A stretch of 64,000 nucleotides of DNA from an uncultured bacterium (lineage in GTDB: Bacteria; Verrucomicrobiota; Kiritimatiellia; CAIVKH01): positions 4,444-68,443 of the forward strand of contig CAIVKH010000238.1 in NCBI GenBank assembly GCA_903906425.1. The letters run 5' to 3'. The notes below the pieces were generated by a model. It saw only the letters and a program-made list of their open reading frames with translations. It did no database searches and was not told the DNA's origin. A program made the position numbers and the translations under genes. Within the stretch, counting starts at the first letter, position 1. Each line of letters starts with the position of its first letter. Below are positions 1 through 64,000 of the stretch, piece by piece.

Positions 1-296
1 TCCACAGATTGAACGAGCTTCTTGAGAAGCGTGGTGCTTTGGTGAAAGACGTAGTCGCAGATTTTCCCGATTTCCCGCAACTCGTCAAAGACAGCCGAAA
101 TTATTACACGCATTTTGACCCGAAGCTTCTCGCCAAAGGGCGGGTCGCTGAAAAAACTCAACTGGCACTTCTCATCCAAAGCATGAAGATCCTTTTGGAA
201 GTGCTATTCCTCTCCGACTTGGGAATTGGCGACGCGGCGATATCAAAAGCTAAGAGCCGGCGAGCATCGGTGATTCACTCCATTGGCGGCAGATGA
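1..296 (+). CDS. 3' fragment of a HEPN-domain (ApeA-like) protein; N-terminus lies upstream of the window
   Basis: Frame is open from the window edge to TGA 294-296. The tail reads ...QLVKDSRNYYTHFDPKLLAKG..., an R-x4-H (RNxxTH) HEPN-type motif followed by a helical Leu-rich C-terminus. Confidence 0.4.
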   Translation, partial: HRLNELLEKRGALVKDVVADFPDFPQLVKDSRNYYTHFDPKLLAKGRVAEKTQLALLIQSMKILLEVLFLSDLGIGDAAISKAKSRRASVIHSIGGR

Positions 297-320
297 TGGC
301 AAGAAGTCCCAGGCGCAAAG

Positions 321-367
321 TTCCAATGATTGGAAATTTGCCGGGCGGGGTTTTCCAATGATTGGAA
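321..367. repeat. P15 pair: 2 x TTCCAATGATTGGAA, 32-bp phase
   Basis: Perfect copies at 321-335 and 353-367. Spacer atttgccgggcggggtt. Intergenic. Confidence 0.95.
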
Positions 368-471
368 GTTGCGGTGGGCGGGGCGGGCGGCGGATCAGGG
401 GCGCGCTTTTGGGGCAGTTTTCCGACGATTCTTGCGAAAATATGGCAAAACGGGCGGAATGTGGCGGTTGT

Positions 472-723
472 TCATGCGGTGTCCGTCATATTAGTAACGC
501 ACGATTGCACAGAAGCGATGTCCGTCGTCATCTCCGCCATTATTCCGGTCATCTTCACAATGATTCCGCTCGACTTGGCAATGATCACGCTCATCGTCGC
601 AATTAGCCCTGTCATGGTCGGAGTGAATATTGTCATCTTCTGAATGATTCTGGTTATATCAGTATTCGATCCGAGCATTGCATGAACGATCCTTGTCATG
701 GTAGTAATGCTCCCTGTCATGGA
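472..723. repeat. Degenerate tandem array, about 12 x 21 bp (consensus roughly cgcAATGATtCcgGTCATctt)
   Basis: Cutting 472-723 into 21-mers aligns AATGAT and GTCAT blocks in most units. The minus ORF 472..720 reads as heptads (MTGSITT MTRIVHA MLGSNTD ITRIIQK MTIFTPT MTGLIAT MSVIIAK SSGIIVK MTGIMAE MTTDIAS ...). The region is visibly AT-richer than its flanks. Confidence 0.8.
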
Positions 724-862
724 CGCCTCGTTTCCGGGCCTCGCCGAATTTTTCCCGGGCGTCGCCGGTGCGTCCGCGGTGGCGCGCGGTTTGATGGATG
801 GGGTCGCTCTCCCGCATTTCGCGGTGAGCGCGGAGGTCCGGATGGAGGACGAAAGGAATAGT

Positions 863-1189
863 ATGAGCGATGCATTGAGTAATCAGCCGGTCGTCGCGGT
901 TCCAGGGCTGGAACAGGCGCTGGGCGCGATCGACAGTTTGACGCGGTGGCGGGTGCTTTCGACGCTGGCGCTCGGCGAGGCGCTGCTGATCGTGGAGCTG
1001 TCGGAGAAGCTGGAGGTGGATCAGTCGGCGATGTCGAGGCACATGGCGGTGCTGTTTCGCGCGGGGATGGTGACGCGGAACCGGGCGGGGCAATACCGGA
1101 TTCCGCCGCAGTTCCTGAAGGAGCCGGGAAAGCGCGTGGCGGATTTCGGCCACTTCGTGCTGCGACTGGAGCCGGCGGCGGAAGAATGA
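863..1189 (+). CDS. ArsR/SmtB-family winged-helix transcriptional regulator (no Cys metal site visible)
   Basis: ...RWRVLSTLALGEALLIVELSEKLEVDQSAMSRHMAVLFRAGMVTRNRAGQYRI... is an ArsR-type HTH plus wing. ATG at 863 is preceded by ggaggac/aaagga. The track ORF 698.. is probably an N-terminal over-extension. Confidence 0.7.
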   Translation: MSDALSNQPVVAVPGLEQALGAIDSLTRWRVLSTLALGEALLIVELSEKLEVDQSAMSRHMAVLFRAGMVTRNRAGQYRIPPQFLKEPGKRVADFGHFVLRLEPAAEE

Positions 1190-1238
1190 GCGACGAGCAG
1201 GCTTTCCGGCGCGGCGGCGGTTCTGGTATGGAAAAAGC

Positions 1239-2435
1239 GTGACGACGAAATCTCAAATGAGCGGCCGCATCGCTTTTGTCTGCCCGCGCTTTTCCGAGGG
1301 CGCGACCGTCGGCGGGGCGGAGACGCTGCTGAAGGCGCTGGCGATTCGCTGCGCGAAGGCGGGGCGGAAGGTTGATTTCCTGACGACTTGCGCGACGAAT
1401 CATTATACGTGGGAAAATTCCATTCCGGCCGGCTCGAAGGAAACCGACGGAATGACGGTCCGATTTTTTCCGGTGAACGATGATCGCGATGTTTCGAATT
1501 TTCTTCGCGTGCAGGGCGCGATTGACAAGCGCGTGAAGGTCGGAGCGGAAGACGAGCAGGTGTGGATCGGCAACAGCGTGAACTCGCGCGCGCTGATCGA
1601 GCACCTGCAGAAGCACGCGGGCGACTACGACCGGATCGTGATGGGGCCGTATCTTTTCGGCGTCGTTTATTTCGCCAGCAAGGTCGCGCCGGAAAAAACG
1701 CTGATGGTTCCGTGCCTGCACGACGAGGCGTTCGCGTATCTCGGCATCATGAACGAGATGTTCAACCGCGTTCGCGGTTTCATGTTCAACACGCACCCCG
1801 AGCAGGCGCTGGCGCAAAAACTTTACGGCGTCCCCGATTCGAAATGCAGCGTCGTCGGCCTCGGCGTCGAGTCGTTCGACGCGGACCCGAAGGCGTTCGC
1901 CGCGCGCCGCGGCATCGCGTCGCCGTACGTCGTCTATTCGGGCCGCCGCGAACCGCTGAAGGGAACGCCGCTGCTGACCGCCTACGTCCATGCGTTCCGC
2001 GAGCGCACCGGCCGCGATGTGAAAATCGTCTTCACCGGCAGCGGCCAGATTGACGCGCCGGCCGGGATGGACGAGCACATCATCGACGTTGGCTTCGTTT
2101 CCGAGCAGGAAAAACATGAGGCGATGGCCGGCGCGGTCGCGTTCATTCATCCCTCCGTCAACGAGAGTCTCGGCATCGTCCTGCTGGAATCGTGGCTGGC
2201 GCGCACGCCCGCGCTGGTCCACGCGAAGAGCGCGGTGCTTCGCGACCAGTGCCTGCGCAGCGGCGCGGGCCTGTGGTTTCGCCGCTATCCGGAATTCGAG
2301 GAGGAACTCTCGCTGCTGCTCGACAACCCCGATCAGCGCCGCGCGCTCGGCGAGGCCGGGCGAAATTTCGTTCAGCGCGAGTACGCCTGGAGCGCCGTCG
2401 AGTCGCGGTTGTTCGCCGCGCTGGACGCGCTTTGA
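1239..2435 (+). CDS. Glycosyltransferase, GT4/GT1 (GT-B) family
   Basis: C-terminal domain has REPLKG...HPSVNESLGIVLLESWLARTPALV (E-x7-E-type motif). Alternative start is ATG 1257 (MSGRIAFVCPRF). Confidence 0.8.
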   Translation: MTTKSQMSGRIAFVCPRFSEGATVGGAETLLKALAIRCAKAGRKVDFLTTCATNHYTWENSIPAGSKETDGMTVRFFPVNDDRDVSNFLRVQGAIDKRVKVGAEDEQVWIGNSVNSRALIEHLQKHAGDYDRIVMGPYLFGVVYFASKVAPEKTLMVPCLHDEAFAYLGIMNEMFNRVRGFMFNTHPEQALAQKLYGVPDSKCSVVGLGVESFDADPKAFAARRGIASPYVVYSGRREPLKGTPLLTAYVHAFRERTGRDVKIVFTGSGQIDAPAGMDEHIIDVGFVSEQEKHEAMAGAVAFIHPSVNESLGIVLLESWLARTPALVHAKSAVLRDQCLRSGAGLWFRRYPEFEEELSLLLDNPDQRRALGEAGRNFVQREYAWSAVESRLFAALDAL

Positions 2436-2449
2436 CGCGCAGCGCTGGC

Positions 2450-2496
2450 TTCCAATGATTGGAAGTTGCGGCAGGCAGATTTTCCAATGATTGGAA
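2450..2496. repeat. P15 pair, 32-bp phase
   Basis: Perfect TTCCAATGATTGGAA at 2450-2464 and 2482-2496. Spacer gttgcggcaggcagatt. Lies between the GT4 stop (2435) and the sulfatase start (2519). Confidence 0.95.
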
Positions 2497-2518
2497 AATT
2501 TTAGCGCGGAGCCGATCC

Positions 2519-3988
<1,470 letters not shown>

Positions 3989-4080
3989 ACGAGGCCGGCT
4001 CAGGCGAAGATTGAAAACGGCCGGGAAATCTGGAATCAGATTGCCTGTGCCACCAATCCGAAAACCAAACTGGAGAATCT

Positions 4081-4788
4081 GTGAACGGACCTGACATCAT
4101 CGTTGCCCTCGACGTGCCTTCCAGCGCGGAGATCAAACCCGTGCTCGCCCGCCTGCCCGCCGAGCTGAATTGGTACAAAGTCGGCCTCGAGCTTTTCTGC
4201 GCCGAAGGCCCCACCGCGCTTGCGCCGCTACGCGAAAGAAGCTGCAACATATTTCTCGACCTCAAACTCCACGACATCCCGCGCACCGTCGAACGCGCCG
4301 TGAAGTCCGCGTCGAAGCTCGGCGTGAAGTTGCTGACGCTCCACGCGTGCGGCGGACGCGCGATGCTCGAAGCCGCGGCGAAGGCCGCGAAGGAAGCCGG
4401 CCCGGATCGTCCGCGCCTGCTCGCCGTCACCGTGCTGACCAGCATGGACGCGCGCGATCTTTCCGACATCGGCGTGACGCGCGCGGTGTCCGATCAAGTG
4501 AAAGCGCTGGCTGATCTCGCGATCTCGGCCGGCATCGACGGGCTTGTCTGCTCGCCGCAGGAAGTTGGCGAACTGCGGAAACGCCTCGGCCCGGCGGCGC
4601 TGCTGGTCACGCCCGGAATCCGCCTGCCCGGCGGCGAACTCGGTGATCAGAAACGCGTGGCAACGCCCGGTTCTGCGGCGCGCGACGGCGCGACGCATCT
4701 GGTCATCGGCCGCCCGATTCTCGAAGCATCGGATCCCGCCGCCGCCGTCCGCGCGATCAAGGCCGACATTGCCGCGGCGCTGAAATAG
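4081..4788 (+). CDS. pyrF: Orotidine 5'-phosphate decarboxylase
   Basis: IIVALDV..., FLDLKLHDIPRTV, LVIGRPI motifs. GTG start preceded by ggaga. Confidence 0.9.
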   Translation: MNGPDIIVALDVPSSAEIKPVLARLPAELNWYKVGLELFCAEGPTALAPLRERSCNIFLDLKLHDIPRTVERAVKSASKLGVKLLTLHACGGRAMLEAAAKAAKEAGPDRPRLLAVTVLTSMDARDLSDIGVTRAVSDQVKALADLAISAGIDGLVCSPQEVGELRKRLGPAALLVTPGIRLPGGELGDQKRVATPGSAARDGATHLVIGRPILEASDPAAAVRAIKADIAAALK

Positions 4789-4805
4789 GATTCGCGCCAA
4801 CACTC

Positions 4806-5885
4806 ATGCCCGCCATTCACCAGCTTGTCGCCGGATTCAGCAAGGGCGACGCGATCAGCAACGAGGCGCGCGTGCTGCGCGCGATGTTCCGCTCGTGGGG
4901 GCACACGTCGGAAATTTTCTGCGAGACGAAAAGAATTCTTCCGGAGCTGCGGAAGGATTGCCGTGAGTTGCAGACGGCGGCCGGAACCATCGCGCCGGAC
5001 GATGTCGTCGTCCTGCATCTTTCCATCGGCTCGCCGATCAACGAAATTTTTCCGCGGCTGCCGGGCCGCAAGCTCATCGTCTACCACAACGTCACGCCGC
5101 CGGATTTCTTCCGCGGCCTCAGCGAGGAAATCCGCGGGCTGCTTCGTCGCGGCCTCGAGCAGGCGCGCGCGCTGGCGGGCGTCGGCGAAGTCACCGTGGC
5201 CGACAGCAAGTTCAACGCGACGGAACTTGAGGCGATGGGACACCGCAATGTGCAGGTGATGCCGCTGATGCTCGATCGCGCGCAGTGGGAGGGCGACTGC
5301 GACCGCCGGGTTCTCGGGCAAATGCGCGACGGGATGAAGAATATTTTGTTCGTGGGCCGCTGCGCGCCGAACAAGCGGATCGAAGATTTGATCTTCGCGT
5401 TTTACTTCTTCCAGAAATACGTCACGCCGGAATCGCGGCTGATCCACGTCGGTTCGTGGGCCGGCATCGAACGCTACTACGCGCTGCTGCGAACGAAGGC
5501 GGCCGACCTGCGGATGGAAAACGTGCTGTTCACCGGCTCGATTCCGCCCGCGCAATTGCGCGCCTATTTTCAGACCGCCGATGTTTTCCTTTCGATGAGC
5601 GAGCACGAGGGCTTCTGCATTCCGCTGATCGAGGCGATGGCCCACGGCGTGCCGGTGATGGCGTTCGCGGCGGGCGCGGTGCCCGACACGCTCGACGGCG
5701 CGGGCGTTTTGTTCCGCGAGAAAAAATTCGACGCCGTCGCCGAGATGCTCGGCAAACTTTGCGCGGACTCCACGCTGCGCCAGTCCGTCATTGCCGCGCA
5801 GCGCGCCCGCGTGGACCGCTACTTCGCGCAGGATATTCCGAAGCGCTGGCGCGATGCGCTCGCGCCGCTGCTGGCCGGCCGGTAG
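4806..5885 (+). CDS. Glycosyltransferase, GT4 family
   Basis: ILFVGRCAPNKR...LSMSEHEGFCIPLIEAMAHGVPVMAFAAGAVPDTL. Confidence 0.85.
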   Translation: MPAIHQLVAGFSKGDAISNEARVLRAMFRSWGHTSEIFCETKRILPELRKDCRELQTAAGTIAPDDVVVLHLSIGSPINEIFPRLPGRKLIVYHNVTPPDFFRGLSEEIRGLLRRGLEQARALAGVGEVTVADSKFNATELEAMGHRNVQVMPLMLDRAQWEGDCDRRVLGQMRDGMKNILFVGRCAPNKRIEDLIFAFYFFQKYVTPESRLIHVGSWAGIERYYALLRTKAADLRMENVLFTGSIPPAQLRAYFQTADVFLSMSEHEGFCIPLIEAMAHGVPVMAFAAGAVPDTLDGAGVLFREKKFDAVAEMLGKLCADSTLRQSVIAAQRARVDRYFAQDIPKRWRDALAPLLAGR

Positions 5886-5886
5886 T

Positions 5887-5934
5887 TTCCAATCATTGGA
5901 AAACACCGCTTGCGAAAACTTCCAATGATTGGAA
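5887..5934. repeat. P15 pair, 33-bp phase
   Basis: TTCCAATCATTGGAA at 5887-5901 and TTCCAATGATTGGAA at 5920-5934, both perfect. Starts 2 nt after the GT4 stop codon. Confidence 0.95.
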
Positions 5935-5984
5935 CTTGCGCGCGATGCAGCTTGCGGCGGGCCTTCGCGAACCGATAGTCTGCC

Positions 5985-6002
5985 GGGGGCGGGGGGGGGG
6001 GG
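5985..6002 (+). repeat. Homopolymeric tract GGGGGCGGGGGGGGGGGG (G5-C-G12)
   Basis: Read directly: G at 5985-5989, C at 5990, G12 at 5991-6002. The tract ends 15 nt upstream of ATG 6018 of the beta-helix protein gene. Confidence 0.9.
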
Positions 6003-6017
6003 ACGCGGCGACGTGAA

Positions 6018-7571
6018 ATGGCGATGAAAAAGGCGGCACTCATATTCGGTTTTGTCCTCGCTCCCGTTCTGGGCGCAGTCTCCGCGACGTGGCACGTTGC
6101 GACCAACGGCAACGACCGCGCGGATGGCGCGGGTCCGGCAACGGCCAAGGCCTCGATTCAGGCCGCGATTGATCTGGCCGCGCCGGGCGACATCGTGCTG
6201 GTCGGCGATGGCGTTTATGCCACCGGCGGCCGCGTGGCCATCGGCGCGCTCACCAACCGCATCGTGGTTCGAACCGGCGTTTGCGTACAGAGCGTCAACG
6301 GGCCTTCGCGAGCGGTCATCCGCGGCTCCGGCGCGCCCGATGTCAACGCCGTGCGCTGCGCGTATCTTGGGAAGGACGCCAGCCTGTGCGGCTTCACGCT
6401 GACCGGCGGCGGCACCACGGTGGACAACGTGAAGCCCGACTGCCACGGCGGCGGGGTTTATTGCGAGCCGTCGGCCGTGCTGAGCAACTGCGTGCTCGCT
6501 GGCAACGGGGCGTTTCACGACGGCGGCGGCGCCTATTGCGGAACGCTGAACAATTGCGTGCTGCGCGGCAACTCCGCGCTCTTCGGCGGCGGCGCGTTCG
6601 CCGCCACGCTGAACAACTGCACGCTGTACGGCAACACCGCGTCCTATGGCGGCGGCTCCGCGTGGTATGGCACGCTGAACAACTGCATCCTCTCGAACAA
6701 TTCCGCGCTCTTCGGCGGTGGCTCGGACAACGACAGCGCGCTGAACAACTGCATCCTCACCGGCAACACCGCCGAGCGCAATGGCGGCGGATCGGATGGC
6801 GGCACGCTGAACAACTGCACGCTGGCCGGCAACACCGCCAGCCGCAACGGCGGCGGCACCGATGGCGGCACGCTCAACGGCTGTGTCCTGTCCGGAAATT
6901 CCGCGGGGCGAAACGGCGGCGGATCGGAGGGCGGCTGGCTGGCCCGTTGCACGCTGGCCGGCAATGCCGCCGGCAATCTCGGCGGCGGCGCGCATCTCGG
7001 CGCGCTCAACAACTGCGTCATCGCCGGCAACTCCGCGATCGGCGGCGGCGGCGCGGCGTATGCGGCGCTGGACAACTGCGTCGTTTCCGGCAACACCGCG
7101 CGCGCCTATGGCGGCGGCACATTTCAAGGCACGCTCAACAACTGCCTGCTCACCGGCAACTCCGCCGCCTTCAGCTTCGGCGGCTCGCTCGGCGGCACGC
7201 AGAACAACTGCACGGTTGTCGGCAACACTGCCGGCAATCACGGCGGCGGCATCAGCGGCGCCGAGCTCAACAACTGCATCGTTTATTTCAACACCGCGCC
7301 CGAAGCGCCCAACGGCAGCAGCAATCTCATGAACCACTGCTGCACCGCGCCCCTGCCCGCCGAAGGAACCGCCAACATCACCAACGATCCCGGCTTCATC
7401 AACGCCGCCGCGGCCGACTACCGCCTCGATTTGCATTCCCCCTGCATTGACGCGGGCGGCAAGACCGGCCTTCCGCCCGCGGCCGATCTCGACAACAAGC
7501 CCCGCGTCGTCAACGGCGTCATCGACCTCGGCGCCTACGAATTTCAAGGTGCCAAGCCCACCGCCCCGTGA
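6018..7571 (+). CDS. Secreted right-handed beta-helix repeat protein (DUF1565-like N-terminus, about 13 Pmp-like repeats, choice-of-anchor-Q-like C-terminus)
   Basis: Signal peptide MAMKKAALIFGFVLAPVLGAVSA. N-terminus WHVATNGND...GDIVLVGDGVY. About 13 repeats of roughly 22-23 aa (LNNCxLxGNxAxxxGGG). C-terminus DPGFINAAAADYRLDLHSPCIDAG...IDLGAYEF. Confidence 0.8.
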   Translation: MAMKKAALIFGFVLAPVLGAVSATWHVATNGNDRADGAGPATAKASIQAAIDLAAPGDIVLVGDGVYATGGRVAIGALTNRIVVRTGVCVQSVNGPSRAVIRGSGAPDVNAVRCAYLGKDASLCGFTLTGGGTTVDNVKPDCHGGGVYCEPSAVLSNCVLAGNGAFHDGGGAYCGTLNNCVLRGNSALFGGGAFAATLNNCTLYGNTASYGGGSAWYGTLNNCILSNNSALFGGGSDNDSALNNCILTGNTAERNGGGSDGGTLNNCTLAGNTASRNGGGTDGGTLNGCVLSGNSAGRNGGGSEGGWLARCTLAGNAAGNLGGGAHLGALNNCVIAGNSAIGGGGAAYAALDNCVVSGNTARAYGGGTFQGTLNNCLLTGNSAAFSFGGSLGGTQNNCTVVGNTAGNHGGGISGAELNNCIVYFNTAPEAPNGSSNLMNHCCTAPLPAEGTANITNDPGFINAAAADYRLDLHSPCIDAGGKTGLPPAADLDNKPRVVNGVIDLGAYEFQGAKPTAP

Positions 7572-7596
7572 GCCCGGCGGACTCGGCGGCGATGAC

Positions 7597-7643
7597 TTCC
7601 AATGATTGGAAATGGCCGCGGCGAAAAGTTCCAATCATTGGAA
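7597..7643. repeat. P15 pair, 32-bp phase
   Basis: Perfect copies at 7597-7611 (G centre) and 7629-7643 (C centre). Spacer atggccgcggcgaaaag. Confidence 0.95.
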
Positions 7644-7752
7644 ATCTGCCGTGAGGGGCCGCGCGCGGGCCGGCTTAGGGGAAAATATGGAAGAAATTTT
7701 TTGCCACGACAGAAAGTTTCTGCCAATTTCCCCGCGGAATCGATCGCGAATT

Positions 7753-8748
7753 ATGCAAAGCACAAAGCCCGAAACCAGCATTGCGCAAGTGGATCGTGCC
7801 GTATGGCTCGATCTGATGCGCTGCATGATCCGCGCCCGCAGAATCGAGGAGCGGCTCATCCGGCTTTATCACCAGGGCAAGATCATCGGCGGCTGCTACA
7901 CAGGCATCGGCGAGGAGGCCATCGGCGCGGCCACCGCACTGGCGGCGGGGACGGAGGATCTTTTTTCGCCGCTGACGCGCGACCTGACGGTCCACCTCGG
8001 CCGCGGTACGATGACGCTGGAAGTCTTCCGCCATTGGCTTGGCCGCAGCACCGGCGTGACGCGCGGACGCGACGGTAATGTTCACCACGGCGATCCGAAA
8101 CTTGGCATCTATCCGATGATCTCCCACCTCGGCGCGATGATGTCCGTCATCGTCGGCGGCGTGATGGCGCGGCGCCGGCAGGGCAAGGATTCCATCGGCA
8201 TCAGCTACATCGGCGACGGCGCGACCAGCACCGGCGATTTCCACGAGGCCGTCAATTTTGCCGCCGTGTTCGAGGTTCCCGTTTTGTTCGTCATCGAGAA
8301 CAACAAATTCGCCTATTCGACGCCGGTGTCGGAGCAATACCGCTGCAAAAACCTGATTGACCGCGCGCCCGGCTACGGCATCGAAGGACATAGTCTGGAC
8401 GGCAATGACGCCGTTTCTCTTTATCTGTTCGCAAAAGAACTCATCGCCGACATGCGCCGCAACCCGCGGGCCGTGATGATCGAATGCGACACGCTCCGGA
8501 TGCGCGGCCACGGCGAACACGATGACGCTTCGTATGTGCCGGCGGAATTGAAGACGAAATATGCCGCCCGCGATCCGATCAAAACTGCGCGGAAGATGCT
8601 CGCCGAGGCCGGCGTTGCCTCCGATGCCGACATCGCGGTGATCGAAAAAGAAATCCTTTCCGAGATCGATGCCGCCGTGCAGCAGGCGCTGTGCGAGCCG
8701 GCCCCCGATGCGGCGACCCTGATGGAGGGCATCTATGCCGCTGGCTGA
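7753..8748 (+). CDS. 2-oxoacid (pyruvate/branched-chain/acetoin-type) dehydrogenase E1 alpha subunit, TPP-dependent
   Basis: YIGDGATSTGDFHEAVNFAAVFEVPVLFVIENNKFAYSTP (TPP motif). ATG at 7753; the track start 7606 runs through the P15 repeat. Confidence 0.85.
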   Translation: MQSTKPETSIAQVDRAVWLDLMRCMIRARRIEERLIRLYHQGKIIGGCYTGIGEEAIGAATALAAGTEDLFSPLTRDLTVHLGRGTMTLEVFRHWLGRSTGVTRGRDGNVHHGDPKLGIYPMISHLGAMMSVIVGGVMARRRQGKDSIGISYIGDGATSTGDFHEAVNFAAVFEVPVLFVIENNKFAYSTPVSEQYRCKNLIDRAPGYGIEGHSLDGNDAVSLYLFAKELIADMRRNPRAVMIECDTLRMRGHGEHDDASYVPAELKTKYAARDPIKTARKMLAEAGVASDADIAVIEKEILSEIDAAVQQALCEPAPDAATLMEGIYAAG

Positions 8749-9718
8749 AATCACCTATCTGGAAGGCATCCGCCAGGGCATGCGCCTGGCGATGCAGCGG
8801 CATCCCGAAGTCGTGCTCTTTGGCGAGGACGTCGGACAGTTTGGCGGCGCGTTCAAAGTCACGCTGGGATTTCTCGACGAGTTCGGCAAGGATCGCGTCT
8901 TCGACACGCCGATCAGCGAATCGGCCATTCTCGGCGCGGCCGTCGGTATGGCCACGCAGGGGCTCAAGCCGGTGGTCGAAATGCAGTTCGCCGACTTCGC
9001 GATGGTGGCCATCCACCAGATCCTCAACAACGCCGGCACCTGCCACTATCGCACCGGCCTGGCCGCGCCGGTCACCATCCGCCTTCCGTGCGGCGGCGGA
9101 TTTTTCGGCGGCCCGTTTCACTCCGAGGAGCTCGAAACATTTTTTTGCCACATGCCCGGCATCAAGGTCGTCTATCCCGCGTTCCCGTCGGACGCGCGCG
9201 GCCTGCTCTACGCGTCCATCCTCGATCCGAACCCGGTCGTCTTTCTCGAAAACAAATATCTCTACCGCCACATCAAGGAAATTGCGCCGGTGTCATTCGA
9301 CCCGATCCGCCTCGGCTCGGCCCGCATCTGCCGCGGCGGCCGCGACGCGGTCATTATCACCTACGGCGCGATGGTTCACGAATCCATGCGGGCCGCCGAG
9401 CGCGTGGCCCACGATTCCGGTTACGAAACGATGGTTTTGGACATGCGCACGCTCAAACCTTATGACGAAGACGCCGTGCTCGCCGCCGTCGCCTCCACCG
9501 GCCGCGTCCTGATTGCGCACGAAGGCTGGCGTACCTGCGGCTTCGGCGCGGAACTCTCCGCGCTGATTGCCGAACGTGCATTTCATCTTCTCGACGCGCC
9601 CGTGCGCCGCGTCACCGCCCCGGATTGCCCCGTGCCGTTTGCGCCCGAGTTGGAGAAGGCCTATCGTCCAAACGCAGACAAGATCGAAGCCGCGCTGGTT
9701 GACCTGCTGGAATACTAA
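8735..9718 (+). CDS. 2-oxoacid dehydrogenase E1 beta subunit
   Basis: Transketolase-like pyrimidine-binding and C-terminal domains (FGEDVGQFGGAFKVT..., DTPISESAILGAAVGMA). Overlaps the E1 alpha stop; RBS ggaggg. Confidence 0.9.
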   Translation: MPLAEITYLEGIRQGMRLAMQRHPEVVLFGEDVGQFGGAFKVTLGFLDEFGKDRVFDTPISESAILGAAVGMATQGLKPVVEMQFADFAMVAIHQILNNAGTCHYRTGLAAPVTIRLPCGGGFFGGPFHSEELETFFCHMPGIKVVYPAFPSDARGLLYASILDPNPVVFLENKYLYRHIKEIAPVSFDPIRLGSARICRGGRDAVIITYGAMVHESMRAAERVAHDSGYETMVLDMRTLKPYDEDAVLAAVASTGRVLIAHEGWRTCGFGAELSALIAERAFHLLDAPVRRVTAPDCPVPFAPELEKAYRPNADKIEAALVDLLEY

Positions 9719-11008
9719 ATGAAAACAATTCCGATTCTGATGCCGCAAATGGGCCAGAGCGCCGCCGAGGGAAATATCGTCAAGTGGCGCAAGAAAGTCG
9801 GCGATGTCATCGCGGCCGACGAAATCATCGTCGAGGTCGAGAGCGACAAAATCGGATTTGAAGTTGAATCGCCCGCCGCCGGAAAACTGGTCGCGTGCCT
9901 CAAGGCCGAAGGCGAAATTGCCGCCGTTGGAGAAACCATCGCCCGCATCGAGGTGGAAGCGAAAGCTGGCGCACATGTTCATGCGCCCGCGCCGAAACCC
10001 CACGCAGGCGGCACGCAGGAACAGGTACTCGTCTCGGCCGCGGAATCCGCCGAACTTGATCGCAGCGAACTGCCGGACATCTCCAAGGACTGGCTCTCCC
10101 CCTATGTCGGCCGCATGGCGATGCTCAACAACGTCAGCCTCCAGGAAATCCGCTCCATTCAGGGCAGCGGACGTCAAGGCCGCGTCACCAAGAACGACCT
10201 GCTCGCCTACATCGCGCGCCGGGAGACCGCTGAACCATCGCCGGTGGCCACCAACGGTGCCGCAGCCACCGCCGAACCGCTGCCGCACAATGCCGAGACC
10301 CTCGGCCAGGTTGTCCCCATGACGACCATCCGCCGCACCATCGCCGATCACATGGTTCAATCCATCCACACCAGCGCGCACGTCACGATGGTTCACGCGG
10401 TGGACATGACACACATCGTCGCGCTGCGCGAACGCATCAAGGGGACCTTCGAGAAGAAATTCGGCGCGAAGATGACCTATTCAACCGTCGTCCTCTTCGT
10501 CACCTCCCGCGTGCTGCGCGACTTCCCCAGCATCAACGCCAACGTCTATGGCTCGAATCTTCTTTTTCGCAACGAAATCAACATCGGCTGCGCCGTCGCC
10601 CTGCCCGACGAAAGCCTCGTCGTGCCCGTCGTCCACGAGGCCGACAAAAAATCATTCCCCAAAATTGCGCAGAACCTCGACGCGATCATCAAGCTGGCCC
10701 GCAGCCGCCAGCTCAAGCGCGAGGACGTTGACGGCGGCACCTTCACCATCTCCAACTTCGGCGCCTTCGGCAGCATCATCGGCACGCCGATCATCAACCA
10801 GCCGCAGGTGGCGATCCTCGGCATGGGCGCGGTCTTCAAGGCCCCCGTGGTCATTGACAACCAGATCACCATCCGCGACCAGCTCTACCTGAGCTTCACC
10901 TTCGACCACCGCGTCATTGACGGCGCGATGGGCGGCCGCTTCCTCAACGCCATCCAGAAGGCCACCGAGGCGCTCGACGAAAAAGATCTCGACGTGGCCG
11001 CGCTCTGA
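9719..11008 (+). CDS. Dihydrolipoamide acyltransferase E2
   Basis: Lipoyl domain (VESDKIGFEVESPAAG), E3-binding domain (SPYVGRMAMLNNVSL...GSGRQGRVTKNDL) and catalytic FDHRVIDGA. ATG immediately follows the E1 beta TAA. Confidence 0.9.
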   Translation: MKTIPILMPQMGQSAAEGNIVKWRKKVGDVIAADEIIVEVESDKIGFEVESPAAGKLVACLKAEGEIAAVGETIARIEVEAKAGAHVHAPAPKPHAGGTQEQVLVSAAESAELDRSELPDISKDWLSPYVGRMAMLNNVSLQEIRSIQGSGRQGRVTKNDLLAYIARRETAEPSPVATNGAAATAEPLPHNAETLGQVVPMTTIRRTIADHMVQSIHTSAHVTMVHAVDMTHIVALRERIKGTFEKKFGAKMTYSTVVLFVTSRVLRDFPSINANVYGSNLLFRNEINIGCAVALPDESLVVPVVHEADKKSFPKIAQNLDAIIKLARSRQLKREDVDGGTFTISNFGAFGSIIGTPIINQPQVAILGMGAVFKAPVVIDNQITIRDQLYLSFTFDHRVIDGAMGGRFLNAIQKATEALDEKDLDVAAL

Positions 11009-11025
11009 TTTTCCGCGCCGCATTT

Positions 11026-11072
11026 TTCCAATCATTGGAAAAAACGCCCGCGCAAACTTCCAATGATTGGAA
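11026..11072. repeat. P15 pair, 32-bp phase
   Basis: Perfect copies at 11026-11040 (C) and 11058-11072 (G). Spacer aaaacgcccgcgcaaac. Lies 18 nt after the E2 stop. Confidence 0.95.
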
Positions 11073-11227
11073 AAAATCGCGTGTGGTCCCGGCTTCAGCC
11101 GGTCTGCCTGCGACGCGAAAAGCAATCCTGCGCTTCGCGCTGCGTGCTGCCCCGGACCGCACGCCAATCCCGCCGGCTTTCCGGCCCGTCGCGAAAAGTC
11201 GCATCCGAATCGGATCAACCCCGCCTT

Positions 11228-11310
11228 TAATCAAATCAATCCCCAGCCTAATCAAACCAATCCCCGGCCTAATCAAACCAATTCCCGGCCTAATCAAACC
11301 GACTCCGACC
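11228..11310. repeat. Tandem repeat, about 4 x 21 bp (TAATCAAACCAATCCCCGGCC)
   Basis: Units at 11228-11248, 11249-11269, 11270-11290 and 11291-11310, with 1-5 mismatches. A weaker related unit lies just upstream. Intergenic. Confidence 0.9.
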
Positions 11311-11543
11311 ATCATCAAGCCGCGATTTGCCCGCATCCATGCAACTCCGCCGCCACTCCCGCGCGCCTGCCGCGCATCAAATCAACTCGGCCGCACTCCC
11401 GCAGAAGATCCATTCATTTTCCTGTCCAAACACCCCGGATTCCGAAGTTCAAAGAGTCTGAACCACATGCTTGTCATCTGTGGTTCAAAATCGGAATTCA
11501 GGATGATTGGAAAAGAGCGCGGCCGTAAATTGCGGAGGGAGGT

Positions 11544-12416
11544 TCAGCGTGTCGGCCAGGTGCCGAAGCCGGGGGAGGGGTAGACGCCGATCTGGACGGG
11601 CTTACCGCTCGGTCCGGTGATCCACCACTGGTTGAGATCCGGATTCTGCGGATCGGCGGACGGGTCGATCGGCCGGCATTCGTTGACGCTGCCGCTGATG
11701 GAAACATAGTTGCCGTGGCCGTAGTGCCAGACGCCGATCTTGTCGTTGTTGCCGTGGCCCGGCTCGACGTTGGGTGCGCGGTTGAGCCAGTTGTAGGGGT
11801 CTTCCTCAAGGACCATCAGCGTGGGCTTCGTCTCGGTCGTGGTCGCATTGCGTTTGAGCTGGGCCGTCGTCGGGATGTGGCTGAGGGCTGCGCCGCTGAA
11901 GGCCATGACCATCGCGTAATCGAAATATCCGTTGCTCAGAAAACCTTTCCCGATGTCAGCGTCGGCGCAGGCTTCCTGCCCGATGCAACGATACAGGCGC
12001 TTGGCGATTTTGTTGTCGTTGCCCAGATACGGCATGAGCGTGCCGTAATACAAATTGCCGCTGCGATCCTTCGGCCACGACCCGCCGCCGGGCATGGTTG
12101 AACCCGCATACTTGGTGTCGTCCAGAACTTCCCTTCCCATCCAGCAGCGCTGCCAGTCGAGCGTTCCCATCTCGCCGCCAATCGAGCCGCCGATGGGCAT
12201 CACGCCGTCGTGGTCCGCTGCAAAATTGAAGGTCATGATGCCGATTCCGTGGAGGTGCCCCTTGCACCGCGCATCCAGCGACATGGCGCGAGCGCGCTGG
12301 AGCGCCGGCAGCAGAAGCGAGAGCAAGAGCAGTATCACTGCGACGACCGCCAGCAGTTCGATCAGTGTGAACGCGCACCGCTGAGAACCGCGCAACCCAT
12401 GAAATTGTGTCGTCAT
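11544..12416 (-). CDS. Prepilin-type N-terminal cleavage/methylation domain protein (DUF1559-like pseudopilin)
   Basis: N-terminus ...RCAFTLIELLAVVAVILLLLSLLLPAL. Internal ATG at 12416 overlaps the stop of the upstream small gene (ATGA). C-terminus has HYGHGNYVSISGSV, resembling the H-x9-DG tail. Confidence 0.75.
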   Translation of the reverse strand: MTTQFHGLRGSQRCAFTLIELLAVVAVILLLLSLLLPALQRARAMSLDARCKGHLHGIGIMTFNFAADHDGVMPIGGSIGGEMGTLDWQRCWMGREVLDDTKYAGSTMPGGGSWPKDRSGNLYYGTLMPYLGNDNKIAKRLYRCIGQEACADADIGKGFLSNGYFDYAMVMAFSGAALSHIPTTAQLKRNATTTETKPTLMVLEEDPYNWLNRAPNVEPGHGNNDKIGVWHYGHGNYVSISGSVNECRPIDPSADPQNPDLNQWWITGPSGKPVQIGVYPSPGFGTWPTR

Positions 12417-12724
12417 TTTCGAGCCGCCGGATCCACGCGGATTGAGATTTGCTCCAGTTCGATCTGGCCGCATTTCGGACAGGCCACAAGTTTTACGGCC
12501 ATGTTGGTCGCGTCGAACCGCCACTTGCCGTCGTTGAACAGCCGGTCAATTTCCGCGACCGTCAGATTCGTTTCATAGCCATCCGCGCGACAGCGCCACG
12601 TCACCCTGTTTCGCGCGGCAATCTTCTCCGCAGTCGTGGGACCGAACATCCTGTGCAGTTGGATACCGGCGAACACCAGGCAAGCGACGCCAAGGATCAG
12701 GACTATGAGCTGCCGCGGGTTCAT
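12413..12724 (-). CDS. Hypothetical small membrane-anchored protein with one CxxC
   Basis: N-terminal TM segment (LIVLILGVACLVFAGI) and ACPKCGQ near the C-terminus. 4-nt overlap with the downstream pseudopilin gene suggests an operon. Confidence 0.5.
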   Translation of the reverse strand: MNPRQLIVLILGVACLVFAGIQLHRMFGPTTAEKIAARNRVTWRCRADGYETNLTVAEIDRLFNDGKWRFDATNMAVKLVACPKCGQIELEQISIRVDPAARK

Positions 12725-12914
12725 ATCGAATCAGATGAAAATATGCCTGCCGCCCCTCGCTGTCGAGCGCCCGATGCGATTCGACGCTCAAAGATGAAAG
12801 CGGCTGCACAAAGGAAACTCGCCCAAGTTGCAGGACGCCTCCTCAATTTCTTAACTTGAGCGACGCACCGTGTTCGGCTATCAGTCCACACCCAATCAGG
12901 AAAGCGAGGATTCT

Positions 12915-13676
12915 ATGGACGAGAAGATCAATGTTGATTTCGGCGGCTGGATTCAAAAGGGGTTCGATATTTGGAAAGGAAACGCGCTGACGCTGATTGT
13001 CTCCGGCGTGATTGTGTGGTTCGTCGGCATCATCGCACCAACTGCCGTCATACATCTTATCTTTCGGGGAATGCTGCTTCGACACCCGCACATATATGGA
13101 ATTCTCACGTCATTGATCGGAATTATCCCCAACGTGCTGCTTGCCGGACCGCTGATGTATGCCTTCACGAAAATGGTCCTCGCGCTTCACGACAAGACCG
13201 AGCCCAAGCCGCAAATCGGTGACATTTTCCAGGGTTTTGCCGAATTGAAAACGGCAGGATTGTACTTCCTCATCAGCGGCGTGGTCAGCTTTGTTCTCGT
13301 GATCATCGGGCAGGTAACCTGTGTCGGCACCTTGATTGAGTTCGTCGCCATGATCGCCTTTGTGACCCTGACCATGTTTGGTCTTTATTTTCTTGTGGAT
13401 AAGCAGCTGGCCGTGATTGACGCATATAAGGCGAGCATTGATTTGGTGAAAAGGTCGTTTTTTCCGTTTTTCGGCCTGATGATTGTCTCCGGGCTCATCT
13501 CGATCATCGGTGTCATCGGCTGCATCGTCGGTATCTTCGCCACGCTGCCAATCGGAATGTGCATCATCGCCACCGCCTACCGCGCCGCCACGCGCGGTGA
13601 AACTCCTGCTCCGCCCGCACCACAGACACCAGCAGTTCCGGAACCTCCCGTGGCGCCGCCTCCGGCCGCCGCGTGA
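12915..13676 (+). CDS. Polytopic membrane protein with Pro-rich C-terminal tail (unassigned family)
   Basis: Five or six hydrophobic segments. ATG at 12915 preceded by aggaaagcgagga. Tail ...PAPPAPQTPAVPEPPVAPPPAAA. AT-richer than the neighbouring genes. Confidence 0.6.
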   Translation: MDEKINVDFGGWIQKGFDIWKGNALTLIVSGVIVWFVGIIAPTAVIHLIFRGMLLRHPHIYGILTSLIGIIPNVLLAGPLMYAFTKMVLALHDKTEPKPQIGDIFQGFAELKTAGLYFLISGVVSFVLVIIGQVTCVGTLIEFVAMIAFVTLTMFGLYFLVDKQLAVIDAYKASIDLVKRSFFPFFGLMIVSGLISIIGVIGCIVGIFATLPIGMCIIATAYRAATRGETPAPPAPQTPAVPEPPVAPPPAAA

Positions 13677-13704
13677 TGCAAGGCGCAAGGATGACCTGCG
13701 TGAT

Positions 13705-13751
13705 TTCCAATGATTGGAAATGGCCGGTGCGTCAGTTTCCAATCATTGGAA
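13705..13751. repeat. P15 pair, 32-bp phase
   Basis: Perfect copies at 13705-13719 (G) and 13737-13751 (C). Spacer atggccggtgcgtcagt. Confidence 0.95.
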
Positions 13752-13830
13752 GCCAGAGTGTCCGGCTCTGATTTTTTGAATTGCCGTGATCCGCAATATT
13801 TCAACGGCAACACCGCAGGGGAATGCGTGG

Positions 13831-14259
13831 ATGGTCGTCAAGCGCCCGCAGAATCGCTGGGATTCGGTGGGCGTACATCTTCCGGCCGTGCTGATTTCAG
13901 GCGCGATTCTAATCGCTTCAGCCATTCTTCCGGCAACGGGATTGCCGCTCGCTCCGACCTGCCTTTTCCTACGGCTGACCGGCTATCCATGCCCGTTCTG
14001 CGGCTCAACGCGCACATTCATCGCGATGTGCCACGGTCACTGGCATGACGCGTGGCACCAATCGCCGCTCGCGGCGGTTCTTTTTGTCACAATCGCCGCC
14101 ATTTTCGCTTGGAACGTAGTCGCACTCGCTGCCGGCCTCGTTGTGAAACCGGGAGTCAGGTGGAGGCTAGACAAAAGACAACGCCTCTGGCTGGCCGGCG
14201 TATTTTCCGCCATTTTGGCCGCCAATTGGCTTTATCGGATTATTGCTGGCTTGCGCTGA
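13831..14259 (+). CDS. DUF2752-like membrane protein
   Basis: CLFLRLTGYPCPFCGSTRTF...W motif followed by TM segments. Start could be 13786 or ATG 13831. Confidence 0.6.
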   Translation: MVVKRPQNRWDSVGVHLPAVLISGAILIASAILPATGLPLAPTCLFLRLTGYPCPFCGSTRTFIAMCHGHWHDAWHQSPLAAVLFVTIAAIFAWNVVALAAGLVVKPGVRWRLDKRQRLWLAGVFSAILAANWLYRIIAGLR

Positions 14260-14646
14260 CTAGACGACTTTGACGCCCTTGGCATCAAGATCTGCGCGTA
14301 TCTTGGCTTCTGCGGCCGCCCAGTGGTCTTCGGGGTTTCCAGTGAAGCCATTCTTCTCGGCAATGTAATACGCCGCTTGCTCTACCATGCTGCGCCATTC
14401 CGATTGCGATATTGTTTTGGCGCCAGTTCGTGCCGATACTACGGCACGTGAAGGCGGCGCAACGGGCGCGACAGACCTCACAGGAGCGGGAATGACGGGT
14501 TTTGCTGGGGCGATGGCAACGGGTGCCGGCGTGGCGACTTTGATGGTTTTAATTTCGGCGGCTGGTGCGCTAGAAATCTTCTGCGTGACCGCTTTTGTTC
14601 CGGCCACCGTAGCTTTGCTTGGAGTTGTTTTCTTAGGAGGTGCCAT
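14260..14646 (-). CDS. DUF2934-like small protein
   Basis: C-terminal ...MVEQAAYYIAEKNGFTGNPEDHWAAAEAKI resembles the DUF2934 signature. Ala/Pro-rich N-terminal half. Confidence 0.55.
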   Translation of the reverse strand: MAPPKKTTPSKATVAGTKAVTQKISSAPAAEIKTIKVATPAPVAIAPAKPVIPAPVRSVAPVAPPSRAVVSARTGAKTISQSEWRSMVEQAAYYIAEKNGFTGNPEDHWAAAEAKIRADLDAKGVKVV

Positions 14647-14779
14647 GTTAAGTGTTCCTCAATTTATATGAATATTTCAGGTAAAACACGGGGGCGACGA
14701 TACACTCGCCCCATGTGAATTCAAGTGAGTTTTTTGTTAAGTTTTCGACGAGTCAACCGATTAAATCAGGCTTCTTTGC

Positions 14780-16513
14780 ATGTCATCTCAAATTCAAACC
14801 ATCGAACAATATCTTTCCAACTGGGCACGGAATCGCTTCACGGAAGTCTTCCCTGAAACCGACACTTCGGAGATCGCGCTGGATGTCGTGCCTTCGACCG
14901 ACGACTCCTTTGGCGACTATCAATGCAATGCCGCGATGGCCGCCGCCCGCCTCTTGAAACGCAACCCGCGCGATGTCGCAAAGGCGCTCCTCGCTGACAC
15001 CAGCCTCCCCGACGCTATTGACCGCGCAGAAATCGCCGGGCCGGGATTCATCAACTTCCATCTGAAGAACGACTGGCTCGCCCGGCATCTCGAATCGCTG
15101 CAAAGCGCCGAACAACTCGGCGTGCCCGGAGTCGGCGCCGGAAGAACCGTTGTCATCGACTACTCCAGCCCGAACATCGCAAAACCGATGCATATCGGCC
15201 ACATTCGCTCCACCGTCATCGGCAACGCACTGGACCGTCTTCACCGTTTCCTCGGCTATCGCGTCATCGCCGACAACCACCTCGGCGATTGGGGAACGCA
15301 ATTTGGAATCATGATTCTCGGTTATAGGAACTTCCGCGACGAAACAGCGCTCGCCGCCGATCCCATCGCCGAGCTCGAACGTGTTTATGTGAAAAGTTAC
15401 GAGCAGGCGAAGGCCGACGAAAGCTGGATGACCGCCGCCCGCGCCGAACTTGTGAAGCTCCAACAGGGCGACCCCGAAAACCGCGCGCTGTGGAAGAATT
15501 TCGTTGATCTCAGCATGGGCGAATTCGAACGAATCTACTCCCGCCTCGATGTCAGATTCGACCTTGCACGCGGCGAGAGCTTCTACAACGACAAACTCCC
15601 CGCAGTCCTTGCCGCGCTTCGCGAGAAGGGAATCCTCGAAGAAAGCGAGGGCGCGCAAATCGTCCGACTTGATGACGAAAAACTCCCGCTGTGCATCGTC
15701 CAGAAAAGCGATGGCGCGGCCAACTACGCGACCACCGATCTTGCGACCGTCAAGAGCCGCATCGACGAATTCGCGCCGGAAAAGATCGTGTACGTCACCG
15801 ACGAACGACAACAACTTCACTTCAAACAGTTCTTCATCATCGCCCGTAAACTCGGCTGGCACGCCGATCTCGTCCACGTCTGGTTTGGCCTCATGCGCCT
15901 ACCGGAAGGAACGTTTTCAACGAGGCAGGGCAACGTCATCAAACTCGAACGGCTTCTCGACGAATCCGTCAGTCGCGCGCTCGCGCTGGTAAAGGAAAGT
16001 TCGCCAGAGATGCCGCCCGACCAGCAGCAGGCCGTCGCCGAGGCCGTCGGCATTGGCGCGATCAAATACGCCGATTTGAGCAAAGACCCGCAAAGCCTCA
16101 TCACGTTCACGTGGGAAAAAGCCCTCGCGATGAACGGCAACTCGGCGCCGTATTTGCAATACGCATGCGCCCGCATTGCCAGCGTCCGCGACAAGTATCG
16201 CGAGCAATTCCCCGGCCGCGATCCCGACGAGTTTCCAATCGTTCTCGGCGAAGCGATCGAGCGCAAACTCGCAACTCGCGTTGCGCGTTTTGGCGACATC
16301 GTAATCCGCGCCGCAAAGGCGTACCGGCCGAATGTACTGGCCGATTACCTCTTCGAGCTCGCGCAGATTTACAGCACGTTTTATCAGAACGTGCCGTTCC
16401 TCAAGGCGCCCGAAGGCACGCGCGAAAGCCGCGTTCGCCTCTGCGAAATGGTCGCCGCGACGCTGCGGACCGGCCTGAGCCTCCTCGGCATCCGCACGCC
16501 GGAAAGAATCTGA
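14780..16513 (+). CDS. argS: Arginine--tRNA ligase
   Basis: SSPNIAKPMHIGHIRST (HIGH motif) and class-I architecture with a C-terminal anticodon-binding domain (DALR-like ...YLFELAQIYSTFY). Confidence 0.92.
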   Translation: MSSQIQTIEQYLSNWARNRFTEVFPETDTSEIALDVVPSTDDSFGDYQCNAAMAAARLLKRNPRDVAKALLADTSLPDAIDRAEIAGPGFINFHLKNDWLARHLESLQSAEQLGVPGVGAGRTVVIDYSSPNIAKPMHIGHIRSTVIGNALDRLHRFLGYRVIADNHLGDWGTQFGIMILGYRNFRDETALAADPIAELERVYVKSYEQAKADESWMTAARAELVKLQQGDPENRALWKNFVDLSMGEFERIYSRLDVRFDLARGESFYNDKLPAVLAALREKGILEESEGAQIVRLDDEKLPLCIVQKSDGAANYATTDLATVKSRIDEFAPEKIVYVTDERQQLHFKQFFIIARKLGWHADLVHVWFGLMRLPEGTFSTRQGNVIKLERLLDESVSRALALVKESSPEMPPDQQQAVAEAVGIGAIKYADLSKDPQSLITFTWEKALAMNGNSAPYLQYACARIASVRDKYREQFPGRDPDEFPIVLGEAIERKLATRVARFGDIVIRAAKAYRPNVLADYLFELAQIYSTFYQNVPFLKAPEGTRESRVRLCEMVAATLRTGLSLLGIRTPERI

Positions 16514-16520
16514 TCGAAAC

Positions 16521-17654
16521 TCAGACCAGTTCCGCAAAAATTCCGTCGCTCACGAAGAGCCCGCGCGGTGTGAGACGGAGGCGATCGCCGGAATCGTCAA
16601 TCAATCCTTCGCGTCGCAGCCACGTCAGTTGATCGCGGCAGAGCTCCGCGTAGTCGAAGCCGGTGGCTGCACGAAACTCCTCGCGGCCGACGCCGCGAAT
16701 TTGCCGCAGCGACATCACCAGCGTTTCGCGTGCCTTCGCCTCGGCATCGAGTTTTTCTTCGAACGCACGGGTGCTTTGGCCGGCTTCGAGATTGCGGCAA
16801 TACGCCGCCAGATCACGCACATTTCCCCACCGAACGCCGTTCCAGTGCGAATGCGCCGATGGGCCGAGGCCGATGTATTCGCCGCCGCTCCAATAAAGCA
16901 AATTGTGCCGGCACTCAAAACCGGGCTTCGCGAAGTTCGAGATTTCGTAGTGGCTGAAACCCGCCGCTCCGAGCGCGCCACGGACGATTTCGTACTGGCC
17001 GAGTTCCTCGTCGTCAGAAACTTCCTTCACGATGCCGCGCACCTTCAAATCCGCCAGCGGAGTTCCGTCTTCGAAAATCAGGCAGTAGCACGCGACGTGT
17101 TCGGGACCGAGTTCGACCAGCCGCTGCAAACTTTCTTCAAGCGCGCCGCGGCCCTGGCCCGGCACGCCGTAAATCAAATCGAGGTTGATGTTTTTCATGC
17201 CACAGTCGCGAAGCAATCGGAAGCCCTCCGCCGCATTCTCCGCACTGTGGATTCGGCCGAGAAATTCCAGCGTCTTCGGATCGAACGATTGCACGCCGAG
17301 CGAAACGCGGTTCACGCCGGCACCGAGCATGATTCCGATTTTCTCGCGCGTCAGCGTTCCCGGATTCGACTCGCACGACCATTCCGTCACGCGGCTTAAA
17401 TCAACGCGCCGTTTCAGCAAATCGAAAAGCGCCGCGAAATTGCGATCCGAAAGCTCCGTCGGCGTTCCGCCGCCAATGAAAATTGTTTCCGGCGCGAAAT
17501 CTTCCGGCAGCGATTCCATTTCGCGAGCGAGCGCCGCGATGAACGAACCGCCGTCCGCGTGCGCCGCCGCGCCGGGCCGTTTCGGCAGCGAGTAGAAATC
17601 GCAATACAGGCATTTGCGGACGCAGAACGGAATATGGATGTAAAGCCCGGCCAT
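16521..17654 (-). CDS. hemW: Radical SAM heme chaperone HemW / coproporphyrinogen-III-oxidase-like
   Basis: MAGLYIHIPFCVRKCLYCDF (CxxxCxxC) plus a HemN_C-like C-terminus. Convergent with argS, 7-nt gap. Confidence 0.88.
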   Translation of the reverse strand: MAGLYIHIPFCVRKCLYCDFYSLPKRPGAAAHADGGSFIAALAREMESLPEDFAPETIFIGGGTPTELSDRNFAALFDLLKRRVDLSRVTEWSCESNPGTLTREKIGIMLGAGVNRVSLGVQSFDPKTLEFLGRIHSAENAAEGFRLLRDCGMKNINLDLIYGVPGQGRGALEESLQRLVELGPEHVACYCLIFEDGTPLADLKVRGIVKEVSDDEELGQYEIVRGALGAAGFSHYEISNFAKPGFECRHNLLYWSGGEYIGLGPSAHSHWNGVRWGNVRDLAAYCRNLEAGQSTRAFEEKLDAEAKARETLVMSLRQIRGVGREEFRAATGFDYAELCRDQLTWLRREGLIDDSGDRLRLTPRGLFVSDGIFAELV

Positions 17655-17672
17655 GGAATTTCAGGCCGCAAT

Positions 17673-17719
17673 TTCCAATGATTGGAAGTTGCGGGCGAGC
17701 AAATTTCCAATCATTGGAA
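17673..17719. repeat. P15 pair, 32-bp phase
   Basis: Perfect copies at 17673-17687 (G) and 17705-17719 (C). Spacer gttgcgggcgagcaaat. Lies between the GT9 stop and the hemW start on the minus strand. Confidence 0.95.
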
Positions 17720-17734
17720 GTTCCGGCGCGCCGG

Positions 17735-18781
17735 TCAGGCGGTCAAGTATTTTGCGGCGGCCTCGACGACCTGCGCGACGGAAAGATCCATGATGCAGGC
17801 GAGGTCGTGTCTGCATTCGCCCCACGCGCACTCCGGCGGGCAGACGCGGCCGCGGAGGATCGTCAGATTCGTGTCGCGCACGGGTCGCCAGACGGCCTCC
17901 TTGCTCGGGCCGAAAATCGTGACGATGGGAATGTCGGTCGTCGCGGCGAGATGCGTTGGGCCGCTTTCGTTCGAGATGAGAATCTGCGCGCGGTCGAAAA
18001 GCGCGAGGATATTTTCGAGGTTCTCGATGAGCGGCCGTGCGCGTCCGGCGTGTTTCATCTTTTGAATTATGCCGCGCAAAAATTCCTCTTCGCCTGGAGC
18101 GCCGATGAAGACGGTGTCGAGGTTCCATCGCTGCGCGAGTTCATCGGCGACAGCGGCAAACCGTTCGCCGGGCCACTGGCGGAAGGCATAGCCCGCCCCG
18201 GAATGAATCACGGCGAACCGCGGTGGAATTTTCCCGAACAGCGTTTCGAGGCTGGCGGCAATCTGATCGGTCGCCGCGGCGCTGGCGCGCAGGCGCAGAC
18301 GCCCCGGGCGCTCGCGACCGATCACCCGCATGAAGGGCATGTAGCGATCGGTCTGGTGCAAGATCGGTTCCTGCGGCAGGCGGCGGGAATACATGAAACT
18401 GCGCCGCGATTTCTCCAGGCCGATCCGATGCCGGGCCATCGTCAACGTCGTCAGCGTCACCGACTGGATTCCGCCGCCGACATCAATGACCAGATCGTAG
18501 CGCGGCGGAGCGAGGCGTTTCGCGATGGCGGTAAAATGCGCGGCCTGTTTCCATTTGCTGCCACGGCGATTCTTCTGCTCGTAGGGAATCACGTCGCGCA
18601 GCGACGGCAGGAGCTTTGCCACAGATGCGAAACGCGCATCCACGACAGCATCAACCGGCGCATCGAAATATTCCGCGAGCGACTGCATTGCCGGCAGCGA
18701 CAAAACGAAATCGCCGACGTGATGGTTGGTCATCACGAGCAGGACTCGTCGGGGATTTTTCGGCAGCAGTTCGGTCGTCAT
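17735..18781 (-). CDS. Glycosyltransferase family 9 (LPS heptosyltransferase-like)
   Basis: ...LFDRAQILISNESGPTHLAATTDIPIVTIFGPS...; N-terminus ...HHVGDFVLSLPA. 4-nt overlap with the upstream GT39 gene. Confidence 0.85.
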   Translation of the reverse strand: MTTELLPKNPRRVLLVMTNHHVGDFVLSLPAMQSLAEYFDAPVDAVVDARFASVAKLLPSLRDVIPYEQKNRRGSKWKQAAHFTAIAKRLAPPRYDLVIDVGGGIQSVTLTTLTMARHRIGLEKSRRSFMYSRRLPQEPILHQTDRYMPFMRVIGRERPGRLRLRASAAATDQIAASLETLFGKIPPRFAVIHSGAGYAFRQWPGERFAAVADELAQRWNLDTVFIGAPGEEEFLRGIIQKMKHAGRARPLIENLENILALFDRAQILISNESGPTHLAATTDIPIVTIFGPSKEAVWRPVRDTNLTILRGRVCPPECAWGECRHDLACIMDLSVAQVVEAAAKYLTA

Positions 18782-20433
18782 GCGGGCGGAAAGTTGCAGA
18801 CAACGACGTATTTGTCATCGCGATAAATTTCACGGGCCTTCTTCCGGCAGCCGTCGCTCAGAAAATCCAGCGGCGATTTGTCCGTGCCGGCCTTGCCGCC
18901 GCGCTTGCGGTCGGTGGTGATGACAAAGACGCGCGGCTCGGAATCGAACCAGCGATAAACTTGGCCGACTTCTTCTTCTTTGTAGAGCCGGCCCAAAAGT
19001 CGCAGCCAATCACTTTCAATTTGCGGTTCGAATTTGTCGGAGAACGAGAGCGGATACTGGAGATAGAAATTCACGCCGCGCGGATAATTTTTGTAGAGCA
19101 CGACGCGGTCGCCGGGCCGCAGTTGCGGAATGAGCGCCTCGCACATTTTCCGCGGCGAGCTGTGCGCCTCAATTTCGTTTTCGTGGCGCGAAAGAATGCC
19201 GATGCAGGCGAGGTGGGTGACAACGATGAATGCCGCCGCGCCGATGAGCTTCTTCCCGCCCCGGGAAAGAACAGTCGCGAGCAGCGCGGCCGCAGCCGGC
19301 AAGAGCCAGATCGCGTCGCGCCAGATTAAGCCGTGATCCCATCCGAGCTGGCCCGGGCCGAGGAGGGCGAGCAGCGCGACAAGGAGCGCGGCCATGAGGA
19401 TCGAGAAGATCATCTGTTCCCGCCGACACCAGCGACTTTCGGCGGCGGTTTCGGCGGCTGCGAGGATAGCCAGCGGGGGAAAGAGCGGAAGAATGTAGGC
19501 GGGCAGTTTGGACTTCGACAGCGAGAACATGATGAGTGGCAGCACAACCCACAGGGTAAGCAGCCGAAATCGCGGGTCGGCGCGGAACCGGGAAACCACG
19601 TTTACGACTGGCATGGTCAACAGCGGAAACCACGGCAGGAAACCGCCGAGCAGTATCGGGATGAAATACCAGACAGGCTGCGAGCGGCCGGCGATGCCGC
19701 CAGACAAACGTCCGACGAGTTCCTGGCCGATGAAAAAATGCCAAAGCTCCGGGAACTTGACGCACGAGATGACGAACCACGACAGGCCGACGACGGCGCA
19801 GACGACGATTGCGGGCAAATTGAAAAGGCCCCGCCAGAGTTTGCCGTCGCGGGCAGGCAGATAGCGGTGGGCCACGAGCGTGAGGCCGACGATGCCGACG
19901 GCCGGCGGGCCTTTCGCGAGAAACGCGATGCCGAGCGCGATCCAGAAAATCCATTGCTGAAATTTCTTTCCGTCCTGAAACCACGCGACGGCTGCCCACA
20001 TCGAAAGCGTGATCCAGAAGGTCAGCATCATGTTCGGATCAATGATGTGCGCCATGACGAAGAACATCGGCGCGGTCAGCAAAATCAGCGTGGCCGCGAG
20101 CGCCTCGCGCTCGCCGTAGAGCCGCCGCGCGATGGATCGCGTGAGCAACAGCGTGCCGAGCGCGGCGAGCGCGGCGGGCAGGCGCGCCATCCATTCGTTG
20201 ACGCCGCCGATCCGATAGGAGAGCGAGCAGGCCCAATAAATCAGCGGCGGCTTGTTGAATTGTGCGAGATCGTAAAGCCGCGGCATGAGCCATGTGCCCG
20301 ACTTGAAAAATTCATAGCCGATGCCCGCGGTGCGGCCTTCGTCCGGCTCGGTGAGTCCGTAGTCTCCGAGCCGCCAGAAAAGCGCGAAGGCGCAGAACGT
20401 GAGCAGTAGAATGAATGCGGTGCGCCGGCTCAC
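18778..20433 (-). CDS. ArnT-like GT39/PMT_2 family membrane glycosyltransferase (paralogue B)
   Basis: LTEPDEGRTAGIGYEFFKSGTWLMPRLYDLAQFNKPPLIYW and more than 10 TM segments. GTG at 20433 overlaps the TGA of the upstream paralogue (GTGA). The track start 20583 would overlap that gene by 150 nt. Confidence 0.8.
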   Translation of the reverse strand: MSRRTAFILLLTFCAFALFWRLGDYGLTEPDEGRTAGIGYEFFKSGTWLMPRLYDLAQFNKPPLIYWACSLSYRIGGVNEWMARLPAALAALGTLLLTRSIARRLYGEREALAATLILLTAPMFFVMAHIIDPNMMLTFWITLSMWAAVAWFQDGKKFQQWIFWIALGIAFLAKGPPAVGIVGLTLVAHRYLPARDGKLWRGLFNLPAIVVCAVVGLSWFVISCVKFPELWHFFIGQELVGRLSGGIAGRSQPVWYFIPILLGGFLPWFPLLTMPVVNVVSRFRADPRFRLLTLWVVLPLIMFSLSKSKLPAYILPLFPPLAILAAAETAAESRWCRREQMIFSILMAALLVALLALLGPGQLGWDHGLIWRDAIWLLPAAAALLATVLSRGGKKLIGAAAFIVVTHLACIGILSRHENEIEAHSSPRKMCEALIPQLRPGDRVVLYKNYPRGVNFYLQYPLSFSDKFEPQIESDWLRLLGRLYKEEEVGQVYRWFDSEPRVFVITTDRKRGGKAGTDKSPLDFLSDGCRKKAREIYRDDKYVVVCNFPPA

Positions 20434-22133
20434 GGATTTTTCTCCGCGTCTTTTCGGAACAAAAAGGCGCTGACATCGAGCCGCGGCTGCTTCGCGAACG
20501 GCGCGGCCGGAATCGCGGACACATCCAGCGGTTGCTTCCGCGCCGAGCAGAGCAGTACATCGCCGGAATTCATGCCGGCCCAAGTCGCGGCAAGTCCGTT
20601 CGTGGACACGGCGACGTCGCGATGCGCGTACCAGGCGATGATCGAATTATGCGGGCCGGAAATGATGAACCGCGGCGCGGCCCGGATCGCCGCACGATTC
20701 GATGCGAGGAGTTCGACAATCGCGTGGTCGGCATCAACGATCTGTTCGAGCCGCAACGCATGGATTCCCGTCGCAAAGGCCAGGACAGCGGCGCAGGCAA
20801 CCATCGGCGCGATGACATCGCAGCGGAAAAAAAGCCGGAACAGCGCGACCGCGGCAAGCACCGAAACAAACGCGCCGGCCCAACCGAAAACGCGCGGCCA
20901 GGAAATCGGGCATGCGAAAAACCATGCCGCGAAAATCAGGAAGCCGGCCACCAGCGCGATCAGGCAGAGCGCGATGAGATAGACGCGCGCGAAGCCGGAG
21001 CAAAAATCGCGGCGCGGTTTCGTCTTTTCCAATGATTGGAAGTTTGCGCGGCCGTCTTTTCCAATGATTGGAAGTTTGCGCGCGGCCTCCGCGAGCAGCC
21101 AGCCGGTCAGAAGCGCGGACGGGGCGAAGAGCAGGAGCGCGTAGTGATTTTGTTTGCTGCTCAGCGCGCTGAGGATCGCGAACGAGGAGGCGAGCCAGCA
21201 AAGGAGATAGAGCGGGCCGCGATGGTGGCGGAGTTTTTTTGCGGCGCCAAAGATCGCGACGGGCAGCGCGAGCGCCCAGATGCCCAGGCGCGCGGGCAGC
21301 GTCCAGACGTAATAAAATATTGGGCCTTTGTGCGCTGATTCGGTCAGCAGGCGGTTGATTTCGTCGCCGGCCTGCGCGTTCGTGTTCGCCGTTTTGAGCG
21401 CGACGGCGATGTACCACGGCGCGGCGATGGCAGCGCAGATGACTAGCGCGACGATGATGCCGCGCAAAGTGAGAGCCGCGCGATGAGAACGCGCGACGAA
21501 AATAAATGTCGCCACGGCAGCGATGGGCATGGCGACGGAGGCGGGGCCTTTGAACATGAATCCGATGCCTGAAAAAATTCCGGCGAAAATCCAATGCTTC
21601 AGGTTTCCTGTGCGAACGGTCAGCGCGGTGAAGATCGAAAAAATCGTGAGCGAACAGAACAGTGCTTGCGGGATGTCGGTCTCGGCGAGGCGGGCGTGAC
21701 GGAGAAAGCCGACGGATGTGGCGAGGATGATGGCGCCAACAAATGCGGCGCGGCGGCCGATCAATCTTCGCCCGAGAAAAAATGTCGCAAGGACAAATGC
21801 GGTGCCGGCAGCCGCGGAAATTGCGCGCGCGGCGGCGGCGCTTTCGGTGGTGCCGGCGGCTTTGAAAGCCGAGGCGACGAGCCAGTACATGAGCGGCGGT
21901 TTGCGCAATCGTTCCGCGCCCATGAAATGCGGCACGATCCAGCTTCCGCCTTCGGCCATTTCGCGCGCGGCAAGCAAAACGCGGAGTTCCTGCTGGCGCG
22001 AAACGGAGCTTGCGCCCAGGCCTGGCAGCAGCAGCGCGGCGCACAGTAGGATGAGAAATGCGGCGGCCAGCCAGTTGTTTCTGGCAAGTTTGGAAATTGA
22101 AAACATGTTCGCGAACGCGGACGTTGCGTGCAC
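20430..22133 (-). CDS. ArnT-like GT39/PMT_2 family membrane glycosyltransferase (paralogue A) carrying an in-frame P15 pair
   Basis: SRQQELRVLLAAREMAEGGSWIVPHFMGAERLRKPPLMYW and many TM segments. The loop ...AEAARKLPIIGKDGRANFQSLEKTKPRRDF... is encoded by P15 copies at 21027-21073. Confidence 0.8.
   Translation of the reverse strand: MHATSAFANMFSISKLARNNWLAAAFLILLCAALLLPGLGASSVSRQQELRVLLAAREMAEGGSWIVPHFMGAERLRKPPLMYWLVASAFKAAGTTESAAAARAISAAAGTAFVLATFFLGRRLIGRRAAFVGAIILATSVGFLRHARLAETDIPQALFCSLTIFSIFTALTVRTGNLKHWIFAGIFSGIGFMFKGPASVAMPIAAVATFIFVARSHRAALTLRGIIVALVICAAIAAPWYIAVALKTANTNAQAGDEINRLLTESAHKGPIFYYVWTLPARLGIWALALPVAIFGAAKKLRHHRGPLYLLCWLASSFAILSALSSKQNHYALLLFAPSALLTGWLLAEAARKLPIIGKDGRANFQSLEKTKPRRDFCSGFARVYLIALCLIALVAGFLIFAAWFFACPISWPRVFGWAGAFVSVLAAVALFRLFFRCDVIAPMVACAAVLAFATGIHALRLEQIVDADHAIVELLASNRAAIRAAPRFIISGPHNSIIAWYAHRDVAVSTNGLAATWAGMNSGDVLLCSARKQPLDVSAIPAAPFAKQPRLDVSAFLFRKDAEKNP
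21027..21073. repeat. P15 pair inside a CDS, 32-bp phase
   Basis: Perfect TTCCAATGATTGGAA at 21027-21041 and 21059-21073. Spacer gtttgcgcggccgtctt. Translated on the minus strand as PIIG...FQSLE. Confidence 0.95.
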
Positions 22134-22136
22134 GGG

Positions 22137-22442
22137 CTAGCGGACGCGCGACGCCGCAGAGGCATCGCCTTCAAATTTGAAAATGGTCTCGCCGGGCTTG
22201 GCGTATCCAAAGTCCTCGCGGGCGATTTTTTCGACGAAGCGCGGATCGGTCTGGAGCCGGTCTTCCCTGATCTTCAGGTCGTCGAGCTTCGCTTGCTGTT
22301 GTTTAACGTCTTGCTCCAGCTCAGCTTTTCTCGTCAGCAGCGTGTGGCGTTCGAGGAGCGGCTTGCGATAACCGTATCCGATGGCAACGATGACAAGCGC
22401 CGCGCCAACTGCAATGGATGCTTTGAAGACGGTATTCCACAT
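22137..22442 (-). CDS. ftsB: Septum formation initiator FtsB/DivIC family
   Basis: N-terminal TM segment, coiled coil (ELEQDVKQQQAKLDDLKIREDRL), then DPRFVEKIAREDFGYAKPGE. Conserved eno-ftsB neighbourhood. Confidence 0.8.
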   Translation of the reverse strand: MWNTVFKASIAVGAALVIVAIGYGYRKPLLERHTLLTRKAELEQDVKQQQAKLDDLKIREDRLQTDPRFVEKIAREDFGYAKPGETIFKFEGDASAASRVR

Positions 22443-22494
22443 GATTTTTGCGGAGTGTAGTGAATCGTTAGTTTTTGGCTAGAACAGAAAATAG

Positions 22495-22525
22495 AAAAAA
22501 GCCCCGCCTGCGGGCGGGGCTTTTT
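22495..22525 (-). terminator. Rho-independent (bidirectional-looking) terminator after eno
   Basis: Stem gccccgcc/ggcggggc (22501-22508 / 22513-22520) with loop tgcg. Flanked by A6 on one side and T5 on the other, so a U-run follows the hairpin on either strand. Confidence 0.75.
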
Positions 22526-22552
22526 CTTCATGCGGCGCGGGCCGTCGCGTCA

Positions 22553-23836
<1,284 letters not shown>

Positions 23837-24156
23837 TTATGAAAAAAGTCGGCGCACGTTAGGCAAAACACCTGCGGGCCGCAAGCACGTATCCCGCGGA
23901 ATTTTCAAATCGGGGAAAAGCCGAAGGCCGTCTATTCCGTCAAGAATCTCTCGAAATGAAGCCGTGGCGCCGCGATCTCCATTGGTCTAAATGATGAAAT
24001 TGCCGGGAACGCTACGTCACCCGATTTCCGGCTCCAAAGCGAGAGACTATTCTTTGCAACTTTGCCTGCTGGACGATGCGGGTGCCATCAAGGCACCCGA
24101 TCTGCAAATTAAAATCACCGCACATCTCCCCTCGTTTGGTTGCTCTCAACAACCGC

Positions 24157-24594
24157 TCAGGAATGTGCCGTGTTCTTGTCGTCATCGAGTTCCTTTATGA
24201 TGCGGTCGTAACACGAAGGACAGACTCCGTGGCTGAATTCCGCCAGCGTTCGGTCGGATACATAGGCTTCCATCTGCTGCCACGCGCTGTTCTCGATTTG
24301 AACTTTCTTGCAGTACGAACAGACGATGATGAAGCCGCGCAAAATACGCTTTTTCTGAAGATATGTGTGGCCGACAGTGACGATGCAAACGGCAATGATG
24401 CCTGCGGTGATCAGGCTGGCCTTGAGCCAGTCCGCCGGTTCGTGCGGCGTGCCATACAACAGGTGCTTCAGATCGACAATTTCTGCCGCCCAAACGAAGC
24501 AGATCAAGAGAAGGAAACACATGAACTGCCAGAACGCGACGTGTTCCAGCGGCTTTTGCAAGGGCTGTTCGCGGTTCATCTGCGGGTTCTTCAT
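24157..24594 (-). CDS. Hypothetical membrane protein with C-terminal Cys4 tail (CSYCKK...SHGVCPSC)
   Basis: Two or three TM segments, then IIVCSYCKKVQIENSAWQQMEAYVSDRTLAEFSHGVCPSCYDRI. AT-richer than its surroundings. Confidence 0.55.
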   Translation of the reverse strand: MKNPQMNREQPLQKPLEHVAFWQFMCFLLLICFVWAAEIVDLKHLLYGTPHEPADWLKASLITAGIIAVCIVTVGHTYLQKKRILRGFIIVCSYCKKVQIENSAWQQMEAYVSDRTLAEFSHGVCPSCYDRIIKELDDDKNTAHS

Positions 24595-24745
24595 CTGGTC
24601 AGCTTAGCTTTCGGCCCTGTCTATTGTAAGTTTTTTCTGCCCGGTCCGGATGCGGAATGAACTCCATTCCTTTGGACGAAGCGTGCCTGTCCCGACGCAG
24701 GGCGGATTCCCTCTTGATTCGGCTTGATCTGCCGGCGTTCATTTC

Positions 24746-24763
24746 GTTCAATCTAGATTGAAC
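24746..24763. promoter_or_regulatory. 18-bp perfect palindrome GTTCAATCTAGATTGAAC (candidate operator)
   Basis: Read directly. Lies in the 430-bp divergent region between the minus-strand Cys4 membrane protein gene (24594) and the GbsR/MarR-like regulator gene (25024). Confidence 0.4.
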
Positions 24764-24881
24764 GCTTGAGTCATGCGTGTGTACACTTGGTCCTCCGACA
24801 AGCCGCAATCCGCTTCGGGACGCGACGGGGACGAAGTCTGCCAGCCTCCGCTGCCAATTTGCTCAATCGATCAACGCGAAG

Positions 24882-24928
24882 TTCCAATGATTGGAAACTG
24901 CCGTTGCCGGATTTTCCAATCATTGGAG
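24882..24928. repeat. P15 pair, 32-bp phase
   Basis: Perfect copy at 24882-24896. Copy at 24914-24928 is ttccaatcattggaG (1 mismatch). Spacer actgccgttgccggatt. Confidence 0.9.
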
Positions 24929-25023
24929 ATTCCGCGCGCGATGCCGATGCCTCCTTGCATTTGAATTGAACCCGCCACGCCAGTCCTGCCTACAGAGCGC
25001 AGGATGTGCCTTGGGAAATAAAT

Positions 25024-25524
25024 ATGACGGATAACCCTGATCTCATTCGACAACGCTTCATTGAGGCAACCGGCAACGCGACGCAGGCCATCGGCGTCGG
25101 GCGGATCATCGGGCAGGTTTTCGCACACGCCTACCTGAGCCGCGAACCGCAAACACTGGACGATCTGTGCGACAAGCTTGGCATCAGCAAAGGCAGCGCC
25201 AGCATGGTCGTCCGGCAGCTCGAAAGCTGGTCCGCGCTCAAGCGCGTCTGGGTCAAGGGCGACCGGAAAATGTATTACGAAACGACCGACGAATTCGGAA
25301 AAATCTTCCGCAAGGCGCTGTTTGATTTCGTCGGACGGACGATGGAAACAAGCAACGGCCTGCTCGCCGAGGCCGACGCCGCGCTCTCCGCGAAAAACAC
25401 GAAGGGCGCGAAAAACAGCGAGGATCTTGAATTTTTGCATGACCGCATCGCCAAGGTCCGGAATTTCCGCGACCGCGCGCAATATCTTTGGAACAGCCCC
25501 GTGATCCGGACGCTCTTCAAATAA
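25024..25524 (+). CDS. GbsR/MarR-type winged-helix transcriptional regulator
   Basis: ...GRIIGQVFAHAYLSREPQTLDDLCDKLGISKGSASMVVRQLESWSALKRVWVKGDRKMYYE... ATG at 25024. Confidence 0.7.
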   Translation: MTDNPDLIRQRFIEATGNATQAIGVGRIIGQVFAHAYLSREPQTLDDLCDKLGISKGSASMVVRQLESWSALKRVWVKGDRKMYYETTDEFGKIFRKALFDFVGRTMETSNGLLAEADAALSAKNTKGAKNSEDLEFLHDRIAKVRNFRDRAQYLWNSPVIRTLFK

Positions 25525-25551
25525 CCCGGCGTTAAATCCGCAACGTGAAAT

Positions 25552-27006
25552 TTGAAATCGCCTGACGAAATCCTTTCCGCCGCCCGCGTCGCCATCGCGC
25601 GCGATCCATCCGCAGGTTATCCGCCGCTTTCCGCCGCGCCATTTCACCCGTCGGAGCAAATACCAGAATATCGCGGACCGGTTGCGAAAGAACACAATCC
25701 AGTATTTGCGCTCGTGCGCGAGGCGCTTCGCGAACTCGGCCTCGATGCTGCCAGATTTGGAACGGCGGAATGGAATCCGATCGGCGATCTCGTGCCGGCC
25801 GGCGCGAAGATTGTCGTGAAACCGAACTGGGTTTTGCATCGGAATGAAGGCAGCGGCGGAACCGACGAGTTGATCACGCACGCATCGGTTCTGCGGGCCA
25901 TCCTCGAATATGTGTGGCTCGCGAATCCGGGCAAGGTTGTCGTCGGCGACGCGCCGCTGCAAATCTGCGATTTCGGCGCGATGATGAAACTTGGGTTCGA
26001 CCGCGTGGCCGACTATTTCAAATCTTCGGGTCGCGAAATCGTCGTGAAAGACTTCCGGCGGACGGTGATGGTTCGCGAAGATACCAGGGCGGATGTCAGT
26101 GAAAATCTGAAACCGCTTGATGATTTTGTCATCGTTGATCTCGGCCGCGATAGCTTGCTCGAACCGATATCTGGTGACGCGGGAAAATTCCGCGTGACGA
26201 TGTACGATCCGCGCAAGATGGGCGAAAACCACCGGCCCGGTGTTCACCGCTATTTGATCGCCCGCGATGTGCTCGAAGCGGACCTCGTCATCAACGTTCC
26301 GAAATTGAAGACGCACAAAAAAGCAGGCGTGACGCTCGCGCTGAAGAATCTGGTCGGCATCAACGGCAACAAGGACTTTTTGCCGCACCACCGCAAAGGC
26401 GCGGCGAATCGCGGCGGCGACAATTACGCGGAAGCATCGCTGCCGAAAACGGCGGCGGAGAATCTTCTCGATTTTATCAACCGCCATCTCGACAAGCCGC
26501 GGTTTTATCAGCGTAGCGCGGTGATGATTTACAAGCTGCTCTGGTTCGACAAAATTCGCGGCAGGCTGACGGACATCGAAGGCGGCTGGCACGGCAACGA
26601 CACGATCTGGCGGACGTGCCTGGATTTGAACAAGGCGCTGATTTACGCGGATGCAAATGGAAGATTTCACGACACGCCGCAACGGAAGACGCTGCACATT
26701 TGCGACGGGATCATCGGCGGCGAAGGCGAAGGGCCGCTGCGACCGATCGCGCGGAAAGCCGGCGTCATCACAGCTGCGATCAACGCCACGGCTCATGACT
26801 GGATCGCCACGAAAATCATGGGATTCGATCCGGCGCTGATTCCGATTTGCCGCCACGCGTTCGATGCGCAGAAATTCCCGCTCGCGGATTTTTCGCCGGA
26901 TTCGATCGAAATTCGCGGAAGTCCTTTGATGCCGGCCCAACCACCATTCAAGCCGGCCGCGGGCTGGCGTGCAAAACTTCTCGCGCAGGAAACGGCTAAT
27001 TTATGA
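25552..27006 (+). CDS. DUF362 domain protein (paralogue 1)
   Basis: IVVKPNWVLH..., INVPKLKTHKKAGVTLALKNLVGINGNKDFLPHH, WHGNDTIWRTCLDLNKA. TTG start is uncertain. Confidence 0.6.
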   Translation: MKSPDEILSAARVAIARDPSAGYPPLSAAPFHPSEQIPEYRGPVAKEHNPVFALVREALRELGLDAARFGTAEWNPIGDLVPAGAKIVVKPNWVLHRNEGSGGTDELITHASVLRAILEYVWLANPGKVVVGDAPLQICDFGAMMKLGFDRVADYFKSSGREIVVKDFRRTVMVREDTRADVSENLKPLDDFVIVDLGRDSLLEPISGDAGKFRVTMYDPRKMGENHRPGVHRYLIARDVLEADLVINVPKLKTHKKAGVTLALKNLVGINGNKDFLPHHRKGAANRGGDNYAEASLPKTAAENLLDFINRHLDKPRFYQRSAVMIYKLLWFDKIRGRLTDIEGGWHGNDTIWRTCLDLNKALIYADANGRFHDTPQRKTLHICDGIIGGEGEGPLRPIARKAGVITAAINATAHDWIATKIMGFDPALIPICRHAFDAQKFPLADFSPDSIEIRGSPLMPAQPPFKPAAGWRAKLLAQETANL

Positions 27007-28175
27007 AACCGATTCGCCCCAATGAAAATTTTCTCATCTTCGGCTCGCCCGCGATCGAGCAGCCGGAAATTGACGAGGTGATGGATTGTTTCAAGCGCAG
27101 CTGGCTCGGCACCGGGCCGAAGGTCGCGAAGTTCGAGGAGGATTTTTGTGGTTATATCGGCGCGCCGAATGCGACGGCGGTGAATTCCTGTACCGCTGCA
27201 CTTCATCTGAGTTTGATCGCCAGCGGCGTCGGGCCCGGCGACGAGGTCATCACGACGCCGATGACGTTTTGCGCGACGGCGAACGCGATCATTCACGCGG
27301 GCGCAATGCCGGTGCTCGCGGACGTCGATCCGCAAACGATGAATCTCGATCCGCGCGAGGTGGCGAAAAAAATCACGCCGAAGACTCGCGCGATCTTGCC
27401 AGTGCATTTTGCGGGACGCCCGTGCGACATGCCGGCGCTCGTCGCGCTGGCGGAAAAACACGGGCTGAAGATCATCGAGGATTGCGCACACGCGATCGAA
27501 ACGCAGATTGGCGAAAAACACGCGGGAACGTTCGGCGATTTCGGCTGTTTCAGTTTTTATGTGACGAAAAACATCATCACCGGCGAGGGCGGGATGGTCG
27601 TGACGAAACGCGAGGAGGACGCCGCACGGATCAAGATGCTCGCGCTGCACGGCATGAGCAAGGACGCGTGGAAGCGGTTCAGCGACGAGGGCTACAAGCA
27701 TTATCAAGTGGTCGAATGCGGCTTCAAATACAACATGATGGACGTGCAGGCAGCGATCGGAATCCACCAGCTGCGGCGCATTGAAACCTACTGGCGACGC
27801 CGGACGGAGCTCTGGGCGCGCTACAACGAAGCATTTGCGAAGCTTCCGATCACGCTGCCCGCGCCCGCCGCGCCCGGCACGCGCCACGCATTTCATCTTT
27901 ATTCGATTTTCGTGGACGAGTCGCGCTGCGGAATTTCGCGCGACGCCTTTCTCGACGGCATGACGCGGCACAACATCGGCGTCGGCGTTCACTATCTGAG
28001 CCTGCCGGAACATCCGTATTATCAGCGCACATTCGGCTGGCGCGCCGGGGATTTTCCGAACGCGATGAAGATCGGCCAGCAGACCGCGAGCCTGCCGCTT
28101 TCGGCAAAACTCACAGATGACGATGTCGCGGATGTGATCGCGGCGGTGCGGCAGCTCTGCGGGAATTTCCAATGA
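27003..28175 (+). CDS. DegT/DnrJ/EryC1/StrS-family PLP-dependent sugar aminotransferase
   Basis: ...CTAALHLSL..., FCATANAIIHAGAMPVLADVD, FSFYVTKNIITGEGGMVVT (PLP Lys). ATGA overlap with DUF362. The stop TGA is the centre of P15 copy 28167-28181. Confidence 0.9.
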   Translation: MKPIRPNENFLIFGSPAIEQPEIDEVMDCFKRSWLGTGPKVAKFEEDFCGYIGAPNATAVNSCTAALHLSLIASGVGPGDEVITTPMTFCATANAIIHAGAMPVLADVDPQTMNLDPREVAKKITPKTRAILPVHFAGRPCDMPALVALAEKHGLKIIEDCAHAIETQIGEKHAGTFGDFGCFSFYVTKNIITGEGGMVVTKREEDAARIKMLALHGMSKDAWKRFSDEGYKHYQVVECGFKYNMMDVQAAIGIHQLRRIETYWRRRTELWARYNEAFAKLPITLPAPAAPGTRHAFHLYSIFVDESRCGISRDAFLDGMTRHNIGVGVHYLSLPEHPYYQRTFGWRAGDFPNAMKIGQQTASLPLSAKLTDDDVADVIAAVRQLCGNFQ

Positions 28176-28213
28176 TTGGAAGTTGCGAGGGCTGTTTTTT
28201 CCAACCATTGGAA
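28167..28213. repeat. P15 pair, 32-bp phase
   Basis: Perfect copy at 28167-28181. Copy at 28199-28213 is ttccaaCcattggaa. Spacer gttgcgagggctgtttt. Confidence 0.9.
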
Positions 28214-28236
28214 ATTTTCGGGACGGATTAAGTTCG

Positions 28237-30192
28237 ATGTGTGGAATTGCAGGATGTCTGGCGGCGCGGCGTGATGGCGGGCGAATCGCTCGCGATGTGG
28301 CGGCGATGACGCGCGCACTGGCGCATCGCGGGCCGGATGACGAGGGGCTTTTGTTCTGGCGGCGCGGTTCGGTTGTTTGCGCGGCAACGGATCAAACGGT
28401 CGCCCCGATTCGCGGATCCCTGGCAAATTCAGCGGCGCATCTTGACGATGCCTGGGAGATCGCGCTGGGTCATCGGCGGTTCTCGATCCTGGATGTGACG
28501 CCGGCGGGGCATCAGCCATTCGTGGATCCGGAGGGGCGGGCCGCGCTGGTTTTCAACGGCGAGATTTACAACTTCGTGGAGCTGCGCCTAGAGCTGGAAA
28601 AACTCGGGGCGGTGTTTCACACGCGCTCCGACACAGAGGTGTTGTTGCAGGCCTATCTGCACTGGGGTGAGGCGATGCTGCCGCGCCTCAATGGAATGTG
28701 GGCGTTCGCACTGCTGGATTTTCGCACCGGGCGGGTTCTGCTTTCGCGCGACCGCGTCGGCGAGAAGTCGCTTTTCTACGCGCGATGCGCGGGCCGGTTT
28801 TATTTTGCATCGGAGATCAAGGCGCTTTTCACCGTGCCGGAAATATGGTCGCAACGGAAAGTCCGCGACGATCTGGTGCGCGACTATCTTTTTCTCGGCT
28901 TGCGTGATCATACATACGAATCGATGTTCGAGGGCATCGTCAATCTGCCGCCAGCGACGTCCGCGTGGGTGGATTCGGGGGGCGATGTTCGTCCGAAGAG
29001 TTACTGGCAGCTGCCTGCAGCGCGAAAGGCAGAAGATGAAATCGGCCGCGATGAAGCACAGCGGCGGTTAGTCGAAATCTATTCTGACAGCGTCGGCATC
29101 CGTCTGCGCGCCGACGTGCCGCTGGCCGCCGAACTCAGCGGGGGCATGGATTCGACAACACTGGTGGCTCTTGCGGCGAAGCGGCTGCGAGGGGAAAATG
29201 CGGCGCACGGGTTGCGGACATTCACCGTCCGCTACGATGATCCGAAGTTCGATGAATCGTCTTATGCGGAGAAGACCGCTGCGATGGCCGGAGCGGAATT
29301 CAACCCGATCCTTCTGAAGTCGGAGGATTATTGGGCCCGGGCGGAAACGATGTTGCGGACGCTCGAACAGCCGTACGAGTCGCCGAATCTTCTCGGTTGT
29401 CTTTCGATGTGGACGATGATGAAAAGTCTGGGAATCCGCGTCTCGCTTAATGGTGGCGCAGGCGACGAACTGCTGGCGGGGTACATTGGTCATCATCTGC
29501 TTCCCTTCTTGCGCGAGATGCTGGAGAATGGGCAATGGAGCGCGGCCATGAACGAAGTGCGTTTATGGCGAGGAACACCCTATCTCAACGGCGTGCTCGC
29601 GCGGCGCTTTGCTTTGCATCAGATGCCCGGCCCGCTTCGTCGCATGTACGCACGGCGCATACTGGCCCTGCCGGAATTCTCAGCCTTTCCGTTGCCGCCC
29701 GATGGCGGCGACCGCATCGTTGGCGCCGCAGAGAAGCTTGGATTGGGGAACTTGAGCACCACGCTGGCGCGCAATATCGGATTCACGCCGATCCCGATGT
29801 ATGTCGTCCAGAGCGACAAGCTCGCGATGTCCATTCCTATGGAACTGCGATATCCGTTCCTGGATCACCGGATGATGGACTTTGCGTTCCAACTTCCAGT
29901 TTCGTATTTGATCCGCGCGGGCCGCAGCAAGGCGGTGCTGCGCGATGCGGCGCGAGGGCTTGTACCCGATGAAGTCATCAACCGCCGCGAAAAGATGGGC
30001 TTCCCTGTTCCGCTGCGGCAATGGATGCATGAGGGCATGGAGTATCTGCGAACACAGCTTGGACCAGAGGCGCGATCCGGGCGTTTTGTCAACGCCGCCA
30101 CCGTTCTTGCCGATTCTGGCAGGTTTTCCGAAGCGGTGCTGTGGCGGATTCATCAGGTGGAACTCTGGATGCGCGTCTTCGATTTGCATTGA
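28237..30192 (+). CDS. Asparagine synthase (glutamine-hydrolysing)-family amidotransferase
   Basis: MCGIAG N-terminal nucleophile and SGGMDSTTLVAL PP-loop. ATG at 28237; the track start 28183 runs through P15. Confidence 0.88.
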   Translation: MCGIAGCLAARRDGGRIARDVAAMTRALAHRGPDDEGLLFWRRGSVVCAATDQTVAPIRGSLANSAAHLDDAWEIALGHRRFSILDVTPAGHQPFVDPEGRAALVFNGEIYNFVELRLELEKLGAVFHTRSDTEVLLQAYLHWGEAMLPRLNGMWAFALLDFRTGRVLLSRDRVGEKSLFYARCAGRFYFASEIKALFTVPEIWSQRKVRDDLVRDYLFLGLRDHTYESMFEGIVNLPPATSAWVDSGGDVRPKSYWQLPAARKAEDEIGRDEAQRRLVEIYSDSVGIRLRADVPLAAELSGGMDSTTLVALAAKRLRGENAAHGLRTFTVRYDDPKFDESSYAEKTAAMAGAEFNPILLKSEDYWARAETMLRTLEQPYESPNLLGCLSMWTMMKSLGIRVSLNGGAGDELLAGYIGHHLLPFLREMLENGQWSAAMNEVRLWRGTPYLNGVLARRFALHQMPGPLRRMYARRILALPEFSAFPLPPDGGDRIVGAAEKLGLGNLSTTLARNIGFTPIPMYVVQSDKLAMSIPMELRYPFLDHRMMDFAFQLPVSYLIRAGRSKAVLRDAARGLVPDEVINRREKMGFPVPLRQWMHEGMEYLRTQLGPEARSGRFVNAATVLADSGRFSEAVLWRIHQVELWMRVFDLH

Positions 30193-30236
30193 GACCAGCG
30201 CGGTCGAGCGCTGATTTCAAAAGAAAGAACCTGATC

Positions 30237-30854
30237 ATGAATGCGAGGATGTTATATCGCCGTTTGCTTCCGCAGGGTGTCAGAACGCGAGTGCGGAAGC
30301 TTCTGGACGAGCTGATCACCGAATCCAAGGCGCCCAGAATGGTAATGGGCTATCGCGATGCCTCCGGCGAATTGCGTCCGCGGACAAGATTGAGTGACAC
30401 GGTCTTTCTGTATCACCGTGAGCGGATCAACATCGCCGACAATGCCTTCGTCTGGCACTACACAATTTTGGATGGGACCGGCGGACTGACAATCGGCGAG
30501 GGCGCGCAAATCGGCGCGTGGGTGGGGATATTCACACACAGTTCGCACATCTCGATCAGGCTGTATGGCCGGCACTATCAAGACGTGCATGAAGACGAAA
30601 AGAAGGGCTACGTGAAATCGCCGGTTTCAATCGGGCCATACACATTCGTCGGAGCAGGCTCGTTGATTCTTCCCGGTGTTACCATCGGCAAGGGCGCGCT
30701 GGTTTCTGCGGGCAGCATCGTGACGCGCGCCGTGAAGGACTTTGAGGTTGTGTCTGGAAATCCCGCCGAGGTGGTTGGCGACACACGCGTGCTGGACAAA
30801 CGGTGCCTTCGCGATCCGCAACTTCAGGGCTGGTACGATGAATGGCAGCATTGA
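30237..30854 (+). CDS. Hexapeptide-repeat (LbH) acyl/acetyltransferase
   Basis: ...IGEGAQIGAWVGIF..., VSIGPYTFVGAGSLILPGVTIGKGALVSAGSIVTRAV...SGNPAEVV. Confidence 0.8.
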   Translation: MNARMLYRRLLPQGVRTRVRKLLDELITESKAPRMVMGYRDASGELRPRTRLSDTVFLYHRERINIADNAFVWHYTILDGTGGLTIGEGAQIGAWVGIFTHSSHISIRLYGRHYQDVHEDEKKGYVKSPVSIGPYTFVGAGSLILPGVTIGKGALVSAGSIVTRAVKDFEVVSGNPAEVVGDTRVLDKRCLRDPQLQGWYDEWQH

Positions 30855-30863
30855 GCCTGCCGG

Positions 30864-31556
30864 GTGGACCGGGCGAATTATTCCGTGGCTTACGAACTGA
30901 AAAACATGCTGGTGAACCGCATCGCGGATCGACATTTCCGCGAGATGTCCTCCAGATATCTGCATGGCCGGTTGATCGACATCGGTTGCGGGATCAAACC
31001 CTACCGCGAGGTGCTCGCACCGCTCGTTGCAGCGCACATCGGCGTGGATCATGAAGGATCTCTGCACGATCGCAGCAACATGGATTTGACGGGCACGGCC
31101 TATTCGATTCCCGCGCCAGACGGCTCGTTTGATTCCGCGCTTTGCACGGCGGTGCTCGAACATCTGGAGGAGCCGGAACGGGCCATCCGCGAGTGCCATC
31201 GCGTGCTGAAACAAGGCGGCATGGCGATCTATTCCGTGCCATTCATCTGGCATTTGCACGAGGAGCCGCGCGATTTCTATCGTTATTCGAAATACGGGCT
31301 GAAGTATCTGTTCGAGAAATGTGGGTTTGAAATCGTCGAGCTTCGCGCGCTATCGGGTTTCTGGGTCACGTTCGGCCAGATGCTCGTCTATTACCTTTAC
31401 ACTTTCAACCGGGGCCCGCTGCGCTGGATTCCCATTATCCCTGCGCTGGGCCTGCTGATTCAGGGCGTCAGCTTTGTCCTCGACTGGCTGCATTGCCGTG
31501 AAGAGTGGACATGGATGTACATGCTGGCGGCGCGAAAAAGGGAATCATCAGGATGA
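30864..31556 (+). CDS. Class I SAM-dependent methyltransferase
   Basis: LIDIGCGIKPY..., FDSALCTAVLEHLEEPERAIRECHRVLKQGGMAIYSVPF. Confidence 0.75.
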   Translation: MDRANYSVAYELKNMLVNRIADRHFREMSSRYLHGRLIDIGCGIKPYREVLAPLVAAHIGVDHEGSLHDRSNMDLTGTAYSIPAPDGSFDSALCTAVLEHLEEPERAIRECHRVLKQGGMAIYSVPFIWHLHEEPRDFYRYSKYGLKYLFEKCGFEIVELRALSGFWVTFGQMLVYYLYTFNRGPLRWIPIIPALGLLIQGVSFVLDWLHCREEWTWMYMLAARKRESSG

Positions 31557-32635
31557 AAATCGGCATCATCGGATTTGGCGGAGCAGGTCAGGCGCATTAC
31601 CGCCGCTTTGTCACGTTGCCCGGCGTGTCGGTTGCGAGGGTATTCGAGCCGAAGCCGGACAACCGCGCAAAGTGGCAGAAACAATTTCCGCAAATTACGT
31701 TCGCGACAAGCCGCGAGGAGTTGCTCAATGCCGTTGACCTTGTGAGCATCTGCACGCCGGATCACCTGCACGCCGGCGATGCGCTTGCGGCAATCGGCGC
31801 CGGCAAACATACGCTGGTTGAAAAACCGATGGTCACGACCCGCGGGGATGCGGAACAAATCGCCGTGGCGCTTCAGATCAATCCGCGTGTTGTTTTCGGC
31901 GTTCACCACCAGATGCGTTTCATTCCGGCCTTTGTTGCGGCCCGCGATCTTTTGCAGCGCGGCGAACTCGGCACCCTGCTGGCGCTGGAGGCGGACTATC
32001 TTCACGACATGCGTGAGCGCGCGACGTTGTTCGACGACTGGCGGGTCCGCCCGGAAGGTTTTCAGCAGATCGGCCTCGGCGGCTTGTCACACACGCTGGA
32101 TCTGCTGCGCTGGGTGGCGGCGGATGAGATTGCAGAAGTCCACGCCTACGGCGGCCACAATGGCTGGCCCGAATATCCGGACATCGACACGATGACCGCG
32201 ACGCTGCGTTTCCGCTGCGGAGCAATCGGGCGGACGTTCATGACGATCGCCAGCCCCGGCCCTCAACGCAACACGCTGGCGGTCTACGGCTCGAACGGCC
32301 AGGTCCGGGACAACGTTCTCTGGCCGGCCCGGCGCACGCGGCCCCGCCTCACCGTCGTCCCGCGCAGTCTGGCGGCACGGAAACGCGACCGCGCAGGGCT
32401 GGCAATCGCCGGTTTGCTGACAAGATTTTCCATGTTCCGCAACTATCCGCTCAGCGCCTACGAGCACGACGAAGCGAGCCTGCGGCTGGTGCGGGAGTTC
32501 ATTTTATGCGCACGCGATGGCCGCCCGTTTTCCATCGGCGTCGAAGATGGCCGGCGCGCGGTCGACCTGTGCCTCGCCTGCATCGAATCGCAGCGCGGCG
32601 GCCGGCCCGTCGCTCTTCCAATGATTGGAAAATGA
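31553..32635 (+). CDS. Gfo/Idh/MocA-family NAD(P)-dependent sugar oxidoreductase
   Basis: MKIGIIGFGGAGQAHY Rossmann start, ...ICTPDHLHAGDALAAIGAGKHTLVEKP. ATGA overlap with the upstream methyltransferase. The C-terminal ...LPMIGK is encoded by P15 copy 32616-32630. Confidence 0.85.
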   Translation: MKIGIIGFGGAGQAHYRRFVTLPGVSVARVFEPKPDNRAKWQKQFPQITFATSREELLNAVDLVSICTPDHLHAGDALAAIGAGKHTLVEKPMVTTRGDAEQIAVALQINPRVVFGVHHQMRFIPAFVAARDLLQRGELGTLLALEADYLHDMRERATLFDDWRVRPEGFQQIGLGGLSHTLDLLRWVAADEIAEVHAYGGHNGWPEYPDIDTMTATLRFRCGAIGRTFMTIASPGPQRNTLAVYGSNGQVRDNVLWPARRTRPRLTVVPRSLAARKRDRAGLAIAGLLTRFSMFRNYPLSAYEHDEASLRLVREFILCARDGRPFSIGVEDGRRAVDLCLACIESQRGGRPVALPMIGK

Positions 32636-32662
32636 CGCGACGCACACTTCCAATCATTGGAA
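32616..32662. repeat. P15 pair, 32-bp phase
   Basis: Perfect copies at 32616-32630 (G) and 32648-32662 (C). Spacer aatgacgcgacgcacac. Confidence 0.95.
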
Positions 32663-32683
32663 GTGTCCGGACATCGGATTTGC

Positions 32684-34132
32684 ATGGAGAGCCTGAAGCA
32701 ATCGGCGGCGGCGGGAGCGCGATGGACCGGACTTTCGGCTTTGATTTCGGCGGGCTTGCAGGCCGTTCAGCTTCTCGTGCTGGCCCGGTTGCTTGGGCCG
32801 GAAGAATTCGGACTGATGGCCATGGCGATGGTGGTCGTGGCGTTCATGCAAACCATCGTGGATCTCGGCATCAGTTCGGCGCTGGTCTGGCGGCAGGATG
32901 CCTCGGACGAACAGTTGTGCTCGCTGTATGTTTTCGGCATTGGCCTGGGTGCGGCCGGATTCATCATCGCGCTGCTGGCCACGCCGCTCGGCGTCTGGTT
33001 CTTTCACGAACAGGCGCTCGCAAAGATTCTTCCCTGGTGCGCGACAACCTTCCTGATCGGCCCGGCCGGGCAGCAATTCGCAGCACTGCTGCAAAAGAAT
33101 CTTCGCTTTCGGGAAATCGCGATCATGGAGATCGCATCGCAGGCGGTGGGCCTTGTGGTGGCCGTGCTGCTGGCCTGGCGCGGCGCGGGCGTGATGGCGC
33201 TGGTGTGGTCGCTATTGGCCTCGGCGGCGGCGCGAACGGTGCTGCTGGTGAAAATGGGACTGCCACTGTGGCGGCCGCGATGGCATTTCCGTCCGGCGGA
33301 TTTGCGCGGCTTCATCCGCTTCGGCGCCTATCAGACCGGCAGCGGCATCCTGAATTTTGCGTTGATGCGGATGGACCAGATTCTCCTCGGCCGCTTGCTG
33401 GGGAAGGTTGCGCTGGGCCAGTACAACTTTGCCTACAACCTGATCATGCAACCGCTCACCCGCATCAACCCGATTCTCACGCGCGTGGCGTTTCCGGTTT
33501 TTGCGCGGCTGCAGGATGACGAGGAAAAACTTCGCAAGGGATTCCTGTTCATGTGCCGGTTGCTGCTGACGATCAACGTTCCGCTGGCCCTCGGAATCGC
33601 CGTGATCATGCCCGACACCATCGGCGTGATCTTCCAATCGCGATGGGCCGCAAGCGTGCCGATCGTGCAAGCGCTGGCCATCGTGGCCATCCTCCGCTCC
33701 GCAGGCAATCCGGTGGGATCGCTCCTGCTGGCGAAAGGCCGGGCCGACACGGAATTTCGGTGGAATATCTTCGTGATCGTCTGCCAGCTTGCCGCCTTGT
33801 GGACCGGCGCGAGCCTTGGTGGCGCGGTCGGCGCGGCGCTCGGACTGGTGGCATGTCAGATCATCTTCCAACCCGTCATGTATGGATGGCTGATCCGCCC
33901 GCTCATCCGTCCCGGAGCCTGGCACTACTTCAAAACCCTCGCGCTGCCGGTCGCCCCCGCGCTGGCCATGGTCGCGATTCTCATCTGCCTGCCACATCGC
34001 ATCGCGGGCTTGAATGGCGCGGGAAAACTGACGCTCGAAATTGCGGCCGGTGTTCTGATCTACGCAGGCCTGCTGCTGACGTTCCAGCGCAGGTTCGTGG
34101 CCGAGGCCGTTGAGATCATCCGCCGCCACTGA
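32684..34132 (+). CDS. Wzx-like MOP/PST-family polysaccharide flippase
   Basis: About 12-14 TM segments. N-terminus ...LQAVQLLVLARLLGPEEFGLMAMAMVVVAF, typical of polysaccharide biosynthesis (PST) transporters. Confidence 0.8.
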   Translation: MESLKQSAAAGARWTGLSALISAGLQAVQLLVLARLLGPEEFGLMAMAMVVVAFMQTIVDLGISSALVWRQDASDEQLCSLYVFGIGLGAAGFIIALLATPLGVWFFHEQALAKILPWCATTFLIGPAGQQFAALLQKNLRFREIAIMEIASQAVGLVVAVLLAWRGAGVMALVWSLLASAAARTVLLVKMGLPLWRPRWHFRPADLRGFIRFGAYQTGSGILNFALMRMDQILLGRLLGKVALGQYNFAYNLIMQPLTRINPILTRVAFPVFARLQDDEEKLRKGFLFMCRLLLTINVPLALGIAVIMPDTIGVIFQSRWAASVPIVQALAIVAILRSAGNPVGSLLLAKGRADTEFRWNIFVIVCQLAALWTGASLGGAVGAALGLVACQIIFQPVMYGWLIRPLIRPGAWHYFKTLALPVAPALAMVAILICLPHRIAGLNGAGKLTLEIAAGVLIYAGLLLTFQRRFVAEAVEIIRRH

Positions 34133-34139
34133 GGAAAGA

Positions 34140-35384
34140 ATGCCGCTGCGCGTCCTTCATGTTTTCGGCCAGTACCTCCACGATACGGAGAACTGGGCGT
34201 TTCGTCTGATCCGCGACATTCCGGACTGCAAAGTACTCGTCGGCGCAGAGCAGTTTCTGAAATGCGGCTTCTACGATCCCCGCTTCGAATTCATCGAGTT
34301 TCCATTCCGGCAGTGGGACCGTCCGCGGCGGAACATTCTCGAACGCGCCGCGAACGGCTTCATCAGCCACGCGCTGCTGCCGTTCTATCCACGCTGGCTC
34401 GCAAGCCAGTCCGGGCCGGTTGACATCGTCCACGCACACTTTGGCTACATCGGCTGGCAGTATCTTCCGACGGCGCGGAAACTGCGCGCGCCGCTCGTCG
34501 TTTCCTTTTACGGCTCCGACTACAGCCGCCTGCCGACCGAGCAGCCCGTCTGGCGGGAGCGCTACCGCGACCTCTTCGGCGAGGCGGCTCTCATCCTGTG
34601 CGAAGGTTCGCACGGCATCGAGCAGCTTGTTGCGCTCGGCTGCCCGCGCGAAAAAATCGCCGTTCAACACCTCGGCATCGATCTGAAAACCTCCGTCGCC
34701 GGGCGCGAAACGGAAATTTCCAATGATTGGAAAAATGCCGCCGGAAGACTTCCAATCATTGGAAATTTTTTTGCGCCGCGGACGAAGAGGCCGGGCGAGT
34801 TGCGCCTCGTGCAGGTGGCGACGATGCGCGAGAAGAAGGGGCACATCTATACCGCACAGGCGTTCAGGGAGGCGTTCGCGGATTGCCCGAACCTGACGCT
34901 GACTTTCGTCGGCGGCGACAAGGAAGACCTGAAGGGCGGCGTGGAAAAAGCGCTCGGCCCGGCGCTTTCGCGCGTGGAGTTTCTCAGCGGAATCGATTTT
35001 GCGCGGCTGCACGAATTCCTGCGCGGATTTCATGTCTTCATTCATCCGAGCGTCCACGCTGCAAACGGTGACTGCGAGGGCGGCGCGCCGGTCGTGCTGC
35101 TCGACGCGCAGGCAACGGGAATGCCGGTGATCGCCACGCGGCATTGCGACATTCCCGAGGAAGTCCGCAACGGCGAAACCGGATTGCTCGCGGATGAAAA
35201 GGATGTGGCCGGCCTTGCCGCGGCGATCCGCCGGTTTTATGCGATGGATCAGGCGGAATATGACGGGTTCGCGACGCGCGCAGCGCGGCATGTGGCGGCG
35301 GAATATGAGACGGGAAGGAATGCCGCGGCGCTGCGGGCGCGCTATGATGAAATCGCGGCTGGTCATCGGCGCGCGGGACCGTAG
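34140..35384 (+). CDS. Glycosyltransferase GT4 family carrying an in-frame P15 pair in the interdomain linker
   Basis: MPLRVLHVFGQY..., ...VATMREKKGH..., IHPSVHAANGDCEGGAPVVLLDAQATGMPVIATRHCDIPE. The linker ...GRETEISNDWKNAAGRLPIIGNFFAPR... is encoded by 34718-34764. Confidence 0.8.
   Translation: MPLRVLHVFGQYLHDTENWAFRLIRDIPDCKVLVGAEQFLKCGFYDPRFEFIEFPFRQWDRPRRNILERAANGFISHALLPFYPRWLASQSGPVDIVHAHFGYIGWQYLPTARKLRAPLVVSFYGSDYSRLPTEQPVWRERYRDLFGEAALILCEGSHGIEQLVALGCPREKIAVQHLGIDLKTSVAGRETEISNDWKNAAGRLPIIGNFFAPRTKRPGELRLVQVATMREKKGHIYTAQAFREAFADCPNLTLTFVGGDKEDLKGGVEKALGPALSRVEFLSGIDFARLHEFLRGFHVFIHPSVHAANGDCEGGAPVVLLDAQATGMPVIATRHCDIPEEVRNGETGLLADEKDVAGLAAAIRRFYAMDQAEYDGFATRAARHVAAEYETGRNAAALRARYDEIAAGHRRAGP
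34718..34764. repeat. P15 pair inside a CDS, 32-bp phase
   Basis: Perfect copies at 34718-34732 (G) and 34750-34764 (C). Spacer aaatgccgccggaagac. Confidence 0.95.
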
Positions 35385-35405
35385 AATGCCGCACTTTTTT
35401 CGAAC

Positions 35406-36944
35406 ATGAGCAGACCATTGGAAAATCTTCCGCGCGCGCTGGGGACGCTGGGGGTTGTCGTCACGACAATCCTCATCGCGACGTATGCGTTCATGCACGA
35501 GAATTATTTCCTGATGGCCGCCGTGGTCATCGCGGCGCCCTTGGTGGCCATGATCAACAATCCGCCGGCGTGGATCATCCTCATCCTTGCGTTGTCGCAG
35601 AGCAGCCTGATCGTGCCGGGACTGCCTCGCGGATTGCAGCTGGTGCACTTTCTCATGGCCGGCTTTGGTGCGCTGGTCATTGCGCGCAACATCATCGTCA
35701 AACCGGCGCGCCTCACGGCTCCATCGTCGTTCTACTGCCTGTGGGCCTTCGCACTTCTATGCGTTTTCATCATCTCGCAGCGCGGATTTGGCCTTCAGAT
35801 GTTTGGCGGGGCCGCAATCGGCGGGGCCGTTTACGTCAAATTCTTTATCAGTACGGGTTTTCTGCTTTGTTCCCGCTATATTGCGCTGACCCCGCGTCAA
35901 TGGCGTCTGGCCATCATTCTGATGCTTTTGGGCACATTGCTCCCTGTGGCAGCCGAAGGGCTATATGCGCTGAGCGGCGGCAAGGTCGTTTTTCAGTACA
36001 ACTTCATCGCGGCCTACGTCTCCGGCTTGCAAGACATGTTGGCATCCATGGACAGCGGTCAGGGCGTGGTTCGTTTCACCGCGCTCACATCGCTTTCCAC
36101 AATTCTTCTGATGGTGACGCTGCTGTTCACGGTACGCCGGTCGGAATTCACCCTGTTGACCGTGCTGATGACCGGTGTCTGCATCGTGATGGTCGGCCTG
36201 TCCGGGTTTCGTTCGGCCATGGTGGGAACCCTAGCCACGATACTGCTCTACTACATATTGCTCGCGCCGAAAAACCTTCGCCGGCAGCGAGCAGTTCTGA
36301 TGACGGGCATGTTTGCAGTGGCCCTGCTGGCCGTCCTGCCTTTCATGGCCCATCTGCCGCTGTCCATTCAACGGGCCTTTGCGTGGCTGCCTTTTGCGAA
36401 TATTGACCCCGTTGCACAGACGGATGCCACTGGCACGGCCACCTGGCGTCTTGAACTTTGGAAATACTGCCTCCAACAGGCTCCTGAATACCTCTGGGTC
36501 GGCCGAGGTTTCACCGTGGACACCGATATACTTTTTTCGCCCAGCGTATACAAGGATCAGATTCTGGGGCCTTGGTTCAGTCATGGCTATCACAACGGCC
36601 CCATCGGCCTGCTCATTGACACGGGCATTCCCGGCCTTCTGTGCGCCACGCTCTTTCTGCTCTTCGCAACCTTGGAGGTGTTGAAAAACGATCTGCAACC
36701 GAAGGATCGTTTCATTCACCGGTTCTTCGTGTTTATGAAGGCCCAGATACTCTGGAACATTATTGCTTTCTTTTTCATCGGAGGCAGCATCGAGACGCTG
36801 ATGACCATCTTCTTCTATCTGGCTATCTTCTACGGTCTTCAGATCACGGACATCGCGCAGGTGCAGAAGCGCGTCAAGCGTGATTTTGCCCTTGTAGATC
36901 CATCCTTCGGCAGTTCTTCGCCCGTGCGCCCTGCCAATCGCTAA
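35406..36944 (+). CDS. O-antigen polymerase/ligase (Wzy-like) family membrane protein
   Basis: At least 10 TM segments with a large loop containing ...WRLELWKYCLQQAPEYLWVGRGF..., typical of the Wzy_C/O-antigen ligase family. Confidence 0.65.
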   Translation: MSRPLENLPRALGTLGVVVTTILIATYAFMHENYFLMAAVVIAAPLVAMINNPPAWIILILALSQSSLIVPGLPRGLQLVHFLMAGFGALVIARNIIVKPARLTAPSSFYCLWAFALLCVFIISQRGFGLQMFGGAAIGGAVYVKFFISTGFLLCSRYIALTPRQWRLAIILMLLGTLLPVAAEGLYALSGGKVVFQYNFIAAYVSGLQDMLASMDSGQGVVRFTALTSLSTILLMVTLLFTVRRSEFTLLTVLMTGVCIVMVGLSGFRSAMVGTLATILLYYILLAPKNLRRQRAVLMTGMFAVALLAVLPFMAHLPLSIQRAFAWLPFANIDPVAQTDATGTATWRLELWKYCLQQAPEYLWVGRGFTVDTDILFSPSVYKDQILGPWFSHGYHNGPIGLLIDTGIPGLLCATLFLLFATLEVLKNDLQPKDRFIHRFFVFMKAQILWNIIAFFFIGGSIETLMTIFFYLAIFYGLQITDIAQVQKRVKRDFALVDPSFGSSSPVRPANR

Positions 36945-36948
36945 TTAC

Positions 36949-37701
36949 ATGCTCGGAATAAAGAGATTTCTTGAAACCACGCCTGTGGTGCGCGCGCTCT
37001 ACTGGCATTTCTTCGCACGTTGGCGCGTCGCGCGCGAGCGAGAGCGTTGGGCAACCCTTCCGGCCGACCGGGTCTTTCGTGAGATCTACGATGCGAACCG
37101 CTGGGGGGACGCAGAGTCGCGCTCCGGCACCGGCTCCAACCTGCGTGAAACAGAAACGGTCCGCAGGGAACTGGCAGCCTTGCTTCCGCGCCGCGCCATT
37201 CGCTCCATCTCCGACGTTCCCTGCGGTGATTTCTGTTGGATGTCGCGGATGGACCTTGGAAGCATTGCATATTTCGGTGGCGACATTGTGCCCGATCTCA
37301 TTGCAACGAATCGTTCCAAATACAAACAACCCGGCATTCGCTTCGAAATATTCAATCTCCTTGCCGATCCACTCCCGGCTGCGGACCTCCTGATCTGCCG
37401 CGATTGCCTCGTTCACCTCTCCCTGCGCGACATTTTCCGCGCATTGCAAAACATTCTGGCATCTGACACTCGTTTCCTCCTGACCACCACCTTCACCTCG
37501 GTCACGGAAAATCGAGATATCGTCACTGGCGAATGGCGCATGATCAATCTGGAACGCCCGCCATTCTGTCTTCCGCCTCCCTTGGAGCTGATCAAGGAAA
37601 ACTGTCGTGAACACGAAACCTCTGCCAGCAAGAGCCTGGCCTTGTGGGAAATCGCGACGCTGCGCCGCCACGCTTCCGCCTCCGGCTGGATTCAGACATG
37701 A
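36949..37701 (+). CDS. SAM-dependent methyltransferase (class I-like)
   Basis: ...ISDVPCGDFCWM..., FGGDIVPDLI..., DLLICRDCLVHLSLRDIFRALQNI. Confidence 0.55.
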   Translation: MLGIKRFLETTPVVRALYWHFFARWRVARERERWATLPADRVFREIYDANRWGDAESRSGTGSNLRETETVRRELAALLPRRAIRSISDVPCGDFCWMSRMDLGSIAYFGGDIVPDLIATNRSKYKQPGIRFEIFNLLADPLPAADLLICRDCLVHLSLRDIFRALQNILASDTRFLLTTTFTSVTENRDIVTGEWRMINLERPPFCLPPPLELIKENCREHETSASKSLALWEIATLRRHASASGWIQT

Positions 37702-37714
37702 CGAATCCCCGCTC

Positions 37715-37761
37715 ATCCAATCATTGAAAAAATGCCCTCCCCTGATTTCCAATCATTGGAA
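37715..37761. repeat. P15 pair (first copy degenerate), 32-bp phase
   Basis: aTCCAATCATTGaAA at 37715-37729 (2 mismatches). Perfect TTCCAATCATTGGAA at 37747-37761. Confidence 0.85.
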
Positions 37762-38940
37762 AACTCCGCGCCGCGCGTGATCTTCTATGTTGGCGCATTC
37801 TTCCCGACGCCCACCGGCGCGACCTATTCGGCCGTCCGCCTCGCCCGCGTCTTGCGCGCATGTGGCGTGGCCGTCTCCTTCATCGTTGAAGATCGCGGTC
37901 CCGACTGGCGGGACGGCGGAGAATATGACGGCTTCCCCGTCCGCTCATTTCCGCTGCATATGTCCGGCAAGGTGCGCAAACTTCGCGGCCTGCTGCGCTT
38001 CACACGACATGTTCGCGCCCGGAAAATCGACTTCGATATTTTCCACATTCACGGCGGCGGCTACGTCAACCTCTTCCTCTCTTGGTGGGTCGCCCTCTGC
38101 ACAGGACGGCCCGTCGTGCTGAAGATCACCTCCGACGGATGGGATACGCCGGAAGGCATGAAAGCCGAAAAATGGGGCGTCGTTTCGCTCTTCGCCTATC
38201 GTCGCCTTGCCGGTGTCGTCGCCATGACCAGCGGCCAGGCCGAAAAATGCCGCGCGTGGAAACTGCCCGCTCAAATCGCCGTCATTCCCAACGGCGTGGA
38301 CTGCGAACGCTACCGTCCGGCAACACCGGATCAGAAATTACGGCTGCGAAACGAGCTGGAAATTCCGCGCGACGCCTTCGTCCTCTGCTACCTCGGCTGG
38401 CTCGGCCACGGCAAGGGCACCGACATCCTGATCGAAACCTGGCGGCGGATGCGGCAGCGCCGCGACAACATCTTCCTGATGCTCGTCGGCGATTACCTCG
38501 CCGCGCATGGCCAGAATGCGAAGGGTGCCGTTGCCGTTCCACAATCGCCGTGGCTTCGTACCGTCGGTCGCGTGGATGATGCCGAACGCTATTTACAGGC
38601 GTCCGATGTCTTCGTCTTCCCCTCGCGCCGCGAAGGATTCGGCACCGTGCAGATCGAGGCGATGGCTTGCGGCCTGCCCTGCGTCGTCAACGATCTGCCC
38701 GGCGTCTCCTGCGATATCTACCCCGATGAATCCTGCGGCTTCCGCATCGCCGGGAATCGCGCCGAAGCCTTTGTCGAAAAGATCGGCCGTCTCTATGCCG
38801 AGCCCTCGTTGCGCGACTCGATGGGCCGTGCCGCTTGTGTCCGTGCGCAACAGTTCTTCTCGCAAGACAGCGTCGCCGGCCGCTATCTCGACTTGTACGG
38901 AAAAGTTCTCGCCACCGAGGATCGGGAAATCGAAAGGTGA
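37732..38940 (+). CDS. Glycosyltransferase GT4 family
   Basis: ...YLGWLGHGKG..., VFPSRREGFGTVQIEAMACGLPCVVNDLPG. ATG 37732 lies between the two P15 copies. The in-frame GTG 37777 (VIFYVGAFFPTPTGA) is an equally plausible start. Confidence 0.8.
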   Translation: MPSPDFQSLENSAPRVIFYVGAFFPTPTGATYSAVRLARVLRACGVAVSFIVEDRGPDWRDGGEYDGFPVRSFPLHMSGKVRKLRGLLRFTRHVRARKIDFDIFHIHGGGYVNLFLSWWVALCTGRPVVLKITSDGWDTPEGMKAEKWGVVSLFAYRRLAGVVAMTSGQAEKCRAWKLPAQIAVIPNGVDCERYRPATPDQKLRLRNELEIPRDAFVLCYLGWLGHGKGTDILIETWRRMRQRRDNIFLMLVGDYLAAHGQNAKGAVAVPQSPWLRTVGRVDDAERYLQASDVFVFPSRREGFGTVQIEAMACGLPCVVNDLPGVSCDIYPDESCGFRIAGNRAEAFVEKIGRLYAEPSLRDSMGRAACVRAQQFFSQDSVAGRYLDLYGKVLATEDREIER

Positions 38941-39699
38941 ATGAACATGGCAGCCAATATTGAGTCCGTTTCTAAAGACCGCTGGAAGGAAGCCCAGAAA
39001 TGGGAATGCAGTTACTGGGCCAGCGTCCAGACCGCGCGTGCGCGATTTGGCAAAAACTGGATGTGGCGGCTTCTGCACCTCGTCGGCGCCGTTCCCAAAT
39101 ATCGCGGCGAGGACTGGAACCAATGGTGGAGGCAGCGCTTCGACAATTACAGCTTCGTTCCCGAACGCATCCACAACGCGATCGAAGTCGGATGCGGCCC
39201 CTATACCAATGTCCGCCTCATGCTCGACCGCACCCGATTCGACCACCTTGTCCTCTCCGACCCACTCATCCGCACCTACGCCGGCTTCAAGCTCACCTTC
39301 GTTTCCGACATGTATCGAAGCATGAACTGCACCATCGACGATCATCCGCTTGAGGAACTCCCCTTTGCCTCCGACTATTTCGAGCTCGCCGTGAAGATCA
39401 ACGTGCTCGATCACGTCCGCGACGCCCGCGCTTGCATGGACACACTCGCACGTATCGTCAAACCCGGAGGCATCCTGATCATCGGTCAGGATCTCACCGA
39501 TGATGCCGATCTCGATTATCTCAAGGACGATGCCGGAGCCACAGGCCATCCAATCAAACTCCGTCACGAATGGTTCACCGAATGGCTTGGTCCACAGCGC
39601 TTCGATCCCATCATCTTCAAAGTCCTGCCCCGTGCTGAAGGCCGCGCGCCTGATGCGCACTATGCCACATTGATCTTCGCCGGCCGTAAACGCGGTTGA
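38941..39699 (+). CDS. Class I SAM-dependent methyltransferase
   Basis: IEVGCGPYTN..., INVLDHVRDARACMDTLARIVKPGGILIIGQD. Confidence 0.6.
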   Translation: MNMAANIESVSKDRWKEAQKWECSYWASVQTARARFGKNWMWRLLHLVGAVPKYRGEDWNQWWRQRFDNYSFVPERIHNAIEVGCGPYTNVRLMLDRTRFDHLVLSDPLIRTYAGFKLTFVSDMYRSMNCTIDDHPLEELPFASDYFELAVKINVLDHVRDARACMDTLARIVKPGGILIIGQDLTDDADLDYLKDDAGATGHPIKLRHEWFTEWLGPQRFDPIIFKVLPRAEGRAPDAHYATLIFAGRKRG

Positions 39700-39732
39700 C
39701 CCCCGCGAGTTCTTTCGACAACAGATGCACTA

Positions 39733-40914
39733 ATGCCCACGCCGGTTGCCATCATCGGTCCGCTCAATCCTGCGGCGCTTGGCCCGTGGTTCTCTCCGGC
39801 GGACGTAAGAGACAAGCCGCTGCCCTACCAGCAGGGCGGTGCGTTTCTCACAACCCTGCTCGCAGCCCGACTTCGGCGCGGAATGCCGACCATTGCCATC
39901 ACGTCGAACGCGGCCGCAACCGAACCGGTCATGCGTTGGTGCGGACCGCTGCTGCGCCTCTGGGTCGTACGCCGAAGAATCCGCGGATCCTTGCGCGATG
40001 GCTATCGCGAAGAAGTTCGCCTCCTTCGCGAGGCTCTTCGCGAAGCCGGCGCACCCGTGACTCACGCACACTGGACCTACGAATATTCGCTCGCCGCCCT
40101 CACGCCGGGATTCCCGCCGGCTGTCGTCACGGTCCATGACCACGCAGGAAACATGTTGAAGCATCTCGGCCCGCTTTATCTTCCGCTTTATCTCATGTCG
40201 CGGTGGACATTTCGCCATGCCGTCAAGCTCACCGCTCCCTCGCCATACATCGCCGGCTACGTCCGCGAAAAAACCGGTCGCGATGTCACGGTAATACCCA
40301 ATCTGCTTGAGGAAGATGCCCCTGTCGTTACGGCAAACCGCATCGCACGAACCAGCCACACGCCCATCGTGGTCGTTCTCGCCAACGATGCCGCTTTCAA
40401 GAACGTGCGAGGCGCTCTTTTGGCCTTTGCCCGCTGGCGTTCGCGCGGCGTCGCCGCGGAACTGCGCGTCATCGGGCCCGGTCTCCAGCCGGACAGCAGA
40501 ATCGCAGCATGGGCACGATCTCGAAATCTGGCCGATGGCGTCCGGTTCGAAGGCCCGGTCGCGCACGACGAAGCACTCGCCTCAATCGCGCAGTGCGACA
40601 TTCTCCTTCACCCGTCACTCGATGAATCGTTCGGGGGGCCGGTTATGGAGGCGATGGAAATCGGCATTCCCGTCATCGCCGCACGCGAAGCGGGTGGATG
40701 CCGGTTTCTGCTCGATGAGGGCAAATGCGGGCTGCTTTCTTCCGGTCGGTCGCCGGTTGAAATGACCGGGGCCCTCGATCGAACATGGACGAACAAAGAA
40801 GAGACCTCGGCGCGGGTGGAGGCGGCAAAGAAACGTGTACTTGTCATCTGCGATCCCGATGCCGCCTTGAGTGCCTATGAAACGTGCTATGAGGAGGCCC
40901 TGAAACGTGCATGA
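39733..40914 (+). CDS. Glycosyltransferase GT4 family
   Basis: ...THAHWTYEYSLAAL..., LLHPSLDESFGGPVMEAMEIGIPVIAAREAGG. Confidence 0.75.
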   Translation: MPTPVAIIGPLNPAALGPWFSPADVRDKPLPYQQGGAFLTTLLAARLRRGMPTIAITSNAAATEPVMRWCGPLLRLWVVRRRIRGSLRDGYREEVRLLREALREAGAPVTHAHWTYEYSLAALTPGFPPAVVTVHDHAGNMLKHLGPLYLPLYLMSRWTFRHAVKLTAPSPYIAGYVREKTGRDVTVIPNLLEEDAPVVTANRIARTSHTPIVVVLANDAAFKNVRGALLAFARWRSRGVAAELRVIGPGLQPDSRIAAWARSRNLADGVRFEGPVAHDEALASIAQCDILLHPSLDESFGGPVMEAMEIGIPVIAAREAGGCRFLLDEGKCGLLSSGRSPVEMTGALDRTWTNKEETSARVEAAKKRVLVICDPDAALSAYETCYEEALKRA

Positions 40915-41046
40915 TTCAAACGGGTTGATTGTCCCGGTTCCCGGGCGTCTCGTATTCTCGGCGCATTCATCCAGACCGGCAGAAATGACCGGCGTCATGC
41001 GAAAAATTGTTGTCAGAAGCTTCAAGACCGAGAAGTCGATTTCCTC

Positions 41047-42078
41047 ATGACCGTTCTGTTTTACGTCAGTTATCCGCTTGGCTGGGCGCGCGGCGGCCAC
41101 GCCATCCAGATTTTCGAAACGCAGCGCGCTTTGCAAAAATACGGCATCGATGTTCACTGGCTGCATCACGAAGATGAAGAGCCGGTTGATGCGCAGATAA
41201 TCCATTATTGGGGCCGTCCGCCCAACGATTTTCACTGGCAGCTCGCCCGCCAGCGCGGCCTCGGCCTGGTGATTTCGGAATTACATCAGACAAATGTCCT
41301 CCGTCCGCGCTGGACCTGGCCTCTTCGGGGAGCTTTCGCAACTCCGCTCAGGCTGATCATGGGGCGGGGTCTGTATGCCTCGCTCGGCGCGGAAATCTAT
41401 CCCAATTGCGATTCCGCTGTTGCCATCTCACAGATTGAAGCCGACTACATGCGGACCGTTTTCAAATCGCCGGAGAACCGCACGCACGTCATTCCCAACG
41501 GCGTTGATCCCGTCTTCATGGACTCGACGGTTCCGCCAGACGTTTTTGATGGCCTTGTCTGCGTTGCCTTCGTTTGTGAACGGAAGAACAACCTCGAACT
41601 CGCGCACGCCGCGAAAGTCGCGAAGGTTCCTGTGCGTTTTGTCGGCCCACCCCTCCTTCCCGGAAGCAACTATGCCCGCACTTTCGCCGGGGAAGTTGAC
41701 GGTCGCTTTGTGACATGGACCGGCGAATCCGCAACGCCGCGTCAGATCGCCTCGATATTGCGCGGCGCGCGAGGCCTTGTGCTGGCCAGCGAGAACGAAG
41801 GCCTTCCGCTCGTCGTGCTTGAAGCCATCGCCGCCGGAACGCCGGTTTTGCTTTCGGACCTGAAAAACATGCGCTCCATATTCGGCGCCAGCGTCACCTA
41901 TTGTCCGCCGGCCGATGTAAGCAATTTCAGCGGGCACCTGAAACAGTTCTGGCAGAAGGTTCGCACGCACAAGGTGGCCCCGTTGTTTGAAGTTCTCGAC
42001 TGGCAGGAGGTCGGACGCCGCTACGCCGGTCTTTACCGGCAAATCCTATCGGAAAAGGCAACCACGTCTGTCCGCTAA
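41047..42078 (+). CDS. Glycosyltransferase GT4 family
   Basis: ...VIPNGVDPVF..., VLASENEGLPLVVLEAIAAGTPVLLSDL. Confidence 0.75.
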   Translation: MTVLFYVSYPLGWARGGHAIQIFETQRALQKYGIDVHWLHHEDEEPVDAQIIHYWGRPPNDFHWQLARQRGLGLVISELHQTNVLRPRWTWPLRGAFATPLRLIMGRGLYASLGAEIYPNCDSAVAISQIEADYMRTVFKSPENRTHVIPNGVDPVFMDSTVPPDVFDGLVCVAFVCERKNNLELAHAAKVAKVPVRFVGPPLLPGSNYARTFAGEVDGRFVTWTGESATPRQIASILRGARGLVLASENEGLPLVVLEAIAAGTPVLLSDLKNMRSIFGASVTYCPPADVSNFSGHLKQFWQKVRTHKVAPLFEVLDWQEVGRRYAGLYRQILSEKATTSVR

Positions 42079-42150
42079 TGCAGCGATGCGCGACATTCGT
42101 ATTGATCAACCGGCCGGCTCCCGGCGGACGGCCATGACGGAGATTTCATC

Positions 42151-43305
42151 ATGAGCACACAACCCCGCAAAAGAGTTTTCGTCAGCGGGTGCTTCGATCT
42201 GCTGCACAGCGGCCACATCGAATTCTTCCAGCGCGCCGCCGAACACGGCGAACTGCATGTTGCCGTCGGCTCTGACAAAACGGTTTTCGAATTGAAAGGC
42301 CGCCCCCCGGTGAACAATGAAACGGAGCGGCAGTTCATGATCGGGAGCGTCGCCTGCGTTCATCGCGCATTCATTTCTCGCGGCTCGGGACTGATGGATT
42401 TCGAGCAGGAGCTTCGCGAGATGAAGCCCGATATTTTCATCGTCAACGAGGATGGCAACACGCCCGCGAAACGAAAACTCTGCGAAGAGCTCGGCATCGA
42501 CTATGTCGTCTTGAAACGACTTCCGCACGAAGGTCTCGGCGCTCGCTCGACTACCGCATTGCGCGCCGCGCCAACCATGCCGTATCGCATTGATCTTGCC
42601 GGCGGCTGGCTCGACCAGCCGTGCGTTTCGAAACATCATCCCGGCTCCGTCATCACCATTTCGCTCGAACCGCTCATTGAATTTAACGAGCGCAGCGGCA
42701 TGGCCACCAGCACGCGCCGAACTGCGATGAACCTCTGGGGTCCACGGCTGCCTGCGGGTCCGTTTGAAAAACTCGCGTGGACGCTGTTCTGCTGTGACAA
42801 CCCACCGGGCAAGCCGCACATCTCCGGATCGCAGGACTCCATCGGCATCGTATTCCCCGGCCTCGCGAAAGCGGATTATGCGGGCGGTTATTGGCCCGCA
42901 AAAATCGAGCACGTGCTCGACGAAGAACTCCTCCGCTTCGTCGAACAGCATCTTTTCCTGCTTCCGCTTGGCCCGCGAAGCGAAGCTTTCGATGTGCTGG
43001 CGAACACGCGGATCGATGAGGCCGGCGGCCGCTCGCTTTCCCGCGCCGCGGAAGCCTGCTGGCACGCAATTTTGAACCGCGATGTCCGCGCTTTTGGCGC
43101 TGCGATGACGGCATCCTTCGAAGCGCAGATCGCGATGTTCCCCAACATGGTTACGTCCTCACTACGCGAACTCATCGAACAAAACCGCGCGCGTGCGACA
43201 GGCTGGAAAGTTTCCGGTGCCGGCGGAGGCGGCTACTTGATTCTCGCCGCCGAAACCCCCGTTCCTGACTCGATCCGCATTCTCATCCGCCGCCCGCCCG
43301 AATGA
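42151..43305 (+). CDS. Bifunctional cytidylyl/adenylyltransferase-like domain fused to a GHMP-family sugar kinase
   Basis: N-terminus RVFVSGCFDLLHSGHIEFFQRAAEHG (HxGH nucleotidyltransferase fold). C-terminus ...ERSGMATSTRR... and GWKVSGAGGGGYLIL (GHMP motifs). Confidence 0.65.
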   Translation: MSTQPRKRVFVSGCFDLLHSGHIEFFQRAAEHGELHVAVGSDKTVFELKGRPPVNNETERQFMIGSVACVHRAFISRGSGLMDFEQELREMKPDIFIVNEDGNTPAKRKLCEELGIDYVVLKRLPHEGLGARSTTALRAAPTMPYRIDLAGGWLDQPCVSKHHPGSVITISLEPLIEFNERSGMATSTRRTAMNLWGPRLPAGPFEKLAWTLFCCDNPPGKPHISGSQDSIGIVFPGLAKADYAGGYWPAKIEHVLDEELLRFVEQHLFLLPLGPRSEAFDVLANTRIDEAGGRSLSRAAEACWHAILNRDVRAFGAAMTASFEAQIAMFPNMVTSSLRELIEQNRARATGWKVSGAGGGGYLILAAETPVPDSIRILIRRPPE

Positions 43306-44168
43306 ACCCGCAGTTCTCCATCGTAACGCCCTGCTTCAACGGCCGCGCTCTTCTGCCGCGGTGCGTCGGCTCGATCCGCGGGCAGAAGGATGTAACGTTC
43401 GAGCATCTCATCCATGACGGCGGCTCGAGCGATGGCACGGTGGAGTGGCTCAGAACTCAGGAAAACCTTGCCTGGCGGAGCAAAAAAGACGCTGGTATGT
43501 ATGATGCGATTAACAACGGCTGGTCGCGCGCGCGCGGTGAATTCCTGTCATGGCTCAACGCCGATGAGCAGTATCTGCCCGGTACGCTCGCCCGCGTCGC
43601 GCGCGCGTTCCGCGAAAACCCGCAAGCCGACGTCGTGTGGGGCGACACGATCATCGTCGATCCCGACGGCAACCCCATCGCCGCCCGCCGCGAAATCCCG
43701 CTGCGTGCGACATACGTGAAGAATGGATTCCTCTACGCGCTTTCGTGCAGCTATTTCTTTCACCGACGCCTGTGGGACGAAAAGATTCTTCCGTTTGATC
43801 TCTCCTTCCGCGTCGCCGGCGACGCGGACCTGATGATGCGGCTTCTCACCGTGCGTCGCCGGTTCGTCAAACTCGACGCATATCTCGGACTTTTTGGCGT
43901 GGATGGATCGAATCTCAGCGTAAAACAAAAGCAACGGATGGACGACGAGGGCGCAATCATCCGCCAGCGCTACCACGCGTTCGGCTCCGTCGCGCTTCGC
44001 AAACTTGTGCGCGCGGTCCGCTGCGTCGAGCGCCTGCTAGCCGGTTGTTACCGCAACGACAATCCTGCCTTCGACTTCGCGACCGATGAGAAACCATCCT
44101 ACCGCCGGGTGACTTGTTTGCGGGTCACGGCGCGGTTCTCTTACGATTCCGCGCTGGCGTCCCGATGA
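43302..44168 (+). CDS. Glycosyltransferase family 2
   Basis: FSIVTPCFNGRALLPRCVGSIRGQ...HLIHDGGSSDGT..., WLNADEQY (DxD-like). ATGA overlap with the upstream gene. Confidence 0.85.
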   Translation: MNPQFSIVTPCFNGRALLPRCVGSIRGQKDVTFEHLIHDGGSSDGTVEWLRTQENLAWRSKKDAGMYDAINNGWSRARGEFLSWLNADEQYLPGTLARVARAFRENPQADVVWGDTIIVDPDGNPIAARREIPLRATYVKNGFLYALSCSYFFHRRLWDEKILPFDLSFRVAGDADLMMRLLTVRRRFVKLDAYLGLFGVDGSNLSVKQKQRMDDEGAIIRQRYHAFGSVALRKLVRAVRCVERLLAGCYRNDNPAFDFATDEKPSYRRVTCLRVTARFSYDSALASR

Positions 44169-44172
44169 GAAA

Positions 44173-44220
44173 TTCCAATCGTTGGAAAGCTTCGATGCCG
44201 GACACTTCCAGTCAGTGGAA
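44173..44220. repeat. P15 pair, both copies degenerate, 33-bp phase
   Basis: ttccaatcGttggaa at 44173-44187 and ttccaGtcaGtggaa at 44206-44220. Confidence 0.75.
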
Positions 44221-44229
44221 AACAAAACC

Positions 44230-44949
44230 ATGAAACTCCTTCGCGAAAAACTGGCGCGCATGAAACAAATCGAACCCGCGGCGCTCGCGTCAATGAGCAC
44301 CTGCGATCTGCTCGGCGTTTGCGCGACTGTCGCGACGCGAATGATCCGCGGAGCATGGATGAAGTTACGACTACCGAACGTCAACGGTTGGATGCTTGCG
44401 GACAAGAACGCGCGGGTGCTTCACGGGCGACACCTGCGCACCGGCAGGCAATTCAGCATGGAGGAAGGCTCGATGATCATCGCACTTTCTAAACGCGGAA
44501 TTGTTTTCGGAGAGCGATGCACTGTCGGACGTTTCGCCTACATCGCGCCGACGAATCCGTTGCTCGGTGAACCCGGCGAGGGTTTGAAAGTTGGCGATCA
44601 TTCGAACATCGGCCCGTATTCATACATTGGCTGTTCCGGCTTCATCGAAATCGGCAGCAATGTGATGATGGGCCCACGCGTAAATTTGATGAGCGAAAAT
44701 CACGAGTTCGCACGCACCGACATCCCGATGAAATCGCAGGGCGTGAAACGCGAGTTCATCAAGATCGAAGACGATGTCTGGATCGGTGTGAACTCGACGA
44801 TTCTTGCGAGTGTCACCGTGGGTCGCGGTGCGATTATCGCTGCAGGCTCCGTCGTGACGAAAGATGTCCCGCCGATGACCATCGTTGCAGGTGTGCCATC
44901 GCGGGTGATTCGCGAGCGCAGTTCCTCGGAAAAACCTTCCGATGCTTGA
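44230..44949 (+). CDS. Hexapeptide-repeat (LbH) sugar O-acetyltransferase
   Basis: ...VGDHSNIGPYSYIGCSGFIEIGSNVMMGPRVNLMSENHEF..., IEDDVWIGVNSTILASVTVGRGAIIAAGSVVTKDVPPMTIVAGVPSRVI. Confidence 0.85.
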   Translation: MKLLREKLARMKQIEPAALASMSTCDLLGVCATVATRMIRGAWMKLRLPNVNGWMLADKNARVLHGRHLRTGRQFSMEEGSMIIALSKRGIVFGERCTVGRFAYIAPTNPLLGEPGEGLKVGDHSNIGPYSYIGCSGFIEIGSNVMMGPRVNLMSENHEFARTDIPMKSQGVKREFIKIEDDVWIGVNSTILASVTVGRGAIIAAGSVVTKDVPPMTIVAGVPSRVIRERSSSEKPSDA

Positions 44950-46234
44950 AGTTCTCACGCGAAGCGAACGACCCGATCCCGCGTGGATCGCGGCGCAGTT
45001 GCCGTCCGGCGATTATCGGAAGATCGTCCTCAAACCGAACTGGGTTCAGCACGAAGTCTCGCCGGACTTTCCGATCCGCGCGCTCGTCACATCGGCCGCG
45101 ATCATTGATGCGACGATTCGGGCCTGCCTCGAAAAATATCCGCATGCGGAACAGATCCTCGTCGGCGATGTCCCGCTGCAAGGCTGCGATTTCGATTTGA
45201 TGCTTATGCAGTCTGGCGCGGATCTGGTCGCGAAGAACTTTGCGGATTACAAATCGCCGAAAATTGTCTTTCGCGATTTGCGTCGCGAGCGGTTCGAACT
45301 GCGAAACGGATTCCTGACGGAAATCCGCACTGGCGGTTTCGGTGATCCGGCTGGCTATCGAGAAATCGTGCTCGATGAAAAAAGTCTTCTCGAACCGGTC
45401 AGCGCCAGCCGGGAGCGATTTCGCGTTTCCGACTACGATATCAAACGCATCCAGAGCAGCCACCGCCACGGCCATCACCGCTACCTGTTCTCCGGATCCG
45501 TGCTTGCCGCCGATCTTTTCGTGAATCTGCCGAAGATGAAGACGCACCAGAAATCCGGCATCACCGGCGCGCTCAAAAACGTCGTCGGCTGCAACGGCGA
45601 AAAGGCGTTTCTGGTCCACTATCTCAAAGGCCGCCCGCAAAACGGCGGCGACGAATTTCCACCCGACATCGCGTGGCCGATTGAACTCCAGGTTCGCGTC
45701 CGCGAAGCGTTGCAAAAGAAATCCCGCGCGGCGTTCGCGGCGCTACAGCCCGCCTGGCGCGCGATGAAAAAACTCTACGGCATCCGCACCGAGGGCACGC
45801 GCGAAAATCTCGGCGGAAAATTCTATCTCGCCGCCGGCGCGTGGCACGGCAACGACACAATCTGGCGGATGGTTTATGACCTCAATCGAATCATCCGCTT
45901 TGCTCCGGCCGACGGCGGTACGCTGCGCGATACGCCGCAGCGCGCCTACATCGCGATTCTCGACGGCATCATCGCCGGTGAAGGCAACGGCCCGCTGCAG
46001 CCGCTGCCCGTCCAATCCGGCATTCTTGCCGCCAGCGACAATCCCTTCACTCTCGATCTCGCAATGGCGCGACTGATGGGTTTCGACCGCGAGAAAATCC
46101 CGCTTCTTTCGCATCGTACCGAATTCGGCAACTGGTCCGCTATCGACGATGCGACCCTGGCGAAAATCGATTTTCTTGCGCCTGTGAAGACATTCGTCGC
46201 GGCACCGGGCTGGCGCGGCCATATCGAGTTGTGA
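44942..46234 (+). CDS. DUF362 domain protein (paralogue 2)
   Basis: IVLKPNWVQHE..., VNLPKMKTHQKSGITGALKNVVGCNGEKAFLVHY, WHGNDTIWRMVYDLNRI. Collinear with 25552..27006. Confidence 0.6.
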   Translation: MLEVLTRSERPDPAWIAAQLPSGDYRKIVLKPNWVQHEVSPDFPIRALVTSAAIIDATIRACLEKYPHAEQILVGDVPLQGCDFDLMLMQSGADLVAKNFADYKSPKIVFRDLRRERFELRNGFLTEIRTGGFGDPAGYREIVLDEKSLLEPVSASRERFRVSDYDIKRIQSSHRHGHHRYLFSGSVLAADLFVNLPKMKTHQKSGITGALKNVVGCNGEKAFLVHYLKGRPQNGGDEFPPDIAWPIELQVRVREALQKKSRAAFAALQPAWRAMKKLYGIRTEGTRENLGGKFYLAAGAWHGNDTIWRMVYDLNRIIRFAPADGGTLRDTPQRAYIAILDGIIAGEGNGPLQPLPVQSGILAASDNPFTLDLAMARLMGFDREKIPLLSHRTEFGNWSAIDDATLAKIDFLAPVKTFVAAPGWRGHIEL

Positions 46235-47607
46235 ACACACACCTTCTTACCTACCTAAATCTGCAGCGCCTCATCGGCTCGCGCTGCGATCTGCACTATC
46301 GCGAGTTCCAATCATTGGAAAAGGCGGACGCGGAAACTTCCAATGATTGGAACTCGGCGAAACTCGAATCGCTCTTGCGGGACGCGGCGGAAAAAATTCC
46401 GTTTTATCGCGGGGTCGTCGCAAGAAAATCTCCGGCACTTTCCGACTTTCCGGTTCTGACGAAGGAAACAATTCGTGCGCGGTATTTCGATTTGATGTCG
46501 CCGCTGTTGCGGGCGGAATACGAGGCGAACGGCGGAAAATGTCCGCAACGCTACGGCTGGCTCGAAGTGAAGACAGGCGGTTCGACGGGTGTTCCGCTTG
46601 CTGTGATTCATGAGAAAGATTTTCGCGATCTCGACCGAGCATCGCGGATTTATCAGCAGGATTTGTGCGGCTTTCCGTTCGGCACGCCATATTTTCGTTT
46701 GTGGGGTTCGATGGCGGACATCAATGCGATGAAAGATTCGCGGCTTCATCGCACAATGACGGCATTGGCGCGCGAGGAATTGCTCAACGCGTTTCGGATG
46801 GAAGAGGCGCAGATGGATTTGTATCTCGACCGGATTGACCGCAGCGATGTCCGCCACATGATGGCCTACACAGACGCGGCATTCGCGCTCGCACGGCACG
46901 CGCGCAGGCGTGGGAGAGAAATTCGTCCGCTCAAAAGCATCATGGCGTGTGCGGGAACCGTGACGGACGATATCCGCGCGGAGCTTCGCGAAGTTTTCGG
47001 CGCGCGCATTCACAACAAATACGGGAGCCGCGACGCGGGCGAGATGGCTATCGAATGCGAGCGCGGCGGGCTTCACGAACTTTCGACTGCGATACATCTC
47101 GAAATCGTGGACGCAAACGACAGGCCATGTGCGCCGGGCGTTTCGGGCCGACTGCTGGTGACGTGCCTGTGCAATTTCAACTTCCCGATCATTCGCTACG
47201 AAATCGGCGATGTCGCCGCGTGGTCGGGCCGCGCGTGCGAATGCGGAAGACCGCAGCCGGTTTTGGAAAGGCTTGAAGGCCGTTGCGTCGAATTTGTCAC
47301 TCGCGAAAACGGCGATTACGTTTCGCCGATTTTCGTGATTCATATTGTTGGCGTGGTTCACAATCCCGGTTTCATTGAACGATTCCAGCTTGAGCAGACC
47401 GGCGCGTCGGAATTCGTGTTGCGCGTCGAAACAAAAACGCCGCTGACAGATTCTGCGCGCAATTCCTGGTGGCCCGCTCTGGAACGCGATTTGAAAACAG
47501 TTTTCGGCGCGGGCGCCCGGCTCGATTTGTATCTGACCGATAGAATTCCCGAAAGCGGCAGCGGAAAGTTTCTTTATGTTATCAATCGTCTTGGTGCGTT
47601 CAGATGA
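46231..47607 (+). CDS. Phenylacetate-CoA-ligase/CapK-family adenylate-forming enzyme
   Basis: ...LLRDAAEKIPFYRG..., KTGGSTGVPLAVIH (AMP-binding P-loop-like). The GTG start overlaps the upstream TGA (GTGA). The N-terminal ...REFQSLEKADAETSNDWNS... is encoded by the P15 pair. An alternative in-frame TTG at 46375 cannot be excluded. Confidence 0.7.
   Translation: MNTHLLTYLNLQRLIGSRCDLHYREFQSLEKADAETSNDWNSAKLESLLRDAAEKIPFYRGVVARKSPALSDFPVLTKETIRARYFDLMSPLLRAEYEANGGKCPQRYGWLEVKTGGSTGVPLAVIHEKDFRDLDRASRIYQQDLCGFPFGTPYFRLWGSMADINAMKDSRLHRTMTALAREELLNAFRMEEAQMDLYLDRIDRSDVRHMMAYTDAAFALARHARRRGREIRPLKSIMACAGTVTDDIRAELREVFGARIHNKYGSRDAGEMAIECERGGLHELSTAIHLEIVDANDRPCAPGVSGRLLVTCLCNFNFPIIRYEIGDVAAWSGRACECGRPQPVLERLEGRCVEFVTRENGDYVSPIFVIHIVGVVHNPGFIERFQLEQTGASEFVLRVETKTPLTDSARNSWWPALERDLKTVFGAGARLDLYLTDRIPESGSGKFLYVINRLGAFR
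46306..46352. repeat. P15 pair within the 5' part of an ORF, 32-bp phase
   Basis: Perfect copies at 46306-46320 (C) and 46338-46352 (G). Spacer aaggcggacgcggaaac. Confidence 0.95.
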
Positions 47608-48791
47608 AGATTCTCTTCACGGGACACAATGCGGATTTGTACGGCGCGAGCCGCTCTCTGTTGCGGCTCGCCTCCCGGCTCGTACGCGATGGAAATGAAA
47701 TTGTCGTCGCACTTCCCGACGATGGGCCGCTCATCAGCGCATTGAAAACTACGGGCGTTGACGTGCGGATTCTCCCCGACATGGCGATTGCGGAGCGCAA
47801 ATCATTTGCGAGCTGGGCCGGCCGACTTTCGCTTCCGGCGGCAACGCTGGCCTCGAAAAAATCCTTTGTGAAATTGATTCGCGAGGTGAAGCCGGACATC
47901 GTTCACACAAATTCGTCGGTGATCCTCTCGTCAGGCTGGGCGGCGAGTTCGGAGAAAGTCCCGCACATCCAGCACGTCCGCGAATTCTATTCCGACTTCG
48001 GAAAGCTCTGGCCGTTGTATCGCTGGTGGCTTCACCGCTACGCATCGTATGTCGTGTGCGTTTCGGAGGCCGTCGCGGCGCAGTTTGAGAATCGCAACAG
48101 CGTCATCGTTTTTCACAACGGATTTCCACGCGATGAATTTCCACCGGTGAAGATCGAATGCGGCCTGAGGTTCCGCGCGCGATTCGGAATTCCGGTCGAT
48201 GCACCGCTGGCCGGAGTTGTCGGCAGAATCAAATTGAAACGTAAAGGCCAGGAGACGTTCATCGCGGCGGCGGCGCTGATTCACGACAGATTTCCTGATG
48301 CGCGTTTCGCGATCATCGGGAGTCCGTTTGCAGGAAACGAGGATCACGAAAAAGAATTGAGGCGGTTCGCAGGCGAGCACGGAATTTCTGACCGCGTAAT
48401 TTTCTGCGGCGAATGCGATGACATGGGCGCGGCATATTCCGCGCTCGATATTGTGGTGCTCGCGTCGGGGACGCCGGAGCCGTTCGGTGGAGTCGTGATC
48501 GAAGCGATGGCGAATGGTCGGGCGGTGATCGGGACGGATATCGGCGGCACGCGCGAGCAGATCGCAAATGGCACGACGGGTTTGCTAATTCCGCCGGACG
48601 ATCCGTTCGCGATGTCGAAGGCGATGGCGCGTCTTTTCTCCGATCCGAAATATCGCGAGGAAATGGGCGATGCGGGACAGCAACGATTTTTGCAGCAGTT
48701 CGAATTCGAGCCATTCTACGAAAAGATGACCGGCCTTTATCGCGAGACGCTGGACTGGTATTCGCGGCCGAAGAAACGCGATCTGAAATGA
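47604..48791 (+). CDS. Glycosyltransferase GT4 family
   Basis: MKILFTGHNADLYGASRSLLRL..., VLASGTPEPFGGVVIEAMANGRAVIGTDIGGTREQI. ATGA overlap. Confidence 0.85.
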   Translation: MKILFTGHNADLYGASRSLLRLASRLVRDGNEIVVALPDDGPLISALKTTGVDVRILPDMAIAERKSFASWAGRLSLPAATLASKKSFVKLIREVKPDIVHTNSSVILSSGWAASSEKVPHIQHVREFYSDFGKLWPLYRWWLHRYASYVVCVSEAVAAQFENRNSVIVFHNGFPRDEFPPVKIECGLRFRARFGIPVDAPLAGVVGRIKLKRKGQETFIAAAALIHDRFPDARFAIIGSPFAGNEDHEKELRRFAGEHGISDRVIFCGECDDMGAAYSALDIVVLASGTPEPFGGVVIEAMANGRAVIGTDIGGTREQIANGTTGLLIPPDDPFAMSKAMARLFSDPKYREEMGDAGQQRFLQQFEFEPFYEKMTGLYRETLDWYSRPKKRDLK

Positions 48792-49945
48792 AAATTGCAC
48801 TCCTTGGTTCGCGCGGAATTCCGGCGCGGTACAGCGGGTTCGAGACGTTCTACGAACAGCTCGGCACGCGGCTGGCCGCGCGCGGGCACGCGGTCACCGT
48901 TTACAATCGTTCGCATTTCATCAAGGACGTCCGCGGTGAATTTCGTGGCGTGCGGCTCGTCTCGCTGCCGTCGATCCCGACAAAGCACCTCGACACGCTG
49001 ACGCACACGGCGTTCTCGGCGCTGCACGCGCTGACGCAGGGCTTCGACATCGTCTATTTCGTGATCGTCGGCAACAGCCCGCTGGTCTGGATTCCGCGAA
49101 TGGCCGGCGCGCGCGTGCTGCTGAACGTGGACGGCGAGGACTGGGCGCGCGAAAAATGGGGCGCGTTCGCGCGGTGGTATCAACTGCAGTGCGAGAAAAT
49201 CGCGACGAGGACGGCGCAGGTGATCATTTCCGACGCGCACGGAATCGAGGAGCGCTACCGCGAAAAATATCACGCGGCGTCGGTGTTCGTGCCGTACGGC
49301 GCGAACGTGGCGCGCGACGAGCGGACCGACGCGCTGGCAAAGTGGGGCCTCGCGCCACGCGATTACATTTTTTACGTCGGACGTTTCGTGCCGGAGAACG
49401 CGATTGATGTTTTGATCGAGGCGTTCCGCGGACTCGATACGAAGACGAAGCTTGTCCTCGTCGGCGATGCTCCGTTTGCCGACGACTACAAGGCGAAGTT
49501 GCGCGCGATGGGCGCGGGTGATCCGCGAATCGTCTTCACCGGCTACGCTTTTGGCGATGATTACAAGCAGCTCAGCAGCCACGCGCTGCTCTACGTCCAG
49601 CCGTCGGGCATTGATGGAACGCGGCCCGCGCTGCTGGATCAGATGGGCTTCGGCAATTGTGTCGTGGTACGAAATTCAAAAGTGAACCTCGAAGTGATCG
49701 CCGGTGCCGGCGCCAGCTTCGACCGGAACGATCCCGTGAACTCGTTGCGACGAACGTTGTCGGACCTGCTGGCGAATCCGTCGCGAATCGAAGAGTTGCG
49801 TCTACTGGCGCGGAATCGAATCGAATTCTATTACAACTGGGAGTGGATCACGGAATTTTACGAGGATCTGTTCCGGCGGTTGATCGAGAAACGCGCGGCG
49901 ATTTCGTACGACGAGTTCTTGCAGGCAAGAACAAAGGGCAAATGA
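48788..49945 (+). CDS. Glycosyltransferase (DUF1972 N-terminal domain plus GT1 C-terminal domain)
   Basis: MKIALLGSRGIPARYSGFETFYEQLGTRLAARGHAVTVYNR..., FYVGRFVPENAIDVLI... ATGA overlap. Confidence 0.7.
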   Translation: MKIALLGSRGIPARYSGFETFYEQLGTRLAARGHAVTVYNRSHFIKDVRGEFRGVRLVSLPSIPTKHLDTLTHTAFSALHALTQGFDIVYFVIVGNSPLVWIPRMAGARVLLNVDGEDWAREKWGAFARWYQLQCEKIATRTAQVIISDAHGIEERYREKYHAASVFVPYGANVARDERTDALAKWGLAPRDYIFYVGRFVPENAIDVLIEAFRGLDTKTKLVLVGDAPFADDYKAKLRAMGAGDPRIVFTGYAFGDDYKQLSSHALLYVQPSGIDGTRPALLDQMGFGNCVVVRNSKVNLEVIAGAGASFDRNDPVNSLRRTLSDLLANPSRIEELRLLARNRIEFYYNWEWITEFYEDLFRRLIEKRAAISYDEFLQARTKGK

Positions 49946-50841
49946 CCATGGGCACGGCACAGCGACTTCTGCCCGCCTGCGTGATCGCCACGCTGGTGTT
50001 TGTGTTGTTCCACTTCTTCGGCGTCACGGATCTCGGCTACGATCCGGCAACGGTGACGCGCTCGTTGTTTGTGTGGATCGCGCGGCGGTGGGTGGTTTAT
50101 TCGGCCAGCCAGGATGATTTTCCTTACGGATGGGCCGCGCCGTTGGTTTGTTTGTGGATGGTTTGGCGGCTGCGTCGCGAGTTTGCCTCCGTGGCAAAGC
50201 GGCCAAATGTCACCGGCTTTGCAGTAATCGTATTTGCGTTGTTGCTGCACTGGCTGGGCGCAAAGACGCAGCAGACACGTATCTCGATTGCCGCATTCAT
50301 GCTGCTGGTTTGGGGAATCCCGTTTTATTTTTTCGGGTGGCCGGTTGCGCGCCGGTTGATCGCGCCAGTGGGATTCCTGGTTTTCACGGCACAATTCGAT
50401 TTCCTGTTCGGTGCCGCCTCGATGTTGCGGTGCACTGTCGCGGAACTGGGCATGATTCTTCTCAACGGGCTGGGCGTCCACGCCAGGTTACCCGACGCGA
50501 CAACGCTTCAGGCCGGCGACACGGTCATCTCGATTGCCAAACAACCCGGCGGGTTGCGGTCAGTGATGTTGGTGATGGCTTCGACGTATCTACTGGCCTG
50601 GATGAGGCAGCGAGGCTTGCTCCGCCAAATCCTGCTGATCGCGTCCGCGCCTCTGGTCGTGCTGATGGCCAGCGTCGTGCGGACAATTCTGCATGCGATC
50701 GCCGGGGACTACGCGGGAAGTTTTCCCGTTTTTTATCTTTTCGCGGTGTTGCTTCTCCTGGCCGCGCACAAATTGATTGGACGCGACTGGCAGAAGAAGA
50801 TCGGGCGAATCAGGCGGCATTTACCGGAAGCGCTGGAATGA
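49942..50841 (+). CDS. Exosortase/EpsH-like polytopic membrane protein lacking the canonical catalytic Cys
   Basis: ATG 49942 overlaps the upstream TGA. PYGWAAPLVCLWMVWRLRREF resembles the exosortase N-terminal motif. ISIAKQPGGLRSVMLV sits where exosortases have xAEACSGLRSL. Confidence 0.55.
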   Translation: MTMGTAQRLLPACVIATLVFVLFHFFGVTDLGYDPATVTRSLFVWIARRWVVYSASQDDFPYGWAAPLVCLWMVWRLRREFASVAKRPNVTGFAVIVFALLLHWLGAKTQQTRISIAAFMLLVWGIPFYFFGWPVARRLIAPVGFLVFTAQFDFLFGAASMLRCTVAELGMILLNGLGVHARLPDATTLQAGDTVISIAKQPGGLRSVMLVMASTYLLAWMRQRGLLRQILLIASAPLVVLMASVVRTILHAIAGDYAGSFPVFYLFAVLLLLAAHKLIGRDWQKKIGRIRRHLPEALE

Positions 50842-50845
50842 TGAC

Positions 50846-51577
50846 ATGAGCATTTTCCGTCCATATTTTATGACGGTTGTCGCGCTGGCGGCGGGAATCA
50901 TCGCGGCGTGGCGCGCGCGCGATGTCACGTACGATCCCGAGCCCGCCATCAGGCTTGAGCTTCCCGATCGTGCCGGGCCTTGGCGCGGCGAAAAGGAACT
51001 TTGCTGCCAGAATCCGAAATGCGAAAAGCTATTCCTGCTCTCAGAATTAAACGGCGCGAAAAAATGTCCGTCGTGCGGTGGTGCGTTGGGCGACATGATG
51101 CCTGCGGAAAAAGAATTGTTACCGCCCGACACGTATTTCCGCCGTTCAATTTATTCGACAGGAGACAACCGGCATCTCGCCGCCGCGATCGTGCTGAGCG
51201 GCAAGGACCGCGCGAGCATTCACCGCCCGGAAGTCTGTTTCACCAGCGCCGGCAACGACATTGTCTCCAGCGAAGATGTGCGGGTCAATTTCGACGGCCG
51301 TAGGCCGCTGTCTGTGCATGTGATCATTTTGCGCGCGGGCGCCGGCGACTCCGCTTCATATTCCTTTTTTTCATATTGGTTCGTTGCCAGGGGCCACGAG
51401 ACACCGTCGCATGTTGCGCGCATGTTCTGGATGGCCGCCGACCGGATTTTTCACAACGTTTCCCGCCGCTGGGCCTATGTCTCCGTCTCCGGAGCCATGA
51501 CGCCCGGCTCCGACTCCCACCTCGGCGATCTCCGCGCCTTCCTGCGCGACTTCGTCCCGCAGCTCGCCCCGCGCTGA
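50846..51577 (+). CDS. EpsI-family (exosortase-associated) protein with a Cys-rich insert
   Basis: N-terminal TM segment, ...IHRPEVCFTSAGNDIV... and ...FSYWFVARGHET... resemble EpsI. The extra segment CCQNPKCEKLFLLSELNGAKKCPSCGG is at about nt 51002-51076. Confidence 0.6.
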   Translation: MSIFRPYFMTVVALAAGIIAAWRARDVTYDPEPAIRLELPDRAGPWRGEKELCCQNPKCEKLFLLSELNGAKKCPSCGGALGDMMPAEKELLPPDTYFRRSIYSTGDNRHLAAAIVLSGKDRASIHRPEVCFTSAGNDIVSSEDVRVNFDGRRPLSVHVIILRAGAGDSASYSFFSYWFVARGHETPSHVARMFWMAADRIFHNVSRRWAYVSVSGAMTPGSDSHLGDLRAFLRDFVPQLAPR

Positions 51578-51599
51578 CCCGCGCGCCGCCCGCGGCCTT

Positions 51600-51646
51600 T
51601 TCCAATCATTGGAAAAAACGCCCGCGCAAAATTCCAATCATTGGAA
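51600..51646. repeat. P15 pair, 32-bp phase
   Basis: Perfect TTCCAATCATTGGAA at 51600-51614 and 51632-51646. Spacer aaaacgcccgcgcaaaa. Confidence 0.95.
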
Positions 51647-51675
51647 ATTTCCCGAACCGTGCTATCGTGCCGCCC

Positions 51676-52056
51676 ATGTTGTGCCCTTCGTGCAGCCAGC
51701 CGTTGATCGTGCTCGAACTCGACAATGTCGAGATTGATCACTGCCTCGGCTGCGGCGGCGTCTGGCTCGATGCGGGCGAGCTGGGGCTGATCCTGCACGG
51801 GCGGCCCGATGCCGCGGAGGCCGAATGGCTGAGTTCGAGCAGGCCTGGCGTGCGGCGATGCCCGATGTGCCGCGCGAAAATGAATCTCGCGACGCTGCCG
51901 AAATCCGGCGTCGAAATTGACCTGTGCGTGCGGCGGCACGGGATGTGGCTCGACAAGGGCGAACTGCAGCAGATCATCGGCGCGGAGGCCGGCGACGGGC
52001 GCGTCGGGAAGCTGCGCGAGGTCTGTGCGAAAATTTTTGGAGCGGAGAAGTCTTAA
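51676..52056 (+). CDS. Tandem zf-TFIIB-type zinc-ribbon protein
   Basis: Two copies of CPxC...(V/I)EID.C..(C)GG(V/M)WLD.GEL: CPSCSQ...IDHCLGCGGVWLDAGEL and CPMCRA...IDLCVRRHGMWLDKGEL. ATG at 51676. Confidence 0.7.
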   Translation: MLCPSCSQPLIVLELDNVEIDHCLGCGGVWLDAGELGLILHGRPDAAEAEWLSSSRPGVRRCPMCRAKMNLATLPKSGVEIDLCVRRHGMWLDKGELQQIIGAEAGDGRVGKLREVCAKIFGAEKS

Positions 52057-52074
52057 GTTGAAAGGAAGCAGAAC

Positions 52075-52635
52075 ATGATCCCAACGTTGGTTATTCTCGG
52101 TGTCGTCGTCGTCCTCATCCTGATTTTTATCGGCATGTACAACGGACTTGTCCGCGGACGGAACGAGGTGAAGAACGCGTGGGCGCAGATTGACGTCCAG
52201 CTCAAGCGGCGGCACGACCTGATCCCGAATTTGATCGAGACGACGAAGGGCTACATGGTCCACGAACGCGAAACGTTCGACAGCATCGCGAAGGCGCGTT
52301 CCGCCGCGCAGTCGGCCGTCGGCACCGGCGTCGCCGCGCAGGCCGCCGCGGAAGGACAACTCAGCGGATTCCTGACGCGCTTCATGGCCGTCGCGGAAAA
52401 TTATCCGGAGTTGAAGGCGAACCAGAATTTCCTCGCGCTGCAGGAAGAACTCGCCTCGACCGAAAACAAGATCAGCTTCGCGCGGCAGTACTACAACGAC
52501 GCCGTTTTGAAGTTCAACACCGCTTGCCAGACCATCCCCACGAACATCGTCGCCGGCATGGGCGGATTCGCCGCGGCCGAATTCTTCGAAGTGAAGGACG
52601 AGGCCGAGCGCGCCGCGCCGCAGGTCAAATTCTGA
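52075..52635 (+). CDS. LemA family protein
   Basis: N-terminal TM segment. ...YNGLVRGRNEVKNAWAQIDVQLKRRHDLIPNL..., NQNFLALQEELASTENKISFARQYYND. Confidence 0.88.
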   Translation: MIPTLVILGVVVVLILIFIGMYNGLVRGRNEVKNAWAQIDVQLKRRHDLIPNLIETTKGYMVHERETFDSIAKARSAAQSAVGTGVAAQAAAEGQLSGFLTRFMAVAENYPELKANQNFLALQEELASTENKISFARQYYNDAVLKFNTACQTIPTNIVAGMGGFAAAEFFEVKDEAERAAPQVKF

Positions 52636-52654
52636 TTTTCGATTTTAGATTTCC

Positions 52655-53944
52655 ATGTGGTCCCTCATCCGATCGAACCAGCGCAAATCGGTACTCCTGA
52701 TTTTTCTGCTGCTCGCGCTGTTCCTCGCGTTCGGCTGGGCCATTGGGAATATTTTCGCGCCGGGACCGGCCGCGCATACGCCGCAGCCGATCTACACGAA
52801 TGTTGAAAGCGTCGGCGCGCCTCCCGCGGCCCCGCACAGCTTCATGCCGCCCGCGTCCATGATCGGCATCGTCATCGCGCTGGCCGTCTGGGTGGTTCTC
52901 CTGCTCGTCGCATTTTCCGGCGGCGAGGATATTTTGCTGGCGCAGGCCGGCGCGACCGAGGTTGATAAAAGACAGGCCGCGCGGCTCCTCAACATCGTCG
53001 AGGAAATGCAGATCGCGGCAGGTCTCAAAACCATGCCGCGCGTTTTCATCGTCAATTCGCCGGTGCCAAATGCCTTCGCCGTCGGCCGCACGCCCGAGCG
53101 CGCCGCGATCACCGTCACCACCGGCCTGCTCGCACGGCTCAACCGCGACGAATTGCAGGGCGTCATCGCACACGAGATGTCGCACATCGTCAATCGCGAC
53201 ACGATGTTCATGACGCTGGCCGGCATCACCGTCGGCGCGCTCGTCCTGATCGCCGACTCGATGCGCTACGTCCGCTTCAGTAGCTACGGAGGCAAGAGCG
53301 ATTCGAAGGACAGCGGCCAGTTGGGCGCGATCCTGATGGTCATCTCGATCCTGCTGATCATCCTCGCGCCGATCCTCGCGCAGCTTCTCTATTTCGCCTG
53401 CTCGCGCCGCCGCGAATATCTGGCCGACGCCTGCGGCGCGCAGTTCACGCGCTATCCGGAGGGCCTCGCCTCCGCGCTCGAAAAAATTTCCGGCGCGCAG
53501 GTCGCCGAGGAACAGCACAGCCGCGTGCTCGCGCCGATGTACATCGTCAACCCGCTGGCCGCGTCCGGCGAATCGGGCAGCGTGCTCAGCACGCACCCGC
53601 CGACTTCCGAGCGGATCAAGATTCTGCGCGGCATGGGCCGCAGCGCGTCGTTCGCAGCGTACGAGGAGGCGTACAAGCAGCAGCACGGCGGCTCCGGCGT
53701 CTTCAAGCCTCGCGAAGCCGCCGCCTTCGCGCAAAGTGACGCGGGCATCCCTGCCCGCGAGGCATCGGCAGACTCCTCGGAATTTCACCCCGCATCGGCA
53801 CAGCGCGAGGCGAAGCAGGTCATGCAGGAATCCGTCGGCTTCGACATCATCAATTGCACGTGCGGACTTCGCATGAAATTGCCGCCCGGCTTCGACGCCC
53901 CCGCAGTCCGCTGCCCGCGATGTGGAGCGATCCACGCGCGCTGA
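52655..53944 (+). CDS. M48-family (HtpX-like) zinc metalloprotease with a C-terminal zinc-ribbon extension
   Basis: HEMSHIVNRD (HExxH), TM segments, and C-terminal ...CTCGLRMKLPPGFDAPAVRCPRCGAIH. Confidence 0.8.
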   Translation: MWSLIRSNQRKSVLLIFLLLALFLAFGWAIGNIFAPGPAAHTPQPIYTNVESVGAPPAAPHSFMPPASMIGIVIALAVWVVLLLVAFSGGEDILLAQAGATEVDKRQAARLLNIVEEMQIAAGLKTMPRVFIVNSPVPNAFAVGRTPERAAITVTTGLLARLNRDELQGVIAHEMSHIVNRDTMFMTLAGITVGALVLIADSMRYVRFSSYGGKSDSKDSGQLGAILMVISILLIILAPILAQLLYFACSRRREYLADACGAQFTRYPEGLASALEKISGAQVAEEQHSRVLAPMYIVNPLAASGESGSVLSTHPPTSERIKILRGMGRSASFAAYEEAYKQQHGGSGVFKPREAAAFAQSDAGIPAREASADSSEFHPASAQREAKQVMQESVGFDIINCTCGLRMKLPPGFDAPAVRCPRCGAIHAR

Positions 53945-53965
53945 AGAACAAAGGACAAGGGACAA

Positions 53966-55243
53966 ATGACAAAGGACAAGATTCTGATTCGCGGCGGACG
54001 CGTGGTTGATCCGGCACGAAAAATTAATGCAGTCGCGGATGTGTTCATCGAGGACGGAAAAGTCGCAGCGATGCCGGCGCAGTTGCCGCCAGAAACGAAG
54101 ATCATCGAGGCTGCCGGCTGCATTGTCGCGCCTGGATTTATTGATCTGCACGTTCATCTCCGCGAACCGGGCGGCGAGGAAAATGAGACGATTGAAACCG
54201 GTTCGCAGGCGGCCGCAGCGGGCGGTTTCACGGCGATTGTCGCGATGCCGAATACGAAGCCGCCGCACGACAATCCGGAAACTGTCGCCTTCGTTGCGCG
54301 GCGCGGGAAAGAAATAGGGCTGACGCGCGTGCTGCCGAGCGGCGCGATTACGAAGGAACGGAAGGGAAAAGAGCTGACGGATTATGCGGCGCTTCGCGAG
54401 GCGGGTGCCTGCGCACTCACCGACGATGGCTCGACGGTCCAGGATGACGCGGTGATGGAAGCGGCAATGCGGGCCGCGGCGAAATTGAACCTGACGATCA
54501 TGGACCACGCGCAGGACAGCTCCGTGGAACGAAAAGGCGGCGTGATGCACGAGGGCGAATTCTCGCGCGAATTCGGCCTGCCGGGCATTCCGTCGTTCGC
54601 GGAGGAGCTGACGATCCGGCGCGATATCGAACTGGCGGAGAAGACCGGCTGCGCGCTGCACATCCAGCACGTGACCAGCCGCGAGGGCGCGCTGGCGATT
54701 GCGGAGGGCCGCGGCCGCGGCGTGCGCGTGACCGGCGAACTGACGCCGCACCACATCGCGCTTTGCGACGCGGACATCCATCCGGACGACGCGAACTACA
54801 AAATGAATCCGCCGCTGCGCTCCGCCGCCGACCGCAAGGTTCTCATCGCGCTGGCGGTGAACGGAACGCTGTCGTGTTTCGCAACTGATCACGCGCCGCA
54901 CAGCGCGGACAAAAAGGCGCTCGGGTTTCTGAAGGCGCCGTTCGGGATCGTCGGCCTCGAAACGGCCATCGGCGTGACCTACACGCGGCTCGTGAAGCCG
55001 GGGCTGATGGACGAAATGAACTGGATCCGGCGATGGACCGTCGAGCCGGCGAGAATTATCGGCCTGCCGGTGCCGTCGCTCGCGCCGGGCTCGGTCGCGG
55101 ACATCGTGGTGATTGACGTGGCGAATCCGTGGCGCGTCGTCGCGGCGGAATTGAAAAGCAAATCGAAGAACACGCCGTTCGACGGCTGGAATCTGACCGG
55201 CCGCGCGAAATATACGATCTGTTCGGGCAGAATAGTTTCATGA
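53966..55243 (+). CDS. pyrC: Dihydroorotase
   Basis: GFIDLHVHLREPG..., ...FATDHAPH... and overall amidohydrolase layout. Confidence 0.9.
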   Translation: MTKDKILIRGGRVVDPARKINAVADVFIEDGKVAAMPAQLPPETKIIEAAGCIVAPGFIDLHVHLREPGGEENETIETGSQAAAAGGFTAIVAMPNTKPPHDNPETVAFVARRGKEIGLTRVLPSGAITKERKGKELTDYAALREAGACALTDDGSTVQDDAVMEAAMRAAAKLNLTIMDHAQDSSVERKGGVMHEGEFSREFGLPGIPSFAEELTIRRDIELAEKTGCALHIQHVTSREGALAIAEGRGRGVRVTGELTPHHIALCDADIHPDDANYKMNPPLRSAADRKVLIALAVNGTLSCFATDHAPHSADKKALGFLKAPFGIVGLETAIGVTYTRLVKPGLMDEMNWIRRWTVEPARIIGLPVPSLAPGSVADIVVIDVANPWRVVAAELKSKSKNTPFDGWNLTGRAKYTICSGRIVS

Positions 55244-56229
55244 ATTCCGATGATGCTTCACATTTCGTCATTATTTCGCCGGAATTTGCGGGTGACATAG
55301 CTTGGATTAATGATGTCTATTTTAGCCCTGACGAAAAACATGTTGCGATAGCGACGACGGAATCAATTCAACTGTTCCATATTGAGGAACTCATGTCGGG
55401 AGCGTTGGCTCAACGAACGCATGCTAATCCGTATTTCGAAATCAAGCCCACGAACGATCTCGATTTCAACTACGTAGCCGATGTCACATTTTCTTGTGAC
55501 AGTAATTTTGTCGCCGTCGCATGCGGGGGAATTGAGTGCGACGATTCACATGTTGCTCTATATCACATTGGCGAGAGACGGCTCATGTGGAGTTCATACA
55601 CGCATGATGAATTCATGCGCAATTCTGTGTTTATGAACCAAGAATTGGTGTTTATCGACACGGATGGAAGTCGGTTGCTATCTCTTGATTTGAATACCTT
55701 TCAGGTCAGTTCCTTCGCCGGTCATCCAATACGAGCGCGTAAACTGGCGAATGGGTTTTTCACCAATGAACAAGGCCTCTTCTCGTTCGACGTCATGAAA
55801 CGCCAAGACATTGTCGTGTTATGGACTGATTTTGACGGGGCTGGTGAAAGGCGTATTTTCGGAGAAAACAATCTTCTTAATGATGGACTTGTTGTTCGCT
55901 TTGGACCGCGCGGTGATTGTCGCCAGACTCCAGCGGATCTCTATTCCTTGGAGACTTTTCATCGTTGCAACTATCGCGAGCGGGCCATTGTTTCCCTTTC
56001 TGCAAAAGCAGAAATCGTATTACCCAATTATCATAGTTCAAATATTGATCCGATTATTCCAGACGGTGACACGCTGACGGCATATCGACCAAATGGATCA
56101 GTCGAAGAAGTGGTTCATCTCTCAGGTCTATTTAAGTCGTTTGGACATTTCTCGTACAGCGCCTCGGAAAGGTTCATTGCTTTCATCAGAGGCTCTGATC
56201 ACATGATTTTGCTCCGCCGTGGCACGTGA
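55240..56229 (+). CDS. Hypothetical protein, compositionally atypical (possibly beta-propeller-like)
   Basis: ATG 55240 overlaps the pyrC TGA (ATGA). Hand count is about 43% G+C over the first 120 nt, against about 63% over the last 120 nt before it. Repeated strand-like motifs (VAIATTESIQLFH, VAVACGG...VALYHI). I recognise no family. Confidence 0.5.
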   Translation: MNSDDASHFVIISPEFAGDIAWINDVYFSPDEKHVAIATTESIQLFHIEELMSGALAQRTHANPYFEIKPTNDLDFNYVADVTFSCDSNFVAVACGGIECDDSHVALYHIGERRLMWSSYTHDEFMRNSVFMNQELVFIDTDGSRLLSLDLNTFQVSSFAGHPIRARKLANGFFTNEQGLFSFDVMKRQDIVVLWTDFDGAGERRIFGENNLLNDGLVVRFGPRGDCRQTPADLYSLETFHRCNYRERAIVSLSAKAEIVLPNYHSSNIDPIIPDGDTLTAYRPNGSVEEVVHLSGLFKSFGHFSYSASERFIAFIRGSDHMILLRRGT

Positions 56230-56366
56230 TTTTGGTTTGCATCATTACAGATCAGTTGGTGCAGGTGACGACGACGAATAGTTTCCTCTGGCCGCTGATG
56301 ACGGGGCAGGATGTTTCGAAATAGCCAATGGCCGATGGCACGGCGATGCGGCGCGATGCCGCGGGT

Positions 56367-56445
56367 TTCCAAGGATTGGAACTTTGCGCTGCGAAGTCCT
56401 CCAATGATTGGAAGTTTGCGCGGGCGGAATTTCCAATGATTGGAA
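56367..56445. repeat. P15 triplet, 32-bp phase
   Basis: ttccaaGgattggaa at 56367-56381, Ctccaatgattggaa at 56399-56413, perfect copy at 56431-56445. Spacers ctttgcgctgcgaagtc and gtttgcgcgggcggaat. Confidence 0.9.
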
Positions 56446-56575
56446 AGGGGCGGAAACCGCGGCCCCGAAGGGCGACATCGGGGCAAACCTGAAGTGCGGG
56501 AGGGCCGCTTGACTTGAATCGGGCGTTGGCTAGTATCCGCGCCTCATTTTGAACGCCAACAACAGGAGAAATAAA

Positions 56576-59344
56576 ATGGCAAAATCAGCGCAAAGCGCGA
56601 AGAAACAGTACGTGTATTTTTATGGTTTCGGCAAGAAGCACACCGAGGGTGATGCTTCGATGAAGCCGATCCTCGGCGGCAAGGGCGCAAATCTCGCAGA
56701 GATGGCGCTGGCCGGCCTCCCGGTGCCCCCGGGCTTCACGATCTCGACGGAGGCGTGCGCCTACTATTCGAAGAACGGCAGCAAGTATCCGCCGGGTATG
56801 GTCGAGCAGGTCAAGTCGCAGCTCAAGAAGCTCGAGACGATGATGGGCAAGAAGCTCGGCGACGCGACCGATCCGCTGCTGGTTTCCGTCCGTTCGGGCG
56901 CGGCGATTTCGATGCCGGGCATGATGGACACGGTCCTCAACCTCGGCCTCACCGACAAGTCGGTGCAGGGTTTCATCAATAAGACCGGCAACGCGCGCAC
57001 GGGCTGGGATTGCTACCGCCGCTTCGTTGACATGTTCGGCGACGTGGTCATGGGCCCGACGACCGGCTTGAATCATCACGATTACGAAGTCGAGCTGACG
57101 CGCATCAAGCAGAAGTACGGCGCGAAGGAAGACACGGATCTGACGGCGGACCAGCTCAAGGAACTCGTCGAAATTTACAAGCGCGTTTATCAGCAGAAGG
57201 TCAAGAAGCCGTTCCCGCAGGATCCGTGGGAACAGCTTGATCTCTCCATCCAGGCCGTGTTCGGCTCCTGGAATTCCGAGCGCGCTGAAAAATATCGCAT
57301 CATCAACAAGGTGTCGGGTCTGCTCGGCACGGCCGTGAACATCTGCTCGATGGTGTTCGGCAACATGGGCGACACGTCCGGCACGGGCGTCGCGTTCACG
57401 CGCAACGGCGCGACCGGCGAAGTCACGCCGATGGGCGAATATCTGATCAACGCGCAGGGCGAAGACGTCGTCGCGGGCATCCGCACGCCGAAGAATCTCG
57501 AAGAGATGGTCAACGAGGAAAATCCGATCTGGAAGAATGCTTCGAAGCAGTTGCATGAAATCATGCACAAGCTCGAGCGCCACTACAAATATCCGCAGGA
57601 TGTCGAGTTCACCGTCGAACAAGGCAAGCTGTGGATGCTGCAAACCCGCAACGCCAAGCGCACCGGCCTCGCCGGCGTCCGCTGGGCCTGCGAAATGGCG
57701 ACGGGCAAGGATTTCTTCACGGGCAAAAAGCAGGACAAGATCCTGACCGCGCAGGAAGCCATCAATTCCGTCAGCGGCGCGGACCTCGAACAGTTGCTCT
57801 TCCCGATTTTCAATCTGGAAGAAGAAGCGAAAGCGACGAAGCTCGCGTCCGGACTTCCCGCCGGCCCCGGCGCTGCCGTCGGCAAAATCTGCTTCTACGC
57901 GCACGACGCGGAAGCGCTCGTCAAGGCCAACGCCAACGAGAAATTGATTCTCGTCCGTCACGAAACCTCGCCCGAAGATGTCGGCGGAATGTGGGCTGCC
58001 CAGGGCATCCTCACCTCCACCGGCGGCATGACCTCGCACGCGGCCGTCGTGGCCCGCGGCTGGGGCAAATGCTGCATCGCCGGCGCGAGCACGGTCCGCA
58101 TTGATTACGATGCCAAGACGATCACCGTCGGCGACAAGGTCCTCAAAGTCGGCGACTGGATCAGCCTCAACGGTTCGACCGGCATCGTCTATCTCGGCCA
58201 GATTCCGACCGACGCCAGCCCGGTGGTTTCCGCCGTGGTCGATGGCAACGCGGGCGCGAAGAAGCACGCGATCTACAAGATGTACCAGCAGATCAGCGCC
58301 TGGTCCGACCAGTTCCGCAAGATGAACGTCCGCACCAACGCCGACACGCCGAAAGACGCCGTCAACGCGCGTAACTTCGGCGCGGAAGGCATCGGACTGT
58401 GCCGCACAGAGCACATGTTCTTCGAAGGCGACCGCATCTGGGCCAAGCGCGAATTCATTCTCGCCGAGACCAAGGAAGCCCGCGAAAAGGCGCTCACCAA
58501 GTTGCTGCCCTATCAGCGCGCCGACTTCGAAGGCATCTTCCAGGCGATGGACGGCCTGCCCGTCACCATCCGCCTGCTCGACCCGCCGCTGCACGAATTC
58601 CTCCCGCACGACGACGAAGGCCAGGCCGAAATGGCCCGCCGCCTCGGCGTCAGCGTCGAGAAGGTCAGGCAGCGCGTCAAGCAGCTGCACGAAGCCAACC
58701 CGATGCTCGGCCATCGCGGCTGCCGCCTCTCGATCACCTATCCCGAGCTGATCGTCATGCAGACCACCGCGATCATCGAAGCGGCCTGCAACGTCGAGAA
58801 GAAGAAGATCAAGGTGCTGCCGGAAATCATGGTGCCGCTCGTGGGCAACAAGACCGAGCTGGACTTCTGCGAAAAGATCATCCGCGAAACCGCGAACAAG
58901 ATCATCGCGGCCCGCAAGTCGAAGGTGAAGTACATGGTCGGCACGATGATCGAAGTTCCTCGCGCCGCCGTCACCGCCGACCAGATCGCGGAGACCGCCG
59001 AGTTCTTCAGCTTCGGCACGAACGACCTCACGCAGATGACCCTCGGCTTCAGCCGCGACGACATCGGCACGTTCCTGCCGGATTATCTGACGCAAAAGAT
59101 TCTGCCGTTCGATCCGTTCGGCAGCCTCGACATCGCCGGCGTCGGCCAGCTCATTGAAATGGCCGTCAAGAAAGGCCGCGAGACGCGTCCTGGTATCAAG
59201 TGCGGCATCTGCGGCGAACACGGCGGCGACCCGAACTCCGTCAAGTTCTGCTACAAAGCCGGCCTGAACTACGTCAGCTGCTCCCCGTTCCGCGTGCCGA
59301 TCGCGCGACTGGCCGCGGCGCAAGCCGCGCTCGCGAAGAAATAA
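56576..59344 (+). CDS. ppdK: Pyruvate, phosphate dikinase
   Basis: GGKGANLAEM, GGMTSHAAVVARG (phospho-His), CRTEHMF, GICGEHGGDP. ATG at 56576 with SD aggag. Confidence 0.95.
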   Translation: MAKSAQSAKKQYVYFYGFGKKHTEGDASMKPILGGKGANLAEMALAGLPVPPGFTISTEACAYYSKNGSKYPPGMVEQVKSQLKKLETMMGKKLGDATDPLLVSVRSGAAISMPGMMDTVLNLGLTDKSVQGFINKTGNARTGWDCYRRFVDMFGDVVMGPTTGLNHHDYEVELTRIKQKYGAKEDTDLTADQLKELVEIYKRVYQQKVKKPFPQDPWEQLDLSIQAVFGSWNSERAEKYRIINKVSGLLGTAVNICSMVFGNMGDTSGTGVAFTRNGATGEVTPMGEYLINAQGEDVVAGIRTPKNLEEMVNEENPIWKNASKQLHEIMHKLERHYKYPQDVEFTVEQGKLWMLQTRNAKRTGLAGVRWACEMATGKDFFTGKKQDKILTAQEAINSVSGADLEQLLFPIFNLEEEAKATKLASGLPAGPGAAVGKICFYAHDAEALVKANANEKLILVRHETSPEDVGGMWAAQGILTSTGGMTSHAAVVARGWGKCCIAGASTVRIDYDAKTITVGDKVLKVGDWISLNGSTGIVYLGQIPTDASPVVSAVVDGNAGAKKHAIYKMYQQISAWSDQFRKMNVRTNADTPKDAVNARNFGAEGIGLCRTEHMFFEGDRIWAKREFILAETKEAREKALTKLLPYQRADFEGIFQAMDGLPVTIRLLDPPLHEFLPHDDEGQAEMARRLGVSVEKVRQRVKQLHEANPMLGHRGCRLSITYPELIVMQTTAIIEAACNVEKKKIKVLPEIMVPLVGNKTELDFCEKIIRETANKIIAARKSKVKYMVGTMIEVPRAAVTADQIAETAEFFSFGTNDLTQMTLGFSRDDIGTFLPDYLTQKILPFDPFGSLDIAGVGQLIEMAVKKGRETRPGIKCGICGEHGGDPNSVKFCYKAGLNYVSCSPFRVPIARLAAAQAALAKK

Positions 59345-59373
59345 TCCCGAAGCAAATCGCAAACTGAAAACGG

Positions 59374-59400
59374 CCCCGGATTCCCGGGGACGTTTTTTTT
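59374..59400 (+). terminator. Rho-independent terminator after ppdK
   Basis: Stem ccccgg/ccgggg with loop attc (59374-59389), followed by acg and T8 (59393-59400). Confidence 0.75.
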
Positions 59401-59409
59401 CATCGCGAC

Positions 59410-59521
59410 TTCCAACCATTGGAAAATCCCGGCGCGCAAACCTCCAATCATTGGAGAAATCCGGCGCACAGATTTCCAACCATTGGAAACTTTCGGGTGC
59501 GATGGTTTCCAATCATTGGAA
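59410..59521. repeat. P15 quadruplet, 32/32/33-bp phase
   Basis: ttccaaCcattggaa at 59410-59424, Ctccaatcattggag at 59442-59456, ttccaaCcattggaa at 59474-59488, perfect copy at 59507-59521. Confidence 0.9.
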
Positions 59522-59647
59522 GTGCCCTGAAATTTCCGCCGGCCCGGTGAGCGCGCCGCCGGATACGGAAGCGCGCCCCGCATCGCCGGCGGATTGACGC
59601 GGCCCGGCCGATGCGGCACGCTGAGACTTCAAACGAGGAAAAAAATC

Positions 59648-60457
59648 ATGTCATTGCTGAATAATAAAATTGCCGTCATCACCGGCGGCGCACAGGGGCT
59701 CGGCCAGGCGCTGACGGAGCGGCTCGCGGCGGAAGGCTGCAGCGTCGTCGCGGCCGACATGAAGGAACAACAACTCAGGGCCACCGCGGAGGACGTCGCG
59801 AAAAAGACGGGCCGCAAAATAATTCCCGTCGTCTGCAACGTCACCCTCGAGGCCGACGTCGAAAAACTTTTCGCCGCCGCAACGCAGAACTTCGGCCGCG
59901 TGGATGTCGTCGTCGCAAACGCCGCGATCCTGATCGCCGAGCCGATCGCCGAGGCCGACGCGGAAAAATGGCGCGCGGTGATGAATGTAAACCTGTTCGG
60001 AAATTTCCTGACGTTCAAACACGCCTGCAAAATCATGAAGGCGCAGAAATCCGGCTCGATCATCCAGATCAACTCCAAGAGCGGCAAAAAGGGCAGCGCG
60101 GCGAACTCCGCCTACGCGGCCAGCAAATTCGGCGGCATCGGCCTGGTTCAGTCCGTCGCGCTTGAAATGGCGAAGTTTGGCGTGCGCTGTAATGCGGTTT
60201 GCCCCGGCAATCTTCTCGAATCGCCGCTGTGGACCGACGAGAAGAACGGATTGTTCGTCCAGTACCTCCGCGCCGGAAAAGTTCCCGGCGCGCAGACGAT
60301 CGCCGACGTGAAGAAAGCCTACGAAGGCCAGGTCCCGCTCGGCCGCGGCTGCCGCTACGACGACATCGGCAACCTCGTCGTCTTTCTTGCGGGCGAGCTT
60401 TCGAACTACATGACCGGCCAGGCCATCAACGTCACCGGCGGCCAGGAAATGCGCTGA
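59648..60457 (+). CDS. Short-chain dehydrogenase/reductase, sorbitol-6-phosphate-dehydrogenase-like
   Basis: TGGAQGLGQAL (TGxxxGxG), NSKSGKKGSAANSAYAASKFGG (YxxxK), ...GQAINVTGGQEM. The layout recalls SrlD. Confidence 0.85.
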   Translation: MSLLNNKIAVITGGAQGLGQALTERLAAEGCSVVAADMKEQQLRATAEDVAKKTGRKIIPVVCNVTLEADVEKLFAAATQNFGRVDVVVANAAILIAEPIAEADAEKWRAVMNVNLFGNFLTFKHACKIMKAQKSGSIIQINSKSGKKGSAANSAYAASKFGGIGLVQSVALEMAKFGVRCNAVCPGNLLESPLWTDEKNGLFVQYLRAGKVPGAQTIADVKKAYEGQVPLGRGCRYDDIGNLVVFLAGELSNYMTGQAINVTGGQEMR

Positions 60458-60482
60458 TTCGCGGCCGCCCCCCGCGCAAAAA

Positions 60483-60529
60483 AATCCAATCATTGGAAAA
60501 TTTCGCGATCGAAACTTCCAATGATTGGA
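60483..60529. repeat. P15 pair (each copy 1 mismatch), 32-bp phase
   Basis: Atccaatcattggaa at 60483-60497 and ttccaatgattggaT at 60515-60529. Convergent gene ends on both sides. Confidence 0.85.
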
Positions 60530-60556
60530 TTTTTTCTTCGCCGGCTCGCGACAGTT

Positions 60557-62134
60557 TCAAGCTATTTGGGGAACGACGAACGGCGCGCGATAATTTCGCG
60601 TGAGCAGCTTGTCGGCGTCGGCGTTGCCGATGAATTTCTCGGTCTTCGGGTCGAGCTGCAGCGGGACGCCAAGCGCGACTTTGTCGCTGTTGATGTCCAC
60701 GCCGTTGGCTTCGAGGTGCGCGGCCATGCGGTCGAACGCCTCGCCGATTCCGCGCTGGCCCTTGAGCTGTTCGCGAATTTCGCCGGGCGCTTTTTTCGCG
60801 CCGAGTTTGTAGGAAATATTCGCGGTGTGGCACAACGCGCTTGAAATGTGCCCGCCGAGGATCGGCGCGGTCAGCAGCTTTTCGTTGCGCGCGCGGACCG
60901 CGGCGATCCAGTTTGCGTGATGGCCGCTTTCCGAGCCGCCGGAGAGATCGGGCTGGCCGGCCTCGCTGGCGCCCTTGTCGGAGAATTTCTTCATTTCCTT
61001 GCCATCCTTGTCGTACACGATGGCCTGCGAATAGCTGGGCACGACGACGTAGCCGCCTTCGCATTCGATGACGCAGCCGACCCTCGCGCTCTTGTACTTG
61101 TCCATGTTGTTTTCCCAGGTTTTGTCCTGGTATTGCTTCGCCTTGGGCAGTCCGCGGACTTCGAAGATCAGCGGGGCCTTCGCATAGTTCTGAAGGGTGA
61201 CGAAGGTGTTCGGCGTTTCCGCGTCGTCGCTGTAGCCGAAGCGCCCGCCGGCGCTGACAATGGCCGGCGCGAGTTCCGGTTCGCCGAGGAACCAGCGGCA
61301 GATGTCCATCTGATGAATGCCCTGGTTGCCGAGATCGCCGCCGCCGAAATTCCAGAACCAGTGCCAGTCGTAGTGAACCGGCCCGTTCGGTCCGTTGCGG
61401 TGCGGCGGATCGGTCGGCGCGGGACCGCACCAGATGTCGTAGTCAATGGTCTCGGGCACCTTCTGCGGGCCGCCGCACTGGCCGATGCTCTTGCGGGGCT
61501 TGTAGCAGAAGCCGCGCGAAACAAGGATTTTTCCGAGCGCGCCGGACTGGACATATTTCACGCCTTCCGCGATGCCGACGGAGGAGCGGCACTGCGTTCC
61601 GGTTTGGACAATCTTGCCGAACTTCTTCGCCGCCCCGGCGAGCTGCCGGCCTTCCCACACATTGTGCGAGACGGGTTTTTCCGTGTACACGTCCATGCCC
61701 GCCTGCATCGCCCATATCCCCGCTAGCGAGTGCCAGTGGTTCGGCGTCGCGATCGAAACCGCGTCGAGATCTTTTTTCTCAAGCAGTTTGCGGATGTCGG
61801 TGAACGCCTCGACGGTGACTCCCTTTTTCGAAAGCTCGGCAACCTTCTTGTCGAGCACGCTGTGGTCCACGTCGCACAGCGCGACGATGCGCACACCCTT
61901 GATCCTGCTGAGCGCGCCGATATGAGCCGCGCCCCGGCTGCGAAAACCGATCACCGCAACGCGAATATCCCCGTTCGCGCCGACGATCCGTTGCGCGGAG
62001 GTGGCCACCGAAGTTGGCGCGGTTGTCGTCACGCAGCCCGGCAGGCCCATTGCCGCCCCGGCGAGCGCGGCGGTTTTCAGGAAGTTGCGGCGCGTGGTTT
62101 TCTGTTCAGCAGACGGATTCAAATTTACGTTCAT
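60557..62134 (-). CDS. Gfo/Idh/MocA-family oxidoreductase with a twin-arginine signal
   Basis: N-terminus ...TRRNFLKTAALAGAAMGLPG, IRVAVIGFRSRGAAH Rossmann motif, long C-terminal domain. Confidence 0.85.
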   Translation of the reverse strand: MNVNLNPSAEQKTTRRNFLKTAALAGAAMGLPGCVTTTAPTSVATSAQRIVGANGDIRVAVIGFRSRGAAHIGALSRIKGVRIVALCDVDHSVLDKKVAELSKKGVTVEAFTDIRKLLEKKDLDAVSIATPNHWHSLAGIWAMQAGMDVYTEKPVSHNVWEGRQLAGAAKKFGKIVQTGTQCRSSVGIAEGVKYVQSGALGKILVSRGFCYKPRKSIGQCGGPQKVPETIDYDIWCGPAPTDPPHRNGPNGPVHYDWHWFWNFGGGDLGNQGIHQMDICRWFLGEPELAPAIVSAGGRFGYSDDAETPNTFVTLQNYAKAPLIFEVRGLPKAKQYQDKTWENNMDKYKSARVGCVIECEGGYVVVPSYSQAIVYDKDGKEMKKFSDKGASEAGQPDLSGGSESGHHANWIAAVRARNEKLLTAPILGGHISSALCHTANISYKLGAKKAPGEIREQLKGQRGIGEAFDRMAAHLEANGVDINSDKVALGVPLQLDPKTEKFIGNADADKLLTRNYRAPFVVPQIA

Positions 62135-62193
62135 GGTTTCCCTTTCATTCGCAGGTCAAATTCGCCGGACAACAAATACTTTCGCGCCGCAAT

Positions 62194-62240
62194 TTCCAAT
62201 CATTGGAAAACTGGATTGCTCAAACTTCCAATGATTGGAT
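62194..62240. repeat. P15 pair, 32-bp phase
   Basis: Perfect copy at 62194-62208. ttccaatgattggaT at 62226-62240. Spacer aactggattgctcaaac. Confidence 0.9.
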
Positions 62241-62267
62241 CTGCGCTGGCGGGCCGCCAGCGATTCA

Positions 62268-63347
62268 TCACCGCTGGACGCGCGCGTTGCCCTTCCAGAT
62301 GCTCCAGATCTGGTCTTCATCGGCGGGCTGCGCGTAATCGGTGAGGAACGTCGTCGCGAGCGCGCCGCTGGCCCAGCCGAACTGAATCCATTTTTCCGGC
62401 GCCCAGCCCTTGAGGATTGCGCAGAGCATCCCGCCGACGAATCCGTCGCCACCGCCGATGCGGTCGAGCACCGTGATGTCGCGCGGTTCGACGACGAACC
62501 ACTCGTCGCCCGCGGCCATGATCGCGCCCCAGAGGTGATGGTTCGTGTCCACGACTTCGCGCAGCGTCGTCGCGTAGGTCGAGGCATTCGGATACGCCTT
62601 TTTCACGCGGTTGATCATTTCCTTGAAACTCTCGATCTCCGCCTTGAGTCCTTTGCCGCCGGCTTCGGGGCCTTTGACGCCGAGACAGAGCTGAAAGTCT
62701 TCTTCGTTGCCGACGAGCACGTCGGAGACGCCCGCGATTTCGGCGAAGATGGCGGACAACTCCTTCTCGCGTCCCTTCCAGAACGTCGCGCGGTAATTCA
62801 GGTCGAACGAAATCTTCGTGCCGTATTTTTTCGCCGCGCGGGCGAGTTCGAGACAGAACTTGCTGGTCTCCGGCGACAACGCGCCGATCAGGCCCGACAG
62901 ATGGAGGATCTGAACGCCTTCCTTGCCGAAGATGCGGTCGAGATCGAAATCCTTCACGTTGAGCGTGCGGCCGACTTCGCCGGCGCGGTCGTTCCACACG
63001 CGCGGGCCGCGCGAACCGTAGCCGCTGTCGGCGATGTTGAATTGATGGCGAAACCCCCACGGTCCGCCTTGCGCGACTTCCGGCCCCTCGAAATCCATTC
63101 CGCGGCTGCGCAGGTTGTCCTTGATGATCTGCGCAATCGGGCTGCCCTTCACGAACGTCGTCAAAATTTTCACCGGCAATCCGAGATACGACGAAATGCT
63201 CGCCACGTTCGACTCCGCGCTGGTCGCCTGCATGATAAATGTTCCGCCCACATTCACCGGCTGACCGCCCGGCGGCGTAATGCGGATGCCCATGCTCGTC
63301 GGCACGACGAGCGCATATTTGCAATTCTTCTTCAGTTCGATTTTCAT
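62268..63347 (-). CDS. PfkB-family sugar kinase (2-dehydro-3-deoxygluconokinase-like)
   Basis: ...DRIGGGDGFVGGMLCAIL (PfkB signature 2). ATG at 63347 with SD aggaaaaa; the track start 63407 is probably an extension. Confidence 0.8.
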   Translation of the reverse strand: MKIELKKNCKYALVVPTSMGIRITPPGGQPVNVGGTFIMQATSAESNVASISSYLGLPVKILTTFVKGSPIAQIIKDNLRSRGMDFEGPEVAQGGPWGFRHQFNIADSGYGSRGPRVWNDRAGEVGRTLNVKDFDLDRIFGKEGVQILHLSGLIGALSPETSKFCLELARAAKKYGTKISFDLNYRATFWKGREKELSAIFAEIAGVSDVLVGNEEDFQLCLGVKGPEAGGKGLKAEIESFKEMINRVKKAYPNASTYATTLREVVDTNHHLWGAIMAAGDEWFVVEPRDITVLDRIGGGDGFVGGMLCAILKGWAPEKWIQFGWASGALATTFLTDYAQPADEDQIWSIWKGNARVQR

Positions 63348-63467
63348 GATTTTTCCTGGTTGGTTAAAGTTGACCTCAAACGTGTGAGGTCGTTGTTTTC
63401 GACGCAAGAAGATTTTTCAGCATCCACCCGGGAACCCGGTGCGGATCGGGCGCACCCGCAATCCACT

Positions 63468-63514
63468 TTCCAATGATTGGAACTTTGCGCCCCCGCAATT
63501 TCCAATCATTGGAA
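63468..63514. repeat. P15 pair, 32-bp phase
   Basis: Perfect copies at 63468-63482 (G) and 63500-63514 (C). Spacer ctttgcgcccccgcaat. Confidence 0.95.
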
Positions 63515-63524
63515 AACACGATGG

Positions 63525-64000
63525 TCACTTTTCGTCGCCGCGAAGTTCGGAGAGCGGGACGCGCAGGACTTCGACGGCTTCCTTCTGGCGCGAGACGATG
63601 ACGCAGAGGTGGCCGTCGTGAATCAGCGAATGCGGATAGCCGTATTCGCCGCCCTTGGCGCCGCCGGGCCGGCGCTGCGCGTAGCGCTCGCTGCCGAGGA
63701 TGAAGTGCCGGTCGAATTTGACGCCGTCGCGCGAGAGCGAGAGCACCAGCGGAGTGCGGCCGCCGCCGATGGGATTGCCGACGTAATAGAAACGTCCGTC
63801 AGGCAGCCGGCCGAAATGAAACTTCGCGTTGGTGTCGCTGAATTCCGTCTCGACGGGTTCCGACCACTTCGCGCCGTTGTCGCGGCTCTCGGTGAGCCAT
63901 AGCCGGCGCGTGTTCTTGCCGGCGGCGTTTCGCAGCAGCATATGCAAGGCGCCGTCGTCGGTCTGGAAAAACGAACCTTCGCACAGGCCCGCATCCCAGC
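63525..64000 (-). CDS. BNR/Asp-box (sialidase-like) glycoside hydrolase family protein, 3' part; 5' end beyond the window
   Basis: Asp-box-like SRDNGAKWS; ...GRLPDGRFYYVGNP..., LSLSRDGVKF. The frame stays open to nt 64000. Confidence 0.6.
   Translation of the reverse strand, partial: WDAGLCEGSFFQTDDGALHMLLRNAAGKNTRRLWLTESRDNGAKWSEPVETEFSDTNAKFHFGRLPDGRFYYVGNPIGGGRTPLVLSLSRDGVKFDRHFILGSERYAQRRPGGAKGGEYGYPHSLIHDGHLCVIVSRQKEAVEVLRVPLSELRGDEK

What the first reader, a model, noticed from the sequence alone, without database searches (positions are those of the whole stretch)
321..63514. Dispersed family of phased 15-bp perfect palindromes (TTCCAATSATTGGAA): 21 loci, 45 copies in 64 kb
What the sequence shows:
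- The AT-rich motif TTCCAAT[G/C]ATTGGAA is its own reverse complement except for the central base. It recurs at 21 loci.
- Locus starts: 321, 2450, 5887, 7597, 11026, 13705, 17673, 21027, 24882, 28167, 32616, 34718, 37715, 44173, 46306, 51600, 56367, 59410, 60483, 62194, 63468.
- It never occurs singly. There are 2 copies at 19 loci, 3 at one and 4 at one.
- Start-to-start distance within a set is 32 bp. It is 33 bp at three junctions: 5887/5920, 44173/44206 and 59474/59507.
- By my manual count 32 of 45 copies are perfect. The rest have 1-2 mismatches.
- A 14-position motif is expected far less than once by chance in 128 kb of two-strand sequence.
- Sets lie at almost every operon or gene boundary, whether the flanking genes are tandem, convergent or divergent.
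- The palindromes are much better conserved than the 17-nt spacers.

Possible interpretations (inference):
(a) A REP/BIME- or MITE-like selfish element family.
(b) Paired operators for a dimeric DNA-binding protein placed on the same helix face, since 32 bp is about 3 helical turns. This could be a nucleoid-associated or insulator-type factor.
(c) An RNA structure. A G-centred and a C-centred copy can pair into a 15-bp stem with a 17-nt loop.

I do not recognise this motif as a described element.
Basis: seen in the sequence. Interest (0 to 1): 0.88.

Follow-up and report, generated by a model that had tools for sequence, protein, structure and literature searches.

The report
Phased palindrome repeats after gene ends
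A 15-base palindrome occurs 45 times in this 64-kb stretch, always in groups spaced 32 bases apart and mostly just after genes. It belongs to an undescribed repeat family shared across the bacterial phylum Kiritimatiellota; its two 6-base halves stay unchanged far longer than neutral DNA would, and what reads it is unknown.

Summary
There are 45 copies of TTCCAATSATTGGAA at 21 loci, against 0.16 expected by chance. They never occur singly and are spaced 32 bp apart (33 bp at three junctions).

The window comes from an uncultured Kiritimatiellota bacterium. The conserved part is TTCCAA-N3-TTGGAA. This core recurs with 30-33 bp spacing in many relatives, in two classes of the phylum, and in their phages.

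In this genome the sets behave like REP/BIME- or REPIN-like cassettes:
- They are absent from the same gene junctions in related species.
- Three sit in frame inside genes.
- Some share near-identical spacers, which indicates copy-paste.
- One set differs by exactly one 32-bp unit in an otherwise identical contig.
- Fifteen of 18 extragenic sets start within 30 nt after a stop codon.

Other facts do not fit plain selfish DNA. One in-gene doublet keeps 24/24 half-site bases in a 59%-identical orthologue with GC3 of 0.91. In Tichowtungia and one Pontiellaceae genome, single copies arise inside housekeeping genes by point substitution.

Tests were negative for RNA covariation, a U-tract, target-site duplication and a GTAG tag. 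No RAYT gene was found.

Most likely these are mobile cassettes of phased sites for an unidentified sequence-specific protein. Uptake-signal-like or HIP1-like drive remains a live rival.

The parts
321..367 (.). Doublet (centre bases G,G). It starts 24 nt after an uncertain upstream ORF and ends 330 nt before a MarR-like gene.
2450..2496 (.). Doublet (G,G) between the GT4 and sulfatase genes. It starts 14 nt after the stop and ends 22 nt before the next start.
5887..5934 (.). Doublet (C,G) with 33-bp spacing. It starts 1 nt after the GT4 stop codon.
7597..7643 (.). Doublet (G,C), 25 nt after the stop of the beta-helix repeat gene and 172 nt before the E1-alpha gene.
11026..11072 (.). Doublet (C,G) in a convergent gap, 17 nt after the E2 acyltransferase stop. 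Its spacer is almost identical to that of the 51600 set.
13705..13751 (.). Doublet (G,C), 28 nt after a stop and 34 nt before the DUF2752 gene.
17673..17719 (.). Doublet (G,C) between two minus-strand genes, 15 nt after the GT9 stop.
21027..21073 (.). Doublet (G,G), in frame inside PMT_2 glycosyltransferase gene 20430-22133 (minus strand), encoding LPIIGK...FQSLEK. Its two 32-bp units are 100% identical. A set is present at the same position in orthologues L234 and L236. A same-species contig (L235) carries one unit fewer.
24882..24928 (.). Doublet (G,C) in a divergent gap, 95 nt before a MarR-like gene.
28167..28213 (.). Doublet (G,C). The TGA inside the first palindrome (28173-28175) is the stop codon of the DegT gene. 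The orthologous junction in L009 is empty, with a 22-nt gap.
32616..32662 (.). Doublet (G,C) overlapping the 3' end of the GFO/IDH gene, 21 nt before the flippase gene. The orthologous junction in L009 is a TGATG overlap with no set.
34718..34764 (.). Doublet (G,C), in frame inside GT4 gene 34140-35384. It lies within a 24-residue insertion in the interdomain linker that is absent from all 8 aligned homologues.
37715..37761 (.). Doublet (C,C). The first copy has 2 mismatches. It starts 13 nt after a stop.
44173..44220 (.). Degenerate doublet (C,C) with 33-bp spacing, 4 nt after the GT2 stop and 9 nt before the next ATG.
46306..46352 (.). Doublet (C,G) inside the 5' part of the CapK-like ORF 46231-47607 (residues 26-41, FQSLEK...SNDWN).
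51600..51646 (.). Doublet (C,C), 22 nt after a stop. Its spacer differs by 1 nt from that of the 11026 set.
56367..56445 (.). Triplet (G,G,G) ending 63 nt upstream of the ppdK promoter-like site (56509-56536). Sets sit at the same place in relatives L015, L017, L021 and L232.
59410..59521 (.). Quadruplet (C,C,C,C), with the last interval 33 bp, just after the canonical ppdK terminator (59374-59389 plus a T-run). Sets sit at the same place in relatives L015, L036-L038 and L232.
60484..60530 (.). Doublet (C,G) between convergent genes, 26 nt from each stop. An A-run and a T-run flank it, giving a 20-bp stem.
62194..62240 (.). Doublet (C,G) between minus-strand genes, 27 nt after the PfkB stop.
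63468..63514 (.). Doublet (G,C) between minus-strand genes, 10 nt after a stop.

Best explanation
The sets are short cassettes that can be inserted and copied. They resemble REP/BIME or REPIN elements and carry two to four 32-bp-phased copies of a protein-recognition palindrome.

The conserved part is T-TTCCAA-N3-TTGGAA-A, a DNA word used across the phylum Kiritimatiellota. TTCCAATSATTGGAA is this genome's local version.

**Shown**
- Cassettes are gained as blocks of roughly 45-72 bp.
- Whole doublets, spacer included, have been copied between distant loci.
- Arrays grow and shrink by one 32-bp unit.
- Copies persist where they are tolerated: 0-30 nt after stop codons, or in frame in loops and linkers.
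- The half-sites and the spacing are held constant at the DNA level over long evolutionary distances.

**Inferred**
- Each palindrome is bound by a dimer of a conserved, unidentified sequence-specific protein.
- Neighbouring dimers lie on the same face of the helix, since 31.5 bp is three turns.
- That protein either mobilises the cassettes or gives them a host function. This would explain why they are kept.
- Any effect on transcripts, such as a 15-20 bp hairpin just after the stop codon, would be secondary.
For: **Reality and excess**
- 45 copies against 0.16 expected.

**Gain by insertion**
- A 24-residue insertion sits exactly at the set in the GT4 protein and is absent from all 8 aligned homologues.
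- The DegT/AsnS and GFO/flippase junctions are empty in syntenic L009 and filled here.
- The window has 5 sets in this cluster. The syntenic clusters of L009, L013 and L014 have 1, 0 and 1 pairs.

**Copy-paste**
- Spacers show more near-identical pairs than a position-specific null predicts (p about 0.01). The sets at 11026, 51600, 21027 and 56399 form one subfamily.

**Unit dynamics**
- Contig L235 is 100% identical over 16.9 kb except for an exact 32-bp unit missing at the 21027 set.
- The closest relative (PPDK 92% identical) has 2 and at least 2 copies at the ppdK flanks, against 3 and 4 here.

**Position**
- 15 of 18 extragenic sets start between -20 and +28 nt of a stop codon, even where the gap is 130-530 bp long.

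**Protein-type recognition**
- Between species only the two hexamers, the A/T flanks and the spacing are conserved.
- In 1.15 Mb of relatives fetched without any spacing constraint, 18 of 22 neighbouring copies are 30-33 bp apart.

**DNA-level constraint**
- The in-gene doublet of the PMT_2 gene keeps 24/24 half-site bases in L234, while its spacer matches at 8/17. That orthologue is 59% identical in protein and has GC3 of 0.91.
- L236 keeps 21/24 half-site bases at the same 32-bp phase.

**Decay**
- Half-sites have decayed in L025 relative to L037.
- L233 has no copy in 15 kb.
- This patchiness is what loss of a trans-acting factor would produce.
Against: - No mobilising enzyme is known. Of about 55 window genes, 40 were scanned here and most of the rest carry precomputed Pfam labels; none is a transposase. 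A few were not annotated.
- The only Y1_Tnp-like gene seen, in P. desulfatans (L230), is not flanked by the motif.
- There is no target-site duplication and no GTAG/CGTC tag.
- Unlike REPINs, the spacer and outer flanks are not complementary, and there are no compensatory changes.
- Transposition cannot explain the single copies inside conserved domains of ilvD, uvrA and other genes in T. aerotolerans and Pontiellaceae B1224. These arose by point substitutions, some of them nonsynonymous.
- Conservation of a set at the same position across 50-59% protein identity is more than is usually reported for REP loci.
- Binding by a protein is inferred from site architecture only.
Confidence: 0.45

Rival explanations
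1. The word behaves like a DNA-uptake signal (DUS/USS) or like HIP1. It accumulates and is kept because of a genome-wide drive or selection on the word itself. Candidates are biased uptake and recombination of DNA carrying it, or a methylation- or nucleoid-linked role. Phased pairs after genes would be its intergenic form. Mobility would be incidental.
For: - Over-representation is roughly 150- to 400-fold. DUS are likewise described as exceptionally over-represented (PMC3630211), and HIP1 as 15- to 300-fold (PMC5861425).
- Single copies inside conserved domains of housekeeping genes arise by point substitutions, some nonsynonymous, next to a pre-existing half-site.
- The centre triplet differs between lineages, like DUS 'dialects' (PMC3630211).
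- Distribution among relatives is patchy. Some Neisseriaceae also lack DUS (PMC3630211).
- DUS in intergenic DNA often form inverted pairs at terminators (PMC3630211). Here the sets sit just after stop codons.
- Sets are conserved at orthologous positions within and between ORFs, as reported for HIP1 (PMC5861425).
- The sets occupy 1.7% of the window, against about 1-2.5% for DUS (PMC3630211).
Against: - This genome has no single copy and no near-miss copy in 58 kb of coding DNA.
- Sets enter as blocks and share spacers. A substitution-driven process does not predict that.
- Strict tandem phasing at three helical turns is not a feature of DUS, USS or HIP1.
- Phage contigs carry sets.
- Competence is not known for Kiritimatiellota, and no paper was found linking the two.
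Confidence: 0.2
2. The sets are purely host-functional paired operator sites. A dedicated DNA-binding protein would mark gene ends genome-wide, acting as a roadblock terminator, an insulator, or a nucleoid or gyrase anchoring site. New sites would arise by rare duplication and be kept by selection at each locus.
For: - The site has a 6-N3-6 layout with A/T flanks, and the 30-33 bp phasing holds whatever the spacer sequence.
- Sets lie between the upstream terminator or stop codon and the next promoter, as at the ppdK flanks in several species.
- Half-sites are 24/24 conserved against strong codon bias.
- Phages carry sets right after stop codons, including one after the major head gene.
Against: - Relatives with the same operons lack the sets, so they are dispensable.
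- Some sets lie inside reading frames that stay open, which argues against efficient termination.
- No candidate protein is known.
- Near-perfect site identity is unusual for regulator or nucleoid-protein sites.
Confidence: 0.2
3. The sets act only as RNA (or single-stranded DNA) structures. The two copies pair into a 15-bp stem with a 17-nt loop that stabilises, terminates or directs processing of transcripts.
For: - Predicted hairpins have free energies of -20 to -40 kcal/mol, with z-scores down to -7.
- Sets sit just after stop codons.
- The doublet at 60484 has an A-run and a T-run and compensating end changes.
- In some relatives the centre triplets of a pair are reverse complements.
Against: - There is no covariation. 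68.8% of cells form a standard pair, against 70.2% in shuffles.
- Outer-flank and spacer helices are 47% and 42% paired. The centre pair forms in only 13 of 21 sets.
- A structure does not need an invariant sequence across a phylum, nor each arm to be its own palindrome.
- No U-tract follows the sets.
- Rfam has no match.
- Single copies in other genomes cannot form the stem.
Confidence: 0.07
4. The sets are an assembly, vector or adapter artefact, or a chance result of base composition.
For: None found.
Against: - 0 of 100 shuffles reach the observed count.
- Identical DNA is present in independent assemblies from other samples.
- The motif is present in isolate genomes: T. aerotolerans CP047593, P. 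desulfatans and Pontiellaceae B1224.
- Some sets are translated in frame within orthologous proteins from other samples.
Confidence: 0.01

Closest known systems
REP / BIME elements and REPINs (REP doublets mobilised by RAYT Y1 transposases; Bertels & Rainey 2011, PMC3116915; Di Nocera 2013, PMC3733652)
   Same: - Short palindromic units at high copy number, mostly extragenic.
- Doublets predominate, with a fixed distance between them and a spacer less conserved than the repeats.
- Some arrays are ordered tandem clusters.
- Whole doublets are copied within the genome, and there is no target-site duplication.
- Abundance is patchy between genomes, and sets decay in some lineages.
- Many E. coli REPs also lie near stop codons (my own knowledge: Liang, Rudd & Deutscher 2015).
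   Different: - There is no GTAG or CGTC tag.
- Each conserved unit is a perfect 15-bp palindrome, so orientation is defined only by the centre base.
- The element is much shorter: 47-64 bp, against a 71-bp distance between the two conserved 16-mers of a group-I REPIN doublet (PMC3116915).
- The spacer shows no complementarity and no compensatory changes.
- This genome has no single copies.
- The core is conserved across two classes of a phylum.
- A RAYT gene was neither found nor testable.
DNA uptake sequences (Neisseriaceae DUS, Pasteurellaceae USS; Frye 2013, PMC3630211; Treangen 2008, PMC2397512)
   Same: - Over-representation of a high-fidelity word by more than 100-fold.
- Lineage 'dialects'.
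- Copies inside genes made by substitution (in Tichowtungia and Pontiellaceae B1224).
- Paired copies able to form stem-loops downstream of genes.
- About 1-2.5% of the genome occupied.
- Some related genomes lack the word.
   Different: - DUS and USS are not palindromes and show no three-turn tandem phasing or arrays of 2-4 copies.
- This genome has no intragenic single copies.
- Here the sets enter as insertion blocks.
- Neither uptake nor competence has been shown for Kiritimatiellota.
HIP1, the highly iterated palindrome GCGATCGC of cyanobacteria (Xu, Lawrence & Durand 2018, PMC5861425; Elhai 2015, PMC4390886)
   Same: - A palindromic word used across a phylum and hyper-abundant.
- It is conserved at orthologous positions both within and between ORFs, which implies selection at the DNA level.
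- Abundance varies widely between genomes.
- The function is unknown.
   Different: - HIP1 is 8 bp, is scattered as single copies, and is linked to orphan methyltransferases.
- The word here is 6-N3-6 and typically occurs in 31-32 bp-phased groups.
- In this genome it is carried on inserted cassettes.
Rickettsia palindromic elements (RPE) and other small palindromic insertion elements that land in frame inside genes (my own knowledge)
   Same: In-frame insertion into tolerant loops or linkers of otherwise intact proteins (the GT4, PMT_2 and CapK-like genes here).
   Different: RPEs are about 100-150 bp and are unrelated in sequence. Only 3 of 21 sets here are intragenic.
Phased tandem operators for cooperative regulators, such as NrdR boxes, Lrp sites and NtrC enhancer sites spaced about 31-32 bp apart (my own knowledge)
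   Same: Odd-length palindromes, or palindromes with two half-sites, repeated at three helical turns, which implies dimers on one face of the DNA.
   Different: Those sites belong to small regulons upstream of specific promoters and are degenerate. Here there is about one near-perfect set per 3 kb, mostly after stop codons.

Membership tests
REP/BIME/REPIN-RAYT | Short (20-40 bp) palindromic unit, in high copy number, mainly extragenic | tested here: met
   45 copies in 64 kb. 18 of 21 sets are extragenic although about 90% of the window is coding.
REP/BIME/REPIN-RAYT | Doublets over-represented, at a fixed distance, with a spacer less conserved than the repeats; tandem clusters occur | tested here: met
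   There are no single copies, and spacing is 32-33 bp. Information content is lower in the spacers. One triplet and one quadruplet are present.
REP/BIME/REPIN-RAYT | Doublet forms a hairpin whose stem, including spacer-proximal bases, is kept by compensatory change | tested here: not met
   Observed pairing is no higher than in shuffles (68.8% against 70.2%). Flank and spacer helices are 47% and 42% paired. Complementarity within a set is no higher than between sets beyond the first 3 nt.
REP/BIME/REPIN-RAYT | Conserved GTAG or CGTC tetranucleotide at one end | tested here: not met
   GTAG or CTAC lies within 12 nt of only 1 of 45 copies. The flank consensus is A/T-rich followed by G/C-rich.
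REP/BIME/REPIN-RAYT | Cognate RAYT (Y1 transposase) gene, usually flanked by the repeats | not testable with these tools
   No Y1_Tnp domain was found in 40 window proteins scanned, nor in the precomputed Pfam labels of the 24-45 kb cluster genes. The weak Y1_Tnp gene in P. desulfatans L230 has no motif nearby. The rest of the genome could not be read.
REP/BIME/REPIN-RAYT | Evidence of replication within the genome | tested here: met
   Spacer subfamilies exceed a position-specific null (p about 0.01). Sites are filled here and empty in relatives.
MITE (derived from a DDE-transposase insertion sequence) | Target-site duplication flanking terminal inverted repeats | tested here: not met
   At any offset and for lengths of 3-6 nt, at most 3 of 21 sets show a direct repeat.
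DNA uptake sequences (DUS/USS) | Word over-represented by about 100-fold or more, and also present inside coding regions through substitution | tested here: inconclusive
   Over-representation is met. Intragenic single copies are absent from the window. They are present in T. aerotolerans and Pontiellaceae B1224, where they were made by substitution.
DNA uptake sequences (DUS/USS) | The word increases DNA binding or uptake by competent cells | not testable with these tools
   This needs an experiment. No literature links Kiritimatiellota to competence.
HIP1-like iterated palindromes | Conservation at orthologous positions within and between ORFs beyond neutral expectation | tested here: met
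   In the PMT_2 set, half-sites are 24/24 identical and the spacer 8/17, at 59% protein identity and GC3 of 0.91. Sets flank ppdK in 5 or more relatives.
HIP1-like iterated palindromes | Association with a cognate (orphan) DNA methyltransferase | not tested
   Every copy contains CCAN5TGG, but no methylation data or methyltransferase search was possible.
Intrinsic (Rho-independent) terminator | G+C-rich stem with a short loop, followed directly by a U-tract | tested here: not met
   The stem is A/T-rich with a 17-nt loop. The 12 nt after the last copy show no consistent T-run. The terminator scan flags the canonical ppdK terminator but not the sets. Reading frames run through three sets.
CRISPR array | One or a few long arrays of 23-47 bp repeats with unique 21-72 bp spacers, plus cas genes | tested here: not met
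   There are 21 dispersed loci of 2-4 repeats of 15 bp. The spacers share a consensus. No cas domain was seen.
Known RNA families (Rfam 15) | Match at the gathering threshold | tested here: not met
   0 matches in the window.

The most novel reading that the evidence does not exclude
Kiritimatiellota may use a dedicated DNA word, T-TTCCAA-N3-TTGGAA-A. A still-unknown protein would read it as dimers placed three helical turns apart. The word would be kept under DNA-level selection or drive throughout the genome. Possible roles are a marker of gene ends (protein-based terminator or insulator, or nucleoid anchor) or a self-recognition signal for uptake and recombination. New sites would be supplied both by point substitution and by small mobile cassettes. 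That would combine features of REP, DUS and HIP1 elements that are not known together in any system.
Probability: 0.3. Interest if true: 0.85.

Novelty: new variant of a known kind. Interest (0 to 1): 0.7.

Why it matters
**Scale.** If the window is typical, this genome carries on the order of a thousand sets, about one per 3 kb and 1.7% of the DNA. They reshape gene ends: one set supplies a stop codon, several add 3' hairpins, and three add peptide segments to proteins.

**Why it is more than another REP family**
- The core word is shared by two classes of a little-studied phylum.
- It is kept intact against strong codon bias.
- In some genomes it is built inside housekeeping genes by substitution.

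**What it links to.** These features tie the finding to the open questions about REP/REPIN persistence, uptake-signal evolution and the unexplained HIP1 palindrome.

**It is testable.** The word is present in cultured isolates (Tichowtungia aerotolerans, Pontiella), so pull-down, Term-seq and uptake experiments are feasible.

**Practical uses.** The word is a lineage marker for binning Kiritimatiellota and their phages. The 32-bp unit changes are a possible on/off switch for surface-glycan genes.

Tried and rejected
- **Rfam and tRNA scans:** nothing found.
- **Literature:** no paper holds the 15-mer. The 11-mer core occurs only in unrelated primer or eukaryotic contexts. No paper links Kiritimatiellota to palindromic repeats or to competence.
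- **Target-site duplications:** none at any offset, so a classic MITE is rejected.
- **GTAG/CGTC tags:** absent.
- **Extended 31-bp palindromic unit or long hairpin:** the flank consensus RTTTSCGC-N-GCGSAAAY reflects base composition only. Flanks and spacer halves are no more complementary within a set than between sets.
- **General tandem-duplication signature in doublets:** absent. It is seen only in the sets at 21027, 56367 and 59410.
- **Intrinsic terminator:** there is no U-tract.
- **Sigma-70 promoter reading** (TTGGAA-N17/18-TCCAAT): rejected. The would-be -10 lacks the conserved A2, and sets also occur between convergent genes and inside ORFs.
- **Fur-type 7-1-7 box resemblance** (AATnATT core): dropped, because the centre is not conserved in relatives.
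- **The two MarR-like genes next to sets**: treated as local regulators. Nothing links them to the motif.
- **Single-copy scan of viral contigs:** every listed contig had one isolated copy, which is uninformative.
- **Families in IMG/VR with 28-bp and 41-45-bp spacing:** these have different extended motifs and were set aside as probably unrelated.
- **Paralogue comparison for the PMT_2 insertion:** uninformative. It was resolved with orthologues instead.
- **Finding the cognate protein:** not possible.

Full report
**1. The observation**

A search for TTCCAATSATTGGAA with up to two mismatches gives 45 matches at 21 loci. Chance expectation is 0.16, and no shuffle out of 100 comes close.
- 32 copies are perfect, 10 have one mismatch and 3 have two.
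- Copies never occur alone. There are 19 doublets, one triplet (56367) and one quadruplet (59410).
- Relaxing the pattern to TTCCAANNNTTGGAA with one or two mismatches adds nothing outside the sets, although about 2.4 stray hits were expected.

Small corrections are needed.
- One locus starts at 60484, not 60483.
- Sets occupy 18 of 54 gene junctions, or 18 of the 27 gaps of at least 45 bp. That is not 'almost every' boundary.
- Three sets lie inside open reading frames.

The window has about 60% G+C. It has no tRNA gene and no Rfam match.

**2. Where the window comes from**

- The paired motif occurs in at least six other species of the genome collection. These are 'uncultured Verrucomicrobiota' MAGs and Pontiellaceae bacterium B1224.
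- The closest named relatives of the window's PPDK protein are annotated as Kiritimatiellae, Kiritimatiellia or Verrucomicrobiota MAGs.
- Identical DNA is present in other assemblies, so this is not an assembly artefact.
- The gene content is ordinary. It includes a large polysaccharide and glycosyltransferase cluster, a 2-oxoacid dehydrogenase operon, enolase, ArgRS, PPDK, a sulfatase and prepilin-like proteins. No transposase was found.

**3. Anatomy of the sets**

- With all copies oriented the same way, the flanks are A/T-rich for 3-4 nt and then G/C-rich. The inner-spacer consensus is RTTTSCGC-N-GCGSAAAY.
- This looks like a 31-bp palindromic unit, but it reflects base composition only. 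Left and right flanks, and the two spacer halves, are no more complementary within a set than between sets.
- A formal pair count on 21 aligned sets shows no covariation. 68.8% of cells form a standard pair, against 70.2% in shuffles. The flank and spacer helices are 47% and 42% paired. The centre pair forms in 13 of 21 sets.
- The two copies can still fold into a 15-20 bp stem of -20 to -40 kcal/mol. That follows from the palindromes themselves.
- No U-tract follows the sets. There is no target-site duplication and no GTAG tag.

**4. Position relative to genes**

- Fifteen of 18 extragenic sets begin between -20 and +28 nt of the stop codon of the gene transcribed towards them. This holds even where the gap to the next gene is 130-530 bp.
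- Two sets overlap the 3' end of a gene. The TGA inside the palindrome at 28173-28175 serves as the stop codon of the DegT gene.
- Two sets lie between convergent genes and one between divergent genes.
- At ppdK, the triplet ends 63 nt upstream of a TTGACT-16-TAGTAT promoter-like site. The quadruplet follows the gene's canonical terminator.
- A rough ORF-based check suggests that many sets in other genomes also sit a few nt after a stop codon.

**5. The sets are gained, copied, resized and lost**

- *Gain inside a gene.* The GT4 protein (34140-35384) has a 24-residue insertion exactly at its set. It lies in the linker between the two GT-B domains and is absent from all eight aligned homologues, including ones 64-68% identical.
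- *Gain at junctions.* In the syntenic cluster of L009, the DegT/AsnS junction is a 22-nt gap and the GFO/flippase junction is a TGATG overlap. In the window both hold a set.
- *Different density.* The syntenic clusters of L009, L013 and L014 carry 1, 0 and 1 pairs in about 20 kb each, at other positions. The window has five sets in the same cluster.
- *Copy-paste.* Spacers show more near-identical pairs than a position-specific null predicts (p about 0.01). The sets at 11026, 51600, 21027 and 56399 form one subfamily, so whole doublets have been copied.
- *Resizing.* The nearest relative (PPDK 92% identical, L232) has 2 and at least 2 copies flanking ppdK, where the window has 3 and 4.
- *Unit polymorphism.* Contig L235, from the same species, is 100% identical over 16.9 kb except that the 21027 doublet has exactly one 32-bp unit. 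This shifts the frame of the PMT_2 gene and gives the 446-residue product P0361. The two units in the window are 100% identical to each other.
- *Decay.* In L025 the half-sites of the orthologous triple set have decayed at 7 of 24 positions relative to L037, although the spacer is conserved.
- *Absence.* L233 (PPDK 82% identical) has no copy in 15 kb.

**6. What is conserved between species**

Only the two hexamers, the A/T flanks and the spacing are conserved.
- In relatives with PPDK 72-92% identical, sets flank ppdK at the same places. Their centre triplets vary (AGC, GCC, TGC, CCT and others), and their spacers are unrelated.
- In 1.15 Mb of loci fetched through proteins, with no spacing constraint, 18 of 22 neighbouring copies are 30-33 bp apart.
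- A scan of viral contigs that allowed start-to-start distances of 23-45 bp again gives mainly 31-32 bp.
- Two of those contigs are real phage genomes, with major head, terminase, portal and protease genes. Their sets lie right after stop codons.

The strongest case is the set inside the PMT_2 gene.
- It is present at the same position and in the same frame in L234, whose protein is 59% identical and whose GC3 is 0.91. All 24 half-site bases are identical, against 8 of 17 spacer bases.
- It is present in L236 (50% identical) with 21 of 24 half-site bases and the same 32-bp phase.
- It is absent from three other orthologues.
- In a gene with GC3 of 0.91, keeping CCA, GGA, AAA, CAA, TTG and GAA codons is a constraint on the DNA, not on the protein.

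**7. A second regime in other lineages**

- Tichowtungia aerotolerans belongs to class Tichowtungiia. It has 12 core matches in 21.7 kb, against 0.08 expected.
- Seven of these are inside ordinary genes: ilvD, uvrA, an ABC ATPase, an aldo-keto reductase and a TPR protein.
- Pontiellaceae B1224 has 9 matches in 8 kb, against 0.05 expected. Five are single copies inside conserved Pfam domains.
- Codon alignments of ilvD show that these sites were made by point substitutions next to a pre-existing half-site. Some substitutions are nonsynonymous: S to N in one case, and AV to RI in another.
- P. desulfatans has one pair in the same region, and strain S94 has only remnants.
- Transposition cannot make such sites. 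The word itself must be favoured in those genomes.

**8. Interpretation**

- In this genome the sets behave like REP/BIME or REPIN elements (PMC3116915). They share the doublet unit, the fixed distance, the variable spacer, tandem clusters, copy-paste, patchiness and decay.
- They fail several family features. There is no GTAG/CGTC tag (PMC3733652), no compensatory hairpin changes, and no RAYT gene that I could find or test.
- Three observations fit recognition of double-stranded DNA by a dimeric protein better than a hairpin. These are the 6-N3-6 layout, three-turn phasing that ignores spacer sequence, and DNA-level conservation at single loci.
- I therefore commit, at 0.45, to mobile cassettes of phased recognition sites for an unidentified conserved protein. 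That protein would either move the cassettes or give them a host role.
- The main rival (0.2) is a drive or selection of the uptake-signal or HIP1 type (PMC3630211, PMC5861425). It explains the intragenic single copies, the 'dialects', the patchiness and the orthologous conservation. It does not explain the block insertions, the shared spacers or the strict tandem phasing.
- A purely host-functional gene-end operator (0.2) and an RNA-only role (0.07) are weaker, for the reasons given under each.

**9. Novelty**

- No paper in the library holds the motif, and Rfam has no family for it.
- Di Nocera et al. noted that untagged REP-like families 'likely occur' and asked whether they associate with specific binding proteins (PMC3733652).
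- I rate the finding a new variant of a known kind. It is a REP-like family with three unusual traits: obligate three-turn phasing of perfect palindromes, a core conserved across the phylum, and a substitution-driven single-copy form in sister lineages.

**Limits**

- Only 64 kb of this genome and pieces of about 20 kb or less from other genomes could be read.
- Gene starts are my own calls or those of public gene callers.
- Protein binding, mobility mechanism and any RNA effect are inferred, not shown.

Noticed in passing
window 21027-21073 (PMT_2 gene 20430-22133, minus strand); L235: The in-gene doublet consists of two 100% identical 32-bp units. A same-species contig that is otherwise identical has one unit, which shifts the frame and gives a 446-residue product instead of 567. 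This looks like a slipped-strand on/off switch (phase variation) for a surface-glycosylation enzyme.
   Followed up: partly
window 5991-6002: A G12 homopolymer lies 16 nt upstream of the ATG of the beta-helix repeat protein gene (6018-7571). It is a possible second contingency tract.
   Followed up: no
window 6475-7280: About 11 tandem 66-bp (22-residue) repeats lie inside gene 6018-7571. The peptide motif is LNNC..GN.A, with a weak NosD or right-handed beta-helix match.
   Followed up: partly
window 11228-11300 and 528-603: Two short arrays with a 21-bp period. The one at 11228 (3.5 copies, 90% matches) lies in the 535-bp convergent gap downstream of the 11026 set. The one at 528 (3.6 copies, 72% matches) lies in the 401-bp gap downstream of the 321 set. 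Both are unexplained.
   Followed up: no
window 698-1189 and 25024-25524: Two small MarR-like winged-helix genes. The one at 25024 heads the polysaccharide cluster, and a similar gene heads the syntenic cluster in L014; the one at 698 precedes a GT4 gene. Each lies downstream of a set.
   Followed up: partly
L015 about 3760-3860; L038 about 2130-2210; L233 about 4990-5030: Relatives carry a different, classical GTAG-tagged G/C-rich REP-like palindrome (GTAGGGGCGCAGC...) next to the TTCCAA sets. Two repeat families therefore coexist in some genomes.
   Followed up: no
L230 15689-16276 (Pontiella desulfatans): A 195-residue gene has a weak Y1_Tnp (IS200/RAYT-type) Pfam hit. No TTCCAA-N3-TTGGAA copy lies near it.
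   Followed up: partly
L227 7607-7846; L216, L224; L217, L219, L220: Other phased palindrome families share the TTCCAA/TTGGAA halves but have a longer motif (GGAGTTCCAAASTTTGGAACTCC) at about 42-bp spacing, or 28-bp spacing in viral contigs of 47-48% G+C. They may be related dialects or independent families.
   Followed up: no
L222 10391-10436 and 10898-10912; L225 650-767: Genuine phage contigs (major head protein, terminase, portal) carry the motif. One copy lies 28 nt after the major head gene stop, and a 4-copy array lies upstream of the packaging genes.
   Followed up: partly
all copies, e.g. window 323-333: Every copy contains CCAN5TGG, the recognition pattern of PflMI-type restriction enzymes (my own knowledge). 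Whether a methyltransferase marks it is unknown.
   Followed up: no
L014 4936-4950: In a relative, the public gene call for a formyltransferase starts at the ATG inside the second palindrome. Sets may therefore supply start codons as well as stop codons.
   Followed up: no

Follow-up and report, generated by a model that had tools for sequence, protein, structure and literature searches.

The array described here lies near one end of the window, by which we mean the whole 64,000-nucleotide stretch of DNA that was analysed. The source genome is that of a member of the Kiritimatiellia (PVC), with a GC content of about 60%, in an assembly made from lake-water metagenomes. A preliminary description of this DNA, made from the letters alone, had pointed to a degenerate tandem array that reads as heptads on the minus strand, with an ArsR-type gene diverging from it and a pair of P15 palindromes close by. 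The features are arranged as follows (L054 is a related haplotype, introduced below).

3..296, plus strand: 3' part of a HEPN ApeA-type gene, 465 aa long on the public contig and convergent with the minus-strand ORF
321-335 and 353-367: P15 palindrome pair, two copies of TTCCAATGATTGGAA, between the ApeA gene and the minus-strand ORF
430..457: block GATTCTTGCGAAAATATGGCAAAAC, conserved in the alignment of the window with L054, 15-40 nt 3' of the ORF stop
472..723: 21-bp tandem array of 12 units in exact register, minus-strand consensus ACGATGACAGGGATCATTGCT
720..472, minus strand: 82-codon ORF (ATG 720-718, TGA 474-472), about 11.7 heptads of consensus M-T-G-h-I-x-p
724-744 and 745-765, minus strand: units 13 and 14, degenerate and GC-rich, forming the 5' leader of the ORF
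766..862: rest of the divergent intergenic region, holding the conserved block GGGGTCGCTCTCCCGCAT at 800-817
863..1189, plus strand: ArsR/HlyU-like winged-helix regulator of 108 aa, divergent from the minus-strand ORF

The next gene after the regulator encodes a GT4 glycosyltransferase (Pfam Glycos_transf_1), and the tail of the ApeA-type gene has a low GC3 of 0.55. The divergent region between the ORF and the regulator measures 142 bp, the end of the array lying 98-142 bp before the regulator start. The promoters of both are presumed to lie in 766..862; a scan for sigma-70 consensus promoters and terminators gave no match, no inverted repeats or operators were found in 380-900, and the public gene list of the contig contains no transposase or Rep gene. 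Both copies of the neighbouring P15 pair are perfect. The window contains about 44 copies of this palindrome, most of them paired at a distance of exactly 32 bp, and metagenome reads cover it about 100-fold more deeply than the flanking sequence; the pair at this locus is possibly a bidirectional terminator.

The gene at 863 appears to be of ArsR type, as had been proposed: its 108-aa product is a winged-helix protein that matches Pfam HTH_5 with 28.5 bits (cut-off 22) and reaches 46.2 bits against NCBIfam HTH_metalloreg, below the cut-off of 55. Its PDB matches comprise MarR, HlyU, CadC and other ArsR-family proteins, with HlyU and MarR as the nearest solved relatives. The protein contains no cysteine and only two histidines (His60 and His97), and has neither an alpha3N cysteine pair nor a recognisable alpha5 metal site; on direct reading, D94-x2-H97-x5-E103 is not the canonical DxHx10Hx2E site. 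In the public annotation the regulator has 163 aa. This N-terminally extended form, in frame with the plus strand of the array, was rejected: since L054 has an in-frame stop within the extension, 863 is the true start, and the public call is, on this alignment, over-extended. All stops in the extended frame are ordinary TGA, a codon that also ends real genes here. Inside the regulator gene lies the only Rfam match, which fell below threshold.

The array itself is real and non-random. Cutting 472-723 into 21-mers yields 12 units that are all in exact register, in agreement with the earlier description. Self-identity at lags of 21, 42 and 63 is 0.53, 0.47 and 0.48, compared with 0.15-0.33 at other lags, and the mean pairwise identity of the units is 0.475, compared with 0.253 +/- 0.012 (maximum 0.296) in 1000 shuffles. 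TRF picks up no more than the best-preserved core, at 528-603. On the minus strand, the unit consensus written in codons is ACG ATG ACA GGG ATC ATT GCT, which translates as T-M-T-G-I-I-A. Information content differs strongly between unit positions, from 0.03 to 1.75 bits, and sums to about 14-16 bits per unit. Since the 12 units keep exact register though only about 50% alike, indels are excluded.

The preliminary description had the ORF spanning exactly the array, a statement that needs amending: the register continues to 765, two units beyond the ATG. Units 13 and 14 (724-765), situated 5' of the ATG and containing the GAGG, agree with the consensus in 11-12 of 21 bases (background probability of at least 11 matches, 0.007), and GAGGC in unit 13 takes the place of ATGAC. 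Because the 21-bp register runs on for these two degenerate units, the array comprises some 14 units in all; counted from the stop of the ORF, its start falls in unit 12.

Conservation between two haplotypes

Comparison of the array covered two haplotypes only, that of the window and L054 (ENA), the latter being identical to L056 (JGI). A metagenome scan anchored on the regulator recovered only a copy identical to L054. The window haplotype itself was present in six lake or freshwater runs from three studies with 0 differences, and there was therefore no population variation to use. A third allele of the regulator is present in one sediment run, and a search for RNA runs that contain the stretch returned none. 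Synteny in L054 is as in the window, with the ApeA tail, P15 pair, array, regulator and glycosyltransferase in the same order. Neither the regulator nor the array was present at 52 PVC loci that were located through the glycosyltransferase (at most 70% identity); the segment running from the ApeA gene through the array to the regulator is therefore lineage-specific.

Nucleotide identity between the window and L054 is 82% for the ApeA tail (dN/dS 0.13), 93% for the regulator (94% at the amino acid level; dN/dS 0.19) and 86% for the glycosyltransferase (dN/dS 0.14), compared with 75-80% for the intergenic flanks and 74.6% for the array. At 25%, the array has diverged as much as the intergenic DNA that flanks it (20-25%). 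Over its 252 nt there are 64 substitutions but no indel; immediately beyond it, the adjacent intergenic DNA contains an indel of 38 bp. Frame-breaking indels had been named beforehand as a sign that would argue against coding. The L054 array contains none, and L054 retains the 82-codon frame of the minus-strand ORF together with its ATG, GAGG and TGA. Each of the other five frames of the array has stops in at least one haplotype. The best-conserved stretch between the haplotypes is 703-745, which runs from the first heptad across the start codon into the leader with its GAGG and is nearly identical.

Within the unit, the sequence ATGA (the codon for Met and the base after it, with which the Thr codon begins) differs at 5 of 48 sites, compared with 59 of 204 at the other unit positions. 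At the protein level, 9 of 12 orthologous heptads share the Met and 10 of 12 the Thr; at the remaining five positions, 3-6 of 11-12 heptads agree, near the neutral expectation. On this comparison the constraint is narrow, and consists of one ATGAC pentamer per 21 bp plus the exact register.

The minus-strand reading frame and its predicted product

The minus-strand ORF reads as 82 aa in unbroken heptads, with 17 Thr, 13 Ile, 10 Met and a single Cys, and thus has the Met-rich heptad character that had been noticed at the outset. A GAGG at 729-726 precedes the ATG by 5 nt (about 6 had been given). Shine-Dalgarno cores stand before 9 of the 24 first ATGs of likely genes in the window, compared with a background of 8.6%. 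GC content by codon position falls from 0.61 (GC3) through 0.48 (GC2) to 0.32 (GC1).

The comparison of synonymous and non-synonymous changes that had been proposed as a check gave a dN/dS of 0.99 for the ORF, with an even spread of differences over the three codon positions (24, 21 and 19), which speaks against coding. Speaking for coding, amino acid replacements in the minus frame are conservative, with a BLOSUM sum of -10 compared with -27 to -28 +/- 8 in simulations (P = 0.013-0.023 with per-position rates preserved; P = 0.11-0.16 with uniform placement). Replacements more conservative than simulated were found only in the frame of the minus-strand ORF; in the plus frame picked by the public gene caller they were worse than random (P = 0.96-0.99). 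Survival of the frame, start and stop through 64 neutral substitutions had a probability of 0.06-0.08 by simulation, and the minus frame was open in 27% of arrays drawn from the unit matrix; openness of the frame alone is therefore weak evidence. Heptad position 7 has only C or A as its second codon base, and position 6 mostly C; beside them, first or third codon bases are random. Of the four unit positions that are conserved least, three fall on third codon bases. Unit positions 15 and 18, also third codon bases, show the same degree of conservation as second codon bases, and the T at 18 is contrary to the GC3 bias of the genome.

The predicted product has a GRAVY of +0.6 in the window (+0.4 to +0.6 over the two haplotypes), and its charged residues number 9 in the window and only 3 in L054; its maximum 19-residue hydropathy is 1.67 and 1.45, respectively. 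Along the heptad, mean hydropathy by position is +2.2, -0.8, -0.7, +1.6, +2.9, -0.2 and -2.0. This is the pattern of an a/d/g core, with Ile at a, Met at d and an often hydrophobic g, and with polar or small residues elsewhere. AlphaFold2, given the two-sequence alignment as input, predicted a single continuous helix over residues 2-81 with a pLDDT of 91.5. As a control, another stop-free frame of the L054 array gave a pLDDT of 45, from a single sequence where the test had the two-sequence alignment. With 43% beta-branched residues plus Gly, the composition is unusual for a helix. On direct reading, the N-terminus (MTGSITTMTRIVHAMLGS) has no lipobox.

Database searches with the 82-aa translation, which had also been suggested, turned up no homologue. 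There was no match for the peptide in Pfam, NCBIfam, PADLOC or the PDB, and a word-index search of 5.8 billion clusters, with the peptide alone or with the two-sequence alignment, found no relative. Viral contigs gave no match for the peptide and a cluster look-up no useful result, nor did tblastn against phage and plasmid records yield a match. The one match obtained, by phmmer against 1.84 billion representatives, is a eukaryotic C-type lectin (P0001; Pfam Lectin_C), the neck of which consists of more than 30 E-M-T-G-K-V-E heptads. Because the ORF product aligns with it at many offsets, the match reflects the repeat register and not descent; the likeness is convergent rather than homologous.

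We consider it probable (at about 0.6) that the array is a small, lineage-restricted coding gene on the minus strand, for an orphan protein of coiled-coil type. The evidence for coding is moderate. Coding is favoured by the retention of frame, ATG, GAGG and TGA in L054, the conservative replacements, the heptad hydropathy, the kept second codon bases and the GC3 in excess of GC2 and GC1, the AlphaFold helix, the strong conservation of 703-745, the public call of the minus strand in L054, and the stops or radical changes in the other frames; its weak points are a dN/dS of about 1, the absence of a homologue in the searches above, the kept third positions 15 and 18, the composition rich in beta-branched residues, and a public annotation of the window contig that leaves the ORF uncalled.

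A gene of this kind would have been born by amplification of a 21-bp, that is 7-codon, unit. Its transcription would be divergent from that of the ArsR/HlyU-like gene, and the 142 bp that the two share are probably under the control of this regulator; the transcript would end at or before the P15 pair. Translation would begin at the conserved ATG, 5 nt past the conserved GAGG in the degenerate upstream unit. The product is predicted to be one long alpha-helix, a rod of some 12 nm whose core would consist of Ile and Met and whose surface would be nearly free of charge; in its heptads, Ile or Val would occupy a and Met d, g would often be hydrophobic, and Thr, Ser, Ala and Gly would fill the rest. 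Because of this a/d pattern, self-association as a coiled-coil-type rod is expected, possibly at a membrane or interface. What selection would hold is the dipeptide Met-Thr, together with the amphipathic pattern and an exact register of heptads; the other residues would be nearly free.

Alternative readings of the array

The preliminary description had set a heptad-repeat protein beside a non-coding array of protein-binding sites. Both readings survive, with coding favoured. The second, though less likely, is the main rival: in it, 12-14 ATGAC/GTCAT cores at 21-bp spacing would serve as docking sites for a cooperative DNA-binding protein. A spacing of 21 bp corresponds to two turns of the DNA helix. 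The cores, with a weaker CAT(T) and a flanking C, would thus lie on one helix face, and the first candidate as binder would be the 108-aa winged-helix protein, whose gene begins 142 bp away. The resulting nucleoprotein complex might autoregulate, silence or mark the locus, as TubR does on tubC, the ORF being a by-product of the motif.

Several properties of the array suit such a platform. Only ATGA(C) is clearly under purifying selection and the rest changes at the intergenic rate, with a dN/dS of about 1; third-codon positions 15 and 18 are conserved, with T at 18 against the GC3 bias; and 14-16 bits per unit resembles the content of a transcription-factor site. The exact 21.0-bp spacing would suit helical phasing, open frames are common in simulated arrays (27-46%), and type III partition centromeres provide a precedent (PMC6009700). 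However, a docking array requires a series of coincidences, namely an open frame in both haplotypes, retention of the ATG and GAGG, conservative replacements, amphipathic heptads and a predicted helix. Units 13 and 14, moreover, have no ATGAC core and yet belong to the best-conserved part between the haplotypes. Inverted repeats of the ArsR-operator type were not found, and no TubZ or partition gene is present: the next gene is the GT4 glycosyltransferase, which occurs in other Kiritimatiellia without the array. The regulator also has no sequence similarity to TubR in the PDB at E <= 1.

That the array is instead a functionless, decaying minisatellite, left by an old tandem duplication and drifting neutrally, with the ORF and its heptads accidental, we regard as improbable. 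A dN/dS of about 1, divergence at the level of the flanks and the lack of any homologue are what such decay would give. Nevertheless, the two haplotypes retain the periodic Met at 9 and 10 of their 12 units, compared with 3.8-4.2 expected after 64 neutral substitutions (P < 0.001), and since this exceeds the neutral expectation the array is not a freely decaying minisatellite. The uneven information content (0.03 to 1.75 bits per unit position) points the same way, as does the lack of any indel in 12 units at about 50% identity next to DNA that carries a 38-bp indel.

It is very improbable that the real gene is the plus-strand hydrophobic mini-ORF of the public annotation (518-643, 41 aa). Although it was called publicly and starts at an orthologous position (ATG in the window, GTG in L054), its end differs (41 versus 48 aa), two stops of its frame lie inside the array in each haplotype, and its replacements are more radical than random, at the P of 0.96-0.99 given above.

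The array had also been proposed as a relative of, or half-site sink for, the P15 system on the strength of a shared AATGATT. This 7-mer does occur in units 5 and 9, and the P15 pair is only about 105 bp away, but the likeness is no better than in shuffled sequence. At best, the array matches the 15-mer with 5 mismatches, a likeness equalled by 28% of shuffles; the 11-mer core it matches with 3 at best, which 41% of shuffles equal. No copy of the 15-bp palindrome with up to 2 mismatches lies inside 472-765, and P15 copies genome-wide come in pairs spaced by 32 bp, never in 21-bp arrays. Such a link, by descent or as a sink, is extremely improbable, and by these sequence comparisons the pair and the array are not related beyond chance-level likeness.

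Other candidates were rejected. A structured RNA is unlikely, with no Rfam match at the array and folding z-scores of -0.8 and -0.3. A Thr/Ile/Met attenuator leader peptide would be far too long at 82 codons and has no gene downstream. Tandem Pho boxes do not fit one CNGTCAT per 21 bp, as opposed to two per 22 bp, and a transposon end or iteron replication origin would lack a transposase or Rep gene.

Relation to known systems

Small proteins with heptad coiled coils have their structural archetype in Braun's lipoprotein Lpp. Lpp carries a signal peptide with a lipobox, whereas the present ORF has neither and shows no Pfam LPP match. With stand-alone prokaryotic small proteins of coiled-coil type that are encoded by 21-bp repeats and so far uncharacterised, it shares an array body that reads as unbroken heptads with hydrophobic a and d positions, and a single long helix is predicted here too. 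Like other heptad-array ORFs, it would be an accessory gene, restricted to its lineage and unconnected with the pathways of its neighbours. The differences are equally clear. Known heptad arrays have a Glu/Lys-rich surface, in contrast to the almost uncharged Thr, Ser, Ala and Gly found here, and their units are near-identical and variable in copy number, as against about 50% identity and a fixed copy number. Unlike them, the present ORF keeps Met specifically at d and Thr at e, and has no detectable family; for coiled-coil small proteins a dN/dS clearly below 1 would be looked for, and the value is 0.99. The array most likely encodes a lineage-restricted small heptad-repeat protein with an unusual constraint on Met-Thr only. 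If the ORF is real, it would be an unusual uncharged, beta-branched-rich case among small bacterial proteins born from 21-bp amplification, and a natural experiment on the minimum needs of a helical repeat protein.

The lectin neck of P0001 has a heptad signature, M-T-G-x-[IV]-x-x, identical to that of the ORF. Its other positions are Glu/Lys-rich and the protein is eukaryotic and secreted, neither of which holds for the ORF. Since P0001 has them, M-T-G-x-[IV] heptads do exist in a real helical neck.

The retention of Met raises a further version of the coding reading, in which the ORF product would be a Met-ladder metal or redox binder. The residue at d is Met in 19 of 24 units, though one substitution in its codon would suffice to turn it into Leu, Ile or Val. 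The d-layer methionines might be kept as such rather than for being hydrophobic, and the rod might buffer soft metals (Cu+/Ag+) or oxidants through their thioethers. It would then form a parallel trimer or tetramer with 9-10 d-layer Met as stacked thioether rings, and be expressed under the divergent ArsR-like repressor as a Met analogue of the SmtA/SmtB metallothionein module. The Ctr1 copper pore has Met triads that can be likened to such stacked rings. We judge this version decidedly improbable.

In Synechococcus, the smtA gene for a small metal-binding protein diverges from that of the ArsR/SmtB repressor (PMC4353254, PMC8790569). The present locus likewise has a putative small gene and an ArsR-like gene, divergent and about 100-140 bp apart, and the predicted product is enriched in a potential soft-metal ligand, the thioether of Met rather than Cys. 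However, SmtA is a Cys-rich metallothionein, whereas the ORF has 1 Cys and 10 Met and no metallothionein family match. In contrast to the metal sites of SmtB, the present regulator has no Cys and no alpha3N or alpha5 site, and reaches 46 of the required 55 bits.

For the docking array, the nearest comparison is with type III partition centromeres, which lie upstream of a winged-helix gene of about 10 kDa and double as its operator; they span 130 to over 350 bp and contain 5-bp iterons such as TTGAC (PMC6009700). The likeness to TubR-tubC extends to a direct-repeat array of about 250-300 bp with pentamer cores, just upstream of a gene for an ArsR-fold winged-helix protein of about 11 kDa. TubR-tubC is accompanied by TubZ and TubY, whereas here there is neither and the next gene is a chromosomal one for a GT4 glycosyltransferase. 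Furthermore, the present regulator has no TubR sequence match, the array carries an ORF with start, Shine-Dalgarno sequence and stop, and the setting is chromosomal, beside a defence gene. If the array were nevertheless such a platform, it would be the chromosomal counterpart of a plasmid centromere, but without TubZ.

The locus illustrates the difficulty of separating coding from non-coding functions when a DNA motif and a codon repeat share the same period. Public gene calls at the array also disagree between the two haplotypes. On the window contig the minus-strand ORF is not called, the 41-aa plus-strand ORF and the 163-aa regulator being given instead; on L054 the minus strand is called, as a product of 75 aa from the second ATG.

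The P15 palindrome and its paired copies

The P15 element (TTCCAATGATTGGAA) is a 15-bp palindrome for which 87 strand-matches were counted, against 0.12 expected, when both strands of the whole 64-kb window were searched with up to 2 mismatches allowed. Nearly all copies in the window are paired within intergenic gaps, at a start-to-start spacing of exactly 32 bp, and in the source metagenome the contig depth at P15 is about 100x that of the flanks.

Examples of P15 pairs and loci with additional copies (window coordinates)
321-367, P15 pair
2450-2496, P15 pair
21027-21073, P15 pair
63468-63514, P15 pair
56367-56445, P15 locus with 3-4 copies
59410-59521, P15 locus with 3-4 copies

Since each copy is self-complementary, a pair can fold, on either strand, into a stem of 15 bp, and could thus possibly act as a bidirectional terminator. 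In the diverged haplotype L054, the pair orthologous to window 321-367 (L054:300-360) is degenerate, with copies reading TTCCAATGCTTGGAA and ATCCAATGACTGGAA. This degeneracy shows that single copies are not strongly conserved, despite the abundance of the family.

Intergenic DNA and the start of the regulator

Just downstream of the stop codon of the heptad-repeat ORF lies a partly palindromic block (TTGC...GCAA) at window 430-457, GATTCTTGCGAAAATATGGCAAAAC, which is almost invariant between the haplotypes, the surrounding intergenic DNA being 80% identical. The haplotypes also differ by a 38-bp indel: the L054 segment (L054:367-404), which falls between window positions 378 and 379, contains the hairpin CCGGCTGAAGCCGG.

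As called in public annotation, the ArsR-like regulator (window 698-1189) is a protein of 163 aa whose start, at 698, falls within the array. In L054 this frame carries an in-frame TGA upstream of 863, and at 863 itself there is a conserved ATG with an AAGGA motif. Judged from these sequences, the product is likely to be the 108-aa form initiated at 863. A third regulator allele, with 7 differences, was found on a 165-bp contig from the sediment metagenome X7, and offers a lead to a third haplotype; this contig spans window positions 957-1121, within the regulator gene, and the run does not cover the array.

Origin of the segment

The ApeA-type HEPN gene (window 1-296, continued upstream on the public contig) encodes 465 aa in the public record and has a GC3 of 0.55, as against 0.82-0.84 in neighbouring genes. 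In 52 related PVC loci that also contain the glycosyltransferase, this gene, the array and the regulator are all missing. Together, the low GC3 and this absence suggest that the segment is a horizontally acquired defence islet.

Other repeats

The library protein P0001 (503 aa), a eukaryotic C-type lectin, carries over 30 E-M-T-G-K-V-E heptads in its neck. Its neck and the bacterial ORF have the M-T-G-x-V signature in common, a likeness that apparently reflects convergence. Tandem repetition with a 21-bp period recurs at window 11228-11300, where an intergenic gap of 470 bp contains TAATCAAACCAATCCCCGGCC in 3.5 copies (90% matches); in sequence, this second repeat is unrelated to the array at 472-723.

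Follow-up and report, generated by a model that had tools for sequence, protein, structure and literature searches.

A doublet of 15-bp palindromes lies in frame in an ArnT-like glycosyltransferase gene and recurs in diverged verrucomicrobial orthologues

Results

The repeat pair and its host gene

We analysed a 64-kb stretch of DNA (the window) from a verrucomicrobial genome, in which a 15-bp palindrome, TTCCAATGATTGGAA, here called P15, occurs as two perfect copies, 21027-21041 and 21059-21073, in frame within gene 20430..22133. The features of the locus are as follows.

20430..22133, minus strand: ArnT-like PMT_2 (GT-C) glycosyltransferase gene; longest ORF 567 aa from GTG
21059..21073, minus strand: P15 copy, first on the coding strand; CTT CCA ATC ATT GGA AAA = LPIIGK
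21027..21041, minus strand: P15 copy, second on the coding strand; TTC CAA TCA TTG GAA = FQSLE
21012..21074, minus strand: segment missing from loop-less orthologues; about 63 nt, 21 codons, LPIIGKDGRANFQSLEKTKPR; boundaries uncertain by a few codons
21021..21082, no strand: perfect 32-bp tandem repeat holding both P15 copies; 1.9 copies, 100% identity
18778..20433, minus strand: PMT_2 tandem paralogue that lacks the insert; starts at a GTG overlapping the TGA stop of the gene upstream (GTGA)

The first-pass annotation of this DNA described an ORF that stays open across two perfect P15 copies, and the translation across them, ...LLAEAARKLPIIGKDGRANFQSLEKTKPRRDFCSGF..., is exactly as given there; the start chosen by the gene caller, an ATG at 22106, yields 558 aa (P0001). 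It also proposed that a C centre in both copies avoids a TGA codon. This applies to the FQSLE copy, which needs a C centre on the coding strand if TGA is not to arise, but not to the LPIIGK copy, whose centre base is free in its frame and where G is harmless; in one orthologue, a G centre in the PxxGK-frame copy gives PMIGK. The tandem repeat that holds the pair is the only perfect one in the window, and its perfection should make the site prone to 32-bp deletion and hence to frameshift. A role for P15 as promoter or terminator was considered and rejected, as a search of the pair found no sigma-70-like site and no terminator-like site was found downstream of it on the coding strand. The tandem repeat, a contig with only one of its units, the loops of the orthologues and two more in-frame pairs, all described below, had gone unremarked in the earlier annotation.

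Both flanks of the insert belong to one ArnT/PMT_2-type protein, as had been proposed, on the evidence of Pfam, full-length orthologue alignments, and predicted structure. The Pfam matches to PMT_2 (69.8 bits, cut-off 26.1) and PMT (41.4 bits, cut-off 22.7) both fall in the N-terminal half, and the orthologue alignments cover 95-98% of the protein length, C-terminal part included. In the AlphaFold2 model (pLDDT 89, pTM 0.91), the insert is a coil, residues 343-367, with pLDDT below 50 at residues 351-362, and past it come helices 368-396, 405-428, and 432-457 and then a soluble alpha/beta domain. A profile search matched 5ezm (E = 5e-24), and Foldseek gave TM values of 0.72-0.74 to 5f15/5ezm, at only 15-16% sequence identity between the host protein and ArnT. 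The predicted structure is a full-length ArnT fold, with a multi-helix membrane core and a soluble C-terminal domain; "ArnT-like" is a label for this modelled fold, not for a function, and transfer of L-Ara4N to lipid A is not implied. The label GT39, used at first, is loose, since the best structural match is ArnT, which we take to be CAZy GT83, and the Pfam family is PMT_2. The nearest named relatives of the gene are in Prosthecobacter/Verrucomicrobiaceae MAGs, at 46-48% identity; the best matches among GTDB representatives reach 46-49%, and the source species is not one of them.

In ArnT, a periplasmic domain comes after 13 TM helices (PMC7801869). Because three helices and a domain likewise follow the insert in our model, the loop should lie on the cytoplasmic side. 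The repeat-encoded segment is thus most likely a disordered, basic, cytoplasmic loop of 21 residues between predicted helices TM10 and TM11; the modelled coil 343-367 holds eight Lys/Arg against three Asp/Glu. The tandem paralogue, which had been put forward as an insertion-free control, indeed has no insert at this position, but because it is only 21% identical to the host protein it is a poor control. The proper controls are the loop-less orthologues.

The P15 family in the window

With at most one mismatch, P15 has 42 matches in the 64 kb, compared with 0.03 expected. The copies are almost always paired at a start-to-start distance of 32 bp, and their centre base is always G or C. Sixteen of the 21 loci in the window lie between genes. 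A flank of about 7 nt beyond each core is weakly conserved, and the spacers between the two cores differ almost completely from copy to copy. We therefore describe the element as a doublet of two TTCCAATSATTGGAA cores 32 bp apart plus flanks, about 61-63 nt in all, a length that matches the 21-codon insert. P15 pairs fold as hairpins of about 60 nt, with stems of 15-20 bp, dG of -22 to -38 kcal/mol, and z of -4 to -9. Doublets with inverted centres outnumber direct ones (47 versus 23, p = 0.006), and within-locus self-complementarity of the 17-nt spacer is not above that of the consensus (2.84 versus 2.86 pairs).

The loci are evenly spaced over these 64 kb, the sole basis of the statistic (CV 0.44; P = 5e-5 when compared with uniform placement, P = 0.0015 when compared with randomly drawn gene boundaries), and without the three in-gene pairs there would be gaps of 5-7 kb. 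Because pairs occur between co-directional, divergent, and convergent genes alike, no single transcriptional role accounts for them.

In 302 flanks of 12 nt, the GTAG tag occurs 0 times (8.2 expected) and CTAC twice (9.0), and CGTC is not enriched (8, with 12.7 expected; GACG 22, with 13.1). The unit in the host gene starts with CGTCTT, which had suggested the CGTC REP super-family; the assignment was rejected because CGTC is not enriched across copies. No transposase or RAYT domain was found in the roughly 60 ORFs of the window; RAYTs are single-copy genes, and one could lie elsewhere in the genome. As to MITE features, the whole unit is an inverted repeat, and the outer flanks have slight within-locus complementarity and no recognisable duplication. 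Rfam at gathering thresholds gave no match in the whole window, and neither tRNA nor tmRNA was found, so that a known RNA family was also rejected. A literature search for the motif returned only unrelated primer-like matches, and the P15 family appears to be undescribed so far.

Further copies in the window touch genes, as follows.

34718..34764, plus strand: in-frame P15 pair, second case; falls in the linker between domains of GT4 gene 34140..35384 and reads ISNDWK...LPIIG
46306..46352, plus strand: in-frame P15 pair, third case; lies in PaaK-like ligase gene 46231..47607 (residues 26-41) and reads EFQSLEK...TSNDWN
28167..28181, plus strand: P15 copy with a stop codon; its internal TGA, 28173-28175, ends DegT aminotransferase gene 27003..28175
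32616..32630, plus strand: P15 copy at a gene end; encodes most of the C-terminal LPMIGK of GFO/IDH/MocA gene 31511..32635

The GT4 pair inserts 24 residues that none of the 11 closest homologues aligned has. The pair in the PaaK-like ligase gene leaves the length unchanged relative to homologues and overlies a native F-x-x-L-E motif, so insertion of a mobile unit is not the sole route to P15 pairs. The prediction that the same peptides would turn up in unrelated proteins is supported within the window, with SNDWK and LPIIG in the GT4 protein, FQSLE and SNDW in the ligase, and LPMIGK at the end of the GFO/IDH/MocA gene as a further case. A scan of the metagenome for perfect P15 pairs found 58 pairs on 55 contigs. 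Among the twelve ORFs that span such pairs and were translated, none was a convincing in-gene case; by eye, they are Arg-rich antisense ORFs or lie upstream of real starts.

Orthologues of the host gene

It had been suggested that an alignment of orthologues would reveal whether the loop is lineage-specific. The loop is not private to this organism but is common to several diverged orthologues: six of them have a P15-derived loop whose codon position and pair of reading frames agree with those seen here. The pattern PxxGK...FQ(S/K)L(E/G) occurs at one shared codon in P0003, P0004, P0005, P0020, and P0023, and at the DNA level these carriers have P15 or near-P15 copies 32 nt apart. In P0006, which is nested in clade A, the loop has equal length but its sequence is fully decayed. 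The loop is absent from P0007, P0009, P0010, P0016, and P0019 and from all outgroups. Seven genes, drawn from different lineages, keep an open frame across the repeat, and in the carriers whose DNA was read, the centre codon of the copy in the TGA-sensitive frame is TCA, TCC, or AAG, never TGA. These seven open genes, together with the low-confidence coil in an otherwise confident full-length model, support the idea of a tolerated in-frame loop in a single protein. Taken by itself, the conservation of the frame suggests that the host gene product is one polypeptide read through the repeat.

The P15 cores of the window and of contigs L003/L005 are identical at 13-15 of 15 positions. The rest of the gene has 59-67% nucleotide identity, and about 50% at third codon positions, in the five genes compared; at the protein level, the surrounding gene has diverged to about 58% identity while the core is nearly intact. 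Intergenic P15 also occurs on contigs of loop-retaining relatives, as in the pair at 5299/5331 of L005. The L007 contig has a single palindromic P15 variant with two mismatches, at 604, and a symmetric variant, TTCCAACCGTTGGAA, recurs in relatives. No P15 pairs were found on the contigs of loop-less relatives (16-21 kb), where L146 and L148 have one isolated degenerate copy each.

In a crude neighbour-joining tree of this one protein, whose deep nodes are unreliable, the loop-bearing clades A and B1 are not sisters; B1 joins the loop-less B2 with 68% bootstrap and A joins clade C with 85%. Given this topology, a single origin implies that the loop was cleanly lost at least two or three times and also decayed in the Prosthecobacter-like clade.

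A 32-bp length variant

Over 16.9 kb, contig L001, which comes from another assembly, matches the window at 100% identity apart from one missing 32-bp unit, and the resulting frameshift gives a product of 446 aa (P0002). A three-unit allele, by computation, would stop at codon 392; none was seen among the homologous sequences searched. The one-unit form is represented by a single MEGAHIT contig and the two-unit form by at least four contigs. The one-unit form can be derived from the two-unit form by a clean deletion. Simple tandem duplication would not lead back, as the junction has gc in place of cg, which counts against a reversible change.

Discussion

These observations are probably best explained if a dispersed palindromic doublet became an in-frame loop of the ArnT-like protein in a shared ancestor, was tolerated there, and was later kept, decayed, or deleted depending on the lineage. 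A 63-nt copy, whose 21 codons are free of stops in that frame, would have joined the DNA for the TM10-TM11 loop in an ancestor common to several related Verrucomicrobiota lineages. Tolerance may have several sources, which our model and alignments show in part: the loop would be cytoplasmic and well away from the active site, which is periplasmic, the added peptide would be disordered and Lys/Arg-rich, fitting the positive-inside rule, and the gene would still be made as one polypeptide. In P15-bearing genomes, divergence would have affected the spacer and the remainder of the gene but left its 15-nt cores almost unchanged, either because the motif is under selection or because other copies homogenise it. 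Lineages without P15 pairs on the available contigs would have let the loop decay or deleted it cleanly. In the genome of the window, the two units may in turn have become an identical 32-bp tandem repeat.

Other explanations have to be weighed against this one. P15 could be mainly a selected cis-acting site and not a selfish insertion, needed about every 3 kb and kept, or even created, inside genes where operons provide no space between genes. A dimeric protein might bind it, or it might serve in chromosome organisation or as an uptake signal, and the in-gene copy would then be retained for a function at the DNA level. We regard this as a possibility of some weight, though not a likely one. 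It would account for cores conserved across species at a constant 32-nt spacing over a diverging spacer, for the even distribution of the loci with in-gene pairs in the would-be gaps, for the invariable G or C centre and the symmetric variant in relatives, and for the ligase pair that changes no length; the window also holds no transposase that we could find, and REP tags are absent. But point mutation is unlikely to assemble thirty specified bases at a fixed spacing, clean insertions (21 and 24 codons) of the kind expected of a mobile unit account for two of the three in-gene cases, the even spacing was measured over just 64 kb, and no candidate binding protein was found. Alternatively, the codon may be a hot spot that P15 pairs entered independently in different lineages. 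The separation of clades A and B1 in the tree fits such a history, as does the long activity of P15 suggested by the GT4 insertion, which the closest homologues lack. We nevertheless think it unlikely, because the carriers all share the codon, the pair of frames, and the 32-nt spacing, and because P0006 keeps a decayed loop of equal length inside clade A; the conflicting topology, moreover, lies at nodes that a one-protein tree resolves poorly.

Two further readings concern the integrity of the gene. If the gene were broken at the repeat, as a pseudogene or as two proteins (an N-terminal transferase core and a C-terminal part), the open frame would be accidental. The truncated product of the one-unit contig is in keeping with this, but we hold it to be very improbable: the frame is open in seven diverged genes, the three C-terminal helices and the domain are conserved, no carrier whose DNA was read has a TGA in the sensitive copy, the AlphaFold2 model is a confident single-chain ArnT fold, and the coding strand has no detected terminator-like site 3' of the pair. 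The remaining reading is a switch resembling phase variation, in which slippage of the 32-bp repeat would alternate between two units, encoding an intact enzyme, and one or three, giving frameshifted and truncated products. Cell-envelope glycosyltransferases are a gene class that is typically phase-variable, and this gene encodes one; the unit is not a multiple of 3 nt, the repeat is perfect, and L001 differs from the window by exactly one unit. Against this, the one-unit form could be a collapse in its single MEGAHIT assembly, the two units in orthologues are not identical to each other, and slippage should be rare because the repeat has just two units. We therefore doubt the switch strongly. 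Its combination with the cis-site, such that P15 would be a selected genome punctuation about every 3 kb, maintained even in coding DNA over deep divergence, and would also provide a 32-bp toggle (a contingency switch) for an envelope glycosyltransferase, is likewise a speculation that we would not expect to hold.

Retention of the core in a diverging gene, set beside decay or clean loss of the loop in lineages without P15 pairs on the available contigs, offers a test of selection or homogenisation versus mere tolerance. The one-unit variant, if real, would be a natural on/off polymorphism by which one of two otherwise identical genomes loses a cell-envelope enzyme. For the annotation of these Verrucomicrobiota, PIIGK/PMIGK, SNDWK/SNHWK, and FQSLE should be expected in real proteins and in many spurious ORFs.

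The locus can be compared with several known systems. With its intra-ORF tandem repeat of 1.9 perfect copies and a 32-bp unit that is not a multiple of 3, it has one trait of a phase-variable contingency locus. The DNA uptake sequences of Haemophilus (USS) and Neisseria (DUS) are non-palindromic motifs of 9-12 bp. Like P15, they are short and evenly spaced, at about one per 1-3 kb, lie between genes (often as inverted pairs) as well as inside genes without a change of length, encode recurrent peptides, and have "dialects" in related species. They do not, however, form doublets of fixed spacing or enter genes as insertions of 60-70 nt.

REPINs are REP doublets that form hairpins and are mobilised by RAYT transposases (PMC3116915). 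P15 shares with them the doublet unit, the pairing of its halves into one long hairpin, the high copy number, and the excess of inverted-centre over direct doublets (47 versus 23). It differs in that no RAYT was found in the window, that its loci are evenly spaced, and that its spacers are almost wholly different among copies, unlike those of recently copied REPINs.

A further comparison is with REPs of the GTAG and CGTC super-families. The first-pass annotation called residence in coding sequence unusual for REP-like repeats, which overstates the case: REP dimers that lie within genes and encode 20-30 residues are on record from many bacteria, in greatest number from the verrucomicrobium Opitutus terrae, and in-frame palindromic repeats in Rickettsia are documented as RPEs (Di Nocera et al. 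2013, PMC3733652). In O. terrae, as here, short palindromes are mostly intergenic and often dimeric, some dimers lie wholly inside ORFs, and repeat ends sometimes give stop codons, all in a member of the Verrucomicrobiota. The P15 flanks, in contrast, have no GTAG tag and no CGTC excess, the core is perfectly palindromic around one central base, and the spacing of the partners is fixed. The REP peptides of O. terrae are GC-rich (e.g. VGPALAAG) and unrelated to those of P15, and we found neither the P15 peptides nor the motif in the tables of PMC3733652.

In-frame palindromic repeats are thus a known phenomenon in Rickettsia and among REPs, and the bare finding is not new; what P15 adds is an unusual architecture of perfect 15-bp palindrome doublets in a fixed 32-bp phase without a GTAG/CGTC tag. 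The Rickettsia palindromic elements (RPEs) were reportedly described by Ogata et al. in 2000 as inserted in frame in protein-coding genes. RPE-1 is about 100-150 bp, AT-rich, and confined to Rickettsia, whereas P15 is a doublet of perfect 15-bp palindromes, kept at that fixed distance, from a verrucomicrobium whose genome has about 60% GC; it has no sequence relationship to the RPE consensus, and its host lineage is not Rickettsia. Nevertheless, as with RPEs, a dispersed palindrome lies in ORFs without breaking the frame and would be translated as an extra surface or loop segment, related species share insertion sites with variable decay, and identical peptides recur in unrelated proteins. In the window, this RPE-type trait is seen in three in-frame pairs, presumably translated, one of them as a predicted disordered loop.

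The P15 Pair within the Host Gene

Translation of the minus strand bears out that ORF 20430..22133 stays open across both P15 copies and reproduces, as written, the peptide reported in the first-pass annotation. Its core interpretation, that a pair of these 15-bp palindromes lies in frame within one ArnT-like gene as a tolerated loop, is right. The sequence TTCCAATGATTGGAA is read at both 21027–21041 and 21059–21073, and the two copies are contained in a perfect 32-bp tandem repeat (21021–21082; 1.9 copies, 100% identity by Tandem Repeats Finder), the only one among all P15 pairs of the window.

The host protein has PMT_2 and PMT domains, and ArnT of Cupriavidus metallidurans (5ezm) is the sole PDB match of its orthologue profile (E = 5e-24). 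An AlphaFold2 model, with 29 orthologues as input, has high confidence (pLDDT 89, pTM 0.91) and superposes over its full length on ArnT with a TM score of 0.72–0.74. The P15-encoded residues fall within the sole long coil of the model (residues 343–367 in the 558-aa numbering; 8 Lys/Arg and 3 Asp/Glu), with pLDDT below 50 at residues 351–362. The coil is followed by helices 368–396, 405–428, and 432–457 and then by a soluble α/β domain. ArnT has 13 membrane helices and then a periplasmic domain, its first periplasmic loop being TM1–TM2 (PMC7801869). Because three helices are counted back from the periplasmic domain, the model would place the insert in the cytoplasmic TM10–TM11 loop, and the positive-inside rule agrees with this placement. 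The downstream paralogue 18778..20433, proposed earlier as an insertion-free control, indeed lacks the insert but is just 21% identical to the host protein; its GTG start overlaps the TGA stop (GTGA).

Orthologues and the Origin of the Loop

By BLASTP, the proteins nearest to the host protein are metagenomic (57–59% identity); among named genomes, Prosthecobacter, Brevifollis, and Verrucomicrobiaceae MAGs come closest (46–48%), which makes the source a not yet represented member of the Verrucomicrobiota. The loop, whose lineage specificity the first-pass annotation suggested checking, is missing in several relatives but is also carried by five other proteins.

Homologous proteins at the insert position
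P0003: loop VPTVGK...DFQSLE
P0004: loop IPMIGK...DFQSLG
P0005: loop FTTLGK...NFQSLE
P0020: loop LPVIGK...NFQKLE
P0023: loop LPTAGK...QFQSLE
P0006: equal-length loop, unrelated sequence
P0007, P0009, P0010, P0016, P0019, and all outgroups: ~21 residues missing
Prosthecobacter-like clade: unrelated, variable loop of 14–17 residues

In the carrier DNA, P15 or near-P15 copies occur at a 32-nt spacing and are read in the two frames used by the host gene. In contig L003, TTCCAACCGTTGGAA, a variant in which the palindrome stays perfect, is followed by a perfect P15 copy; L005 has a perfect G-centered copy and then a one-mismatch copy; the copies are more degenerate in L007, L144, and L145. The cores of L003 and L005 match those of the window at 13–15 of 15 positions, against 59–67% nucleotide identity outside the cores of the host gene (~50% at third codon positions; five genes compared), and the 17-nt spacer between the cores has diverged. 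The repeat core is retained across species inside a coding loop, which goes beyond the first description of the site. The codon changes in degenerate second copies are mostly synonymous (CAA to CAG, TCA to TCC, TTG to CTG), a weak hint that FQSLE may now also be constrained as protein.

Relatives that retain the loop also carry intergenic P15, as a pair in L005 (5299/5331) and as a lone two-mismatch palindromic variant in L007 (at 604). Contigs of loop-less relatives have no P15 pairs in 16–21 kb, where 5–7 would be predicted at the density of the window; L146 and L148 have one isolated degenerate copy each, and no copies were found in the Prosthecobacter-like loci. The counterexample envisaged at the outset, a loop kept in a genome without P15, was not found; contigs L003, L144, and L145 were too short to judge.

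A neighbor-joining tree with bootstrap, built with the loop columns left out, gave the following groups.

Clade A: window, P0003, P0004, P0005, P0006, P0007; bootstrap 91–94%
B1: P0020, P0023; bootstrap 100%
B1 + B2: B1 with the loop-less P0009, P0010, P0016, P0019; bootstrap 68%
A + C: clade A with the Prosthecobacter-like clade; bootstrap 85%

On this topology, one ancient insertion would have to be followed by clean loss in P0007 and in B2 and by decay in P0006 and clade C; alternatively, a P15 pair could have inserted repeatedly at one codon in separate lineages. We favor a single origin, as far as a crude tree allows us to infer it, because codon, frames, and spacing are common to all carriers and because the equal-length decayed loop is nested inside clade A.

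A frameshifting form of the gene is a further addition. P0002 equals the host protein through ...KLPIIGKD and then continues in another frame. Its contig, L001 (a MEGAHIT assembly of a different sample), matches window positions 13698–30623 at 100% identity, the sole difference being the absence of exactly one 32-bp unit. In silico, deletion of one unit gives a 446-aa product, as in P0002, and addition of one unit introduces a stop at codon 392. At least four contigs from other samples carry two units. A deletion between direct repeats of 30 bp takes two units cleanly to one, but the reverse is not a simple duplication because the junction is gc, not cg; the two-unit form is therefore the ancestral one. 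The one-unit form, a candidate allele, may be either a knock-out or an assembly collapse.

Other Coding Overlaps

Four more P15 loci overlap genes.

34718–34764, plus strand: in-frame pair (ISNDWK...LPIIG) in GT4 gene 34140..35384, in the linker between two Rossmann domains
46306–46352, plus strand: in-frame pair (EFQSLEK...TSNDWN) in PaaK-like (adenylate-forming) ligase gene 46231..47607, residues 26–41
28167–28181: copy whose internal TGA is the stop codon of a DegT aminotransferase gene
32616–32630: copy encoding most of the terminal LPMIGK of a GFO/IDH/MocA gene

The GT4 and PaaK-like pairs are in-frame cases additional to the host gene. The former inserts 24 residues that are missing from the 11 closest homologues aligned, the nearest of these being 64–67% identical. 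For the latter, a simple insertion does not fit, because the length equals that of the homologues and F-x-x-L-E is native at this position in many of them. The in-frame pairs use all three possible frame pairs, and the center is C in both cases of the TTC-CAA-TSA reading.

The P15 Family

Allowing one mismatch, TTCCAATSATTGGAA has 42 matches in the 64-kb window versus 0.03 expected from shuffles, forming 21 loci, nearly all with two copies whose starts are 32 bp apart. The center base is G or C, and every combination occurs in pairs; among 70 perfect pairs from the window and 55 metagenome contigs, inverted centers outnumber direct ones (47 versus 23, p = 0.006). The symmetrized consensus is ...aAt-TTCCAATSATTGGAA-AtTt-(GC-rich)-aAaT-TTCCAATSATTGGAA-aTt.... 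Because conservation fades ~7 nt beyond each core, the element is ~61–63 nt long, in agreement with the 21-codon insert. Inter-core spacers differ almost wholly between loci and have no self-complementarity beyond the consensus. The pairs fold as a single long hairpin, core 1 with core 2 (ΔG −22 to −38 kcal/mol, z-scores −4 to −9); the host-gene pair, on its mRNA strand, is the weakest (−15.3 kcal/mol, z = −2.6) because both centers are C and the outer flanks are unpaired.

Gaps between the 21 loci of the window average 3.2 kb (SD 1.4 kb, CV 0.44), more even than uniform placement (P = 5e-5) or random gene boundaries (P = 0.0015) would give, and gaps of 5–7 kb would remain without the three in-gene pairs. 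Even spacing, core-only conservation, and the one in-place case, in the PaaK-like gene, are hints, none decisive, of P15 being maintained as a cis element and not just carried along as passive junk.

Longer, intergenic P15 arrays of three and four units (56367–56445 and 59410–59521; period 32–33 bp, ~81–82% identity between units) flank a pyruvate phosphate dikinase gene on both sides. The symmetric variant TTCCAACCGTTGGAA recurs in two related species (L003 2639–2653, L007 604–618), once in the host-gene orthologue and once intergenic, with both arms changed and the palindrome still perfect; the window has the half-changed forms TTCCAACCATTGGAA and TTCCAATCGTTGGAA at 28199, 59410, 59474, and 44173. 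Two perfect copies 31 bp apart lie at a contig end of Kiritimatiellia MAG GMC4_bin_25 (L032 10266–10311), which we assign to a different class, and TTCCAAGCATTGGAA is present twice in a Verrucomicrobiota MAG (L017); from these copies, the motif may be wider than this lineage.

Other Features of the Window

Tandem repeats of 63–66 and 132 nt (6520–7277) lie in ORF 6018..7571 (plus strand), which is Gly/Asn-rich, has a weak NosD/β-helix match, and probably encodes a repetitive β-helix surface protein. An intergenic 21-nt tandem repeat, TAATCAAACCAATCCCCGCC (11228–11300; 3.5 copies, 90% identity), is unrelated to P15. Positions 27000–51600 hold a polysaccharide-synthesis cluster of ~25 kb, almost all on one strand, with DegT, AsnB-like, hexapeptide transferase, methyltransferase, Wzx-like flippase, Wzy_C ligase/polymerase, at least seven GT4/GT2, and exosortase EpsH genes; it has little intergenic room because many starts and stops overlap.

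Comparison with Known Repeats

In-frame palindromic repeats are established for the Rickettsia palindromic elements (RPEs) and for REPs. Di Nocera et al. (PMC3733652) tabulate REP-interrupted ORFs for many species, Opitutus terrae, a verrucomicrobium, having the highest number. With RPEs and the REPs of O. terrae as precedents, this phylum included, the rarity that the first-pass annotation ascribed to such insertions among REP-like repeats was overstated. P15 differs from the GTAG and CGTC REPs in that the defining tags are missing (GTAG in 0/302 P15 flanks versus 8 expected; no excess of CGTC) and its peptides are absent from the REP tables of PMC3733652. The motif had no Rfam match and was not found in the searchable literature, and the ~60 ORFs of the window contain no transposase domain. 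Because both tags are missing and its peptides are not in those tables, we place P15 outside the GTAG and CGTC families, and do not file it with the RPEs, though it behaves like an intragenic REP or RPE.
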